A stretch of DNA of 64,000 nt. Source: Paraphysomonas bandaiensis (Eukaryota; Protista; Chrysophyceae). This document shows positions 1-64,000 of the stretch, piece after piece (position 1 is the first letter of the stretch; each line of letters begins with the position of its first letter). Below the pieces are notes generated by a model that did no database searches, was not told the DNA's origin, and saw nothing but the letters and a program-made list of their open reading frames with translations. The translations under genes were made by a program, and so were the position numbers. The stretch is from NCBI GenBank assembly GCA_965644295.1, contig CBFFRP010000127.1, positions 1-64,000 of the forward strand, in the 5' to 3' direction.

Positions 1-63
1 CAGATCAATAGCGCCGGTGAGTCCACGGACACACCATAAAGGCGAATTTCATATCACACAAAA

Positions 64-250
64 AGAACGGAAGTGGTTGCACCTTGGTGCTTGCGGCGAC
101 GCACAAGCAGCTTTCGTAGCGTTAAATAGTAGGATAAAAGAGTTTGTATTGATTAGTTACGGGTAGTGGTCTAACTAGTATGACTAGCATTCTTCTAGCC
201 ACTAAAATTGATGCAAGGTCTCAACGCCTATTGCTAAATAATCAGACATT
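64..250 (+). mobile_element. 3' tail of a non-LTR/SINE-like retroelement (5' part runs off the window)
   Basis: ~185-nt block GAACGGAAGTGG...GCTTGCGGCGACGCACAAGC...ACGCCTATTGCTAAATAA shared with copies at 1117-1305 (-), 22393-22590 and 54979-55173. Confidence 0.75.
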
Positions 251-1116
251 CACTACTAAACCTTGTACTATTAAAGAAAGAAATTATAAATTATTAATCT
301 AAACACTTCACAACATACTCATGTATCATCTAGTGAGCATCATTTCTCAGAAACATCTGTTTATCACATGTTAACCAGGCACTCCTATATCTTTTATAGT
401 CACATATCGTAACTGAATTTACTTCCTTTGTACTATAATCACCCATTACACCTATGAGTTGATTTCACCTGTAGAACACTATAAGTCGAGGTAATACCAA
501 AACCTGGTAAAGCGATTTCACCAGGTTTCATATCTAAGTGTTGAGTTATTATTTTACTGTAATCTGAGAGGTGAAATATAAAGAAAAAGTTGCAGTTATA
601 GTTGTTATTAGCAATATTTATTGCGTTACAAGTTGGCCCTGCCACTTGTGTTTTGTAATATCATATTCAATAAAATTAATTCACTTCAATTGCACAATAA
701 TATAATATATTATCGCAACCAATTAATTGACACAGGTTGTACTATATATCATAGCTGCAATTATTACTTGCTGTTCCAATGAATTCAATTGAAATTAATT
801 GCAGTAATCTTAATACTAAACTATACGATCTCAAGTAGCCATGATACAACATTACCTATTAACTTCCAACGTATAGCTTACTCAAGTAATTTCATTCCAT
901 AAGCGACGATTCATGCGTAAAACATAAGTAATTCTAAATGCGAGGAGCCATGCTCTTGCGCAAATCTGTCAATTCTAGCTATAATGACTAATCTTAAAAC
1001 CTTATTGGTTGTGACATGCACGTGATTCATGCTGCGGTATAGACGTGCTCGCCACTGTTGCCTGTTACCATCAATCAAACGTTGCGCAGTGTTGTCAGTC
1101 AGTCACATCAATCTTA

Positions 1117-1636
1117 TTAAACGTCTTCTTATTTAGCAGTAGGCGTTAGAAACCTGTACCAATATAGTGGTTAGTTGAATGCTAGTCATGCTAGTTAGAC
1201 CTCTACCCATAACTAATCCGTACAAATTCCATTATCCTACTATTTAACGCTACAGAAGCTGCTTGTGCGTCGCCGCAAGCACCAAGGCGCAACCACTTCC
1301 GTTCTAAATTTTGTTTGTGAGTTTCGCCCTGCTTGTGCGTCTTTGACTCACTGGCGCGTGATGTCTGGGGGTCTTCCCTTAGGATACGGCTCTACCAGGC
1401 TCTGTGGTACAGGGTTTTGCATTAATGTCCGAAGTGTACCAAGTACTAGATGGGTGTTCTGTGAGGGGAGTGGAGTGGTGGAGGGTGTCGTTGTTTCCTT
1501 GCATCGCTTGGGCATCAGGCATAGGTGTAGTTGCCGGAGACGGCGTCTTTGTCGAGGACTAGATGTTTTCAAGCAGTCCGGTGCTTTATTCCTGCGTGCA
1601 TGAGAGGTGGTGCATGTGGTTGCAGTGGATGGTAGT
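1117..1636 (-). mobile_element. Short non-LTR retroelement copy (520 bp) with 12-bp TSD
   Basis: ACATCAATCTTA at 1105-1116 and 1637-1648. On the minus strand an ORF remnant ending ...PKGRPPDITRQ* is followed by the shared structured 3' tail. Confidence 0.8.
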
Positions 1637-2391
1637 ACATCAATCTTAGCTCTAGTGCACAATCTGTTGTCATCCTATTTTCATCCTCATTTTTTCAACA
1701 CAAAGTGCTGCTATATATAACAACTTGCCAGAGTGCTATATTGGTTTATTTTTCTTCAATTAATCGAAGCTAGCTGAAATCAATTATAATTGCAATTTCA
1801 ATGATTAACAATTAATTGATACAGAGCCCTGATCGCATCATACTGCAAATATCGAAAGTCATTGCATTAGAATATGAAATGTATTCAAGTAAATCAAGGT
1901 CGTATCAATGAATGAATCATCCAGGAAAATATACAATGGCGAGCATGATGTACGATGTACACACTTAAAATTTCTTAAACTACTTTAACTGGAAGAATGT
2001 AACTCCTATTAGATATTAGACCATTGACATTTCTGGAATAGGAAAGATCTGTTTATATAAGAACTTGACAGAATAAGAATTCGATACCAGCGTTTCGATA
2101 GTGTACAAACACAGCGTACTGCATAGAGAACGTTGTCATATTACAAGCGCACATGTTGGCGCTTCATAGCAGTAATGATATCACGCTTGATTTATTCACA
2201 CTACAATATTTCAAAATTATTACTTAGTGATATTTGATATGCAAGTGATTGATACAAAAGTCTAATCTTATGCCTACATGAAGTACTCCGTAAGTGCAAG
2301 GAGTCAAACATCGAGTAGTCACTATAAGACATAAGTATGAGACCATATTAAATACCTACGAGTTGGTGAATGCAACGGGAAAAAGCTCCTT

Positions 2392-5300
2392 TCAAATTCC
2401 AGGTGAGGTATTGGTTCGCTTCAACGCAGAACCCTTAGACAGATTGAAGCTCTCCCGGGACGGGGTTGGATCTGTCTTCTCCACCTCGGGGTTATCCTGG
2501 TGAGCAGCGAACTGGTTAAAAATTTGCTCAAGAGTGGTCTGACCAACTGAATAATCTTGGATATTTAGGCGCTCCTTGGCATCTTCAAAGTTGCGGAATA
2601 CACTCGCAAGAGCCATCTCTTTGGTGGGGATGCGATATCGGAATGAATGCGCTGTACTGCGCTCCAACAGAATCGCACCAGGGAAACTACCAGACATAAA
2701 GCTGTCAAGGCGAATTGCATCGTCCTGTGCAATCCACCACTCTAAAAACGTACGAAGTAGGACAAACCCATCAGCATGCATCATGTCGTACAATGTACCC
2801 CCTTCACCATTTGGTACAATCATATCCGCACGCTCGGGTTCGAGAAGTGCAGCACATAAGCTCTTCCAATCAGAAGTAATTCGTATACGGTTGAACCATG
2901 CCTCTTCCGCATCTTCATCACCAGCGTGTCCATTCTCTACACCATCATGGCCGCTCTCGTCTAACTGAATGTTATGGAGGTTTACTAATCCCGCATCACT
3001 TAATTGGTCAGCCAGTGGTCGCATGGCAGTCATAGTAGCGAAGTTAATCTTTATATCTACTTCATAACCATCTCCGAACCGTTGCTTTAAGTGTTGACCA
3101 GATCCAAGGCAACGCAGGCCACCATTTACCATTATACCAATTCGAGTACACAAGGCTTCAGCTTCCTCCATACTATGTGTAGTGAGAATTATAGAGCAGA
3201 GAGCATCTTGAGTAGAAATGCGGCTAATAACCTGCATGCAAATTGCATTATGCTTGCGTAAAACATAATGTAATATATCTCTACAAGAGTAATATCTCAT
3301 ATACTATTAAATATAAATAAGTCAAAACAATGCCACCAAATAATAGGTGAAATTCGGGTACCTGCCACATAAACCGCCTCGCCATTGGGTCCATTCCAGT
3401 ACTAGGCTGAAACAACACAGATCACGTGCGAAAACAATTCTCCTCAGCAAAACTACTACCTCATCCAGAAATATAATGGAAGGCTCTCCAATCATTGCAA
3501 TAGCAACAGAAAGTTTCCTGAAAAATTTAAGTATTACGAAACGAGGGTCCATGATGACTGTTACATCAATATGCACTGGCCACAAAATCAATATGACATT
3601 CATTTCAAAAGCAATGGCTGACAAACAAAATGGAGGAGAGGAAAGAATACCTTTTATTTCCTCCAGATAAACTCCCAGCAGCTTTGTGCTCGAAATCAGT
3701 GAGATTCATTTGTTCAAGTTTACCGCGGACAACTTCCTGCAGCCTATCTCCTTCCATACCTTTGATGCGGCCATAAAGCTCCAGATGTTCTCTCACAGTC
3801 AATAGTTCCAAGAGAGCATCGAACTGACATAACATAAAAACATCAGTGCAAAGCAACAGTTGCAGTGTGTCGCAACCTACTCGAGGACAGTGTACCACAT
3901 TTAACATATGTAAGCAGACATAATATGAATACTGAACACTTTACACAGTCATACCCATAACCGTAGATTCAAACGGGAACAATGTCATAATTTTACAATA
4001 GTATTCAATAATACCTGAGGACAGTATCCAATTTTTCTGCGAATGTTTGACTGATCTAACTTGATATCATACCCGTCAATGTATGCGGTACCAGACGTCG
4101 GTGGGAATTCACCGGATAAAATCGACAACGTAGTTGTCTTTCCTGTTAACAGTATCAACTCTAAATGAAATACAATGGAGGTGACGCCTTTTATTAAAGG
4201 TCAACCTAATTGCAGCAAGATGCACATGCAACTGATTACTAGTTCTTTTCAACCTACCTGCACCATTGATACCAAGAAAACCGAAACATTCCCCTTTCGG
4301 AATTCCAAAAGCTAACGACTGAACGGCAACTTTCTGACCAATAGGAGTATTAAACACTTTTCTCATTTCATCGATTTTGACAACATCGCCATCAGCATCG
4401 CCACGCTTAACTCGTTCGCGTTCGCGAGCGACGTCTTCGTCTTCAGGTGTTTTAGGATCATGTCCGGCATCGTTTACCTTATGCAGCCACAATAAGAGAC
4501 TAGGAAATGTTAAGGAATATTCCGTCATCAAAGCCAGCCCAAAGTATACCACAGTTTCAACAGCAAGAAAAACCAAATTCGCACCCACAACATTCCAGTG
4601 GTAAGGGGAAACAGTGGAGTCCCAGTCATACCCCTCTCTTGAGATGTTAGGGCAATCCTTGCCATTGTCGCAAAGAGCAAGTTGAGTCAGACCGTCACCC
4701 AAGCAAAATGATGGAAAAAGTCGGAAGAGATATCGTAAATCAACCGCAATCGACTCTGTGCTGTTAATATTGGTGAGAACAAAGGATACTACCATCAAAC
4801 AGAGGCCAGAAAGAAAATTAAAGAACATGACCACCAGCTGGGCAGTGGAATGGGACGTGAATATAAATGACATTAGGTACGTAAATGCAGCAACTGCAGG
4901 TCCAAATAACAGAAACAAAAGGAAAGTTGCAGTTCCACCGTCATTTTTGGTGTAATTGTCCACCCCGAAGGCTAACACAATGCATATTACAAGTGCCACA
5001 GTCGGTAAATACGATAAAACGTCCCATGCGAATGTCGAAAACCAGTAGGCATATATAGAGACGCCACTAATAATTTGCTGATGCTTTGCTTTTACCTCTT
5101 TCTCCTTCACAATGAATGCAGCGTAAGACGCGGGAATAAAGCAAAATGCGATCATAAAAAATAGCGCCGCAGTAAATGCATCAACAGATGCTGCATTGTT
5201 TTCTTGTTCCCACGTGCGCGGAAGAGGATAGTTCCTCACCGTGATACTTGCCGCACCAACACCAGTGAGCACTTGAAGAAAGGCCTCATGAACAAGATTC

Positions 5301-8300
5301 ATATATACGCCAGCACCATGCACAGCACTTCCATTAATCATTACGTTGTAGCTTAAGTCGTTCAATGTTGATTCGCCAGCGACAGTTACCGATCCGTAGT
5401 GCGATGATCCTTTCTGGCCCTTGGGCTTAATATTCTTTATCATGTAGTTGCTTGAATCGAAAAGAGGCGCCGCGCCCTGACTGCAGTTGTAGAATTCGTC
5501 TTCTTCAGGTGTAATCGGTACTGCTAAACCCCACACTCCCCCTCCATCAGTCCCATCGTTTTCGCCATCAAAGTCACCATTAAATCGACTCATGATCTGG
5601 TCCCCCAGAGTACCATCTTCGGTGTTGAATACAACATAGTTGCGGTCAACTTTGTTTTTCAACGGGTTGTATTTACCAGGAGTCAAAGTCAACCCAGGCT
5701 GATTAAAGCCAGGTTGCAATTGTAAGAGCCCTAAACCAAGCACAACTAACAGAACGGGCAGCACAACTTGGCAAATAAACATACGGCGATCACGCTTGCC
5801 ATATATCACACGTTTCAAAAATAAAGCACGGAAGTGTTTGAAAAACACCGCAGAATCAGTATCTGTCTCAAGTGAGCCCACACCAGCATACTTATCAGTA
5901 GTTACAGATTTTTCGGCAGATACAATAGGGGACATAACATCATTATCCCCCGAGGAGTTTACCTTTTGCGGACTTTCGGCAGAACCATTTTCTTTATCTT
6001 GTAGTGCGTCTTTGCTCTGAGCAGACCCCGAACGTTTCCGCTCTTCTACAAAACCAACGATAGATTCGCGTTCAACAATATCCTCGGTATTCTTTCCCAC
6101 ACGAATAAACACTTCTTCAAGCGTAGTAACTGAAATACCATACTCGGCAATCCCAAGAGTACTCTTCTTCTGATCCATCTCTGTAAACATATCGACAAAC
6201 ACAGGAGTAGCAGAAAAAGGTAGGCGATAAGATTGTTCAGCACCAACAAGACTCAAAGGCTCCGCCTGAGGCACATATTTCATCACCAAATCCTTGACGC
6301 CACGAGCAGTGCTGCCAGCCTGAGACTCACGAACAATTGTAAAGGTGTATCCTACACCGTAATTCTTTTTGAGAAAAAGAGAGGAGCCGAAGCATCGTAG
6401 CTGTCCCTCAGCCATAATGGCAATACGATCACCAAGAATATCCGCTTCCTGAAAAATAAAATAAATACAACATCGAAGGCGCTAGACTATAACAACATAC
6501 ATCCATGAAGTGAGTAGTCATAAGAATAACACGATTCTTTTTGTTACGCTGAATGATGTTCCACGTTGACCTTCTTGAGTATGGGTCCATACCAGAAGCT
6601 ACAATGAGATAAACTTTTAAAAAAGTGATTATCAGTACAACAGCGCTTACTTGGCTCATCGAGAATAACAACTTTCGAATCGCCTATTAAGGCAATACCA
6701 AGAGATAACTTACGCTTCTGACCGCCAGAAAGCATAGAGCTCTTAATATTAGTCTTTTCTTTCAGACCAACCTCTCGTATCATTTTCGTTGCAGCAGCAT
6801 CGACTTCACTTGACTTTACACCTTTAAATGCTGCATATATCTGAAGATGCTGCATCACTGTCAAGTCGGGAAACAAAATGTCATGTTGAGGGCAAACACC
6901 GAGCGACTGACGGATAAACTGCATATCCTGAGATATTCTCTTTCCTTCCACAATGGCGTCTCCTGATGAAGGTGGGATAAGTCCTGTCAACATACTGATC
7001 GTTGTAGATTTCCCTACAAATCAACACACTTAGATCACGCTTTAGACCAGCCGAGGTATTCGTACCTGCACCATTATGGCCAAGGAGCACAGTGCATTGG
7101 CCTACGTTGGCGAAAGTAAGAGAACAGTTCTGTTACGCCAATCGCTTATTTACCTTCGTATATATCCATACTGAGATTCTTAACAGCCACCCGATCCTCG
7201 GCAGTTGTTTGAAAAACTCGCCGCAAATTACGTATCATCACACAGCGGTTCTCTTCTTGCTGCCGAAGTAGATCGTTCGAAACGGGTTCAATTTTTGATG
7301 TATCTTCTTCGCTACTCGCAACTCGTTCGCCAGCCGCCAGCAGACTTTCCTCCTTAGCCGAGAGTTTAATGCCGCACCAGTCTAATACACACAAAAATGT
7401 GACATCATAAAATACAGAAAATGGATAATTATGAACGTACACGACGGCAAGAAAGGAAAATAGAAAGGCTTCTGAGTTCCGTATTCAGATGGAATTATTT
7501 TATCGAAATACCACGCCAACACTCCATAGAGAACTGCATCCACACACATCATAGTGACGCACAATGCATAACTGAAATTAGACGTCATTTCGGACGAATT
7601 TGACGTCTGCACACCGACGAGTCCACCTTCGTAATCTGCAAATACATTTGCCCCTAGAGCAAAGCAGGAGGGAGCCAATAAACAGGTAGCAGTTTTGACA
7701 CTCGTGCTATAGCTGGGATCAGAGACAGCGTAGTATGGAAAAAAAGTTGCAAAGAATATCATGGGACCCATAAGAGATGCGATCTTAGACCGAGAGAAAA
7801 AAGTTGACATCAGAAAACACATGTTGATAACAGCTAGTGAAAAAGCCATAAAGTATATGAACACCAGAAACTTGTCAGAGTACTCAAACACACTCGTCAT
7901 AGTAACTAAAACAATCAGCAGACTGACAAGAGCCATCTGTGTAACAGTCGTAATTAGCCATGACATGTTGTAGGCAAATTCCGTTAATCCCATCATCTTC
8001 ATACCCTCCTTAATTCTGTCCTCTTTCTCCAATACCAAACCACGAACTATCCGGCTGACAGGGTAGAGGAAAGAAAGCATATAGAATATACCAAGAGTGG
8101 AAGCAATCACGTACTGAAAATCGTCAGTTTCATACTTTTTCGTAGGCATCAAACCCATAGAAGCCATGATGTTGACATCCGAGCCATACTGCGAGAATAT
8201 ATATCTAGAAACGAAGATATTAGACACGATGAATACAGGGCCCAAAAGGGAGGCCATATGATTAAAATCCTAACGAAGCAAGACAATTACACTTACTTGT

Positions 8301-9336
8301 CCATTACCAGTTGGAGAGTAGAGAAGCCCGAATAAGAATATCCATAAATGAACTCCATACTCTGTGGTTTATATAAATCTTGAGTGTAGAATTGCGTACT
8401 CGGAATGGAGTAAATAAAATCACAGGAGTAAGATTCATTATTGCCCCCGCCGTAGAGACATGCGACTGTGTCATCGTTATCCGCTTCCCACGGGTAGGAA
8501 TAGTTAGTACGAATGGCATATTCCCACTTTATTCCTGCAACATCAGCCTCATAGAGCATAATTCCAAGTCCAATCTTTCCCCACTCATAATCCTCATCGT
8601 CGTAATCTTTATCTGTCATGTAGTTATCCATTTCATTTTTAGATTTGAACAATTTAATAGTTTCAGCAAAATCTTGACTCGTTTCCTCAAGAATATATGA
8701 AGATAAATTCTGACATTGGGAATAGAGTTCATCACTATAATGCACCGGAGATATCGCAAGTATAACATTATTCAGCTGCAAGCGTTCCAGGATGTTGTAC
8801 ATGGGCAAAGATGGGTTATCAGTACCAGTCTGCTCGTACAACTGCGATTCATCACCAACAGTAAACGCTGTAATTCATATTAGGATCACAAAATATGCTT
8901 CATATACTACACTTACTGTAAAAGGGATTGTTGGAACTGCCATAACTGGCCGCACTGTCGACATAGCCGTATTGCTCATACAGCTTCTCTCCTGTCCCAG
9001 ATCGAAAGCTTCCTCGGTAATAATTGCTTTCAGAGCAACCTGCAGGTTTCTCCAGGCAAGTAACAGGTGTAGAGTCATTAGTAATATCAGATGTATAGAA
9101 CCATGGATACTGAGAAAAGAGCATTACAAAAATGAAAACCTTCACAAATAATCACTCACAGCATTTCCACAGTAATAAGCTATGTTCGGAGAATCATAAG
9201 AGCTGGTAATCTGCTTGATCAGAATGAGCAAGGCCATGAAAAGCACAGGCAGGAGAATTTCCGCAGCAGTGCCCCATGGATGAGCAATTTTGAGAAGGTA
9301 ATTCTTCCATAATATAGCCTTGAGCTGTTTGGACAT
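2392..9336 (-). CDS. ABCA: Full-size ABC transporter subfamily A (TMD-NBD-TMD-NBD), multi-exon
   Basis: N-terminus [13 protein letters not shown]...AEILLP; NBD1 [28 protein letters not shown]; NBD2 [27 protein letters not shown]; C-terminal QTTLEQIF; GT-AG introns. Confidence 0.95.
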
Positions 9337-9924
9337 ATTTCCTTCAAACTGGTGAGGTTGTAATAAATGAGTACACTATCTGTAGCGAAACAATGCGAGA
9401 CGATTATCAGTACACCAGAGATGTACACTGTTCGCTCTCTTATGTTATCTAATCAACCTACGAACTCTAACAATTATAATAGTGATGAAGTGGTGGATGT
9501 GATGTGTGTGTGTATACTCCACTTCTATGCAAGTGCACTATTCCTACAGCTATTTGGTATGGAAATCGAAAGATCCAAAAACATGCTGTGACAACCACAC
9601 AACGATGTGGGATATTATATGGGTTTTTATGGTTCCTTCTCACAAATGTGCATGTATCATCAAAATATCCGGATATCTATACACTTCTAGACTTTATCAC
9701 ATATGTGTAGGAATTCCTATACCAGGTACTGTATATACAGTAGCTAGAGAGGTAGGACGAGGCAGTATCTCCTGCAGTGTCGGATATCCTCCAGATAGGC
9801 ATGGCCTTTACGATAGTTGTAACTCTCAATACCTTTTAAATGAATATTATGACACACTGCTGCATTAGATATCTACACTATAATCGATGTGTTGAACCGG
9901 TATCTATTGGAGAATATTAACGCT

Positions 9925-10914
9925 ATGGACATGAAGAGAGTGGCATTAGCTGCATGTCGGACTGCTATGCAAACAGCTCCAGCTGCTCAAGCTGAAATGA
10001 ATCTACTTGTGAAAGCGCTTCGAAATTATAATGTTCAAGGTGATGTTGTTATCTGGGGCAGCCAATCGGTAAATTGGAAAAGCTATAGTTTGGTGATGAT
10101 TTGTCAAACATGGGACTATATCGACTGCCTGACTCCTTTTATTGAATGGTGCGACAGGGTTTCTAAGGTCACAAAATTGTTTAATTCTCCAGCTGTTGTT
10201 CGATGGAATTCTAACAAATTTTATCTTGAAGATTTAAAAGCAGCTGGTGTGAGAACAATGCCATCGGTGTTAGTTAAATCCAAAGTAGAATGGAATAAAC
10301 AAAGCCTCATGCGTGAACTTTTCAGTCGTCAGTGGTCCTCCATTGTTATTAAGCCTACAGTTGGGTGTGATAGTGATGGCGTAGCATTCTTTAATAGTCT
10401 GAGTGATAGTTGGTTTGAGCATGCCATGTATCTCATGGAATCCGGTCATGATGGAGTTCTTATCCAACCTTTTGTACATTCTATAAAAACACATGGGGAA
10501 GTGTCACTAATTTTTGTAGACGGTTCTTACAGTCATGCTGTGCGTAAATATGTTGGCCCTGGAGAGTTCCGAATTCAAGAGCGGTTTGGAGGGGGGTATG
10601 AACCATTTGAACCAACTCGTGACATGCTTGACACTGCGTCGAGTGTTATTTCGGCACTTAGAGAACTAATCATGCCACGGGAATATATTAACGGGGTACT
10701 CTACGTGAGGGTTGATCTGATGGGCCTCTGTCAAAATGGTTATAATCTACAGTGGGTGGTTGGAGAGGTCGAGATGGTGGAACCATTCCTTTATTTGATC
10801 CAGTCGTACGACTCCAATAATATACACGTGTCAGACGAGAGTAATGGGTCGGCCACTGCCGATAAGATTGCAGCTGCCATTGTACGTCGTCTAAATCGGA
10901 CTATATATATTTAA
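9925..10914 (+). CDS. ATP-grasp ligase, bacterial RimK/glutathione-synthetase-like (DcsG-like) family; intronless
   Basis: Motifs TWDY, WNSNKFYL, IKPTVG, LIQPF, GEVSLIFVDGSYSHAVRK, FRIQERFGG, YVRVDL, EVEMVEPFLYL. First ATG at 9925. Confidence 0.85.
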   Translation: MDMKRVALAACRTAMQTAPAAQAEMNLLVKALRNYNVQGDVVIWGSQSVNWKSYSLVMICQTWDYIDCLTPFIEWCDRVSKVTKLFNSPAVVRWNSNKFYLEDLKAAGVRTMPSVLVKSKVEWNKQSLMRELFSRQWSSIVIKPTVGCDSDGVAFFNSLSDSWFEHAMYLMESGHDGVLIQPFVHSIKTHGEVSLIFVDGSYSHAVRKYVGPGEFRIQERFGGGYEPFEPTRDMLDTASSVISALRELIMPREYINGVLYVRVDLMGLCQNGYNLQWVVGEVEMVEPFLYLIQSYDSNNIHVSDESNGSATADKIAAAIVRRLNRTIYI

Positions 10915-11343
10915 TTGAAAAGTGAATAATAAATAATAGATTATTTTGTGTATACAGTATTCACCAGGGATTCGTACATATTTAATTTTCTTAGAACGAA
11001 GGACTCAGTACGATGTATTCATGTTAACAGTCTACTTCTTTATATTGTGTTATGCATCATTGATTGGCACGGGAAATAGGGACTAAGAATATTAACCACT
11101 TCAAGTTCTGTGCCTTCTACAATCGACTCCATTATTAGTTATACGTGGGATTACTCCTACTTACTACCATCCTGAAATCACTCATCAAACCTAGTTCTAT
11201 GCATGAATCAGGTATATAACGAGGCTATACCACCGCATGTACAAGAACTACATTAATCACAAGAGGCAGTCTCACACAGTGCGCTGCATAGTCTGACATA
11301 CAGGAGGTGCCTTTTATGCAAATATAGCACATAAAAGGCCTTA

Positions 11344-12520
11344 TTAATTTTTTCTAGAAAACGATCGCTCTGCGCTCTTGACTGTATTCTTTAGAAGCAT
11401 CGCTATTGTCATAGGACCAACTCCACCCGGGACAGGCGTGATGTGCCCAGCAACCTATACACCTTTTAACACAACACAAAAGAAGTTACACTTTTACCTC
11501 CTTGCATGACTCAAAGTGACAGTCACCCACAAGTCGGTATCCTTTTTTAGTCGTCTTATCCTGCCAATCATACCCATTAGCAATAGCATTCCATTAATAT
11601 CATATTAATACCTCAACGGAGTTGATACCCACGTCAATAACCACCGCCCCCGGCTTCAGCCACTCTCCTTTCACCATTTCCGCCCGGCCCACGGCCGCAA
11701 CGACGATATCAGCTTGGCGAACAACCCCAGCAATATCTTGCGTCCGTGAGTGTGCGATTGTAACTGTGGCATTGCGTTGCATCAGAAGTAGAGCAATAGG
11801 AATGCCAACGATATTGGAACGGCCAATAACAACAGCACGCTTGGACTCTATCCCACAACCTATGCGGTCAAGAAGCTCAATTATACCCTCAGGTGTGCAA
11901 GCTACATTGAAGTCAAGTGCATCGGATGTCCACGCATCGCGTGCAGCTTTGTGGGTGTTGGTCTGATTTAGACGGGCGACATTCAGAGGGTGTAGACCGT
12001 CCACATCTTTTTCAACTGCGATCTTCTCAATAACGGTTTGCTCACATATGTGAGTCGGAAGAGGGAGCTGAACTAGTATGCCATGCACATCTTCTTTTTT
12101 ATTCAATTCATCGACTACAGAAACATGACAAGGTAGATGTTAGAAAAGCAAGATACAAGATACGAGCTTACTCTTATTAAGAAGTTCACTTTCTGAGACG
12201 TCAGATGGGTAGTCGACACTAAAAGACTCCACTCCAATCTCTTTACATGCCTTCTTTTTCGATTTAACATAAGTTGCGGAGTCTCGTCGGTCGCCAACAA
12301 GGACAACAGCAAGCCCTGGCTTATGCGCCATTTTGCTCACTTTTTCCTTCAGTTCCGAACGGATTGCTTTTGCCGTTGCAACTCCTACAATTAATTATCA
12401 CGATTTCCGGACAGATGATCGTAAACGCTTACCATCGATGATATTTCCAGCTGATGAAAATGGCCGCACAGGATTCAGTGTACGCACCAAAGGAATGGTC
12501 TTTCTTATTAGTCGTGACAT
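11344..12520 (-). CDS. folD: Methylenetetrahydrofolate dehydrogenase/cyclohydrolase (FolD) with probable mitochondrial presequence, multi-exon
   Basis: [75 protein letters not shown]-terminus [23 protein letters not shown] is Arg/Ser-rich with no acidic residues. Confidence 0.95.
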
Positions 12521-13101
12521 ATTAGGGAATTAAACTTTCTATATGCTAAGCAATCAAAGTTCTGGAGGCGGAGTATGTGTTATGATGCTAGTGCAATGCA
12601 ATTGTGGTCTTACAGTATGTAAATCAATCAATTTACAGACAGATACTGTGCTGTTATACTATGATGAAATCCAAAGCAAAGCTCTCCTGTTGCTACAGTA
12701 CCTGCATATACGTATACTGCTGTACGTACTCATCATGCACTCAGTAAAAAAAATCTACACACCTCTATACAAAAAAAGAAGAAAGAACCTTCGACGAACA
12801 AATACCAAAACTGACTAGATATGGATATTATGTACTACGACTACGTATATGTACAGTATATATACACACGGCATATACCGACACGGTATACCAGGAGTAT
12901 ACCACCTATACGACAGACGTAGTGGTGTAGTTGTATAGTGTAGTATATTGTATTCTGTATTGCAGTTGAGGTGTTGCTTGCTGTCTGTACATCATCACAA
13001 TGCAGGCAGTACAGTGCATAGCATCAACAAGCATCTATCTATCTATCTATCAATCTACAGTATCTCAGTCATTCCTCATTTAATTGAGCCAGGTTCCAAC
13101 C
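12521..13101. promoter_or_regulatory. Putative bidirectional promoter between folD and fhs
   Basis: 581-bp spacer between divergent start codons; several GTATAC palindromes and TACAG/CTGTA motifs, as in the other divergent spacers. Confidence 0.55.
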
Positions 13102-15689
13102 ATGTATACCAAAAGAATATTTACATCTATCAGATCTTCTAGTCTGCAGCCATCACTGCTCAGTCGCAATGCGCTTCTGTCGAGGCCCATGTCTAAGTTC
13201 GTGTGTCTGGATCCCGTGCCCTCAGATATAGACATCAGCCAGGCTGCTACTCCTAAACACATTTCGGAAATCGCTGAGAAAAGTGGACTCTTGAGTGAAG
13301 AGTATGAGCTGTATGGTACAACAAAGGCGAAGGTGGTGTGTGCATGTGTGCTGCTATTGTGTAATTATCATTCAGGTGTCCCTTGCTGTTCGAGATCGTC
13401 TAAAAGATCAAGAAGATGGAAACTATGTCCTCGTTACAGGAATTAACCCCACACGTGAGTTAATTCTTAAAGAAGCCAATACACAATACAGCTGTTCTAA
13501 TTGCTTCTATACTCAGCTCTTGGTGAGGGTAAGTCAACGACCGTCATTGGTCTAGCACAAGCACTCGGGGCCCACATGGGTGTCAAGGCATTTGCTAATA
13601 TCCGACAGCCTTCACAGGGTCCTACCTTTGGTATGAAGGGTGGTGCTGCTGGTGGGGGATATGCACAGGTGTTCCCCTATATTTGATTACTTTTAGTCCA
13701 AGGTAATTGCGTTTCTACTACAGGTGATACCTATGGAAGAGTTTAATCTGCACCTAACGGGTGATATCCACGCGGTAACTGCGGCTAACAACTTACTAGC
13801 AGCAGCTATTGACACCCGTATGCATCATGAGGCTCATCAGGTTTGAGTCTTATTCATATCTGTCTCTCCCAAGCGTCACATACACTTTTATTCTTGTTTC
13901 AGAGTGACCATTCTTTATTCAATCGTCTGTGCCCGAAGGACAAGAAAGGAAACCGCAAGTTTGCTCCAGTTATGCTGCGCCGTTTGGAGAGGCTTGGAAT
14001 CAATAAAACGAATCCAGATGATCTCACTGATGATGAGATATCTCGTTTTGCCCGGTTAGACATTGATCCTGAGACTATCACTTGGCAACGCGTGCTCGAT
14101 GTCTGCGACAGGTAATACTTTATACCTTACAGTTGCGGGGATATCAATAATGCCTGGATGTAGATATGTTCGAGGAGTGACTGTTGGTGTTGGGAAGAGC
14201 GAGAACAGCCCCCGCGCGACGGGTTTTGATATCTCTGTGGCCTCAGAAGTTATGGCTATTCTAGCCCTGACAACTTCCTTAGAAGACATGCGCGAAAGAT
14301 TGGGCCGCATTGTTATTGGCATGAGCAGGTGAATTTTATTCTTTTTACTTTGTAGTGTGTTCTGCTGTCCTTGGTTTAATTTGGTCGGCAGAGAAAGCAA
14401 AGGTCGCCCATCGATGCCAGTCACTGCTGATGATCTCGGCGTTGGAGGGGCCATGCTCGTACTGATGAAAGATGCTATTATGCCAACCCTCATGCAGACC
14501 ATAGAACATACCCCAGTGTTAGTGCATGCCGGGCCATTTGCTAACATTGCCCACGGTACGACGACGACACATTTCTTTTATTGTGTAACTGCTTTCATAG
14601 GGAATTCCTCAATTGTGGCGGACCAGATTGCTCTCAAGCTTACAGGCAGCGAAGGGTTCTGTATTACGGAGGCAGGATTTGGTATGACTTTTCTTTTTCT
14701 AAATATGGTATCAAAGTATGACTGGTTTTTGAATTACAGGAGCTGATATCGGCATGGAAAAGTTCTTCAACATTAAGTGCCGATATTCCGGCCTGAAGCC
14801 TCGTTGTGCTGTTATCGTCGCAACTGTGCGCGCACTGAAATTACAGGGTGGTGGCCCCCCTGTGAGCTCAGGGAAGACACCTGACGCTGTGTACTTTAAC
14901 GAAAATCTAGATCTGGTGCGAGCTGGTTGTGCTAATCTTATTCATCACATCAAAAACGTGAAGAAACATGGCGTGAGGCCAGTAGTTGCTATCAACCAAT
15001 TCACAGCTGATACACCTGCGGAGATCGAGCTCATCAAGTCTCTGTGTATGGAGGCTGGTGCTTTTGCAGCAGAGGAGAGCAACCATTGGGCTAAGGGTGG
15101 TGAAGGATCCATCGGATTAGCAAAAGCTGTGCAACGAGCGTGTGCCGAAGCCAAAGCAGATGAGAAATCCTCGTTTGAGTTTTTGTATCCTCTTGAGACT
15201 CCCCTCAAAGGGAAGATTGAGAAGATATGCTCCTCAATATATGGAGCGGATGTAAGTGCATTACCTCTTTTATGTTAGACATCTTTTATCTGTTTTTATA
15301 TCGCTCTGTACACCACTCCAATTTAATTTCTCAGCAGGGTGTAGAGTACTCCGACTTAGCAAATCACCGTCTTGAAGCCTTCACGAAGGCGGGCTACGGA
15401 AACCTACCAATATGCATGGCCAAAACCCAATACTCTTTGAGTACTGATCCCAATGCCAAAGGTGTGCCCACAGGGTTTAAGATCAAGGTCAGAGATGTGC
15501 GTGCCGCTGTTGGGGCTGGGTAAGTACTGGGAAGTATTTTGCACGTTGTTATTGACCATTGTTTTGTGCTCCAGATTCATTTACCCAATATGCGGAGATA
15601 TTATGACTATTCCCGGATTGACAACACGCCCTGGATTTTACGATGTGGATATCGACTTCAAGACTGGAAGGGTTGTTGGACTCTTTTAG
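13102..15689 (+). CDS. fhs: Formate-tetrahydrofolate ligase with probable mitochondrial presequence, multi-exon
   Basis: [86 protein letters not shown], terminal GRVVGLF*. Confidence 0.96.
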
Positions 15690-15890
15690 TGACTCAAATT
15701 TCTAAGTACCTCACACTGCATCATTTCTTCTTTGTTTTTTTGTGGTGTGATCAAGTTACTAATTAACAAGTACTCTATTACTCCACTTTTCAGTGTTAAC
15801 TTTTTCTTTTGCGTGAGGAAGCAATGAAATTACAATTAACCCTAAATAATTTATGACCTTTAATGAATAGATTGTAGCTAACATATCGAG

Positions 15891-15953
15891 CAGGGCTAGG
15901 AAACAATGTATTGAATTGCAATACATTGTACAATAAACTGTGTCCTAGCCCTG
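15891..15953. mobile_element. 63-bp hAT-like MITE
   Basis: 11-bp TIR CAGGGCTAGGA/TCCTAGCCCTG; perfect 8-bp TSD ATATCGAG (15883-15890, 15954-15961). Confidence 0.85.
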
Positions 15954-16339
15954 ATATCGAGAGACATTGGCAGCTACTATCTACTATGGTACTTAAGCTG
16001 TGCTTTTGCTGCGAAACCAACCGTTCCAGTATATTGCCTTGTCTTCATTCTTCTTGTCAATGTCACTGCACAGTACATTGCCTCCTCAAATGTCGATCAG
16101 TTTGCAGTCAAATTTCAATGGCAAAGTGGTTAATATCATTAGAAAGAAACAAGAGTACAGCATTCATAGGCCGGCAGTATCGTAACGTAATCATTTAAAT
16201 TCACGTTTCAAAAAACAGTTCACTTATTTACACAAAGATCAAGTCGTTACTATATACTATGATATTCCGTAAAGGTCATAAGCACAAAATAGCGCAAGAT
16301 AAAAAGTGAAAAAGAAAAATGCAGAATTTACAACTCATA

Positions 16340-16774
16340 TTACTCATTCAATTTCAAAAAGCACTCTCTCCACCCAATCGACTTGTAGGTATGGGTCAGC
16401 TCTTCATCCTTGGCAATGTCGCGGAGAGCAAACACTTCAAAGCGGTCCTCATCAAAGTGGCGAACAAAGCGGCAGTTCGGGTCTTTGGAAGTGTTGTAGT
16501 ACGTAGCTGCCCCAGAGCAGAAGGCCCATACAGTTCGATCTTCACTCCAGGTGAAAATGTACGGGTTTTCATGTCCATTGACATTGGTCAGACGACGTGC
16601 CATGCCGAATTCAACCAATTCCCCAGCTTTAAGAGCCACGGCTGCAAAAGCTCCATCACCACCAAGCGGAGATTGCTTGACGTACACCTTGGAGCAGTCC
16701 ATTTTAGTGTAAACAGTGAGAGGAGATTGGTTCACATTATCCTCCACGACCTGCACCTCGTTATCCATGTCCAT
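16340..16774 (-). CDS. Small single-domain SET protein (putative lysine methyltransferase)
   Basis: VYVKQSPLGGDGAFA, GAATYYNTSKDPNC, VFALRDIAKDEELTHTY. Confidence 0.85.
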   Translation of the reverse strand: MDMDNEVQVVEDNVNQSPLTVYTKMDCSKVYVKQSPLGGDGAFAAVALKAGELVEFGMARRLTNVNGHENPYIFTWSEDRTVWAFCSGAATYYNTSKDPNCRFVRHFDEDRFEVFALRDIAKDEELTHTYKSIGWRECFLKLNE

Positions 16775-19604
16775 AACTCAAACTGATATACTTCTCAGGT
16801 AAGATATCTGAATTATGATTCATGTAGGAAGTGATATTACTTTCACATGTCCAAACATAAGTGTAGTGTTGACACATGTGTCCAAGGTAACATATGTTAG
16901 TGTGGTGTATCTTAGTGTTGTGGGATATGATCATATGATTCCACCATATGGATATGATGCATGATTAGACTGGGACTGGGAGCGTATACAGAGTATACAG
17001 CAGCAGGGTTGTACAGCAGATTGCAACACACAAACTGCTGCTGGCTGTACAAGTATGGTATATGAGTTCTAAATATAGGGTTTTTGCAAATATTTTCGTG
17101 AAAATTGGAGAATTCATTAATTTCTAAGATCGTTCTCGTACAGCAGTGTACACCACGTACTGCTGTCTCTGTAGCAGCAAAATGAATCCATAAGCATGCA
17201 TCAGCTCAGATCCCATGAATTTAAATAGCATGACAGAGTCTATGGAAGCACTAGATTGGGATTACTATTCGAACAAGCAACAGCAGTCTGGCGTATAACT
17301 CCTGAAGATTCCAGAAATCCAGAAAAAAAGCAAGTTCCACGTAGAGCACAAAGAAGATGTATCGGCACGTTCGCAGCGACATAAGAACTATGCTATTGGG
17401 AATGTTTTTGTTTATTTTACAACTTGGTGATTGACAAATCAAGGGATTCATTTACTTTGTTGACAGAGTTACGTCATCCTATACACACACATACCACGAA
17501 TTGATTCACCTTTTACTACGTGCGTACCAATATTGATATTGATATTGATACCACCTTCAGGTATTTCAAATATTCGAATTTAGACTTCTTTCTCCTTCTC
17601 TCGAAGAGATTGTAGTTTTGTTGTCACATCTATACTGCTATTCCAGGGCCATTCGTACAAGGACAGCAATAGAACAATCTTCCGTCAACACTGTGAATTG
17701 ATCCCTTGACTACTTCTATTTGTGCCTATCACACGTTGCTCGCTTCAAAGTCTATGAGATTTCTGACTCTGGGAATGTAATTTCACCAGGTTTTATATCT
17801 TAGATAATGTCATCAAATTACTAATCCCGATTTTGTTATATGAGTAGCTTAAACGCTTTATATCGAGTAATTAATTTGTCTTTCCATTCAAACTTTAATT
17901 ACATTAATGGTGCATCATCTAACGTCTAGGTAATATGACAAAATCAATACCGTTAAGAGCAAGCAACGTAGCAATATGCCAGCAAATCTAATTTAAAATA
18001 ATACCAACCTACAGGACACAGGCCAGTATTACTCTCGCTGAATCTTTGTATCCAGAAAATATCCAAGAAACTATGGTCACATTAAAGAAAACTTCTATTG
18101 CACATCTCATGTTGCAAGGTAATATGCGCTTCTCTTGATGCTCCAGGAACAACATAGCACCTGGTACATCCATACGCAAAATACATCATCGATTGGCCCA
18201 ATTTTGCACTTCAGAGGTCGTCACTAACTCCACAGTTTTGGACGTACACATGATTAGGTTCTCAACCAGCTAATGGTTCTACAATATAACAGCATATATC
18301 ACAATTTTATTACGACTATATATATTGTCAACATGTCTATATACATACCAGCAAAATCTACAAATGAAAAACAGCCTCCACGGTGAGTACCTCAATAGCC
18401 ACAACACGAGCTTTCTTCAATAACAATATCAACTGGTTCTACGATATGTCGTTTTGTACCATCCACAAGAAGCAGTGTAATTAACTAATAACACCAAAAC
18501 GCTATTTCACGATGATACAGGTTGCGTGTGCTTACATCAATCACAACTAACTTCAGATAATTACGAAACACCAAGTCCGGTAAAAACTTTAGCTGATGCT
18601 TTCGAATCTCAAGAGCATATAAAAATCCTCTCAACAAATGAATCGATAGTATATAAATTCTGCGAAAACAGATGCATAGGGAAGTGGATAACCCAACTAG
18701 GCCTTCCGTTTTATTGTAGTGGCAGATGCAAAGTGCCTAGAGCAAGAATAGGTTCCTTTCTGTTGAGGACATGACTGTACCGATCAAAAATAATGCGGAT
18801 AATCTGATATACCAATGTGTTTGTTGCATTTAACGTACGTAATAATCAAGGACGATGTTTGAAATTTCGATGAACCTACAGGCGCACTACATAAGCTTTC
18901 AAGAGTAAGACAATATATCCATAATACTTGCATTTAAGGTTCTACCTCGCTTACGTGCAGTGCAGAGTACTTTCGGTGATGTATGTGGAGGATAAATCAA
19001 CCACTTCCCATATACACTAATGACAAGACGGCTCTGAACTTGTTATGCAGAATGACTCGTCTACAAACACACATGAGACTGACTTCATACTGAGATCTAG
19101 ATATCTGATCCCACCATTAGGAACTTCATATGATCCTCAGTCAATATCCGCATGTCCCAAGGAGGAAAGTTGAGAAGACACTTCACTCACTCAGGAATTC
19201 AATGTCTACAAGCAGACGTAAAGATGCCTCTAATATTGAGACAAGAATTACCTGTATACTAGCTGTAATTGTACTGTAGGAATGTAGAGTAGTTTTGCTT
19301 CAATTTATTTCCGAAAAATTTATAGTATGTAGGGTTGGTTATACAGTGCAGGATACCTAAATATCCTGATATCTAGCAAATAGATACCTATATATTGGAA
19401 TATTCCACACATACCTACAGTAGTATTGTATAGCACTACAGCATTGATGCAGTATGCTCTCGAAGCGTACACTTACGATCCACTGCATGCTATACAGATG
19501 CATGAGTCGAGGATATACATATACATGCATCACTCAGAGTCTTCAGCTCACACATAGAACTATAAACTATCCCCAATTAGCTTACAGGTGTCTTTCAACT
19601 GATA

Positions 19605-21185
19605 ATGGGGCTCTTCAGTCACTTTTATCTGGCTCCTGAGGTATTGTTAGTGTTTGATTTGCATGTGTTGGTATGTTGTGATCTACGCGTATATATATGC
19701 ATAGGTGAACCAAGAGTGGACCGCAGACAGGAAAGCAGTGATTATAAGACATCATAATGAAGAGTCATGGGTGGAGCTGTTTATTGATCTCACTTATGTG
19801 GCTTTGTTTATAACACTTGGGCTATCAATCGCTGAGTGCGATATATCTCCGAACTTATTGAGCCATGCAGCGTTGATCTTCCTTATTATGTTCTTTTTCC
19901 GTCTATCGGTCGATAACTACTCGAATAGGTTTTTTTCAGAAGATGTTATGACGAGAATTCTGTATTTTTGTTATGCGTACGGCATTGCTCTGATGATTAT
20001 GAACATCAATGCCGAGGCAGGGTCGTGTCCTCATATGGGTCTCGATACCAAAGGCTTTCTTGTGGGATATGTGGGTGCTCGATTATCAATTATTTTAATG
20101 TATGTAATCGCTCTGTGGACAAATCGCCACACAGTTCCTCAGTTCTGCCTAGACCTCATTGTGTCATTACTCATCCTGTCTGTCTCACTTGCAATGTTCT
20201 ACCCTGGGGCAAACCGACCTCTTTTCTATAAGATATCCCTTTCCTTAGAATTTGTAATGCTAACCCCTGTTCTGGGTAATTACATTCGACCGTACTTTGC
20301 GAAACTGATAGGCTGTGTGCCTGCGAACGACGTATATTATGTGGTACCCCTCAATATAATCGTTTACCAACGCAGACTCTGTATGTTCATTATGATGGTA
20401 CTAGGTATGCACCCTTAGAATCCAGCTTGGTTTCTCTGAAGTTGATTCTATTCTTTGTAGGCGAAGGGGTGATACAAATCCTTGAACCAACACTTGACTC
20501 CAATCATCTTGAACGATGCTACCTCTATGCGACTTGTGGACTTATTCTGATATTCAGTTTTGCGATGCAGTACTGCGATGCGGTGTTGCGAGAACATGTT
20601 GAGCACCATGCTCTTCGTCGGTCATCTGCCGCTGGCCGTGTTTGGATTTTCATGCATCCTGTTCTTGCTTACTTCATGTACTTGGTTGGAATCAGTATTA
20701 AATTATCTTATCATGACGTCACAGCAGACCACCAAATATTCCATGAGCACGATGTCGTGCTGGGTGTTTCCTGTGGCGCAGTGGTACTGTGTCTAACGCT
20801 AATGCGCAGTACACATAAAGGAGTCTTTCGATTTGACGCAGAAGCGAAGGAGGAGACCCAGCGGAAAAACATACGGCGAGTATTCAATTATTCCGTACGA
20901 TTGCTGGTAGTATTTCTGCATTGGATGGCAGCATGGAAATCTTTTAATGTCGAGTCCCATGCGACTACTGCTCGCGACCGTTTTCTTTACTTCCACTGTG
21001 CATTGTCCGCTCTTTCTGTTGTATTTGAAGTAATACTGTCTCAATTCAGCAACGCAGAGAGAGACCCATCCCCAGACACAATTTCGAAAGATTCAGAGGT
21101 TGGAGCAAGGACACGTGCAAGCTCGGCTATCAGTATTAACGTTGATGATAATTCTAACCCAATTCTCAGAGATTCTGAATTGTAG
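19605..21185 (+). CDS. LtrA (low temperature requirement A) family multi-pass membrane protein, 3 exons
   Basis: SWVELFIDLTYVA and RRLCMFIMMVLGEG motifs; many hydrophobic helices; introns at 19641-19704 and ~20405-20460. Confidence 0.8.
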
Positions 21186-22097
21186 GCACAGACTCTTTCG
21201 TACTATAGCAGTGCGAAAATATGGTAATCACTCAAATGATATGCTTTGAGTATTGCATTCACAGTTACAACTTAATAGCAATTTTTCGTAACCGTACACA
21301 TGTAGCGAGTGTTTAGGGTTCTCATTGCGCATTGTAGTCATAAGTAACATATGTCATAAGCAGACTCCAAGTGTGATTCTATTTCTATTGTAGTATTCTG
21401 CTTCAAGCTTCAAGTATAAGAATCTCTCTATTTTACGTACTACCGTACTACCTGCATCGTGTCAAGGTAGCATTCCTTGTGGATTGCTAGAGGTCAATCG
21501 ACTTCTTGGTAGACACAACTACACAATGCATCAGATTGACGTCGAAGAAACCATGTACCATCTTTTGATGTCAGGCACCTGGCACTGACGTCTTACTGAT
21601 GGCAAACGTTGACGTCTCAAACGCGCACACACCACGTATCCCATCATGCTTACTGACTTCCATATCCTTCGAGACTAGTTGACACTTGAAACCTGCACCA
21701 CCCTTAGAGATAAACTACATGGACATTATCAAGACCGCCTCCCCCATACTGGGAGGAGAGTGGTGCCATTTTCCCTCACAAACTCGCCCTTGCAGAACAT
21801 CGTTCCAAGATGGACCGACGAGACAGATAACATCTAACACAACGATTCACAACGCTGCGCTAACGTGGTACAGGTCATTTAGCATTGCTCAAGACATTTC
21901 AAGAAGTTCAAGAAGTTAATGCGATATATGCTGTACTATCGACATAAAATCATCTTCGGAGAGGACCTTTTAACTAACTCCCACCCGTACATTAAGCCGG
22001 TTTACCACCACATATTTGTATTCACCCGATGATCCACTCACCATTTCTAGTTTCTATCATATAACGCATAGGCATTTGGCCAGTTAGATAATTACGC

Positions 22098-22602
22098 CCC
22101 TCAACAAAGTCGAACTCGCACCTTTTCGTGGTGTTCTGGGGGATAAGTACCGGAAAGATTCTCTCTGGGAAGCTAACGTGAGCCGCAAACATAGTCAGCA
22201 GATATTCTTCTGCCCACTCATAGCCGAATGCTTGTGTGGTACAAGGGACACCAATAAGTGTCACTTGTGTAGACGTCTTTGGGCCCTGACGAATAAACAG
22301 GCATCCGGGAATGGGCCCACCTCAAGGGCATCCGGGACAGGGCACACTGCCTGCTGAAGTCAAGCATCCGGGATGTTCACCTTAAGAACTCAGAGCGGAA
22401 GTGGTCGCACCTTGGTGCTTGCGGCGACGCACAAGCAGCTTTCGTAGCGCTAAATAGTAGGATAAAAATAGAAAAAAGTGTGTACTGATTAGTTACAGGT
22501 AGAGGTCTAACTAGTTTGTCTAGCATTCACCTAGCTACTAAGTTGGTGCAGGTTTTTAACGTCTATTGCTAATAATAAGACTTTCAATATATAAAATATA
22601 TA
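22098..22602 (+). mobile_element. SINE-like retroelement copy (505 bp) with 13-bp TSD
   Basis: TAGATAATTACGC at 22085-22097 and 22603-22615; homologous end to end with 54649-55173; AT-rich tail. Confidence 0.85.
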
Positions 22603-22729
22603 TAGATAATTACGCAAGCTAAACGGCACCCTCTCTATTTAAACCACACAGAGCATGAATTATATCGTTATAGCGGTAGCAAATTACAGTACACGATTTC
22701 CAAATATATCTAACATTATCAATGTCTAT

Positions 22730-25308
22730 CTAAAATTTCGATGAAAGTGATATTATAGCACGAAGCATCTTCCGGACAGATACTGTAAGCTTAGACCTAT
22801 TATACTGGTCACCGATGTTCCTGATGGCATCCGCTCGTGTCGGGTAAGGATGAATTACGGAAGACTACATCAAATCGAGTCAAAAGAATGACACACAAAT
22901 AACATGACTCTACCAGTGATGCCAAGCCCATTCCGGCATGCATTGCAGTGGTGATCTCAGATATCATGTCGCCTGCTCCCTGGCCCACAATTGTGGCGCC
23001 AACGATAACATCCGTGCCTTTTTTAACGTGAATCTGAAAAAACAGCATGCATTAAAGCACAACTTGTCAGATACAAGCAACAACCTTTACAAATCCAGCC
23101 GTCTCCCCCTCACACTTTGCCCTGTCATTGTCAGAAAATTCCTTAATGAATGTATCGAAAGGGATTTTTCTAGCCTCAAGATCACTGGAATATAGTCCCA
23201 CATGAGCCACCTCTGGTTCAGTATAAGTGCACCATGGAATGATAAGAGCAGAGAAGCGATCAGAACCGAAGAATAATGTATTTTTAATACATATACGAGC
23301 CATCCAGTCTACGAACATTTATAAAACCCAAACAAATATAATCCATCAACCACTAACCGGCCATATGCGTGAATTTATATTGAGAACAGCAGTCCCCCGC
23401 AGCAAAAATGTTGCTGTTGGTTGTGCGCATGTTGTCATTGACAATGATGCCATCTCGAGCGCAATATTTCACGCCGGCAGCCTCGAGACCCATTCCTTGA
23501 ATCCTGGGCTTACGACCTGTTGCAACAAGCAGCTCATGTCCCACTACAACCTCGTTCTAGTCGAATGAGAACTTTCTATATATAAACTAATAAATCGTAC
23601 CTTATTATTGCGTGTGAGACGGACTTCAATTAATTCACTACTGTCATACCCCACAGACTGAATATTGGCGTTGTGAATAAAGGTAACACCATCCCTCTCC
23701 ATCTCCTCCTGCACCAATAAGGCTGCATCTCTATCCTCCTATTCATAGGCATTCTATAAAATGATATATGCAGATCTCGTATACCGTTCTCACCTTTCTC
23801 ATGATGACGCCACTCCTATTGATTACTGTAACTTTTGATCCGAATCTCGCAAATGCTTGTGCCATTTCCATTGAAATAGGTCCAGCACCAAGAACAGTGA
23901 GGGAAGGCGGAAGATCAGTGAGGTTAAATAGAGATTCATTTGTGAGATATTGTACATCTTGGAGCCCGGGAATAGACGGTACAGAGGCGCTGGCGCCAGA
24001 ACATATGATACACTGAGACATATCTATATTAGATCCCGGTATCAAGTCATCTATCACTATATACCTTTCTAAACTGGATACGACGATTGTTCACAACAAG
24101 TGATGTAGGAGAATCAAATACTCCATGACCTAATGTCGCACGGTTGATCTACGTCACCGTGCAGGATATAAATTCCCTCTAAACCACCTACCTATATAGA
24201 TGTCAATTCCGAGCTTCGAGAGTCTCTCAGCAGCATCAAAGTCACTGATATCAGCACGAATTTCCCTCATGCGCTCCATCACCTAATATATAGATTAAAC
24301 TAATGCATACTTCCCTGACTCTGTACCTTAGGGAAGTTTACGGTCACAGTGCCGGTTATGTCAACTCCAAACTCACTCGCCCTTCGACAAGCAATAGTTG
24401 ATGCAAGTAATAATAACACATTGCAATAGAACTCACCCTCTGACTGTCTTGGCGACGGATGCACTTTTAATTAGAGATTTTGAGGGAACACAACCGAAGT
24501 TCGTGCAATCTCCGCCCATAAAGTGACTTTCGACAAGTGCGACCTTGGCGCCTGTAAACGTACTGGTCAGATAGAAATATGTCACTGTAATGTATCCACG
24601 ACATAGTGTAAACGTACATATCGCATATTAAAAGTATAAAACGTCATAAAATATACGAAGCATACTAGTAGCACCTAGTCCTTTGGAACCTATAGAGGAC
24701 ACTAAACCAGCAGCACCTCCGCCGATCACCAACAGATTATACACGGGGGCGTCCTCTGGAGGCAGCCACCCTGATGGATGAACATTGTCCAAAAGCTTCA
24801 CATTATGCCTATCAATTAGTGGTATATCTTTAGTGAGAGTTAGATCAGATGGTTCAATCCCAGCTTCAGTCGATGGTAATTCAGGAATCATAGACATGCG
24901 TGTGGTGGCACCCAGATCTTCACCCAAAAATTGAGTCGCAAAATTCTTCCATAACGACACACTTTTTCCATCCATATCTTTAGGGGCCTTGCCATGACTC
25001 CGCTCATCATCTTGGAAGCGATAAAACAAGAACTCATTCTTGAAATTATGGTCTCGTGTAACATGAAAGATATAACCGAAATCAACCAACAAATTGCCAA
25101 TCAGAACAGCTTCTGCCTTTGTTCCTGCTATCCCATCAGCAATCATGTACCTGACAGCATCTTCACCGATAAAACATTGTTCATATGTCTTGAAATGATA
25201 GACACGATCTCGTATATCAACATGAGCTCGTAGTTTAGCTGCTACCTCTAAGATATTTATGTCACTAGATGAGACTGATTCAGTCATCTCAGGAGAGATA
25301 ACTTGCAT
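22730..25308 (-). CDS. DEP domain fused to a MerA/LpdA-like pyridine nucleotide-disulfide oxidoreductase, multi-exon
   Basis: DEP: IRDRVYHFKTYEQCFIGEDAVRYM...HVTRDHNFKNEFLFYRF. Reductase: VIGGGAAG, GGDCTNFGCVPSK, LGAGPISMEMAQ, IFAAGDC, CTYTEPEVAHVG, IHPYPT. Confidence 0.88.
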
Positions 25309-25695
25309 ACAATGTAGGGTGAATCTGCAGTGTGGTGGGTTAAGTTACTTGGTTACTCTCGCTGTGTCATGTCTGTGTATGTGTATATATATATGCTACT
25401 CTGGGCAAGATATCCTCGTATAAATTTTTACTGTAGATATGATGGGACTGAAAATATGTTGAAACCATTGAAGATACTATGCAATTACAATGTATGGAAA
25501 GATATTGTCACTTTCTGATTGGTCATACTAGTTTATCTTTATGTGTATAATACGTCGCAGTATACCGGTATACCCATTATATGGAATACAGTAGATCATA
25601 GACTATGCTCGTCTAGCCCATAGCTACTACGTACCAGTCTGTTCCTGCCTTACTGTAACAACCCGAGCTTGTAATTCATCAGAGGGACCTTTATA

Positions 25696-26457
25696 ATGAT
25701 TTACTCTTATGTATTGATGGTTGTAGTGTCTGTATGTGCCGCTGTGTCTGCAGGAGCTCATGAGCTCCCTGAAGCGAAAGGCCTCAGCGCGGGTGAGTAC
25801 GATGATATGATCAGTCACGATGAGTGGTCCAGCATGGACATACAGTCTGCTGCTAATCATGGGGTGGATGTGTCTTCTGTTGTGTCTACGAATGCCGCAG
25901 ATTGTCTTGTAGACAGTTACTCCTTCATCATTGCCAGAGGATATCACTCATACGGTGAAGTTGACACTTCTGTGTGCACCACAATACATCACGCCACGTC
26001 AGCGGGGTTTAATAAAAAAGATGCCTACTTGTTTCCTTGTCCCACCTGTTCCAAATCTGCTGCCACCCAAGTTCAGGAGCTCACTAACTATCTGAACGAC
26101 AACTGTCATGACCACTGGTCTAAGCGTATATGGCTTGACATTGAGGGGACTCAGTACTGGTATGGGAACACAACTAAAAATCGGGAGTTTTACGAACACC
26201 TTGTTAACTCTTGCAAAAACAAATCTCCTCACTGTGGTGTATATACATCCTCTTCACAATGGTCCGCGATATTCGGATCCTCCTCGTACAAATACGGCAA
26301 TGAGTTACCCCTGTGGTACGCGCATTATGATGGAAAGGCAAACTTTGATGACTTTTCTTCGTTTGGGGGATGGAGTTCTCCGCGGGCGAAACAGTACGCG
26401 GGGTCTACTTCAAAGTGTTCCACAGGTGTCGACCTTAACTATGCGCCCTCCTTTTAA
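25696..26457 (+). CDS. Secreted protist-type (GH25-like) lysozyme
   Basis: Signal peptide; GVDVS, FIIARGY, DAYLFPCPTC, IWLDIEG, LPLWYAHYDG, FGGWSSPRAKQY, VDLNY. Confidence 0.9.
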   Translation: MIYSYVLMVVVSVCAAVSAGAHELPEAKGLSAGEYDDMISHDEWSSMDIQSAANHGVDVSSVVSTNAADCLVDSYSFIIARGYHSYGEVDTSVCTTIHHATSAGFNKKDAYLFPCPTCSKSAATQVQELTNYLNDNCHDHWSKRIWLDIEGTQYWYGNTTKNREFYEHLVNSCKNKSPHCGVYTSSSQWSAIFGSSSYKYGNELPLWYAHYDGKANFDDFSSFGGWSSPRAKQYAGSTSKCSTGVDLNYAPSF

Positions 26458-26663
26458 ATTTGTACCAAGTTATTGCTTCAGAATAAGGATCTATATTTGT
26501 GACTATATCATGCTGTGCTTGAGTAGAGTATTTGTGAGCTTTTTGTGTACATTGTAGTGCGGTATATCCGAATGTAACTTCATGCTAATGATAAGTTTAT
26601 AATTAGCAGAAATATATTTAACGCTCCTGGCAACTTATGTTACACATTAATTTTGCAGCTTTT

Positions 26664-27595
26664 GGGAAATATTATTCAACCTAGTCAAATTGGTTGAATT
26701 ACCTAGTCACGCTATTTTTGGTGGAATAACCTAATCAAAGTAATAAATGACTCAACCTAGTCAACTTTGGTGTTCAACCTAGTCGTTCTTATCTCCATTG
26801 ATTACACACTGTGACTGTCTAAGATACCATCTCACACCACACAATATATTAGTGGCTTACAGAGCATCAAAACAAACACTCAAACATAACAATAAGCTCA
26901 TATATACATATCTACATAACACAGGTGTACGTGTATGTCTATCTAGCCTATCTATAGCATGTAAGTATATAGCGATGGGTCCCTGTGAGTGTTATGGGGA
27001 GGAGGGTCCATGAAGCTGTGGGTATAACTCACTCTATGATCCGCAGGACATCTTGAGATCTTCATATGCTGTGGCGCTCATCTTCCTTCACTTAGCACTG
27101 AATGAATGACTTCGATTGCTGTATTGGCTTTCAGGGGTGCATAAATCTCCCTATTTTTAGTCCAACGAAGAAAAAAAGGAGGTTTTCAGGGAACAAACTT
27201 CTAAAAGCAGCATCATTGAAGTGGACTGTAGAGCAGAAGCAATCAGAACATCAACATCATGAGTGTGTCATCAGTCTTACAGCATCATGAGTGTGTCATC
27301 AGTCTTACAGCATCATGAGTGTGTCATCAGTCTTACAGTATCATGAGTGTGTCATCAGTCTTGTATTGCATGTATACAATATCTACATTTATCAATTGAT
27401 GGCTAGAGTATGCTCCCATGTTTGAATGAAAATTTTTATTTTTGACTAGGTGAATACCATAAAATCTAGTCATTGTAAACTGAAAATATGAATTATTAAA
27501 TGACTAGGTTTTTCAACCGCTTGACTAGGTTTTTACACCAATTTTGGTGTGACTAGGAAATTACACCAATTTGACTAGGTTCAATAATAGATCCC
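26664..27595. mobile_element. Non-autonomous Mutator-like (MULE) element, 932 bp
   Basis: Termini GGGA..TATTATT(C/G)AACCTAGTCAAATTGGT are inverted; multiple subterminal ACCTAGTCA/TGACTAGGT motifs; perfect 9-bp TSD GCAGCTTTT (26655-26663, 27596-27604). Confidence 0.88.
27255..27362. repeat. 28-bp minisatellite, ~3.9 copies, inside the MULE
   Basis: Unit CATCATGAGTGTGTCATCAGTCTTACAG, head to tail with no spacers. Confidence 0.95.
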
Positions 27596-27926
27596 GCAGC
27601 TTTTTGTATTACAAGCTATACTTCAGTGGTGTTATAGTAAATAGTGCCAATCGAGTGCTACGTACACACTAGATTCTAGCTAGGAGTATCTTTTGCAGCT
27701 CGAATTTCACATTTATTAGTTACTAGTATTAGTAAATGTCTTCAATGCATCATAAGTGGAAATGCATATTACATATATTATATTACGATTCTTGATCCTT
27801 GCTATTCTTTGCAACGAAAATACCGACTAGCGGCTGGCGATAAAAAGTACAATAAACTACATGTGCGTATGTAAGAGTTAGTTGTATATGAACACAAAAG
27901 GCTTATTACGAATTTTAAAATCAACA

Positions 27927-29989
27927 TCATTTCTTTACTCCTTTCCTTTTAGGGGCCTTTAGATGACTACCGATTTGATCATCCCTTAATCCCTTTACAA
28001 AGAATAGCCGCTCTGCTCTCTCCTGAAGAGTTCCACCGGATTTCAGTCCTCTGGCTGCAAGTTCTGCTTTAAGGTGATCCATCCCGAGGGTCATAAAATC
28101 TCGTGGAGTTTGAAATTCGGACGAGTTTATGTCTATTCGAGGGAAGGAGGTTTGTCGCGGAGCTATTGCAGAACCACTTGTGGTAGATTTCATTTTTTCA
28201 ACGTCAGCAAGTACCTCCGATAACCGGACGTCAGGAACTTCCACAGAGCTTAGAGCGTCCAATACACCCTTTACTACACACACCTCCCTGCTGCTGTTGG
28301 TTGTGCTACTCAAATATCTGAAGGCTTTCTGTCCAGCGTTGAGAACCATACTCTCACCCTGTTCAATTGATACGGCCGGGTACAGACCGCTGCTGGTACT
28401 TCCGAGCATGCTCTGTAACACAGCTTTGAGGTTGCTGTGAGTATCCGAGGAAAATGCTTCTCCCAATTCCCTTCCATTGATAGAAAAAGACATAGATATA
28501 CGGGTCGATTCGATATTCAGAAGACATCCAACAGTATCCCCTGCCTTCCAGCCTGTACCCTGTGCATACTCAGACTCCACCTCGTTCCAGACACGCCGTC
28601 TAAACCCATCAAACGCGAAGGAGTGACAATCATCACCTACACCATTGTCGCCCTCAGTATTCGCGTCCTCGGCTCGTGAAAGGACGAACTCCCTATCTGC
28701 CCATCCTATCTGAAAACAAACTACCATAAAAGACGATCACAAAATAACGACATTATCAAACCTGGAAGAGACCACCAGTGACAAGTTCCACCTCATAATA
28801 CCACTTCCCAATACGCAAACCATCTTTTACCCCCGGAACGGCGACGCAACCGAATCCTTCGGCACATTCGACTAGGCCATCAGAGTACACACCAACTTCT
28901 CCATTACACACCCGAATCCATGGAAGAGCCTCATCTGAAACCTCCGCCTCCGCTTCGGCCTCTACATTAGTCGCTGCTGCAGAGTGGGTGGATGATAGAG
29001 ACAGGGCACGGGAGCTACTGACGGCATCAGATGGGAGAGGTTCGCTGACTTTAAGTCGCTTGGCAGCTCTCATGCCACATGCTACTGAGTCTGCCATCTC
29101 CTGCTCGTCCACTCCGCGATCCAGCCCACCAATATATGCCTCCCGCTTCATTCTTTCTTCCTCTGAGCGTTCGCGCTGCTTCGTTTTCTCGTACTCCTCC
29201 TTGCCAGCTCCTCGCAACTCAGATTCCCCTGTGATTAAGAATGAGCACAGCAGGCGTGGCGAGATAAGAAAAAATAAGCGCACCGTGTGCGAATTCACAT
29301 CGCTCTCCTCTAGGACATCCCCACCACGTCGGGCTGTTCGCTGGGGGCTCACCCTCTTCTCTGTATACAAGCAAATTACAATAGCTTATGTAATATACAT
29401 AAAAAATGCGTGCCTGGCTCTGATCCAGTCCAAGCACATACGTGTCTTGCGTCTCGGGCGCATATACCGCTGTCGATAGCTGGCCTTGAACCCATCAGCC
29501 CAGCTTGGCGCACTCAAATACCAAAGATCGATACCGGTTTGGGTTATTTCATCAACTTCGAACTCCTTATTCTGTTCCTTTGCTTCCTATCATCGTGTGA
29601 ATAAAAACACAATCAAAACTACGGGCTATGCAAACCTGCCATTTCTTTAGCAATATCTCATCATTCACATGCCTCAGACGTCTGCCACTTAAATCTCTAC
29701 ACGCTCCAAAGTCTGTTGTTTTTTTAGCCCCACTGCGTTTGGCCATACTCTTCAACATGGCTCCAAACCCACCCTTCCCTCCACTGACCCTTAAGCTACC
29801 GCGGACTATCACATCACTCCCTGATATGATATCATTGTCTTTCAACAGCCGACCATTGCAATGCAAATAAAAGCATTCACTTGGAATATTTTCCAGCGAT
29901 GATACAGCATGTCGTATGGCGGAACCATGCGTCTCATCATCCTCAAATCTCAATACAGAGGTTTTCCTGAAGTGGACTACTATTTGCAT
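27927..29989 (-). CDS. SDE2: SDE2 homolog: ubiquitin-like domain, Sde2 N-domain, CCCH finger, SPRY domain, SAP domain; multi-exon
   Basis: GGKGGFGAMLK, CRDLSGRRLRHVN; SPRY GKWYYEVE/QIGWA/GVGDD..SFAFDG/WKAGDTVGC/LYPAVS; C-terminal LGMDHLKAELAARGLKSGGTLQERAERLF. Confidence 0.9.
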
Positions 29990-30306
29990 GGTTAACCTGA
30001 GCTTGCACGGGCTTTAAATGAGCTATTTCACCTCCACTCCACTTGTGAGGGACCTGATACGAGTATGTATGTATGTATGTATGTATGTACAGCGCACTCG
30101 CGATATAACGCGATGTATGTACACCATGTCTGTACGTATGTACCCTTGTCTGTGTGTAGGTACAGGAGTTTGCGTGGAGATGGCAGTGAGAACAGCAACT
30201 TCACTTGCTTCTTCTTGTCTTGCTTCTGATAACACTCTTAACTGCAGCATATCTCTGTTCTCTATCTGTCTATCTATCAATTCATATATATATCTACGTG
30301 TGTGAT

Positions 30307-32004
30307 ATGCGGTCTATCAGACTATCATATCTGTGTCGGGGCCGCCCCCTCGCAGGCCGTAGAGTAGTACACAGCTATAGGATTCTTCCTGTATCCTCCA
30401 CAGCAAAAGCCTCCCTCACTGCCCTCTCTGTTATAGCGTTGTGTGGTGTGGGTACGGGGGTTGCTGTGTGGAGAGCGGGACGCAGCGCTAGACGGAACAT
30501 CAGTGAGTCCGATCTGCCTCTATATTATGATGCAGATGTCTTGGAGACCTTTTGGATGAAGCATAAAGCTGTGGTGGCCTGTCGAATGTATGATATTGTA
30601 GCATCTACTGTACCGGTCATGGCCCCTTTATTGTGGTCGAAACTCCTTCGGTTAGTGTGGGAGCCTGATGACTGGGATTCTGTCGCGGAGGAACGGAAGA
30701 TGGGTGTAGCCCTACGAGAGCTACTGACGAAGCTTGGTCCCTCGTTTGTTAAGCTTGGTCAAGTGTTTTCTATTCGCCCCGATCTACTTCCTGCTCCTGT
30801 ACTGATGGAGCTTCAAAGACTCTGTGATGCTGTACCTCCTTATCCTACACATGAGGCTGTGTCACTCATAGAGAGGGAGCTTGGTCGACCGGTAGGAGAA
30901 ATATTTCGTGGACTGAATGCCGACAGTGTTCCTGTGGCTGGAGCTTCCCTAGGACAAGTGTATAAGTGCTCCATGTTGCGCCAGAGGGTTAATAGTGGAA
31001 AGGGAGAAGAGTGGGTGGAGGTGGCTGTAAAGGTGCAGCGGCCTGACATGCTTGTGTCAGTATCGCTGGACCTCTTTATCATGCGACAAGTCATGAAAGC
31101 GATCGAGTGGGTGAAATCCGCTCTCTATTCCTGTGATATTTTGAAAGCACGTAAGCACTTCAACATAAGCATGCTCGACACCTTCGCAGAGGCCAGTTAC
31201 TTCGAACTTGATTATGAGCACGAAGCGGCCAATCAGAAGTTTTTTGCTGAACAATTCCGAGTTCGTGGCATGGATCGGAAGGTCCATGTCCCTGAAGTAT
31301 TTTCATCTGCTACCAGTCGACGTGTGCTGACCACCGAGTGGGTAGACGGAGTACAACTTGCCCGCTCGAGTCCTGAAGTAATTGCTAGACTTGTACCAGT
31401 GGGGGTGGAGTGTTTCTTGGCCCAGCTCCTAGATATTGGAGTTTTTCATGGGGATCCACATCCCGGTAATCTCCTAGTGAATACAAAGGGGCAGTTGGTG
31501 CTAATTGACTTTGGGCTCTGTGCGGAGGTGTCCGATGTGAGTACTATGGCCATCACTACGGCAATCGTGCATCTCATGTCAGGTGACGTTCCAGCGCTTC
31601 TGGAGGACGCTGTTACTTTGGGATTCCTTCCTGAAGATGTGGATAAGACGAGCCTTTTACCAGCGATGCAGCGCGTATTCAAGGACGGAACTCTCACTCA
31701 GGTGGACACTATGCGGTTTGGTTCAAGCGCGAGGCGGTTTAGAACCGCTCAGCGTGTGCATAAGTTTAAGCAGATATCCGACCAGCTCAATCAAATATTT
31801 TTTGAATACCCATTCGTGGTACCTGCATACTTTGCGCTAATTACGCGAGCCCTTATTATGCTCGAGGGTATAGCGGTTACTGGTGACGAAGATTTCGATA
31901 TATTTACGGCATCTTATCCGTACGCGTCAAAACGCGCACTAAGTTTAATAGGAAAAAATGAACTTTCGAAGTTGGGTCTAGGGGGATCAAGTCTTCGACA
32001 CTAG
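30307..32004 (+). CDS. ABC1/UbiB (ADCK) atypical protein kinase, intronless
   Basis: LGPSFVKLGQ, SIRPDLLP, GASLGQVY, VAVKVQRP, ELDY..EA.N, FHGDPHPGNL, LIDFG. ATG at 30307. Confidence 0.92.
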   Translation: MRSIRLSYLCRGRPLAGRRVVHSYRILPVSSTAKASLTALSVIALCGVGTGVAVWRAGRSARRNISESDLPLYYDADVLETFWMKHKAVVACRMYDIVASTVPVMAPLLWSKLLRLVWEPDDWDSVAEERKMGVALRELLTKLGPSFVKLGQVFSIRPDLLPAPVLMELQRLCDAVPPYPTHEAVSLIERELGRPVGEIFRGLNADSVPVAGASLGQVYKCSMLRQRVNSGKGEEWVEVAVKVQRPDMLVSVSLDLFIMRQVMKAIEWVKSALYSCDILKARKHFNISMLDTFAEASYFELDYEHEAANQKFFAEQFRVRGMDRKVHVPEVFSSATSRRVLTTEWVDGVQLARSSPEVIARLVPVGVECFLAQLLDIGVFHGDPHPGNLLVNTKGQLVLIDFGLCAEVSDVSTMAITTAIVHLMSGDVPALLEDAVTLGFLPEDVDKTSLLPAMQRVFKDGTLTQVDTMRFGSSARRFRTAQRVHKFKQISDQLNQIFFEYPFVVPAYFALITRALIMLEGIAVTGDEDFDIFTASYPYASKRALSLIGKNELSKLGLGGSSLRH

Positions 32005-33076
32005 TATCTCAGTCATATGAAATGAATACGAATGTACAGCTTAGTCGTATATTACATGTATTGAAGTACGTTGAGTACCGTTATTTACACCATCATTTTT
32101 GATGTTTCCGTCTAAATATGCACCATACACCTGTGCGTATGTATGGAGTGCGACGATGATATTTGTTATTGATTATGAAGCATCTGAATTTCATATATAT
32201 TGGACATTATTGCTTAATTTACCGCTGATGTAAGTAAAATCAATGTTGATGGTTTATTACCATTTTTTGCACGCCCTGTAGAGCAGTACATATTGTGTAC
32301 ATATTGCAGTGATCTTATTGCCATCTACGTATAGAATCGTGATATTAATCCAGAGAATGATATACAGTTTATCTTATCAACAGCTCATGTTCTTTTCTTG
32401 CTGAGTCCGCAAAGCGAAGTTGCTATCTTCAGACTATCTGGATGCTAGATAGTTATGTCAAGAAGGTGTAATCAATTTTTGTCATCAGACCGTCCTAGTA
32501 TTTTATCGATATTCATTGCTTTTTACTCGAAAAGTGTCGCATTGTCACGATACTATAGACTCTACAGTTTCTTTCGTATTAGACAGTACTATCATCGTCG
32601 AAACGCAAAAATTGATTTATAGACAGCAAGCTCTAACAATGAAACTTCAGCTCCGACAATGCAATGTGTGTTAGACAAAATAGCTTGCTAATAATAAGAT
32701 ATTCAATTACAACAATTATTCTATGAAATTCCCATGAGTAAAGACTCAATCTCAGAGCTGGCTATATACAATGTACTATGAAGTATGAAGGAAACGCTTA
32801 AATGGCACTTTCATGGCTGTTTACCACATGTGATATTTACATGATCACAACGTGTATATTTAATTCTTGAACTTTTAAAGTTTGTTAAATAATCGATGAT
32901 AAGTTTAGTGATAGTATTCAAAGCAAAAGCTTACAAACGTCGGCGCTGTTTTATAGAATATATATACATATGTTCATTTCAAATTTTGAAGCGAGATGTA
33001 TGTTGGACTGATGCATGCATGTAGCGAAAATGTGACGATCTGAAAAATGCGCTGTAGGCAATCTTGATTGCTGAAT

Positions 33077-34988
33077 TTACGACCCTTGACAGTACAAAGG
33101 AGAGTTCACATTGACCACTGATCGTTGGTTATTTGGGCACTCAATATCGGTACAATATTTATGTGAGGAACATTTGGAAGGATGGGGAAAACTGCTGTTG
33201 TCGACCTCGGAGAGCACACTGGCAGATGAGGGGCATACTTGAAGGCGACCAGGAGACCAATTTGGAAGAGCAGTGGGTTGTTCTCTTCGTGTATCCACAA
33301 GCAGTGTGTTGTAACCTAATTGTAACAGTCATTGTAAACATCAGTGAATTTCCACCAAGTAGCTTATACCTGCAGGAGGGTGAGGTACGTGCAAGGGAGT
33401 TCCCGGACGATGCGAGATCGTGCACAGCATAGGCGAGGAGAGAGAATCACACTGCGGGGTGGTCGAGCCCGTTCCGTTATATTGAAACGCGTGATAGTGA
33501 TTGAGTGACTCTGGTGTAGTGCAGCTACTGCCAGATATAGGCGAACGGCCAGGATCAACACATCCGATGCATGGGAAGCTATCATTTCCACCGCCTAACT
33601 TGTTTCGGAAAGCATACCTGCAATGAAGACGTTAGAGTACTATTACGACACAAATAGTGTTAGAAGCATCACTTCTCAAATTTGTACTGCTCATGATCTG
33701 GTATGGCGCTTGCCGAGAGGTGGGATCTCATCAATTCTTCCGCCTCTGCTGCACCTAGGCAGCATCGCGGCTGATCTACGTCAGGAATCACCGGGGGCTG
33801 GGCCTGTCGCCGACTAAGTAATGCCCAGTCCACATCCATTAGCCATTCGTGACCACGTATTGTGTGCGCTCCATATCCCTCTCTAAGCCTTCTGTAAGGC
33901 TATCATATTTATTCGTATGAAAGCAGTTTCACATTAATTAAGTACAACATATATTTACCTGCGTGCATAATAGCCGGGAAATAAAACTCTTACAGGCAGG
34001 AGATAGATAGTCGGCCCTCTCCAGGCGGCTCAAAGGCAAATTATAAGGACTTTTTTGCAGGGCCTTAATTTTCTTTGAGTCAAATGGCCGGGATCCAGTC
34101 AGTAACTCATGCAATGTCACTCCAAGGGCAAACCAGTCAGCGGGTGGACCGTGAACGTATGTCGGAGGAATGTATAGCTCTGGTGCCTGCAGCACTCAGG
34201 TCAGTTCCAGTGGTACTAACTGTGAGTACAACATACCATATATCCATGCGTCCCACTAGTGCTCCTACAGTCCTCTATATTTGGCAAAAGCTTTGATACA
34301 CCGAAGTCAGTTAGCTTCACATAGCCGTCATCATTGAGAAGAATGTTCTCAGGTTTTATGTCTCCTGTCGTAAGTCATAGTGACCAACATTACAAAACAT
34401 TGTGCACCATCTCACTATGCAGAATTCGGAGTTTGTGCAAATGTTCTATTGCGAGTATAATCTGGCATATGTAGAATTTAGCTCGATCCTCTGAGAACTT
34501 ATGACCAGATATGTTGAGGTTATAACGGAGATCTCCACCTCGAGCGAGGTCTATGACCAGGTAAAGATAACAAGAATCTTGGAATGCTGACACAAGAAAT
34601 CAGAGCAATTAAGAAGAAACTATAAAAACTAACCATAGTGCGCATTGCATATAAACGGGCTGTCAATAATAGAGAGTATCTTGAGCTCAGCAAATATTGA
34701 TGCAAAACCAGTCCGACGCTTTAGCACAGATGCCTTGCTGAGACTCTTGACGGCATATGGACGATTGCAATCCGGCGCAGACATCTGTTCGAGATGTTAA
34801 CGTGATTGCATAAGACACATCGAACACTATCAGCTCAGGCATACCTTTACAGCATACTGAACTATTCCAAAACCCCCACTACCCAAAACATGATGCAGTG
34901 TGAAGTGAGTCAAGTCTATTTCCAAAGGATTCGGTAGTTGAGCTGATGGTGATTCGATCTCATCTTCCATTCCCAATACACAGCCCAT
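33077..34988 (-). CDS. AGC-group Ser/Thr kinase (YANK/STK32-like), multi-exon, MGC N-terminus
   Basis: LGSGGFG, YAVK, GGDLRY, HRDIKPEN (split by an intron), LTDFG, GTHGYM, APE, DWFALGV, HEWL..VDW. Confidence 0.88.
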
Positions 34989-35587
34989 CATCAAGCCTAA
35001 CATTAAACTAAACTCATTGTCATACACATATTTCAAACTCTCATGAATTTCTATGATCAATACATGAAAATTTGGAATTCGAATATAATTTCCAGATATC
35101 TGTGAATTGAATTGCTGTCATACAATCATCCAATTGCTGTAATATGACCGTCATAGCGTATCGTATTGTATGATATGTGAATGAGTGGGCTGAACTGCAT
35201 ATGGATATGTCGCTATGGATCTCTGCATATCTATGAGGAGATGTGAAGGAAAGATACGGACAGAACAGTATGTGAATATACTATAGGACACTTCTCACTT
35301 CATTTTTTTCCTGATTGTTTGTCACGGTCAATTGCCCGTAAACAGGCTACATTTATGTTTGTGGTTAAAAGTGTAGGAATTGCTAGTGCAGAAATTCTTA
35401 TGCAAATACACACATAGACACACAGTACATATACAGGGGTACGCAGATAACGTATGAAGCCTACACAATATACCATACGATACCATACATATACAGTACA
35501 TGCGACCAGCACTGCTATATTATCACTCCGGCAGCATTAATAATCGACTGGCTGCTCCGACAGCCGTGAATTAAAAGAAATTGTACC

Positions 35588-37764
35588 ATGTTCTCTAAAT
35601 TATTGTATGGTTCATTAGTTACAGCGGGAGTGAGCAATGCGATGATCAACTCCACAGCGGGTACAATCAGCCTCCCAGAGCTCAATGTATTGGAGGGGTC
35701 TGTTACTGTCAGTGGTCTTTCATCGGGTGGTTTTATGGCTGCACAGATGCATGTTGCATATAGCTCTCTGTTCAGTGGTGTTGGTATCTTTGCAGGTGGA
35801 CCTTACTACTGCGCTCAAGACAGCCTCACAGTAGCAACTGAGCAGTGCATGTATAACCTGATGGGTGGCCCGCAGGTCACCAAGCTAATATCCTATACCG
35901 ATGAGCAGTCGTCAAAGGGAGAAATTGACTCCACGGATAACATGGCAGACGACAAGGTGTATGTCTTCAGTGGGTCAAAAGACACAACAGTGTATCCTGC
36001 TGTTGTGAAGACTTTGGAAGATTACTACGCCCCGTATGTCAAATCTGCGCTAACCACAGAGTATACTATCCCTGCTCAACACTGTATTCCAACACTGGAC
36101 TATGGTGAAGCATGTGGGGTACATATGTCGCCTTATATCGGAGACTGTGATTACTCTGGCGCTGGTCATGCTTTTCAAACCTTTTACGGCAGTGATCTTG
36201 TTATAGGTATTTCTTTCGTAGTATAGTATAAGTTGGGTATTGATATTTATTGACTTAGGTACTGCAAAAGAGTCTAATCTATTTCAATTTGACCAGACGG
36301 AATTTTTCACTGGGTCGGACACCTCTATCAATGACTTTGGATTTGTATATATTCCCAGTGCATGCAGTGACGGGTCTACAGCTTGTCGCCTACACATATC
36401 CTATCATGGATGCGCGCAGGATTACGCAAGCATCGGAGATGTGTGGGCGGATCACGCGGGATACAATGACTGGGCGGAGGCTAACAACATTATCGTGGTG
36501 TACCCGTATGCTAAGAAGGACGTGAGTCTGGGTAACTCAAACGCGTGCTGGGACTGGTGGGGGTATACCGGTGACGACTATGTACTCAAGAAGGGAGTTC
36601 AAATGGAGTTTTCTAAAAAAGTTCTTGATAGAGTGATCGGAAGCTCATTTGCAAATGATGATAGCCCCGTAAGCGTTGACGATGATACTTCTGCCGGCGA
36701 TGACACAATTAACGCAGACGACTTGTCAACTGATGACGTTATTCCGAATGACGACCACCAACAAAATGATGACGATGGGCTATTCAAGTTGAAATCCTAC
36801 GATATCATTAATGGATCTGTTACTGTCAGTGGTCTTTCATCGGGTGGTTTTATGGCTGCACAGATGCATGTTGCATATAGCTCTCTGTTCAGTGGTGTTG
36901 GTATCTTTGCAGGCGGACCTTACTACTGCGCTCAAGACAGCCTCACAGTAGCAACTGAGCAGTGCATGTATAACCTGATGGGTGGCCCGCAGGTCACCAA
37001 GCTAATATCCTATACCGATGAGCAATCGTCAAAGGGAGAAATTGACTCCACGGATAACATGGCAGACGACAAGGTGTATGTCTTCAGTGGGTCAAAAGAC
37101 ACAACAGTGTATCCTGCTGTTGTGAAGACTTTGGAAGATTACTACGCCCCGTATGTCAAATCTGCGCTAACCACAGAGTATACTATCCCTGCTCAACACT
37201 GTATTCCAACACTGGACTATGGTGAAGCATGTGGGGTACATATGTCGCCTTATATCGGAGACTGTGATTACTCTGGCGCTGGTCATGCTTTTCAAACCTT
37301 TTACGGCAGTGATCTTGTTATAGGTATTTCTTTCGTAGTATAGTATAAGTTGGGTATTGATATTTATTGACTTAGGTACTGCAAAAGAGTCTAATCTATT
37401 TCAATTTGACCAGACGGAATTTTTCACTGGGTCGGACACCTCTATCAATGACTTTGGATTTGTATATATTCCCAGTGCATGCAGTGACGGGTCTACAGCT
37501 TGTCGCCTACACATATCCTATCATGGATGCGCGCAGGATTACGCAAGCATCGGAGATGTGTGGGCGGATCACGCGGGATACAATGACTGGGCGGAGGCTA
37601 ACAACATTATCGTGGTGTACCCGTATGCTAAGAAGGACGTGAGTCTGGGTAACTCAAACGCGTGCTGGGACTGGTGGGGGTATACCGGTGACGACTATGT
37701 ACTCAAGAAGGGAGTTCAAATGGAGTTTTCTAAGAAAGTTCTCGACAGGCTAATGGGTAACTAA
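35588..37764 (+). CDS. Secreted PHB-depolymerase-like esterase with two tandem catalytic domains
   Basis: Signal peptide; GLSSGG lipase box, FAGGPYYCA, LHISYHGC, GYNDWAEANNIIVVYP and CWDWWGY each occur twice; introns 36207-36258 and 37324-37375; acidic linker. Confidence 0.88.
35699..37733 (+). repeat. Direct duplication, 918 bp x2 (35699-36616 and 36816-37733)
   Basis: Offset 1117 bp; only two differences seen (35797 T vs 36914 C; 35908 G vs 37025 A), both synonymous; intron identical. Confidence 0.93.
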
Positions 37765-38764
37765 TCTGGAAATGCGAGTATCAGCAGCGATGAATTGCGG
37801 GTTAATTTGATTGCCATTAATTGAATTGTAGTCAGTGATCTCTGCCTTGCCATGTGCTGTATTATACCGCATTATTTTGATGTTCCATCTTCTGGAATGA
37901 TTCGACTTACTGAGCCGTGTTAGAATGTCGTGACAATTATTGAGTTCGAACGAATAACATATTAATTGAATTTAAATTCGATTTTGCGTGATTAGTATAT
38001 CAATTCGCTTTATGCAAGTCCTTTCCACTTTTAAGGCATCTGAATTTGGCTGCTTCACGTATAAAATTTTAAAATAATTAGCCCTGTTGCGGCAAGTCCA
38101 ACTTACGCTCGACGCCTACAGAATTGCGATAGAAAAAGAATAGTGGAAGTGAACAAACAATTTCTACAATATCAAGTGAAATCCATCATGGGATAACGAC
38201 GATGTTATCACCTGATATTGTAGATAGTAGATATGATATATAATAAGTGGTGCTGATTATCAGTGGGCAATCCTTGCTATTTCTGCTTACAATTGCTAGC
38301 GGAATGCAGACGAGCAGGAATTTCATCCCTTGATTAAGTCACAATAACATTTTAAAGCAGCATCTTCGGAGTCGAAAAACGTATTACTGCAGAAGTTTGA
38401 ATAACATCTCTGTCAATGTCTGATTATTATTTAGCAATAGGCGTGTAAGAGTCAGAACTAATGTAGCAAAACAATTTAAGTGCAAAAACGTTTCAAAGTG
38501 CAATATTTACTATTTTTAAGTGATTACTAATGTTGACTGTAAGTTACCGACAGCATATATATGTCACCGAAACATGCTACTACTGCTACTACTGCTAATG
38601 TAGTAAATATAACTCTTGCAGCTTGATAATAATAATAAGTAATAAGCTTTCAGCTACACATTTTAATAAGGCCTCACTGGATGCATATAGCCACACGAAC
38701 GTGTCCCTGATTAAAGAATTTAACTATACTGAGTAATCGTTCATAATAGTATATTGTCAGTCCA

Positions 38765-40320
38765 ATGTACGTTGGACACCGCCCAAAAACAACTGGGAAC
38801 ACAGGCCCACCAAGATCCTACGGCTCACGGCACCAAAGCAAACCACACCCGGAATTAATGCCTACACCTATACGAAACCCTTGCAATGACCGCAGCCCTG
38901 ACGTTCTCTGCACCCATATGGACCGACTGTCAGGTGGTGCAAACACGAACCACCGAGGCCCTCTCATCCAGACGGCGTGCTCTCGGAACGAAGCCTCAGG
39001 GCATATTTTACGAATGCCTCGCCACAGCAAACCGTAGACAGCGCCCAATAAAATGGGTGCGCTCACATCCAGAACGTCGAACTCAAGATCAAGGCCAATG
39101 GGCCTACACTGATCATGGTATCTACATATAGCCGATACCGCCGCCAGTGGTGACTGGGCAATGATAAACAAAAACTCCTCGGAGACTCTAACTACTGCGT
39201 TGTCACAACGGATATCATTCACATGTTAGAGGAATTCCTTACCACAGGCCAATGGCACTGGAGGAGGTACGACTAATACCTACTCATAGACAACGGCTCC
39301 ATGCTCGGCGATGTTATCGACCTCAGCCACCAATGGGACCTTCATCAATACACCCTCAGGCGAGATATAACGTACGCTACAAGTTCAACGCGGGAATCAC
39401 AATACTGGACACGCACTTCGCACTCACAACTCCTCCAAACATTACATCTCCTTCCCAGACCGCATACATATGTATGGGACAAATCTTACGCGATGGGACG
39501 AAACCGGGCCAATGGCAAAAAACAGGCACAGACCACACCACAACTGCCAGATGCACAGACTGTGAGCACCCAACAGACAACATGATGGCGCACATGCTAC
39601 TCACCTGCACACATCCCGAATACGCAAAAACGCCTTCCAAACACATCAAACCCAACTTCACAAAATTCGACAGCAAAGGCCCCCACATCCATGGTTCCAT
39701 ACTGCCATTTAGAACCAACTTAGTGAAAGCAGCATGGAATCCAAACACGCCCAGGTTGAGAGATACCGGACTAGTCAACTCACCGCTACACAATTAGCCA
39801 ACGCCTTTGGGCACAACCTCCCTGTATGCACACTAGTTTCACACCCTGGAAAAATCACCACGACGCTACTATACGCCCACTATATACAAAAGAGGAATAA
39901 ACATGATTCAAAACAGAGGCAGCAGATACCACACCTCTAACACCGGAAACACAGACCTCGACTCCCGCACACTACCCGATGCACCGTACTCAGAGAACTG
40001 ACACTACTCCGGCTACTCCGAGCAACATCCACTCCCAGAACCAAATACCCCACTCGAACCCGCTCACGGTCCAGGCCTGCACATCCACTCCGGAAACAAC
40101 TACTACTTGCCATAGATAGAACTCCTAATACAAGAACTAGCCGACTTTCCGTAACTGATCTCAATTCTCACTTACACGCTACCCACTCCACTCCCCAAGT
40201 AACGTGCGGCACAGGAACACTGCCCAAAGGTAGACCAATACAAGGGACGGTTGCAGCAATGCATAAATAGTCCCGAGGTGGTTGAATTCTTTAGTAAATA
40301 GCAAATTTCATAGTTCATTA
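38765..40320 (+). mobile_element. Degenerate, 5'-truncated LINE remnant with RNase H and CCHC zinc knuckle (boundaries approximate)
   Basis: Across frameshifts: NAYTYETLAMTAAL, IWTDCQ, IKWVRSHPE, GIYI-ADTAA (RNase H E/D/H/D); CTDCEHPTDNMMAHMLLTC; strong C/A strand skew. Confidence 0.75.
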
Positions 40321-40582
40321 AACCCATAGCTACACTACTTACGAATACTAGACACAGTCGCCCTCATGTAGTAATCAGATATTGTATATCTTGAGATGAA
40401 TGCGGCACAAAAAAAAACACTTTCGGTATTGACCAATATTGATTATACTATTTCGTCAAATATTGATATCTATTAGTAAGGTATTGTAATAGATATATGA
40501 TACATAGTAATTAATAAGTATACTTGTTCATTGACCATATTGGGCAGTAGGCATCGGCTCATTGTCATATGTGATCGGCGAT

Positions 40583-41906
40583 CTATGTTTTAACGTAGGT
40601 ATCAAATGGCCAATATAGATCACATTCAATGAGGTTTATATTAGCCTTGCGATAGCACTCTACCAGTCCATCATGTGCAGCCGTCACTACAACGCCGTCG
40701 CATCCATCAGTTTTGTCACACCATTGCTGGCATTCCGATAAAGAAAAAATTCCACACGGTTCGGATGAGTCGATATCATCTGCGCCATGGTCACTCCAAC
40801 AATTCGATCCGGAGTTCAAAATGTATCCCGCGCAGCCTCCCACCTTTTCGCTGCTCTTACATGGGTTGGCACAGATAATATCATCCAATATTCGCACAAC
40901 ATCCCCGTAATGTGAATCATCTATCCATACTTGATACTGGTTGTTTTCTGTATCAGTAACATCGAAGTCTTCGTGCCCATAGTAGTCAACGTTATTTGTT
41001 CCCGCATACGCGGTAGAGTATAGAGATTCCACTCCACGAATGGCCATATACACAGATATAAGGTCCCATGAAGGACGAGATCCGTAGTTAGTCCACAACT
41101 GGTATGCCTCCTTGACCGGTCCCGATCCACACCCCTCTTGGAACCGAGATCCAGTGAGTATATTTTCCCCATTTAGAGAGAAGTACTATAAATATTGTCA
41201 GTGTCAGTCTATGGAAAACATCAACATGAAATTACTGGGCTACCTGTCGAATAGATGACGGGATGTGGTCAACTACATACTGTGCCGCCCCATCACAGTC
41301 TTCTGTCGATCCTAGCCACGGACTCCACTCACTCCCATCGGAATCTCCACAGCCAAAATTATAGCCTCCATCCATGTAGTGCACCTCACGAACTTTTGAA
41401 ACAAATAGATCATATTCAGCTTGAAGAATATTGCGAATTGCCAACGGTTCGCCGATAGAAACAACAACTACAGTGTTGTTATCTGCCCCGGACAAGGCCT
41501 TCTTATACGCAGACACTTCGTCCAGCACTTGGTCATAGTTTTGAATATCTGAAGGGTAATCCCTTTCAATAGAGGATGTGTAACTGTCTTGAGCATCCTG
41601 AGCATCATCAGAGGAGCCCCACTGACCTCTGTATCCTCCAAGTTCCAAGTCAAATCTGTCATACCAGTGATTGATGACATCCACCCCACCAATACCCTTA
41701 TAAAAGGCAGTGTTATGAATCACTGCGAGTATCTCAGCCTCTCCGATATCTTGAAAATAATTCCCTACAGCGATAGCCCCCACATCGTCCACATCGAACC
41801 CAAGATCCGTGTCGATGATGAGCTGAACTGGACTGCTACATACAAACAAACCCACAGATAGGTATATCAATACAGAAAGAGAAGACAAGTAGCAGATCAT
41901 ATTCAT
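40583..41906 (-). CDS. Secreted nucleoside-hydrolase-like protein with C-terminal Cys-rich domain, 2 exons
   Basis: Signal peptide; IIDTDLGFDVDDVGAIAV; RPSWDLISVY; C-terminal LSECQQWCDKTDGCDGVVV...CYRK (PAN/apple-like spacing). Confidence 0.8.
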
Positions 41907-42368
41907 GAGGGAAGATTAGTTGATAGAACTTTATCTCCGCTCATCAAGATTTCCTTCTATCTATCTACCATCTCCTGTGTGTATATACATACATACATAC
42001 ATACACGACTATATCTACTGCTCTGCTGCGTATGTGAAGAAGGGACTGACAGTATCCAGATACGCTGCTGGGATTCATATAGATAGAAGTATACACTGCT
42101 GCTGGTGATTGTTGTCCCCCTGTAGTTTTACACCACATCTTAATGTATGAGAATATGAGTAGAGATGTGATACTACTGTCTGCTGTATACCATATACAGT
42201 ACTCTGCTGTATATACATACTCATGCTCCTGTGTGTACATTTCTATGATGTGATGCGTGAGCTGAGTATGATATAGCGATATACACCACACCATATCGAT
42301 CCATAGACACTGTCGGTAGGAGGAGGCTGTGACTCAGGGCTATTCGTCTATTAACCTATCAGTCTGGT

Positions 42369-44872
42369 ATGGGTGGGATAGTCACCACAGAGAATGTGGA
42401 GGTGAATGTGGACCCCGCCAACAGAGACCTCATACAGGGGTACACTCGACTGGTCAGAGAACGCAAAGGCGAGGATGAGATCTATAATGAGATCAGTCAA
42501 TCATATATGAGTGTACGCAGTGATACACAGCAGAGGCTCAGCTTATCTCGACGAGCGTCCATCAGCAGCATTGCTCTTGAGCAATTATCAGTGTCATTGC
42601 GAACTGGCGCGGCGATTGAGACTTCAGATCGGGCTCGGACTAGTAGTGATGATGGAAATGAAGTAAAACAAACAGTATTTGCTAAAAAGCTTCGACCAGT
42701 TCTGAGAGTGGATGTTGATTCAGGAGAAAATAGTAGTGGACGCACATCTGCAACTCCTACACGCCAGAAGGCAACGCCGTTCAAAACTCCTCGTGTAGAA
42801 TCTCAACTTCTTAATAATGACGAGTTGGTAATGGGTACATTCAGAATAACGAAGAATGGATTGTCTGAACAATCTGCATCCAGCTATAGTGCAAACACAA
42901 TGAGTATCACCAGTCGGTCAGATTTTATAGAAATTCGGACTCTTGGATCCGGCACCGCTGGTGTTGTTGTAGAAGCTCTGCATATACCTACTTTGACTCT
43001 AGTTGCAATCAAAATGCTGACGATTGCTACAAATGAGGAGCGACACATGATCAACTCTGAGCTCTCCATCCTGCACAGCAATTTAATGAAACTGAACATT
43101 GTCAGTGATCGATTGGAAGATCTGAGTGAAGAGGACGAACATGAAACAGATACTAGCCTTAGTAACACTGAAGAAGAAAAAGGTGCACAGAAGATGGAAC
43201 GTGCCACAAGCCTGTTTGAATCGGATTGTCCGCATATTCTTGGACTATATGATGGTAAGTAGACTGAGGCCAACCAGAATTTCACCTGTATTGGTGTTAA
43301 AAGTATTTGACTGTTCATCTATTATCTAAGCTGCACAATATGAATTACTGTCAGTTATGTATTTAATTTGCATTGGTAACAGCCTTCTTGTGTCCTGTTT
43401 CCGGCATGGTCCATCTTGTGCTTGAGTATATGGATGGAGGGTCATTGCAAGATGTTGTGGACAGAGGAGGGTGTGTTGAAGAAAAGTTATTGGCTCGTTT
43501 CTCTCATCAGGTATTGTAGCGCCATATTGTTTTAATAGTTACGTATATGTTATATTCGACAACAAAAGTTTACACGTCTTGCAAACACCCTTTGTCTGTG
43601 AATTATCACAAACTGAAACTGGGCGCAGATTTTATTAGGACTTAAAAATCTTCACAACAACCGACAGCTTCACAGGTAATATTAGCTGTCCAAGATTGTT
43701 ATGTTGCGACTCCCCTTATGTAGTCATGGGTGTCAGGGATATCAAACCCGGAAATATTCTTTTGAATTGCGACGGAGTAGTAAAAATTGCTGACTTTGGA
43801 ATAGCGAAGGTCATCAGTACCAGCAATAGAGGGGGTAATAGCTTTGTGGGGACAATGAAGTACATGGTATGTATCGTATTCTATTGAATGGTTTAAGTTT
43901 GACTGATATGGTCCCGGCAGGCACCTGAGAGATTGGGAAATAATCCGTATTCATACCCTGCTGACATTTGGTCGTTTGGTCTGACGATGCTTAGTATTGC
44001 CCTTGGAAAGTTTCCAATTGATGATAGCGTCTCACAGGTAGATTGGTATATTTATGTATGAATGAAGCGCATACTGACATTCATGTTAAGCTTGATTAAA
44101 TATTTGAGACTATTCTATGTCCGTATGAAGCTAATAAATATTATGCTAGTTTTGGGACCTGGTGCAATACGTCTGCGATGAGCCAAGTCCAAGTCCGGGA
44201 GAAGGATTTTCTGATGAATTCAACGATTTTATATCGTTGTGCTTGCAAAAAGATCCACAAGATAGAGGCACGGCTGAAGAGCTTCTAGACCATGAGTTTT
44301 TGAAAAAAGGTAAGCGGTCTTCTATGGTGGATCAGTTGGACGAAGTTGACCCGGATTTCCATGAGCCTGCTGCGTCGCCCCAGCCCTCACCTATCAGCCT
44401 TGCACATTTAGCTGAAGATGTAGTTACCGAAGGAATGCCTCCTATCCTCCACGCTAATTTTAAAGGGACCAGTGAGGGAGGGTCCATGAGGAGCCACATG
44501 TCAGATATCGCCTCGGACAACGCACTGATAACATCTATTCGACTACACCACTTGGACACTATCATTACTAAGATCATCCAAAAATACACTTATGTAGATG
44601 ATTTGTGGGAATCTGGTAACATCGAAAGCATTAGATTGAGTTCACCACATGCAACAGATTCTGACGGCAATGTTGCACTAAGAAAGTCTCACAAGAGTGG
44701 GAGAAGAGGTTCCAAGAAGTCTTTTTTATTTGAGCCAATGAAGCTTTTGCCCGATTATGAAGGAAGGCGAGGTCTACTACATTGGACCCACTTTGCGAAG
44801 CAGCTTCACTTGCCTGTAGTTGCAGTTATTATGGCAGCGAAGAAAAAAATCGATGTAAAATATTTCTCCTAG
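42369..44872 (+). CDS. MAP kinase kinase (STE7-like), multi-exon
   Basis: LGSGTAGVV, VAIK, LEYMDGGSL, HRDIKPGN, ADFG, SFVGTMKYM-APER, ADIWSFG, FSDEFNDFISLCLQKDP. Confidence 0.88.
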
Positions 44873-45476
44873 AAGTGCTATATATATGAATTTTTAATGA
44901 GGGACTGTTTTGTACACTGGATGGGTTTTCATTGCCATCGTGAATGAAGTGTGATATCAGTGAATGATATTGTTTTGAAGGGAATTGATATCAAAACCAA
45001 GTTGTATAGCTTTCTTGACTAATTACAAGACGCGCACATTTCCTCCAACCATTACTTTACGTTTTGAAATTAGTGCCCTATAATAATCAATTATGAAATA
45101 GATTTGCCTTTCCTGTTTTAGAATGTACGTTAACAGTTTCCAACAATCAATTAGAGCGAAATCAGGAATGAGCTTCGACTGAAAAAGTTGATCTGGGTTG
45201 ATGAGATTTTCTGGGAAAGTCAATAATCAATAAATTACTTTCTAACCAATTTGACCCTTTCTAACTGCTCTTATTTCGGCGTGTATATGGTGTATTGCGG
45301 ATTTAGGTGAATATCTCATAACCGACATGACAGTTGGGTTAGTTGCGGAACAATACTACTCACTTCTCACTTATCCTCTTACTTTAATATATATATATCT
45401 AAAGTAAGGGCATACACAAACTGTACACTGAACACTACAATGAGTCTCTGTACACTACAATGAATATCTATTTCCA

Positions 45477-47384
45477 CTAGCTATTAGATACATCAACTTT
45501 AGATACATAGCAGTATAGTACAGGCGTACTGTCACCATAAGTTTCTCGGGTTAGTCTAACCAATTCTGAAGGAATAATGTTGTATCGAACTTGTTGGTTC
45601 ATTGGACCCCCACCCGTACACGACTTTGTATTAGTTGCATCATCTTGAATACCTATGTTTTTACAGGAGTCCAGAGATCGAAAACCCTTACCCACGGGCA
45701 CTTCACGTTGGGGTTTGCTACGTATAGGAATACCGATGAAGGTTGGAGTTTTACAGTCAGCCCGTTTTGGCAAGGCTACAAACGGAACACAAGACGTTCC
45801 TATTAAATCACAATCCAAACACTTCGAGTACACTGAAAACTCAATATAACCACCACTCACTTGATCCGAGAGAACCTCAAAGGAATATGTAACATTTGCG
45901 TTAAACATCGGGTTCGGATTATCATTCGACACTTCCGTGGATTTCTTATCATTACCCACAGATATCTTGACAAACGCATTTACATTTCGAGATATGATTC
46001 TCTTCAGTGGAGAACGCAAATTACAACATCCCAGCATATTGACAGCAATAATGTATTTTATTGTTGCGCTAGCTGAAGATCCAGAAGCTGACGGCGAGAC
46101 AGATTCTTTCCCTAAGAACTTTCCAGGGTACCAATACTTTCCCGGGTACCACGAGTCTTCCAACTGTGAATTTTGATTGTGTGAGCTGTCAGAATTCCTT
46201 TTGATGCCAAGGAACTTTCCTAAAACATACGTCATACGAGCACTGTGCCGGATGCTACAAAATATCGCACACAATATATATATTTACAGTGTGTCAGTAG
46301 AAAACACAAGGAAACACGAAACGTGTGACTTACCAGGGTACCAGGGATCAACATCAACTTCTCGACAATCTTTACTGACCTTCGAGTCAACATTATATTC
46401 TCGGATATCATAAATAGGATCAGTGTAATAGATTTTCATGGCTTCTTTTAGAGTCACGTCGTGAATACTCATAAGCTCTCGGACAACCTTCGCAAAATCC
46501 ATACCAAACATCTTTATATCTTCTTCAGAGTAGAACAATTCTTGAAATGGCATTTCTACTCGTGAGGGTATCAGAATAATGCGCACCAATGAGTCAAAGC
46601 GGACCCCCCGGTCTCTCTCCAGTGCTGTATCTGTACTGTTACTGACAGTGCTCGCGCTCCTCGAAGAAGTGTCATTGGAAGACACACTGCTGCACTCTGA
46701 TTCAAGTGGAGTGACCTGAATATGATGATCTAAGCGCTCATGTAAGCCCCCTCGTGGGGGAGTCCACAGCACTGTCTCTGCAGGCATACCATTACTAACA
46801 GATGCACTGTCATTCACCCACAGATAGGTCTCTTTACGATCACTCGATTCAGTATCATCATCCATTACAACGCCTGCTAATACTGAGCGACAACATCTTC
46901 GCCATTTAATATGACTTTTACTAGTCTTAGCCCTCATCATCAGCACATTCACACCCTCATCATGACTTTCACTTCTATTGGATTTTTTTGAAGAAAGAAA
47001 ATTACTCTTTGGATCATTGAATATTCGTATACTAACAATCACACCGAGCTCCCACTCTAGTGTAATCCCTATACGAAATTGACTTGATGTTGTTGAATTT
47101 GAAGTTGAAGATTCAGCAGGTGAGATGAGAAACCGAAATCTAGATCCACTTTTCGATGACTTCATATCAATTTGAAGTTCACCAACTTCTTCTTCAAATT
47201 TTCTGATTTGTGATTGTACTTCTCTCAGCCTATCACAGCACACTGTATACCCTGATCGATGGGACCCTATACTACAGTCTGGGGATAACAGATCTTCGAG
47301 GTTACGACACCCGCGTGTACCCTTCAGGGCATCCCAGAACACCAAAGAAGCGGACTGGGTGTCGAAACTGTACTTGGAATTCAT
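45477..47384 (-). CDS. Hypothetical protein with RVxF-like motif, WYPGK repeats and C-terminal C2 domain
   Basis: Two long same-strand ORFs; C2-like NAFVKISVG..KKSTEV...NPNPMFN...IEFSVY..LIGTSCVPF. Exon junction uncertain. Confidence 0.65.
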
Positions 47385-47862
47385 GAATCAGGATAAGTAT
47401 GTCAACGATGTCTCTGACTAAATCATAGTGAAGGGCTGTTAGATACGGCTATGTGTCGAGTAAGACAATGTCTAGATGTTAAGTGTTGTACTGTAAACTG
47501 CTGTATAGCTGTATGCTGTAGACTATGCATAGAGTATGTACCACACCCGGCCAGGGCATACACAGCGTACATATATATAACAAAGTACAGAGGAGAGAGT
47601 GGGGTTCACAGTATACATGATAATACAGTGCGTATACCCTGTGTTTGTGTTTTCATTATGGATAGCGGCGCTATCATCCACATCGCAGACCACATCACAA
47701 CATCACAGTGCAATAACACTTCGGCTGCAGGTTAGATAGGCTGGGTGGAGTATCAGCCACACCGGCATCTTACAAGCAGTTGACTGTATTTATAACCCAT
47801 CAGCAGTTATATCCATTTCTCTGTCGCGCTTGTTTCTCGGTGTTCATTAGCTGACTGATAGA

Positions 47863-48395
47863 ATGAGACACAGCGGACACCTAGATACGGTATTGGATCG
47901 TATTAACACTTCTGTAAGTCATGTTTACTCATGAATGTAACCTAATTTTAGTCATAGTCGTCAATTATTGTGTCCGGATTGTCATTTCTGTCAGTTATAT
48001 ATATGCGAAATGCTTTTTGTTCGACGTTATTCTTTGGGGCACTTGCGAATGCAGCATTTGGTAAGCTTTTAAAAATGATTGTATCAGCAGAGAGACCAAA
48101 AGAATCCAAACGACATGCTTCAACTCACGGAATGCCTTCATCTCATGCTAATTCTCTGTCGTTTTTTACTGCCTACTTAAGCCTTGCTGCATTTGAGGCG
48201 TCTTTTTCTCTCGGTTTAGTTATTTTGTCAGCAACTGTTGTATATACATGTTGTGTATGTTATTGCCGAATATACCGCACGCGAGATCATACTGTAGAGC
48301 AAGTTTTCGTGGGTTTGTGTATTGGTAGTATTTCAGGATGTCTAGTATATCTACATGTTCTACCGAAAGTTGAAGACTATGCAATGTCCATGTAA
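47863..48395 (+). CDS. PAP2-superfamily lipid phosphate / dolichyl-diphosphate phosphatase, 2 exons
   Basis: LKMIVSAERP, GMPSSHA, RIY...HTVEQVFVG; first exon MRHSGHLDTVLDRINTS followed by GTAAGT. Confidence 0.85.
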
Positions 48396-48700
48396 CTATC
48401 CCGCTTGTAATGCTATAAATATACTGTACATCTTTGGACGAGAGCTGTAGTGATTTTGGTTCTTGGAATGTTGACTATAAGCAGTGATTAGATGAGGACT
48501 CCTCGTATCATGATTCTATTGCACTTTTCTGTATTACCAAGATAGTTACAGAAATAAAAAATTACATATTCTAATAGAATACTTAGGTAGATATAGTAAG
48601 CCTAAGGGTATATATTAAGCGCTAAGTCCATACTACTCAGATCGTCCCATGAGAAGTAATAGTTCATAGTCGATTATTCCTGCTGATAATATAGAATATT

Positions 48701-49570
48701 GGGAAATATTATTCAACCATTGTTGGACTACTTAGTCACACGAATTTTGGTATAAACGTATAAACACCTAGTTTAAGTGTTTAATGATTCAACTTAGTCA
48801 ATTTTGGTGATCAATGATCAACTGTATCGTTGTTATATTCATTGATAACTCATTGTAAGTGTCTAATGTCTAGGGTACCTGCTCAGGCAAAACAACATTT
48901 TCATGGATTGAAGAGCACCTAAACAAACACTTTAAAATTAAAACTAGGATCCCTTGTCAGTGTAGTGAGTTGGCATTGAATAATTCGATCTAACTCCATA
49001 ATATACGCATACGTATAGGAAGAGAAAGGAGGTTTTGATGACACAAAGTTGATATATTAATAAAGACAGCATCGTTAAAGTCGACTACAGAGCTGCAGCA
49101 AAACATCTAGTAACATGAGGTACCTGTTGTGTAGTGGAGTTTATCAATCATACAGTAGTAATATGAGGTGCCTGTCGTGTACTTACGCATTCTAATATAG
49201 TACTGATCACTTTATTCTAGTTGTCCTATTATATATATATATTTTTTGTACCGGATATCTCTTACAATATCAAGCGCTTAACCTATATCTCTTGCGGTAT
49301 GTGCAATACATGTATAGCTTTTTCTATATACCTTAATTGTGTTTTCGGAACATTAATGTGAAGCACATGTCAGCTGAGACCTGCAAGGACATGCACCCGG
49401 CCTCGCAATTTAGCAAGGGCCCTCATCAACAATTAATCCGTCGATGTCATTACCCTTGGGCATTGTAAACTGAAAAAGAATTTTCCACTATTGTGTGACA
49501 GGTTTTTACACTAATTTTGGTGTGACTAAGAAAGTACACTGAATTGACTAGGTTCGATACAATAGATTCC
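48701..49570. mobile_element. Older, diverged copy of the 26664-27595 MULE family
   Basis: Starts GGGAAATATTATTCAACC, ends TGACTAGGTTCGATACAATAGATTCC; internal AAAGGAGGTTTT...CAGCATC segment is homologous; no intact TSD. Confidence 0.7.
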
Positions 49571-50215
49571 GATAATTAACTCATGAGCTTATCAAAGTAA
49601 ACAAGCATCGCTTTAAGTTAGTTCTTGTACTACTGATTCTTTTTTAAGGCATCTAATGCATTACAAGAAGAACCACTTTGTTGCTATTTTCAAGAAATAT
49701 TTTGTCAAAATTGCAACGAGGCAGGATGGCGTAGCAATTAATTGTCATGTAAGTAGTGTAGGGTGTAGGTTGTAGTCAATTATTACTTGCTGTTCCAATT
49801 ACTAAACTACGAACGTACAAAAACTATACATTAGCAGCACTCAACTGACTATATACACAATGTTGACATTCTGAACAAGTCCTTCACTGCAAGTTGCTAG
49901 AAAAACTGATAGATTTTTATAGATTCACTTCAAGCAGTACTCTCTTTTACCTAATGCACTTATAGTATAAAATGTCATCGTAGAAAGACACTACGACTCT
50001 ACAGAGTTCAGAGTACGACTAATTTAGAAATATATAATACTATTGAAATTTATAGTGTAAAAATGATATTATCTATTTTTAATGTAATGCATATAAATAA
50101 CCAGGTAAAAGTGGTTAATTCTTCCCTTCTGTTGTTGGAGAGAAACATTCAAGACAACATCATACAACATAGTATATGTATATAGTATATATATTTTTGT
50201 TGCATTAATTATACA

Positions 50216-50359
50216 CAGGGCCTGGTACCTGTTAATAGTAATGGCAATTAATGGACCATAATGGTAATGCCATTATAATTGGCGGGACATTCTTCATTAA
50301 TGCCATTATAATTCCCGGAAATTGGACTACCATTAATGGTTACCAGTCACCAGGCCCTG
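50216..50359. mobile_element. 144-bp hAT-like MITE
   Basis: 11-bp TIR CAGGGCCTGGT/ACCAGGCCCTG; repeated TAATGG/CCATTA motifs; TSD not preserved. Confidence 0.6.
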
Positions 50360-50675
50360 ATATTCCTGATAATACACAGTTAATTACTTATGATAAATAA
50401 TTCGACAGGCAATGAAGTATGCAACATTGTTGACTCAAAATAATTGTAATTTGTAATAAACATATTAATTATTGAGCAAGATTTGTCCATTAGAGTCTAA
50501 ACGGAATCTAGTTTGGCAACGTGTGTGTATCTTCTGTAGTACCCTCATGAGGATAGCACTTAGCTACTGTACAAGTAATGCCAAACAGGGAAGATAAAAT
50601 AGGGTCATATCGTAGTTTATGCTTCCAACTACTTCACGATAACTACTATGGAGATGCTCATCTAATTCATGTAAA

Positions 50676-51692
50676 TTAGGACATATCTCCTCCAACTCGG
50701 CGCAGGGCATCGGGAATATCATTGAAGTATCTGTGGACATACACATAAAAAGGAAAACTGAGGATGTCTGACTTTAGGTGTACCTGTGTTCACGTGCATC
50801 TTGCGCAGTAATTCGACGAGTGGGATCATATGTCAGCAGCGCACCTAGAAGCTCTACTCCGACCTCATCAAGATTAGGTACGACGGCGTTCAGTGAACTA
50901 GGAGGGGAATACGAAGGGAAGTTACCGCGCCACTCCGGGAGCTGAGAGACGCCCGGAAAAGTAGCTTCTGTGGGGGTACCCAAGTGACGAAATATCGTAT
51001 CCAATTGCGTTTTCTCAGAAGTGCCAGTAAAAAGCGGGGCCCCATTTACCATTTCTGCAAAGATACATCCTATGCTCCACATATCCACTGGAGTTGAGTA
51101 GTGCCGTGAGCCAAGAAGGACATCAGGGGCGCGGTACCATAGTGTCACAACCTCATGGGTATAACTCCTTACTGGAATACCAAACGCACGTGCAAGACCG
51201 AAGTCAGCTAACTTCAGTTCTCCTTCGCGGTTGATCAGCAGATTTTGAGGCTTAAGATCTCTATGAAGTACTCTATGATGGTGGCAGTATGCAACACCGG
51301 TTATCAGCTGGAATAAAAATGATTTCAATATTGTCGGATTAAGACCACCTTCGCACACATCTAAGTACTTCTTCAAATCTTGATCTAAATATTCAAACAC
51401 AAGAGTAAGCTTTCTTTCTGTGTGTACTACGTCAAAAAGGCGGACAATATTTGGGTGTCGCAACTCCTTCAGCAATGAAATTTCTCGAATCGCTGTTGAC
51501 GGAATTCCTACACGCAAACTCATTAGACCCAAAATCAGGACTACATTTGAAGCATTGAGGATCACCTTCATCCTCGGCTTCTAATCTTATTCTTTTCAAA
51601 GCAATTATTTGACCCGATACACGGTCTTTAGCTTTATATACTATTCCATAAGTGCCTTCTCCTATTTTTTCTAATTTTTGATATCTCTCCAT
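50676..51692 (-). CDS. CDKA: Cyclin-dependent kinase, PSTAIRE type, 3 exons
   Basis: [58 protein letters not shown]. Confidence 0.95.
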
Positions 51693-52645
51693 TGTAGGGA
51701 AGTGAATAGAGAGTCTGTAAGTCGATAGCTAAGTGAAACAAAAATGGACAAAAGATAGAGAGCTCAGTCACTCTCTATGATACCAGTCAAAGGACTACGA
51801 TAGACAGGCACAGAGTTGACCTCTGTAATAATATAATCCCCTGAAAGTATTGGGGAGGGTTTCAGGTCTATAGGGGGAGTTATTGTGATGTGGGGTAGCT
51901 GAAGTGAGATACAGGGATATATGCATGGCCTGTGGTGGTATACGGGAATCATATAGTAGGGTAGGGGGGATGCATCGTTTTACACCACAAATAGCAATGA
52001 GTTGTATTAATTTCCTTCCTATCATTTTTATTTACTTGAAATTGATTTGTTGTGAATATTTTACTTGACCCAAAAGAGAATTATTTTTCCAGAACCTTTA
52101 CACTATAAAATCCCACATTTTTCTATATAATATCTCGAAAAAACTCTACTATTAGGGAGATAATAACGAAGTCTGTGGAGCATATCTGCGGGCATGTTAT
52201 CATACACAACCATGAGAGTGATCAATGTCCAGTCGACGTTTAGATCATGAAATATGTAGAGTTAGCTCTAAAATAATGTGGACAAGTTGGAAAAGCACAA
52301 TACAAAACCCAGATATCTGTCAACAAATTTCTACCATACTATGAAGTGGATATTTTTTTTGACGTACGTATTTCTGAAGTAGTTGTATTTCCACCGTACG
52401 ATAATGGAGTGTGAAGGTGTGTGGTTCGTACACTTCTCTCTCGCTAAAGCTTCTGGATGTGATTTTTTCTTATGTCCACATACGCACATATATAATACAG
52501 TGGATCTACACGTATGAAGTAGATGTATACGTAGATGTATCTGTGAGCATCTGGCTGTGTGTATGTTTGTGGAAGTAATCAGAGCCAAGAAACAACACTG
52601 ATTGTCTTCAATTGCGTGTGGCGATATTTGAGAGACTAAATAATA

Positions 52646-54074
52646 ATGCTAGCAAGAGGATTACTGCAACGTGGATCTGCCACTAGACGCGCTTTCTCCG
52701 CTGCTGCAAAGCCTATCGTGAACAGCCACAATGAGTTTGACCCTCTCGAAGAAGTTATTGTCGGTAGAGTTGACGGAGCAACTATTCCAGAGTGGCATGT
52801 TTCTGGCAAAGCTGTCTGGCCGGAGAAGCACTGGGACATGTACAAGACTAAGGCCGGACAGCCTTTCCCGAAGCATTTGATGCAAGAAGGTGAACTGGTT
52901 GTCGTTACATCCCCAGTCGATGCCTCATAATAATAATCTATATTGCAGCCGCAAAAGAACTTGATAATTTTGCTAAGATTTTGGAGGCTGAAGGTGTTAT
53001 CGTTCGCCGTCCCGAAGTGCTTCCTGGTGACTTTAGTCAGGAGTGCCAGACCCCTGATTTTAAGACTAAGAGCGGATTGTATGCTGCCATGCCCCGAGAT
53101 GTCCTCATTGTCGTCGGTAACGAAATCATTGAAGCCCCAATGGCGTGGCGTTCTAGATACTTTGAATTCAGGCCTTACAGAAAATTGATTAAAGATTACT
53201 TCCATAAAGGTTCGAATATTAATGTCACGACTAGGTTTTCAGCCTAAATAAATCTGTAGGAGCCAAGTGGACCGCCGCCCCAAAGCCGCTTATGTCTGAC
53301 GACCTTTTTGTTCCTGAGGATAAATTCAAAGTGAATGAGACAGGCGAATTTGTGACCACTGAATTCGAACCTGTTTTCGATGCCGCTGAGTTCACACGTA
53401 TTGGTAAGGATATTTTCTGCCAGCGCAGTCAAGTTACGAACGAGTTTGGAATTGAGTGGATGCGCCGTCATCTGGGCCCGGAGTACAATATTCACGTCTT
53501 GGACTTCCAGGATAAAAATGCTATGCACATCGACGGAACCTTTATTCCGATTGGTCCTGGCAAGCTTTTGGTGAATCCCAAAAGGCCTTGCATTACTGGC
53601 GAGAAGCAAAAGACTTTCACATATGAGGGCAATAAGAGAGATTATCATTTACCTTCCATGTTCAAGGGATGGGATATTTTCATTGCGCAGACTCCACTTC
53701 TGGCAGCAGACCACCCGCTGTATTTTACCTCCCCATGGACTGCCTCATGCAATATCATCATGCTTGATCATGTAAGAATATCGTGGTTTTGTTTTCTATC
53801 ATAGTTCTCATAGTTCGCCCGTTTACTGCTACATCTGACTTTATGTACAGGAGCGCGTCGTGGTGGAAGCGCACGAAACTACAACTATCGAGGCCTTCAA
53901 GAGCTGGGGGTTCAAGCCTGTCCTTGTCCCATTCCGTAATTTCCTTCCATTTGGTACGCCTGCTTGCTGCGTATATAGTGTGCGATTACTGACTAGTATG
54001 TGTACGTAGGCGGTTCTTTCCACTGCGCGACCTGTGACATCAGAAGGACAGGAGAACTTCAATCCTACTTCTAG
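52646..54074 (+). CDS. GATM: L-arginine:glycine amidinotransferase family enzyme with probable mitochondrial presequence, multi-exon
   Basis: [72 protein letters not shown]. Confidence 0.92.
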
Positions 54075-54371
54075 ATGGCCAATGGGATCAGATGTTGGGC
54101 GCAACGTACCATTGATGAAATCTTTTTCACTGATGTTATTGTGTAGCCTTTTGTTCACCTGTTTCACTTGTAATACAATATAACTGCTTGTGCTACCATT
54201 ACGTTCATGTTATAAAGCTTTCTTTCGCTGGCAATTCTTTTTACTAGAATGTGTGTGTACGCTGTGCACACGTACACACCGCACATGTTGGCTCGGGAGT
54301 ATTGTTAAAGAATCACTCCCAACTTATATGACGTACACGTACTCTACAATTTATAGGAACATTACCCGGAT

Positions 54372-55303
54372 CAGGGCTAGGAACAATATATTGCAATACT
54401 ATTAGTAGATAGCGTTCCATCAATACTATTTATGGAGATTTTAAACAGGCTCAACAATACAATTACAATATATTGCAATATATTAGTATGACTAATCAGT
54501 AGGTAAACACATATTGAGAGAAGTTCTGTACATATATGTGTGCAGGGGTGCAGAGTACTGTTTGAGCTGGCTATACATAAAAATAGAAAATAACATCAAA
54601 AATAGGCTATTTTTCCGGTTATTTGAATACATAGACTTATATTTTGCACCCTCAACTAAGTCGGACTCTCACCTTTTCGTGGTGTTCTGGGGGATAAGTA
54701 CCGGGGAGAGATTCTCTCTGGGAAATTAAAGTGAGCCTCAAGCATATAGTCAGCAGATAATTCTCTGTCCACTCATAGCCGAATGCTTGTGTGTTACAAG
54801 GGACACCAATAAGTGTCACTTGTGTAGACGTCTTTGGGCCCTGACGAATAAACAGGCATCCGGGAATGGGTCCACCGTCCACCTCAAGGGCATCCAGGAC
54901 AGCGCCCACCTGAAGGGTAACCGGGGTATTGGGCTGCCTGCTGAAGTCAAGCATCCGGGATGTTCACCTTAAGAACTCAGAGCGGAAGTGGTCGCACATT
55001 GGTGCTTGCGGCGACGCACAAGCAGCTTCCGTAGCGTTAAATAGTAGGATAAAAAAAGTGTGTACTGACTAGTTACAGGTAGAGGTCTAACTAGTTTGTC
55101 TAGCATTCATCTACTAGCTACTAAGTTGGTGCAGGTTTTTAACGCCTATTGCTAATAATAAGACTTTCAATATACTTATATTTTGCACCGTACAGTTAAG
55201 AATCATAATATTGATTGCAATATATTGAGAGCCACTTTAACAGAAACAATATCGATGGAAATTTTGGGCATCACCAATCAATATTGTTTCCTCGGCAGCC
55301 CTG
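54372..55303. mobile_element. hAT-like non-autonomous element hosting a nested SINE-like insertion
   Basis: Ends CAGGGCT.../...AGCCCTG; left end CAGGGCTAGGAA matches the 15891 MITE; flanks ACCCGGAT/ACCCGAAC (6/8 match); CAATAT-rich subterminal repeats. Confidence 0.65.
54649..55173 (+). mobile_element. SINE-like retroelement copy (~525 bp) with 14-16-bp TSD
   Basis: ACTTATATTTTGCA(CC) at 54635-54650 and 55174-55189; same 5' start (CCCTCAAC) and 3' end (AAGACTTTCAATAT) as 22098-22602. Confidence 0.88.
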
Positions 55304-55570
55304 ACCCGAACGTACATGAAGCATACAGCGGAGGAGCCAAAGAACTGCTCACATTATACATAAATTTGAATTAAGTAATAACAGATACTACAATAATGAT
55401 CCTCTCACTGCAGGAATATTATTAATTACTTTGTTGTAACTTTCTTTGTCCCATTCACACAGATAACAATTCTCCCATGGTTTCTGTGTAACAAGACATT
55501 CCTATCAAACATATTTATTCTGTAGTTGATACAGAGAGAGACAGCACACTACATAATTTTCCCAGGCTGA

Positions 55571-57195
55571 TTAGACATATGTCTCCTTACAGAACCCTGG
55601 CTGAATCGCTCCAGGGTGAAACCCGCGATTAATTAGGCGACATCTCTGCATAGTGATGCGCTCTTCAGCGTCATCGACGTCCACAACGGTAGAAGGACTC
55701 CAGAGCCGCTCACCAACTGAAGCAGCACGAGGATACACAATGCCTTCAATGTTATTCTCGTCGATATGTTCCCCCCACATGCACACTTCACCACCGATGA
55801 TCAGTTGCGCTTCAGTTTCCGAGAGTCCTACTGTTGGGTCATAGGAGTACATTTTATCCCACGTGTTGTCTGCATGACTGCACAGAAAAAAATTAATCAC
55901 GTGTACACATAAAATATTCACCCAAAACATAACCACAATGCAAAAATAATTATATCTTATATATGACTAGCACGCAAGACTTACTCCAGGTACCACACAT
56001 CCGAAGGGGCGGCAATAACTTGGAAGCCCTTTGCGACAATACTGGATACAACATCCATAGAAGTCCACACCTGGAATATAACGTCAGAACCCACATCACA
56101 GCCTGCTTTGAACACTTCTTCCCAGTGTACAGGAGTCGCCCCTAGGGCACGGGTAATGTCATCTGCTTTTAGAACGAAATACTCGAGCAGCTGGTCATAC
56201 GATGTCATGCCATTAGCATCCATGAAATTTACAATCGAGGTATCGTTGGCCCAGCAACCATAGACAACTTCATCTCCCCCCAGGTGGAAATTCTTGACTC
56301 CACTAGCACCAATAATGTCACTTACAACTTCACCTACGACAGTGTACGTTTCATCCTTTGTTGGGTTCAGTGCAAAGTCGTTGATATTATAAGAGTACTT
56401 CACGAAACAATCCGCCATGACGTCAGGGTACCCAGCAGTCCAGGATGCAGCATGGCCAGGTACATCAATTTCTGGAAGCAGGCGTACACCTCGGTCAGCC
56501 GCGTAGGCGGTAAGGGCAGAGATATCATCCATAGAGTACGTCAGTTTAGGAGAATAAGCACCCTTTACAAGATCAGGAGCGGAGGGTGTGTCAACAGGAA
56601 AGGATTGCGCATCGACCATGTGCCAGTGAAGCACATTGAACTTACTCATCACGAGAGTGTCAACCATGCGCTGTATTTCGCTGACAGGCAAGTAATGTCT
56701 CGAGGAGTCGAGCATGAACCCGCGGTGGGTGAACCGAGCATCATCTGAAACATCAACAGGAAGATAGGATGCGGTAACAGTACCATCATCGGAACGGGAC
56801 AACAGTTGAGTGAAAGTTTCGAATGCTCGCAATGAACCCCATACTGTGGAAGAGTGTATGGTGCACTCCCCATCTTTTGAAACGGTTAGCTCATAGCTCT
56901 CATCTACTCCCAGCTGAAGAGTTGATGGCTCATCGTCATGCGTCTCATCCACAGTCACCGAGCAAGCCGAAATCCCTCCTGTCGAACCAGAGCTACTGGC
57001 ACCGATGAGTTGTTGATATCTCTCCACAGCCTGATCGAGGAAAGCGGACTCTTGGTTGAGTTGAAAGGTGAACCCATTGGATAAGCTCAAAGAGTCTGAG
57101 CCCACACTGAACGAGAGCGGCTGCGGCCAAAATGGAGACGAGACTTGTTCTCCAAAAACGCTTGCCAACACACTACCTAAAATCAGAGATTTCAT
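55571..57195 (-). CDS. Beta-hexosaminidase (GH20), secreted/lysosomal, 2 exons
   Basis: Signal peptide; RFTHRGFMLDSSRHY, NVLHWHMVDAQSFP, PEIDVPGHA, HLGGDEV, IGGEVCMWGE, YPRAASVGERLWS. Confidence 0.95.
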
Positions 57196-57710
57196 AATTA
57201 AATTTAATCTGAAGTATGAGCAGTGAATAAGAACTACTACAATTATGATGAAAATCGCTTTTAATGCGTGCGTTGCTTTCCTTCAGATACACTACTGCTG
57301 CTGGTGCATTCATGCAGGTGTGGGTATATATAACTGGTATACAGAGAGAGCAACATCCCTCAACATACATACACACACTGCATGTATTCAGGTATACGCC
57401 ACCGTATTCACTTTCTTGCTGTTAATTGGCATTCTCTGTCCAGACTCATTCCTGTGTTTAAAATACACAGCAGTATAACAAGGTAAGGTGAAGTGAATCT
57501 GCGTGAAGTCCAGTGAAGTGAAGTGAAAGAGAGGTGAGTCAGGTCAGTGAATGTGTGTATTGACATATGCGTTGTTTACATATGATTCACTGGTAATAGT
57601 TATGGCAGTGTATAGCTATCACAGGAGTCTATATCAGTGTAATGTGTTTATGTTGTTAACGGTATTGACTGATCATTCAGGGGTTCACGTGATCACTGGT
57701 CCTTGAATCT

Positions 57711-60700
57711 ATGTCACGAACAACAACTGTCCGAACTAAGTGCGCTGATAACGAGCGTATCGCTGCTCATCTTCTTGACGTGCTGCATAACAAGACATCA
57801 CCTGGACCGAGTACTTTTAAGTTTGCTCTCAAGAAGGCAATCAAGAGTGTCTCTGCGTACCCTCTGCCGATAACCACAGAGCAGGATGCACTGTCATTGG
57901 AGGGTGTTGGGCCGGTGTTGTCCCGAGAGATCATGAAGGCTGCTCTTACCACTGTATCCGTTCCTCCTCCTCCTGCTGCTGCTGCTTCTGATGTACCTTC
58001 CATTAGAAGAAAACCGAACAGTTCTGACAGTGGAACTCCTCGTGATTCCACCACCGGTTTTACCAGTAGAGTATATAAACCAGAGCAAGGAAAGGGACCG
58101 TGGGCTATCATGATATCGCTTAGTATTCTCAATTGTCCCAGCACGAAGCAGCAAATACTAGACTGTATTCGAAGCAATGGTTTGGAGGTACGTCTATATG
58201 CTTATGGTGTCTTTTTCTTCACCAAATATCTGACTTAGTTGCACGAATCATGTAACAATCTTGCGGGAAGTAAATGGACAACTGCACTAAAAACACTCAC
58301 GTCCAAATCTCTGGTGGAATCTCAGCGCCCGTCAACAGTGTCGCTGTCTAACCAGATGGAATTTTACCTTACGGAATATGGTGCAGAACGCGCAATGGCT
58401 TTGAGAGGTTGTAGTGTACGCAACAATGGTAGCACAGTCGCACGCCAACTGGTTGCGTGTGATGTGCCACAAAGCTATTCCGATCCAGGTGATGCTTCTC
58501 TCGCTGCGAAACGCGATGAACCATCCGATATGTTGTCGACAAGAGTTGATGAGGAGGTTGGAAGTACATTTGATCTCACTGCCTGTGGCAACTCTGGCGA
58601 TGAGGAGTTCATAATGATCTTGTCATCCGATGATGAAGCCGCACCACAGTGTTCGGAGTCAATGAATGGGGGCTGTATTCCGGGTGTTAGAACTTGCGAT
58701 CCCTTGGATTATAACCGGAAAATTACTAAAGAATCTAAGTTTGATCGTACAGAGGTTACTTGGGAGGGCAATAGCGACAATGGTGCAAGCACCGTTCTAA
58801 GTTTAAGAGAGCGAATTGCCGCGAAGTTTACATCTCATTCACCAGTGGACGTAAAGTTCAGCCAATGCAATGGTAACTATGAGAGTAATAAATGTAGAGA
58901 TTTATTCACGACAGAGGAATATGATATTGATTTGACACAAGATACATGCGATCAGGCGGAACAAGCACAAAGTAGTGTTGGAAGCAAGCGCAAATTACCT
59001 GATACGATTGTGACGCAGCAGTCATCATTCCCACCCACCGTACGCTGTTCTAGCTATGATTGCCCTATTTCTATAGATAGTGATGAGGGTCCACCATCTC
59101 CAACTTCGCCACCTCCAATTCGTCGATCACTGTCTACTGAAACTCATTCTTCGCCTCCACTTTCAATCCTGCCGGAATGTGTAAATTATGAGTCAAATGT
59201 TTTGTCACAACCAACGACAAATAAAGAGCTTACATCGAGACGAGAAAAAGTCACGAAAAAGAAACGGGTAGCCAAATTTAATTCAAGACCAGATGTAAAT
59301 ATCTACCGTGGTGGTGCGGCTACATTCATGATGAATCAGTCGAAGCGCTCTGATGATAGCCCACCTGGCAGTAAAAGCGACCAATCATCTGGCACAGATA
59401 ACAAAAAGAACACCGCGAAGAAAAAGTGGAATGTTACAGAAGGTTCATGGGAAGTTGTGATGCTTATCGACTGGAGGGAAAAGGACTACCGGTTTATTGA
59501 GGCGTTCATGTTGCAAAAGAATGTTCGAGTCGAGGTGCTATAACTGTATGCTGTATGATGAAATGATTAAGTTTACTTCATGTGGTAAATTCGAATTACG
59601 TGTGACCTGGTATTATATCTTATACTGTCGCTATTGACTTGGCGTGCTTAAAATTTATCACATTATTGCACTAGGTGTGTCAACTTGCTATTGGAGATTA
59701 CATGTGGGTTGCGAAACAGCGAAAATATCCTTCTAATGGAAATGCCTTAAGCAGTGGAAATTTGATGCGACACGACACCGAACTCGGGGGTAATAGTATG
59801 CTCTCACAAGAGGAAGATATGAGAAGTGTGTATAGTATAATTAGTGACACGAGTTCAAATGGATATACAAGTGACAGCTCCAGCAGTGGTAATGCGTCGA
59901 CGGCCCGTAAGGTGCGAAACAAGAGTAAGAAACAAGCACTGCAGGATGCACAACGTAATATGGCAGTACTGGACTGTATTGTGGAGAGGAAAACCGTTTC
60001 TGACCTAGCGTCGAGTATCCAGGATGGTCGATACGATGAGCAAAAGCAACGACTGAAATGTTGTGGGGTTGAACACATTGTTTATCTTGTGGAAGGCCAG
60101 TCGCTGAACCCTCAAGGGGTGGGGGTTGGTTTTCGCCATAAGGCGAAGAATAAAGATAGGTTCTTAGTGCAGTGTAGTGCTGGGGCGAGTGTGACATCCA
60201 GTACAATATTGACTGCGATGGCAGCTACGCAGGTTATACGTGTAGATTGTGTGTTATGTTGTGGTTGTATGTATCTCTCCTGATGTCATGAACATAGGCC
60301 ACTGGGATTGCAACTGGCTTGTGTCGAGATCCTGGAGCTATTGATAGTGAGTGTGAGGAGAATGAGTGCAGTGGTATGGATAATCAGTTCAAGATGCATG
60401 TGGTACAGACTCGGGGTATTGATCACACCGCGATGCACCTACTCTACCTTCACAGGTACTATTTTTAAAGTTTGTTGTATTCGTTCGTTTGTTGCGTATT
60501 CATATGTAGATGATGCACTCAGTTTCCACTTGTGTGTTGTTGTAGGCAAGTAGAGAAACGGTTCTTTTCTCGCTGCAATTCGTCCGACCACTCTAGTATT
60601 GGTCATTCGTACACCGATTTGTTTGACTTCCAGTCTAGCAGCTCACGCAGTAATCGCCTCACAGATGTAGGGCAACTGTTTATTGCTCAGTTACGCCAGG

Positions 60701-61003
60701 CCAACGGCTGTTCCGTTAGTGCAGCGAAATCCATATCAGCTAAATTTGGAGGTACAATGAGGAATATGAATACTACGCTCCGAAGTATGGTTCCTGTTGC
60801 AGCTAAGGTTAGTTAGCCGTGTTTTGTAAGTCGGTTCTGCCGAAGGAATAGCATGTTCATAATGCTAATTTGCTGCGTAGGACTCCATTGCTCATTTGAG
60901 AAAAATTGGTCCAACAGGAAATATGTCTCGAATAGGCCCGAAGCTTGGAAGTTTTATGTCCAATTTAATGTTGATATCTGAGCTCCCGAAGCCGAAAGGA
61001 TAG
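57711..61003 (+). CDS. MUS81: Crossover junction endonuclease MUS81, multi-exon
   Basis: N-terminal HhH (KKAIKSV..YPLPI...LEGVGP); YKP..GKGPWAI winged helix; ERCC4 domain [41 protein letters not shown]; C-terminal HhH2 ([16 protein letters not shown]). Confidence 0.92.
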
Positions 61004-63226
61004 ACAATGTGTGTTACCCAGTTGTTGTATGTTTATTTCTTCATTATTTAGAAATTAGATGACATGTGTAGTGATATGTATGTGTATAGACGAGTGTATT
61101 ACCGCTATTAAACTGGTTGTACTGGCTGTCACGGTGTTGATCGATTCCTTTACAACGTGTTTCGTAATGTACGCGCCAGTGATAACAAAATTTGTACAAT
61201 ATTGTAATACGTGAAGTGTATAAAACTGCTAGCGATTTCACAATATATTTACTTAATAAAGGTGTGCTACTAATATGTCAAACCAATTAGCCCGAAATTA
61301 TAATTTTCGATCTGATGCCATTGATATTCTGGGTACATGTCAACCTGATAGAATAACGTATAAATTAGTTAACCAGCTGATGGTATTAAAATTCGTTGAT
61401 CCACGTATATATGTTAACGCGTGAATACAAATGTATGTGGCTCTAATGCTCTATTCAACCGCATCTTGCTATTATACAATATACTATTAGGCTTTGTTAT
61501 TCATGTGAAGTTTATATTATCAATCTTTATCATCCAAATAATACGAAGTGTATCCTCCATTAAATACTAAGACTAGCTATAAACTTATTTGATGATATAT
61601 TTATTATCGAAGTATATATATATTAAAATTAGTATACGGTTCGACAATATTACTGTTGCTAATTACTGCATATATTTATCATATACTTTTGCATCATTTC
61701 AATATACTTTCATTTTTTTATTTTCTTAGTCATAGTATTTCAATGTCGTTTATGTACTATTGGCTAGAAGAGGCTACGACAACAAGGTCCTACAACGGTC
61801 AGAAACTTACAAAATAACCCTCCAACGATCTTACAGTTTGTGAAGTGATACAGTAAACTAGTAATAGATAACACCTCTACAACTTGTGACTCAGAAAGCC
61901 AATCTGCGTTCTACTGTATATATGTATATACGCAGAAATTCTTATTTTAGTGCTACGTTGATATGCATTAAGATAAATATCAATGAAATTTCTTAAACAG
62001 AGGCCACTCCTTGGAAATCTAGCACGAATGAAAGACTCGTCCAATGACTTCCTTGGGTAAGTCACACGTAATGTAATTAATTATAACAATAATAGTTTAT
62101 TGTGAACTGCCATAATTTTTCCCCATTTTTTAGTGTATAATAAAAATCGTCAGTGCTAGTCGACAACAAAATGGCTCCAAGTTCATTGAACGAGATGCAT
62201 TTTTATTTGATAATGATACCTACACTACATGTACATCGTTAAAATGCAATGAAATAGAACTTTTCTATTGTGTCCTCCAGCTTTTTTATATCGTTTTCAA
62301 GATAGATTAGGGTTTTGTAACCAATGGCAGATAAAATTTGATCAAAGCAGGGTTATTTTTATCCATCAAGTCTTTTCAATCGATTGCAGAGGGTACCCAT
62401 TATATGACTCTTATTTCTAATATGCATGTGAGGGGGTATGTAGCACTATTAATAGTCACCATCTCATACATACGTGAACACGCATCACTTCAGTTGAGGG
62501 GTTGAAGAGAACATGACGGTCACGTAGATTTATCGGCTTCTGTCTTGAAATCATCTCATTTCATAGCACTATTGAGAGCACTGCAAGAGAACAGTGAGTG
62601 TCGACCGCATCTCATAAGGGCTTTTCACTGGGTCTGAAGTTGCAACCTCCGCCTTAAACAAGTGTGAGTTGAAGGAATGGAACAGCAAGAGCTTCCACAG
62701 CTCACACGGCGGATGTACACACACACATAGTGAGCACGAGCAACATAATAATAGTCATGTAATCTTATTTATGCAGTGATACGAATTATCTCAACCTGCC
62801 TTTACTACGTATAAGTGTCCACGTCTTGCGTCCATGTATGTCCATGTCACGCACAGAGCAGACGTCACTCCATGGTGTACTATTTTATTGGCTGAGAGTG
62901 GATACGAAGTCATTTCTATAAAATTCTCCGATTTTTAGACTTAAATTGTACAGAGTATGGTATCACACACATCATAAAAACAGGTTATTTGGAAGACCAT
63001 TTCCCCGATTTGCGTAGAAATCTAAGAATTTTGTGCGAGTTAGTGTGTATGCCGTATGTACGGTATCTTGTGATGCGTATATGTACAGAGATGTACGATG
63101 CAAAGATGTCAGCAGGCTGAGAGTGAATATCTAGACTAGTATGATGGGGAAGGGAAGAGCAGTTGGACATATTTCACCATCAACCCTATATAAAATCATC
63201 CATAATATGGTTCTTAATCAATTAAC

Positions 63227-63727
63227 ATGCTAACTGACTCGCCGCTCTCGCCTAGCTGTCAATCACCAAGAAGGAACTGCGTGTATCCGTGTTCCCAGTC
63301 ATCTGATTCATTTGAATCTGAATTTGGTGCTGTTGTCACTGATAGTAACAAAGACAAATACGTCACTAAACTAGAATCATTTGATGATATCTCTGAAAAC
63401 TCTGAAGCAGTTCCGACTGCTACTGTAAAAGCAACAGACCCTAATGCTGAAATGGTTGCTCTGCTGCAACAAATGAAGATTTTGATACAAACCAGTATTG
63501 ACAATATGAATCCTGCCGATTCAGCGCGTGTTGACACAAAAGGGACTACTCCGGTTCGTGATCAGCCCGACGTGGCGCCAAGATGTTCATCTTTGCTATA
63601 TCGACTCCGAAATAGCACAATCTGGTCATATTGGTGGTGTGGTCAGGATATTGACAGCGTAGAAGTCGACAAGCTGATTCATATTTTCTTACTGGTAGGA
63701 TCACTGACCTTTATGATTTATTGTTGA
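63227..63727 (+). CDS. Hypothetical protein with C-terminal transmembrane segment
   Basis: 166-aa ORF from ATG with a hydrophobic C-terminal tail; no recognisable motif. Confidence 0.5.
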   Translation: MLTDSPLSPSCQSPRRNCVYPCSQSSDSFESEFGAVVTDSNKDKYVTKLESFDDISENSEAVPTATVKATDPNAEMVALLQQMKILIQTSIDNMNPADSARVDTKGTTPVRDQPDVAPRCSSLLYRLRNSTIWSYWWCGQDIDSVEVDKLIHIFLLVGSLTFMIYC

Positions 63728-64000
63728 TTTTTCTTTCATTGACACATTCCTTACTCATTTTCTAACACACAAAACGTTATGTAAATGCAGGTAAATGTCA
63801 TCGTTATTATCGTACCATTTGAGTCCATTTTCAATTACAACTTTGAATTCTGGAGCGAAGTGGATGATTTGAGTCAAAATTGCGACAGAGAAGACAGATC
63901 ACGATATGTGGATGTCATGTCAGATATTCGTCGCGACTTTCTTACCATAATGGTTGGCTCTGTGCTGGCAACATCTATTTGTGTGATATACTTCATTCTC

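Follow-up and report, generated by a model that had tools for sequence, protein, structure and literature searches.

The orientation of neighbouring genes in eukaryotic genomes is usually close to random. For the lineages that form exceptions, the candidate explanations are that genes share promoters, that read-through interference is avoided, or that the genome is compacted. Head-to-head pairs make up a minority of the genes in animals and yeast.

The closest described systems come from the stramenopiles. In Nannochloropsis gaditana, most genes lie head to head with the neighbour on one side and tail to tail with that on the other, divergent spacers often measure less than 1 kb, bidirectional promoters have been demonstrated experimentally (VCP) and the longest alternating run in the whole genome comprises 15 genes (Jinkerson et al. 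2013, PMC3566019). The same study described alternation as common to photosynthetic stramenopiles, with no bias in non-photosynthetic ones (PMC3566019). In Ectocarpus and other brown algae, alternating pairs are "greater than 60%" (just over 60%), the median intergenic distance is 409 bp for divergent and 2293 bp for tandem neighbours, and close pairs have a nucleosome-depleted region in common (10.1101/2020.03.09.980763; 10.1101/2024.02.19.579948). Alternating orientation bias as such is hence not new, having been published for both groups.

The locus analysed here is a 64,000-nucleotide stretch of contig CBFFRP010000127.1 from Paraphysomonas bandaiensis (hereafter, the window), and it looks like a stronger case of the published stramenopile bias in a marine, colourless chrysophyte. 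Compared with the 15 genes of N. gaditana, a run of 20 genes (probably 22 units) and another of 14 were found within 214 kb and, unlike Nannochloropsis, Paraphysomonas is non-photosynthetic. The switch rate outside the window is estimated at 74-88%, against the figure of just over 60% for the brown algae, to which the chromatin evidence pertains.

Gene content and strand order of the window

The window encodes 20 protein-coding genes between positions 2392 and 61003, with strand alternation holding without exception (Table 1). An earlier note had described twenty consecutive alternating genes; its order and strands stand for all 20, but two further transcripts (Y and Z) lie in the SET/LtrA spacer, and the genes are thus not strictly consecutive. 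Exon-by-exon Pfam scans and PDB sequence matches backed 19 of the 20 gene names. The exception is the gene named as a nucleoside hydrolase, which returned no match in Pfam or PDB searches and for which coding potential on the minus strand is clear. A hexamer coding-potential map outlined exactly 20 alternating strand blocks, from 2395 to 63988, and a simple HMM gene finder with fixed coding and background models recovered 19 of the 20 genes, missing PAP2. The coding model was trained with a 16-kb satellite (15-bp unit) and the (ATGT)n arrays masked; these arrays are open in all frames. The alternating run ends at MUS81, with the HMM gene finder placing the next gene likewise on the plus strand.

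RNA contigs revealed transcription of fhs, SET, Y, Z, LtrA and the lysozyme gene. They define a GT..AG intron at 15519-15573 in fhs, two GT..AG introns and a poly(A) tail at 21376 in LtrA, and a polyadenylated lysozyme transcript (contig L017, 978 nt). The match of GATM to PDB 1jdw spans residues 207-325 of 423, and the PHB depolymerase-type gene carries an internal duplication. A minus-strand frame at 53973-54209 was rejected as a second minus gene beside GH20, being noise under the cleaned coding model and lying where GATM needs about 98 further residues. A plus-strand ORF of 181 aa (39252-39797) was also discarded, as it sits within a dispersed repeat. Searches of the window for Rfam families and tRNAs found none.

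Table 1. Genes, transcripts and dispersed repeats of the window.
Feature	Position	Strand	Evidence
ABCA-type ABC transporter gene	2392-9336	-	ABC2_membrane_3, ABC_tran, R1_ABCA1 on exons; HMM model
ATP-grasp protein gene	9925-10914	+	GSH-S_ATP E=9e-6; coding score 158
folD-type methylene-THF dehydrogenase/cyclohydrolase gene	11486-12520	-	THF_DHG_CYH_C E=6e-41
Formate-THF ligase (fhs) gene, up to transcript end	13189-15775	+	FTHFS on several exons; spliced RNA contigs
SET-domain gene, small, single exon (CDS 16340-16774)	16200-16893	-	SET E=8e-11; unspliced RNA contigs 16200-16893
Transcript Y, apparently non-coding	17194-17888	probably +	RNA contigs in 4 runs
Transcript Z, spliced, apparently non-coding, 5' limit approximate	18294-19500	-	RNA contigs
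LtrA-family membrane protein gene (transcript)	19531-21376	+	LtrA E=1e-10; RNA contigs
SINE-like dispersed repeat, tail-to-tail gap	22091-22612		at least 13 copies, 92-94% identity
DEP-domain pyridine-nucleotide oxidoreductase gene	22809-25308	-	DEP, Pyr_redox_2
GH25 lysozyme gene (transcript; CDS 25696-26457)	25655-26620	+	Glyco_hydro_25; RNA contig L017
Young dispersed repeat, tail-to-tail gap	26657-27621		at least 24 copies, 91-96% identity
SDE2/SPRY gene	27927-29989	-	SDE2, SDE2_2C, SPRY
ABC1 atypical kinase gene	30307-32004	+	ABC1 E=2e-52
Protein kinase gene, many small exons (earlier note: AGC kinase)	33669-35003	-	Pkinase on one exon E=7e-4; minus coding block
PHB depolymerase-type esterase gene	35588-37764	+	PDB 2d80 E=9e-52; Esterase_PHB weak
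Dispersed repeat, half of 2.8-kb tail-to-tail gap	38780-40260		at least 40 copies, ~70% identity; 186 candidates
Gene of unconfirmed family (earlier note: nucleoside hydrolase)	40583-41900	-	minus-strand coding scores 63, 85
Protein kinase gene (earlier note: MAP2K)	42369-44872	+	Pkinase N- and C-terminal parts on two exons
C2-domain protein gene	45477-47384	-	C2 E=4e-8
PAP2 phosphatase gene, limits approximate	47851-48526	+	PAP2 E=2e-9
CDK-like kinase gene	50676-51728	-	Pkinase E=2e-59
Glycine amidinotransferase (GATM) gene	52646-54074	+	PDB 1jdw E=2e-43; HMM end 54074
SINE-like dispersed repeat, tail-to-tail gap	54617-55183		at least 40 copies, 91-93% identity
GH20 beta-hexosaminidase gene	55571-57195	-	Glyco_hydro_20 E=7e-72
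MUS81-type nuclease gene	57711-61003	+	HHH_8, ERCC4
Next gene after MUS81	63207-64000	+	plus-strand coding scores 55, 23; HMM gene; no Pfam match

Strand switching beyond the window

The comparison with the rest of the genome used three arbitrary 50-kb stretches of other contigs, picked without regard to orientation. The sample is small: 134 kb of sequence could be used, giving 32 adjacencies between genes called by our own crude procedure, with transposons removed. Adjacent host genes switched strand in 28 of the 32 cases (88%; p=1e-5 against a rate of 0.5 and 0.0015 against 0.62). Under the harshest gene splitting, the count is 26 of 35 (74%), which still exceeds 0.5 (p=0.003), with an excess over the Ectocarpus level that falls short of significance (p=0.09). 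In the stretch designated C90, all 13 boundaries among 14 host genes are switches (p=0.002 at a rate of 0.62) and the run is bounded only by the sample edges; its confirmed genes encode V-ATPase D, a kinase, VIT1, ChaC, DDX23, PRKCSH, Spb1 and Snf7. The other two stretches, C1 and C20, presented 7/8 and 8/11 switches, respectively.

These counts bear directly on the possibility that the switch rate is ordinary or Ectocarpus-like (50-62%) and that the window merely stands out as the longest run and was singled out afterwards. The pattern was indeed spotted post hoc by the earlier reader, and we calculate that about 19,000 genes switching at 62% would still be expected to include, at some locus, a longest run of close to 19. 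Nonetheless, the 28 switches in stretches chosen blind to orientation, and the unbroken series in C90, render this explanation highly improbable. With 74-88% of boundaries switching elsewhere, the window is not an outlier. The probability of 2^-19 originally attached to the run assumed 50:50 orientation, and is the wrong null because the switch rate in the genome is about 0.88 (approximately 0.74-0.88 across gene splittings); at a rate of about 0.88, runs of 20 genes are expected with a probability of roughly 9%. The run in the window is genuine, yet it reflects the usual arrangement of this genome and does not mark a special locus.

Tandem neighbours do exist, as illustrated by E1/F-box, GNAT/myosin and MUS81 with its next gene. 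Within the 214 kb, no more than two successive host genes share a strand, or three if a weak piece at 40840-40950 of C20 is counted. Long runs of co-oriented genes of the kinetoplastid type were absent from these 214 kb. Kinetoplastid polycistronic arrays are comparable in being a genome-wide, non-random orientation rule, but they consist of long same-strand arrays with rare switches, whereas here almost all gene boundaries are switches and genes are transcribed individually.

Spacers, transcripts and repeats between genes

Measured from ATG to ATG, the spacers of the ten head-to-head pairs are, in order, 588, 668, 2830, 387, 317, 584, 468, 466, 1122 and 515 bp, with nine of the ten not exceeding 1122 bp. 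Of the distances given in the earlier note, 588, 2830, 387, 317 and 515 bp were reproduced exactly and the remainder proved close (581, 599, 462, 478 and 953 bp, re-measured as 668, 584, 468, 466 and 1122 bp). Divergent gaps in the window (317-1122 bp) are shorter than convergent ones (571-2818 bp; Mann-Whitney p=0.005).

The SET/LtrA spacer has the length of 2,830 bp previously assigned to it, but it is not free of transcription, since RNA contigs add two units there. Transcript Z presents three CT..AC joints in RNA contigs and therefore lies on the minus strand; in a local model, no ATG-started ORF of at least 40 aa was found in it. According to the RNA contigs, Z diverges from the LtrA promoter and stands back to back with LtrA (5' end ~19531), their start sites being as little as ~30 bp, and less than ~400 bp, apart; the 5' limit of Z is approximate. 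The longest ATG-started ORF in transcript Y encodes 66 aa and is hydrophobic; this ORF is not on record, and a metagenome scan with a 30-mer from Y returned no match. In the RNA contigs, SET has its 5' end at 16893 and Y its left end at 17194. Overall, distances of roughly 30-300 bp separate the 5' ends of back-to-back transcripts, which fall within a short promoter region common to both.

The left end of Y bears the same CATGCATCA..TCAGA as the 5' end of LtrA. This shared 5'-end sequence is the one feature that places Y, probably, on the plus strand; base skews are in conflict and 3'-end motifs do not discriminate. Counting Y in this orientation, the alternating run would probably comprise 22 units. 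Exact CATGCATCA 9-mers occur at or near the 5' ends of SET, Y and LtrA, with a one-mismatch copy in the orientation of Z. As a general promoter motif, CATGCATCA was rejected, its one-mismatch copies being equally frequent in divergent spacers, other intergenic DNA and genic DNA. An ATGCAT core was likewise discarded as a divergent-spacer motif, as it also occurs outside these spacers.

The sole gap checked with RNA thus held two unrecognised transcripts. The convergent and tandem gaps span 1.4-4.9 kb, some of them single-copy and devoid of coding signal, and seven long gaps of the window (32.0-33.7, 48.5-50.7 and 61.0-63.2 kb among them) could be a hiding place for co-oriented units. Alternation might then be partly an illusion of annotation, with small or non-coding units concealed in long gaps and a much lower true unit-by-unit rate. 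We deem this improbable: of the units uncovered, Z fits the alternation and Y probably does so too, dispersed repeats account for four of the long gaps, and RNA contigs cover about 70% of words in the 25.6-31.6 kb region, about the expectation from the known genes alone.

Repeats were identified in four of six tested convergent gaps and in none of seven tested divergent spacers of the window (hypergeometric p=0.02). The repeat at 26657-27621 contains a 28-bp tandem array (TRF 27255-27362), and that at 38780-40260 is of odd composition. Outside the window, an intact copia element resides inside a convergent gap of C90. The role of tail-to-tail gaps as a repeat sink is not absolute, because transposons in C20 occupy a head-to-head position. 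All four (ATGT/TACA)n arrays detected in the samples fall within head-to-head gaps.

A putative rule of gene layout

The data make it likely, in our judgement, that genes in the window are laid out as is normal for this 62.6-Mb genome, with neighbours almost always on opposite strands, as an extreme case of the ochrophyte bias. Because neighbours are so arranged, there are two kinds of intergenic DNA. The head-to-head gap would be a short promoter region, with about 0.3-1.1 kb between the two ATGs and rich in GTAT/ATAC-type short repeats, and the tail-to-tail gap would be longer (0.6-2.8 kb) and tolerant of retroposon and transposon insertions. Each member of a pair would have its own start site, with the two sites arranged back to back within a single short promoter region, and a promoter without a coding partner appears to drive a divergent non-coding transcript, as suggested by Z opposite LtrA and, probably, Y opposite SET. 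By analogy with Ectocarpus, the two starts may share a nucleosome-free promoter, and we infer a single promoter common to each pair. Selection against the tandem arrangement, in which a promoter adjoins a terminator, may maintain the pattern.

The earlier proposal of two-gene bidirectional transcription units is supported as regards widespread alternation in the outside sample, and overstated in its reference to units, as RNA reveals separate transcripts. Pair conservation did not emerge from metagenomes, where none of 80 folD-relative loci had fhs, ATP-grasp or SET adjoining, although most of these loci are short or bacterial and constitute weak evidence.

Alternation might also persist because it keeps promoters away from neighbouring terminators, where tandem genes would be exposed to read-through interference; head-to-head genes would then be insulated and regulated independently instead of forming co-regulated pairs. 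Functions are related in one pair of ten (folD/fhs) and unrelated in the other nine, each gene has its own 5' end in RNA contigs, and tandem neighbours, where present, lie 1.4-4.9 kb apart, all of which fit insulation. We nevertheless hold insulation without sharing to be rather unlikely, given that start sites separated by as little as ~30 bp (Z/LtrA), together with divergent non-coding partners, point to promoter regions that are intrinsically bidirectional, and that close divergent pairs in Ectocarpus have one nucleosome-depleted region in common (10.1101/2020.03.09.980763; 10.1101/2024.02.19.579948).

The favoured layout, with promoter regions shared by neighbours, resembles the bidirectional promoters of animals and yeast in its back-to-back starts within a few hundred bases and in the non-coding partner that appears where an upstream gene is absent (here Z opposite LtrA). 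It differs in that head-to-head pairs here look like the rule.

A stricter version, which we advance tentatively and at somewhat less than even confidence, is that alternation is near-obligatory, reaching about 90% or more with non-coding partners included. All promoter regions would then be bidirectional and all terminator regions convergent, partnerless promoters would make divergent lncRNA, apparent tandem pairs would hide partners, and retroposons would survive almost only in convergent zones. If true, no eukaryotic nuclear genome with monocistronic genes would be known to follow a more extreme orientation rule, and there would be a clean system in which to address the reasons for selection on gene orientation.

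With strand switches between about nine of every ten neighbours, a free-living protist would allow much sharper tests than brown algae or Nannochloropsis, where the bias is ~60%. Orphan promoters here seem to yield divergent non-coding RNAs, and mobile elements seem to gather in tail-to-tail gaps. Since the strands of genes and the positions of promoters follow from the layout, it may aid annotation and provide compact two-way promoters for genetic tools. Finally, its presence in Paraphysomonas suggests that the orientation trait tracks ochrophyte ancestry rather than photosynthesis.

Twenty genes on alternating strands

The window is the opening 64 kb of contig C127 in an assembly of 62.56 Mb and 669 contigs, and it belongs to a compact eukaryotic genome with a G+C content of ~42% and short GT..AG introns (median ~70 nt). 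Genes were named by searching open exon pieces singly against Pfam, and against PDB sequences where Pfam was silent. Spliced proteins were kept out of all database searches, with spliced coding sequences handled by local scripts only. A hexamer-based coding-potential map, trained on long ORFs with tandem repeats masked, outlined exactly 20 alternating strand blocks, and a simple HMM gene finder recovered 19 of the 20 genes.

The strands that the earlier note had assigned to these genes are correct in all 20 cases, and Pfam or PDB support 19 of its names. From left to right, these include ABCA, ATP-grasp, folD, fhs, SET, LtrA and the DEP/pyridine-nucleotide reductase, the GH25 lysozyme, SDE2/SPRY, the ABC1 kinase and a kinase with small exons, the PHB depolymerase (PDB 2d80, E=9e-52), a second kinase, C2, PAP2, a CDK-like kinase, glycine amidinotransferase (GATM; PDB 1jdw, E=2e-43), GH20 and MUS81 (HHH and ERCC4). 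The one name left unconfirmed is that of the minus-strand gene called nucleoside hydrolase ('NH'), for which Pfam and PDB sequence searches returned no family match, but which carries a strong minus-strand coding signal. The alternating run stops at MUS81, since the gene to its right (63207-64000) also lies on the plus strand; left of ABCA, the coding signal is weak only.

Two loci of the run present additional features. Within the PHB depolymerase gene, a segment that includes an intron occurs twice in near-identical form (36150-36300 and 37280-37420), indicating that a whole exon-plus-intron module was repeated. C1-THF synthase is split into two separate head-to-head genes, one for its dehydrogenase/cyclohydrolase half and one for its synthetase half (11486-15775).

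The previously listed start-to-start spacers were reproduced within start-codon choice. Head-to-head spacers span 317-1122 bp, except for the 2,830-bp SET/LtrA spacer, and tail-to-tail gaps are longer (571-2818 bp; p=0.005). Among the gaps covered by repeat searches, repeats are concentrated in convergent gaps, with four of six occupied versus none of seven divergent gaps (hypergeometric p=0.02). A dispersed repeat with at least 40 copies fills half of the 2.8-kb PHB depolymerase/'NH' gap, and the gaps after LtrA, lysozyme and GATM are each occupied by one young repeat, 0.5-1 kb long and present in dozens of copies that are 91-96% identical. The long tail-to-tail gaps hence appear to be largely insertions rather than missed genes. 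The repeat at 26657-27621 belongs to a young family (at least 24 copies, ~95% identity) in which the number of internal 28-bp tandem units varies between copies. Divergent spacers are enriched 4-6x in GTAT/ATAC-type words, and in the samples outside the window all four (ATGT/TACA)n arrays lie in head-to-head gaps.

Transcripts in the SET/LtrA spacer

The SET/LtrA spacer was targeted with RNA contigs, lacking strand information, from four transcriptome-type runs, which yielded spliced and polyadenylated contigs and placed the end of the fhs transcript at ~15775. The earlier note had described the twenty genes as consecutive. This description missed two units within the spacer, transcripts Y and Z, of which Z keeps the alternation and Y probably does. 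The locus comprises separate transcripts with back-to-back 5' ends.

Transcripts, CATGCATCA copies and tetranucleotide arrays (window positions unless a sampled sequence piece, L, is named)
Feature	Position	Strand	Description
SET transcript	16200-16893	minus	small, unspliced; RNA contigs
Transcript Y	17194-17888	probably plus	unspliced; RNA contigs
Transcript Z	18294 to at least 19115	minus	spliced, three CT..AC joints; RNA contigs
LtrA transcript	19531-21376	plus	two GT..AG introns, poly(A) tail at 21376; RNA contigs
CATGCATCA, SET	16955-16963	minus	sense, at/near 5' end
CATGCATCA, Y	17195-17203	plus	sense, at/near 5' end
CATGCATCA with one mismatch, Z	19496-19504	minus	sense, at/near 5' end
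CATGCATCA, LtrA	19524-19532	plus	sense, at/near 5' end
Pure (ATGT)n, (TATG)n, (TACA)n arrays	L003:8621-9981; L007:9698-9987; L009:4671-5428; L013:8151-9277		0.3-1.4 kb, between divergent genes

The splice joints of Z define it as a minus-strand transcript that heads away from the LtrA start, and hence as the divergent partner of the LtrA promoter. Its joined model, analyzed locally, contains no ATG-started ORF of 40 or more residues, and the longest such frame in Y encodes 66 hydrophobic amino acids. Neither transcript matched Rfam or a tRNA search, and no dispersed repeat was among the matches listed for them. Both look like non-coding RNAs.

CATGCATCA..TCAGA occurs both at the left end of Y and at the 5' end of LtrA; immediately upstream of the SET 5' end lies a mirrored CATGCATCA copy. 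On these grounds Y is rather likely to be a plus-strand transcript. In that case, the order SET(-)/Y(+)/Z(-)/LtrA(+) would yield 22 alternating units; a minus-strand Y would introduce one break. Three exact copies of CATGCATCA were found in 2.8 kb, against ~0.07 expected, together with one further copy with a single mismatch. This 9-mer is not enriched at other promoters, and is a local feature rather than a general promoter motif. A fifth copy, an exact one at 33009-33017(-) in the 1.7 kb that separate the convergent ABC1 kinase and small-exon kinase genes, could mark a putative hidden minus-strand transcript.

Strand switching beyond the window

The outside sample consisted of 50 kb each of contigs C1, C20 and C90, taken at arbitrary coordinates and masked for a 16-kb satellite and (ATGT/TACA)n arrays before gene curation from coding blocks, HMM, Pfam and repeat mapping. 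On C90, all 13 adjacencies among 14 host genes are switches; the confirmed genes are V-ATPase D, a kinase, VIT1, ChaC, DDX23, PRKCSH, Spb1 and Snf7. C1 presented seven switches out of eight, with one true tandem pair (an E1 enzyme gene and, after it, an F-box/ankyrin gene), and C20 eight out of 11, leaving aside a young transposon, a PIF/Harbinger-like element, a SINE and a solo LTR.

In this small sample, based on our own gene calls, 28 of 32 adjacencies are therefore switches (88%, 95% CI 71-96%), or 26 of 35 (74%) if each doubtful same-strand gap is counted as a gene boundary. These values depart from a rate of 0.5 (p=1e-5 and p=0.003, respectively); against 0.62, the corresponding values are p=0.0015 and p=0.09. 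If 0.88 is taken as the switch rate, perfect alternation of a given 20-gene stretch has a probability of ~9%, which makes the window ordinary for the P. bandaiensis genome. The earlier note had proposed to compute a genome-wide switch rate; in the three 50-kb stretches sampled beyond the window the rate is 74-88%, and the window is no outlier.

The sampled stretches also contain several repetitive elements. A convergent gap on C90 houses an intact Ty1/copia element (L013:1678-6165) with a 1,496-residue polyprotein ORF (gag, zinc knuckle, integrase and RVT_2), probably an active LTR retrotransposon. The PIF/Harbinger-like element (L007:4750-9580) encodes a DDE_Tnp_4 transposase between long, 100% identical inverted arms (4750-5800 and 7713-9580), and has a second copy on contig C435 at 97-98% identity. 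On C1, a satellite with a 15-bp unit (ATCTTATATACACAT) occupies at least 16.4 kb (53,593-70,000; L005:3593 to the end of L006), beginning directly after exon 1 of a thiolase-like gene and continuing at the sample edge. It resembles coding sequence in naive ORF scans.

Published alternating layouts and the organization of gene pairs

In Nannochloropsis gaditana, most genes have a divergent neighbour on one side and a convergent one on the other, with a longest alternating run of 15, and this orientation preference has been described as common to photosynthetic stramenopiles and not apparent in non-photosynthetic ones (Jinkerson et al. 2013, PMC3566019). In Ectocarpus, the tendency to alternate has been termed 'strong': 61.7% of the genes that border TSS-adjacent intergenic regions belong to divergent pairs, divergent spacers have a median length of 409 bp, and the two genes of a close pair have a nucleosome-depleted region in common (10.1101/2020.03.09.980763; 10.1101/2024.02.19.579948). 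The phenomenon itself is hence already known; for chrysophytes, our literature search returned no paper on gene orientation.

A metagenome contig (VFQN01004880.1; L025:1-11958) encodes a FolD 72% identical to that of the window. Under the P. bandaiensis coding model its 12 kb divide into eight strand blocks in strict alternation, and it probably derives from a related protist that shares this layout. As a single case, it provides anecdotal indication that relatives may have this layout in common.

Each head-to-head pair could be organized around one shared nucleosome-free promoter, with selection acting against tandem layouts. Insulation without sharing, in which the two genes of a pair are regulated independently, is a live alternative, and folD/fhs is the sole functionally linked pair among the ten. 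None of 80 metagenome loci with a folD relative, most of them short or bacterial, has fhs next to it. What is new here is the apparent strength of the orientation bias and its apparent occurrence in a colourless ochrophyte.
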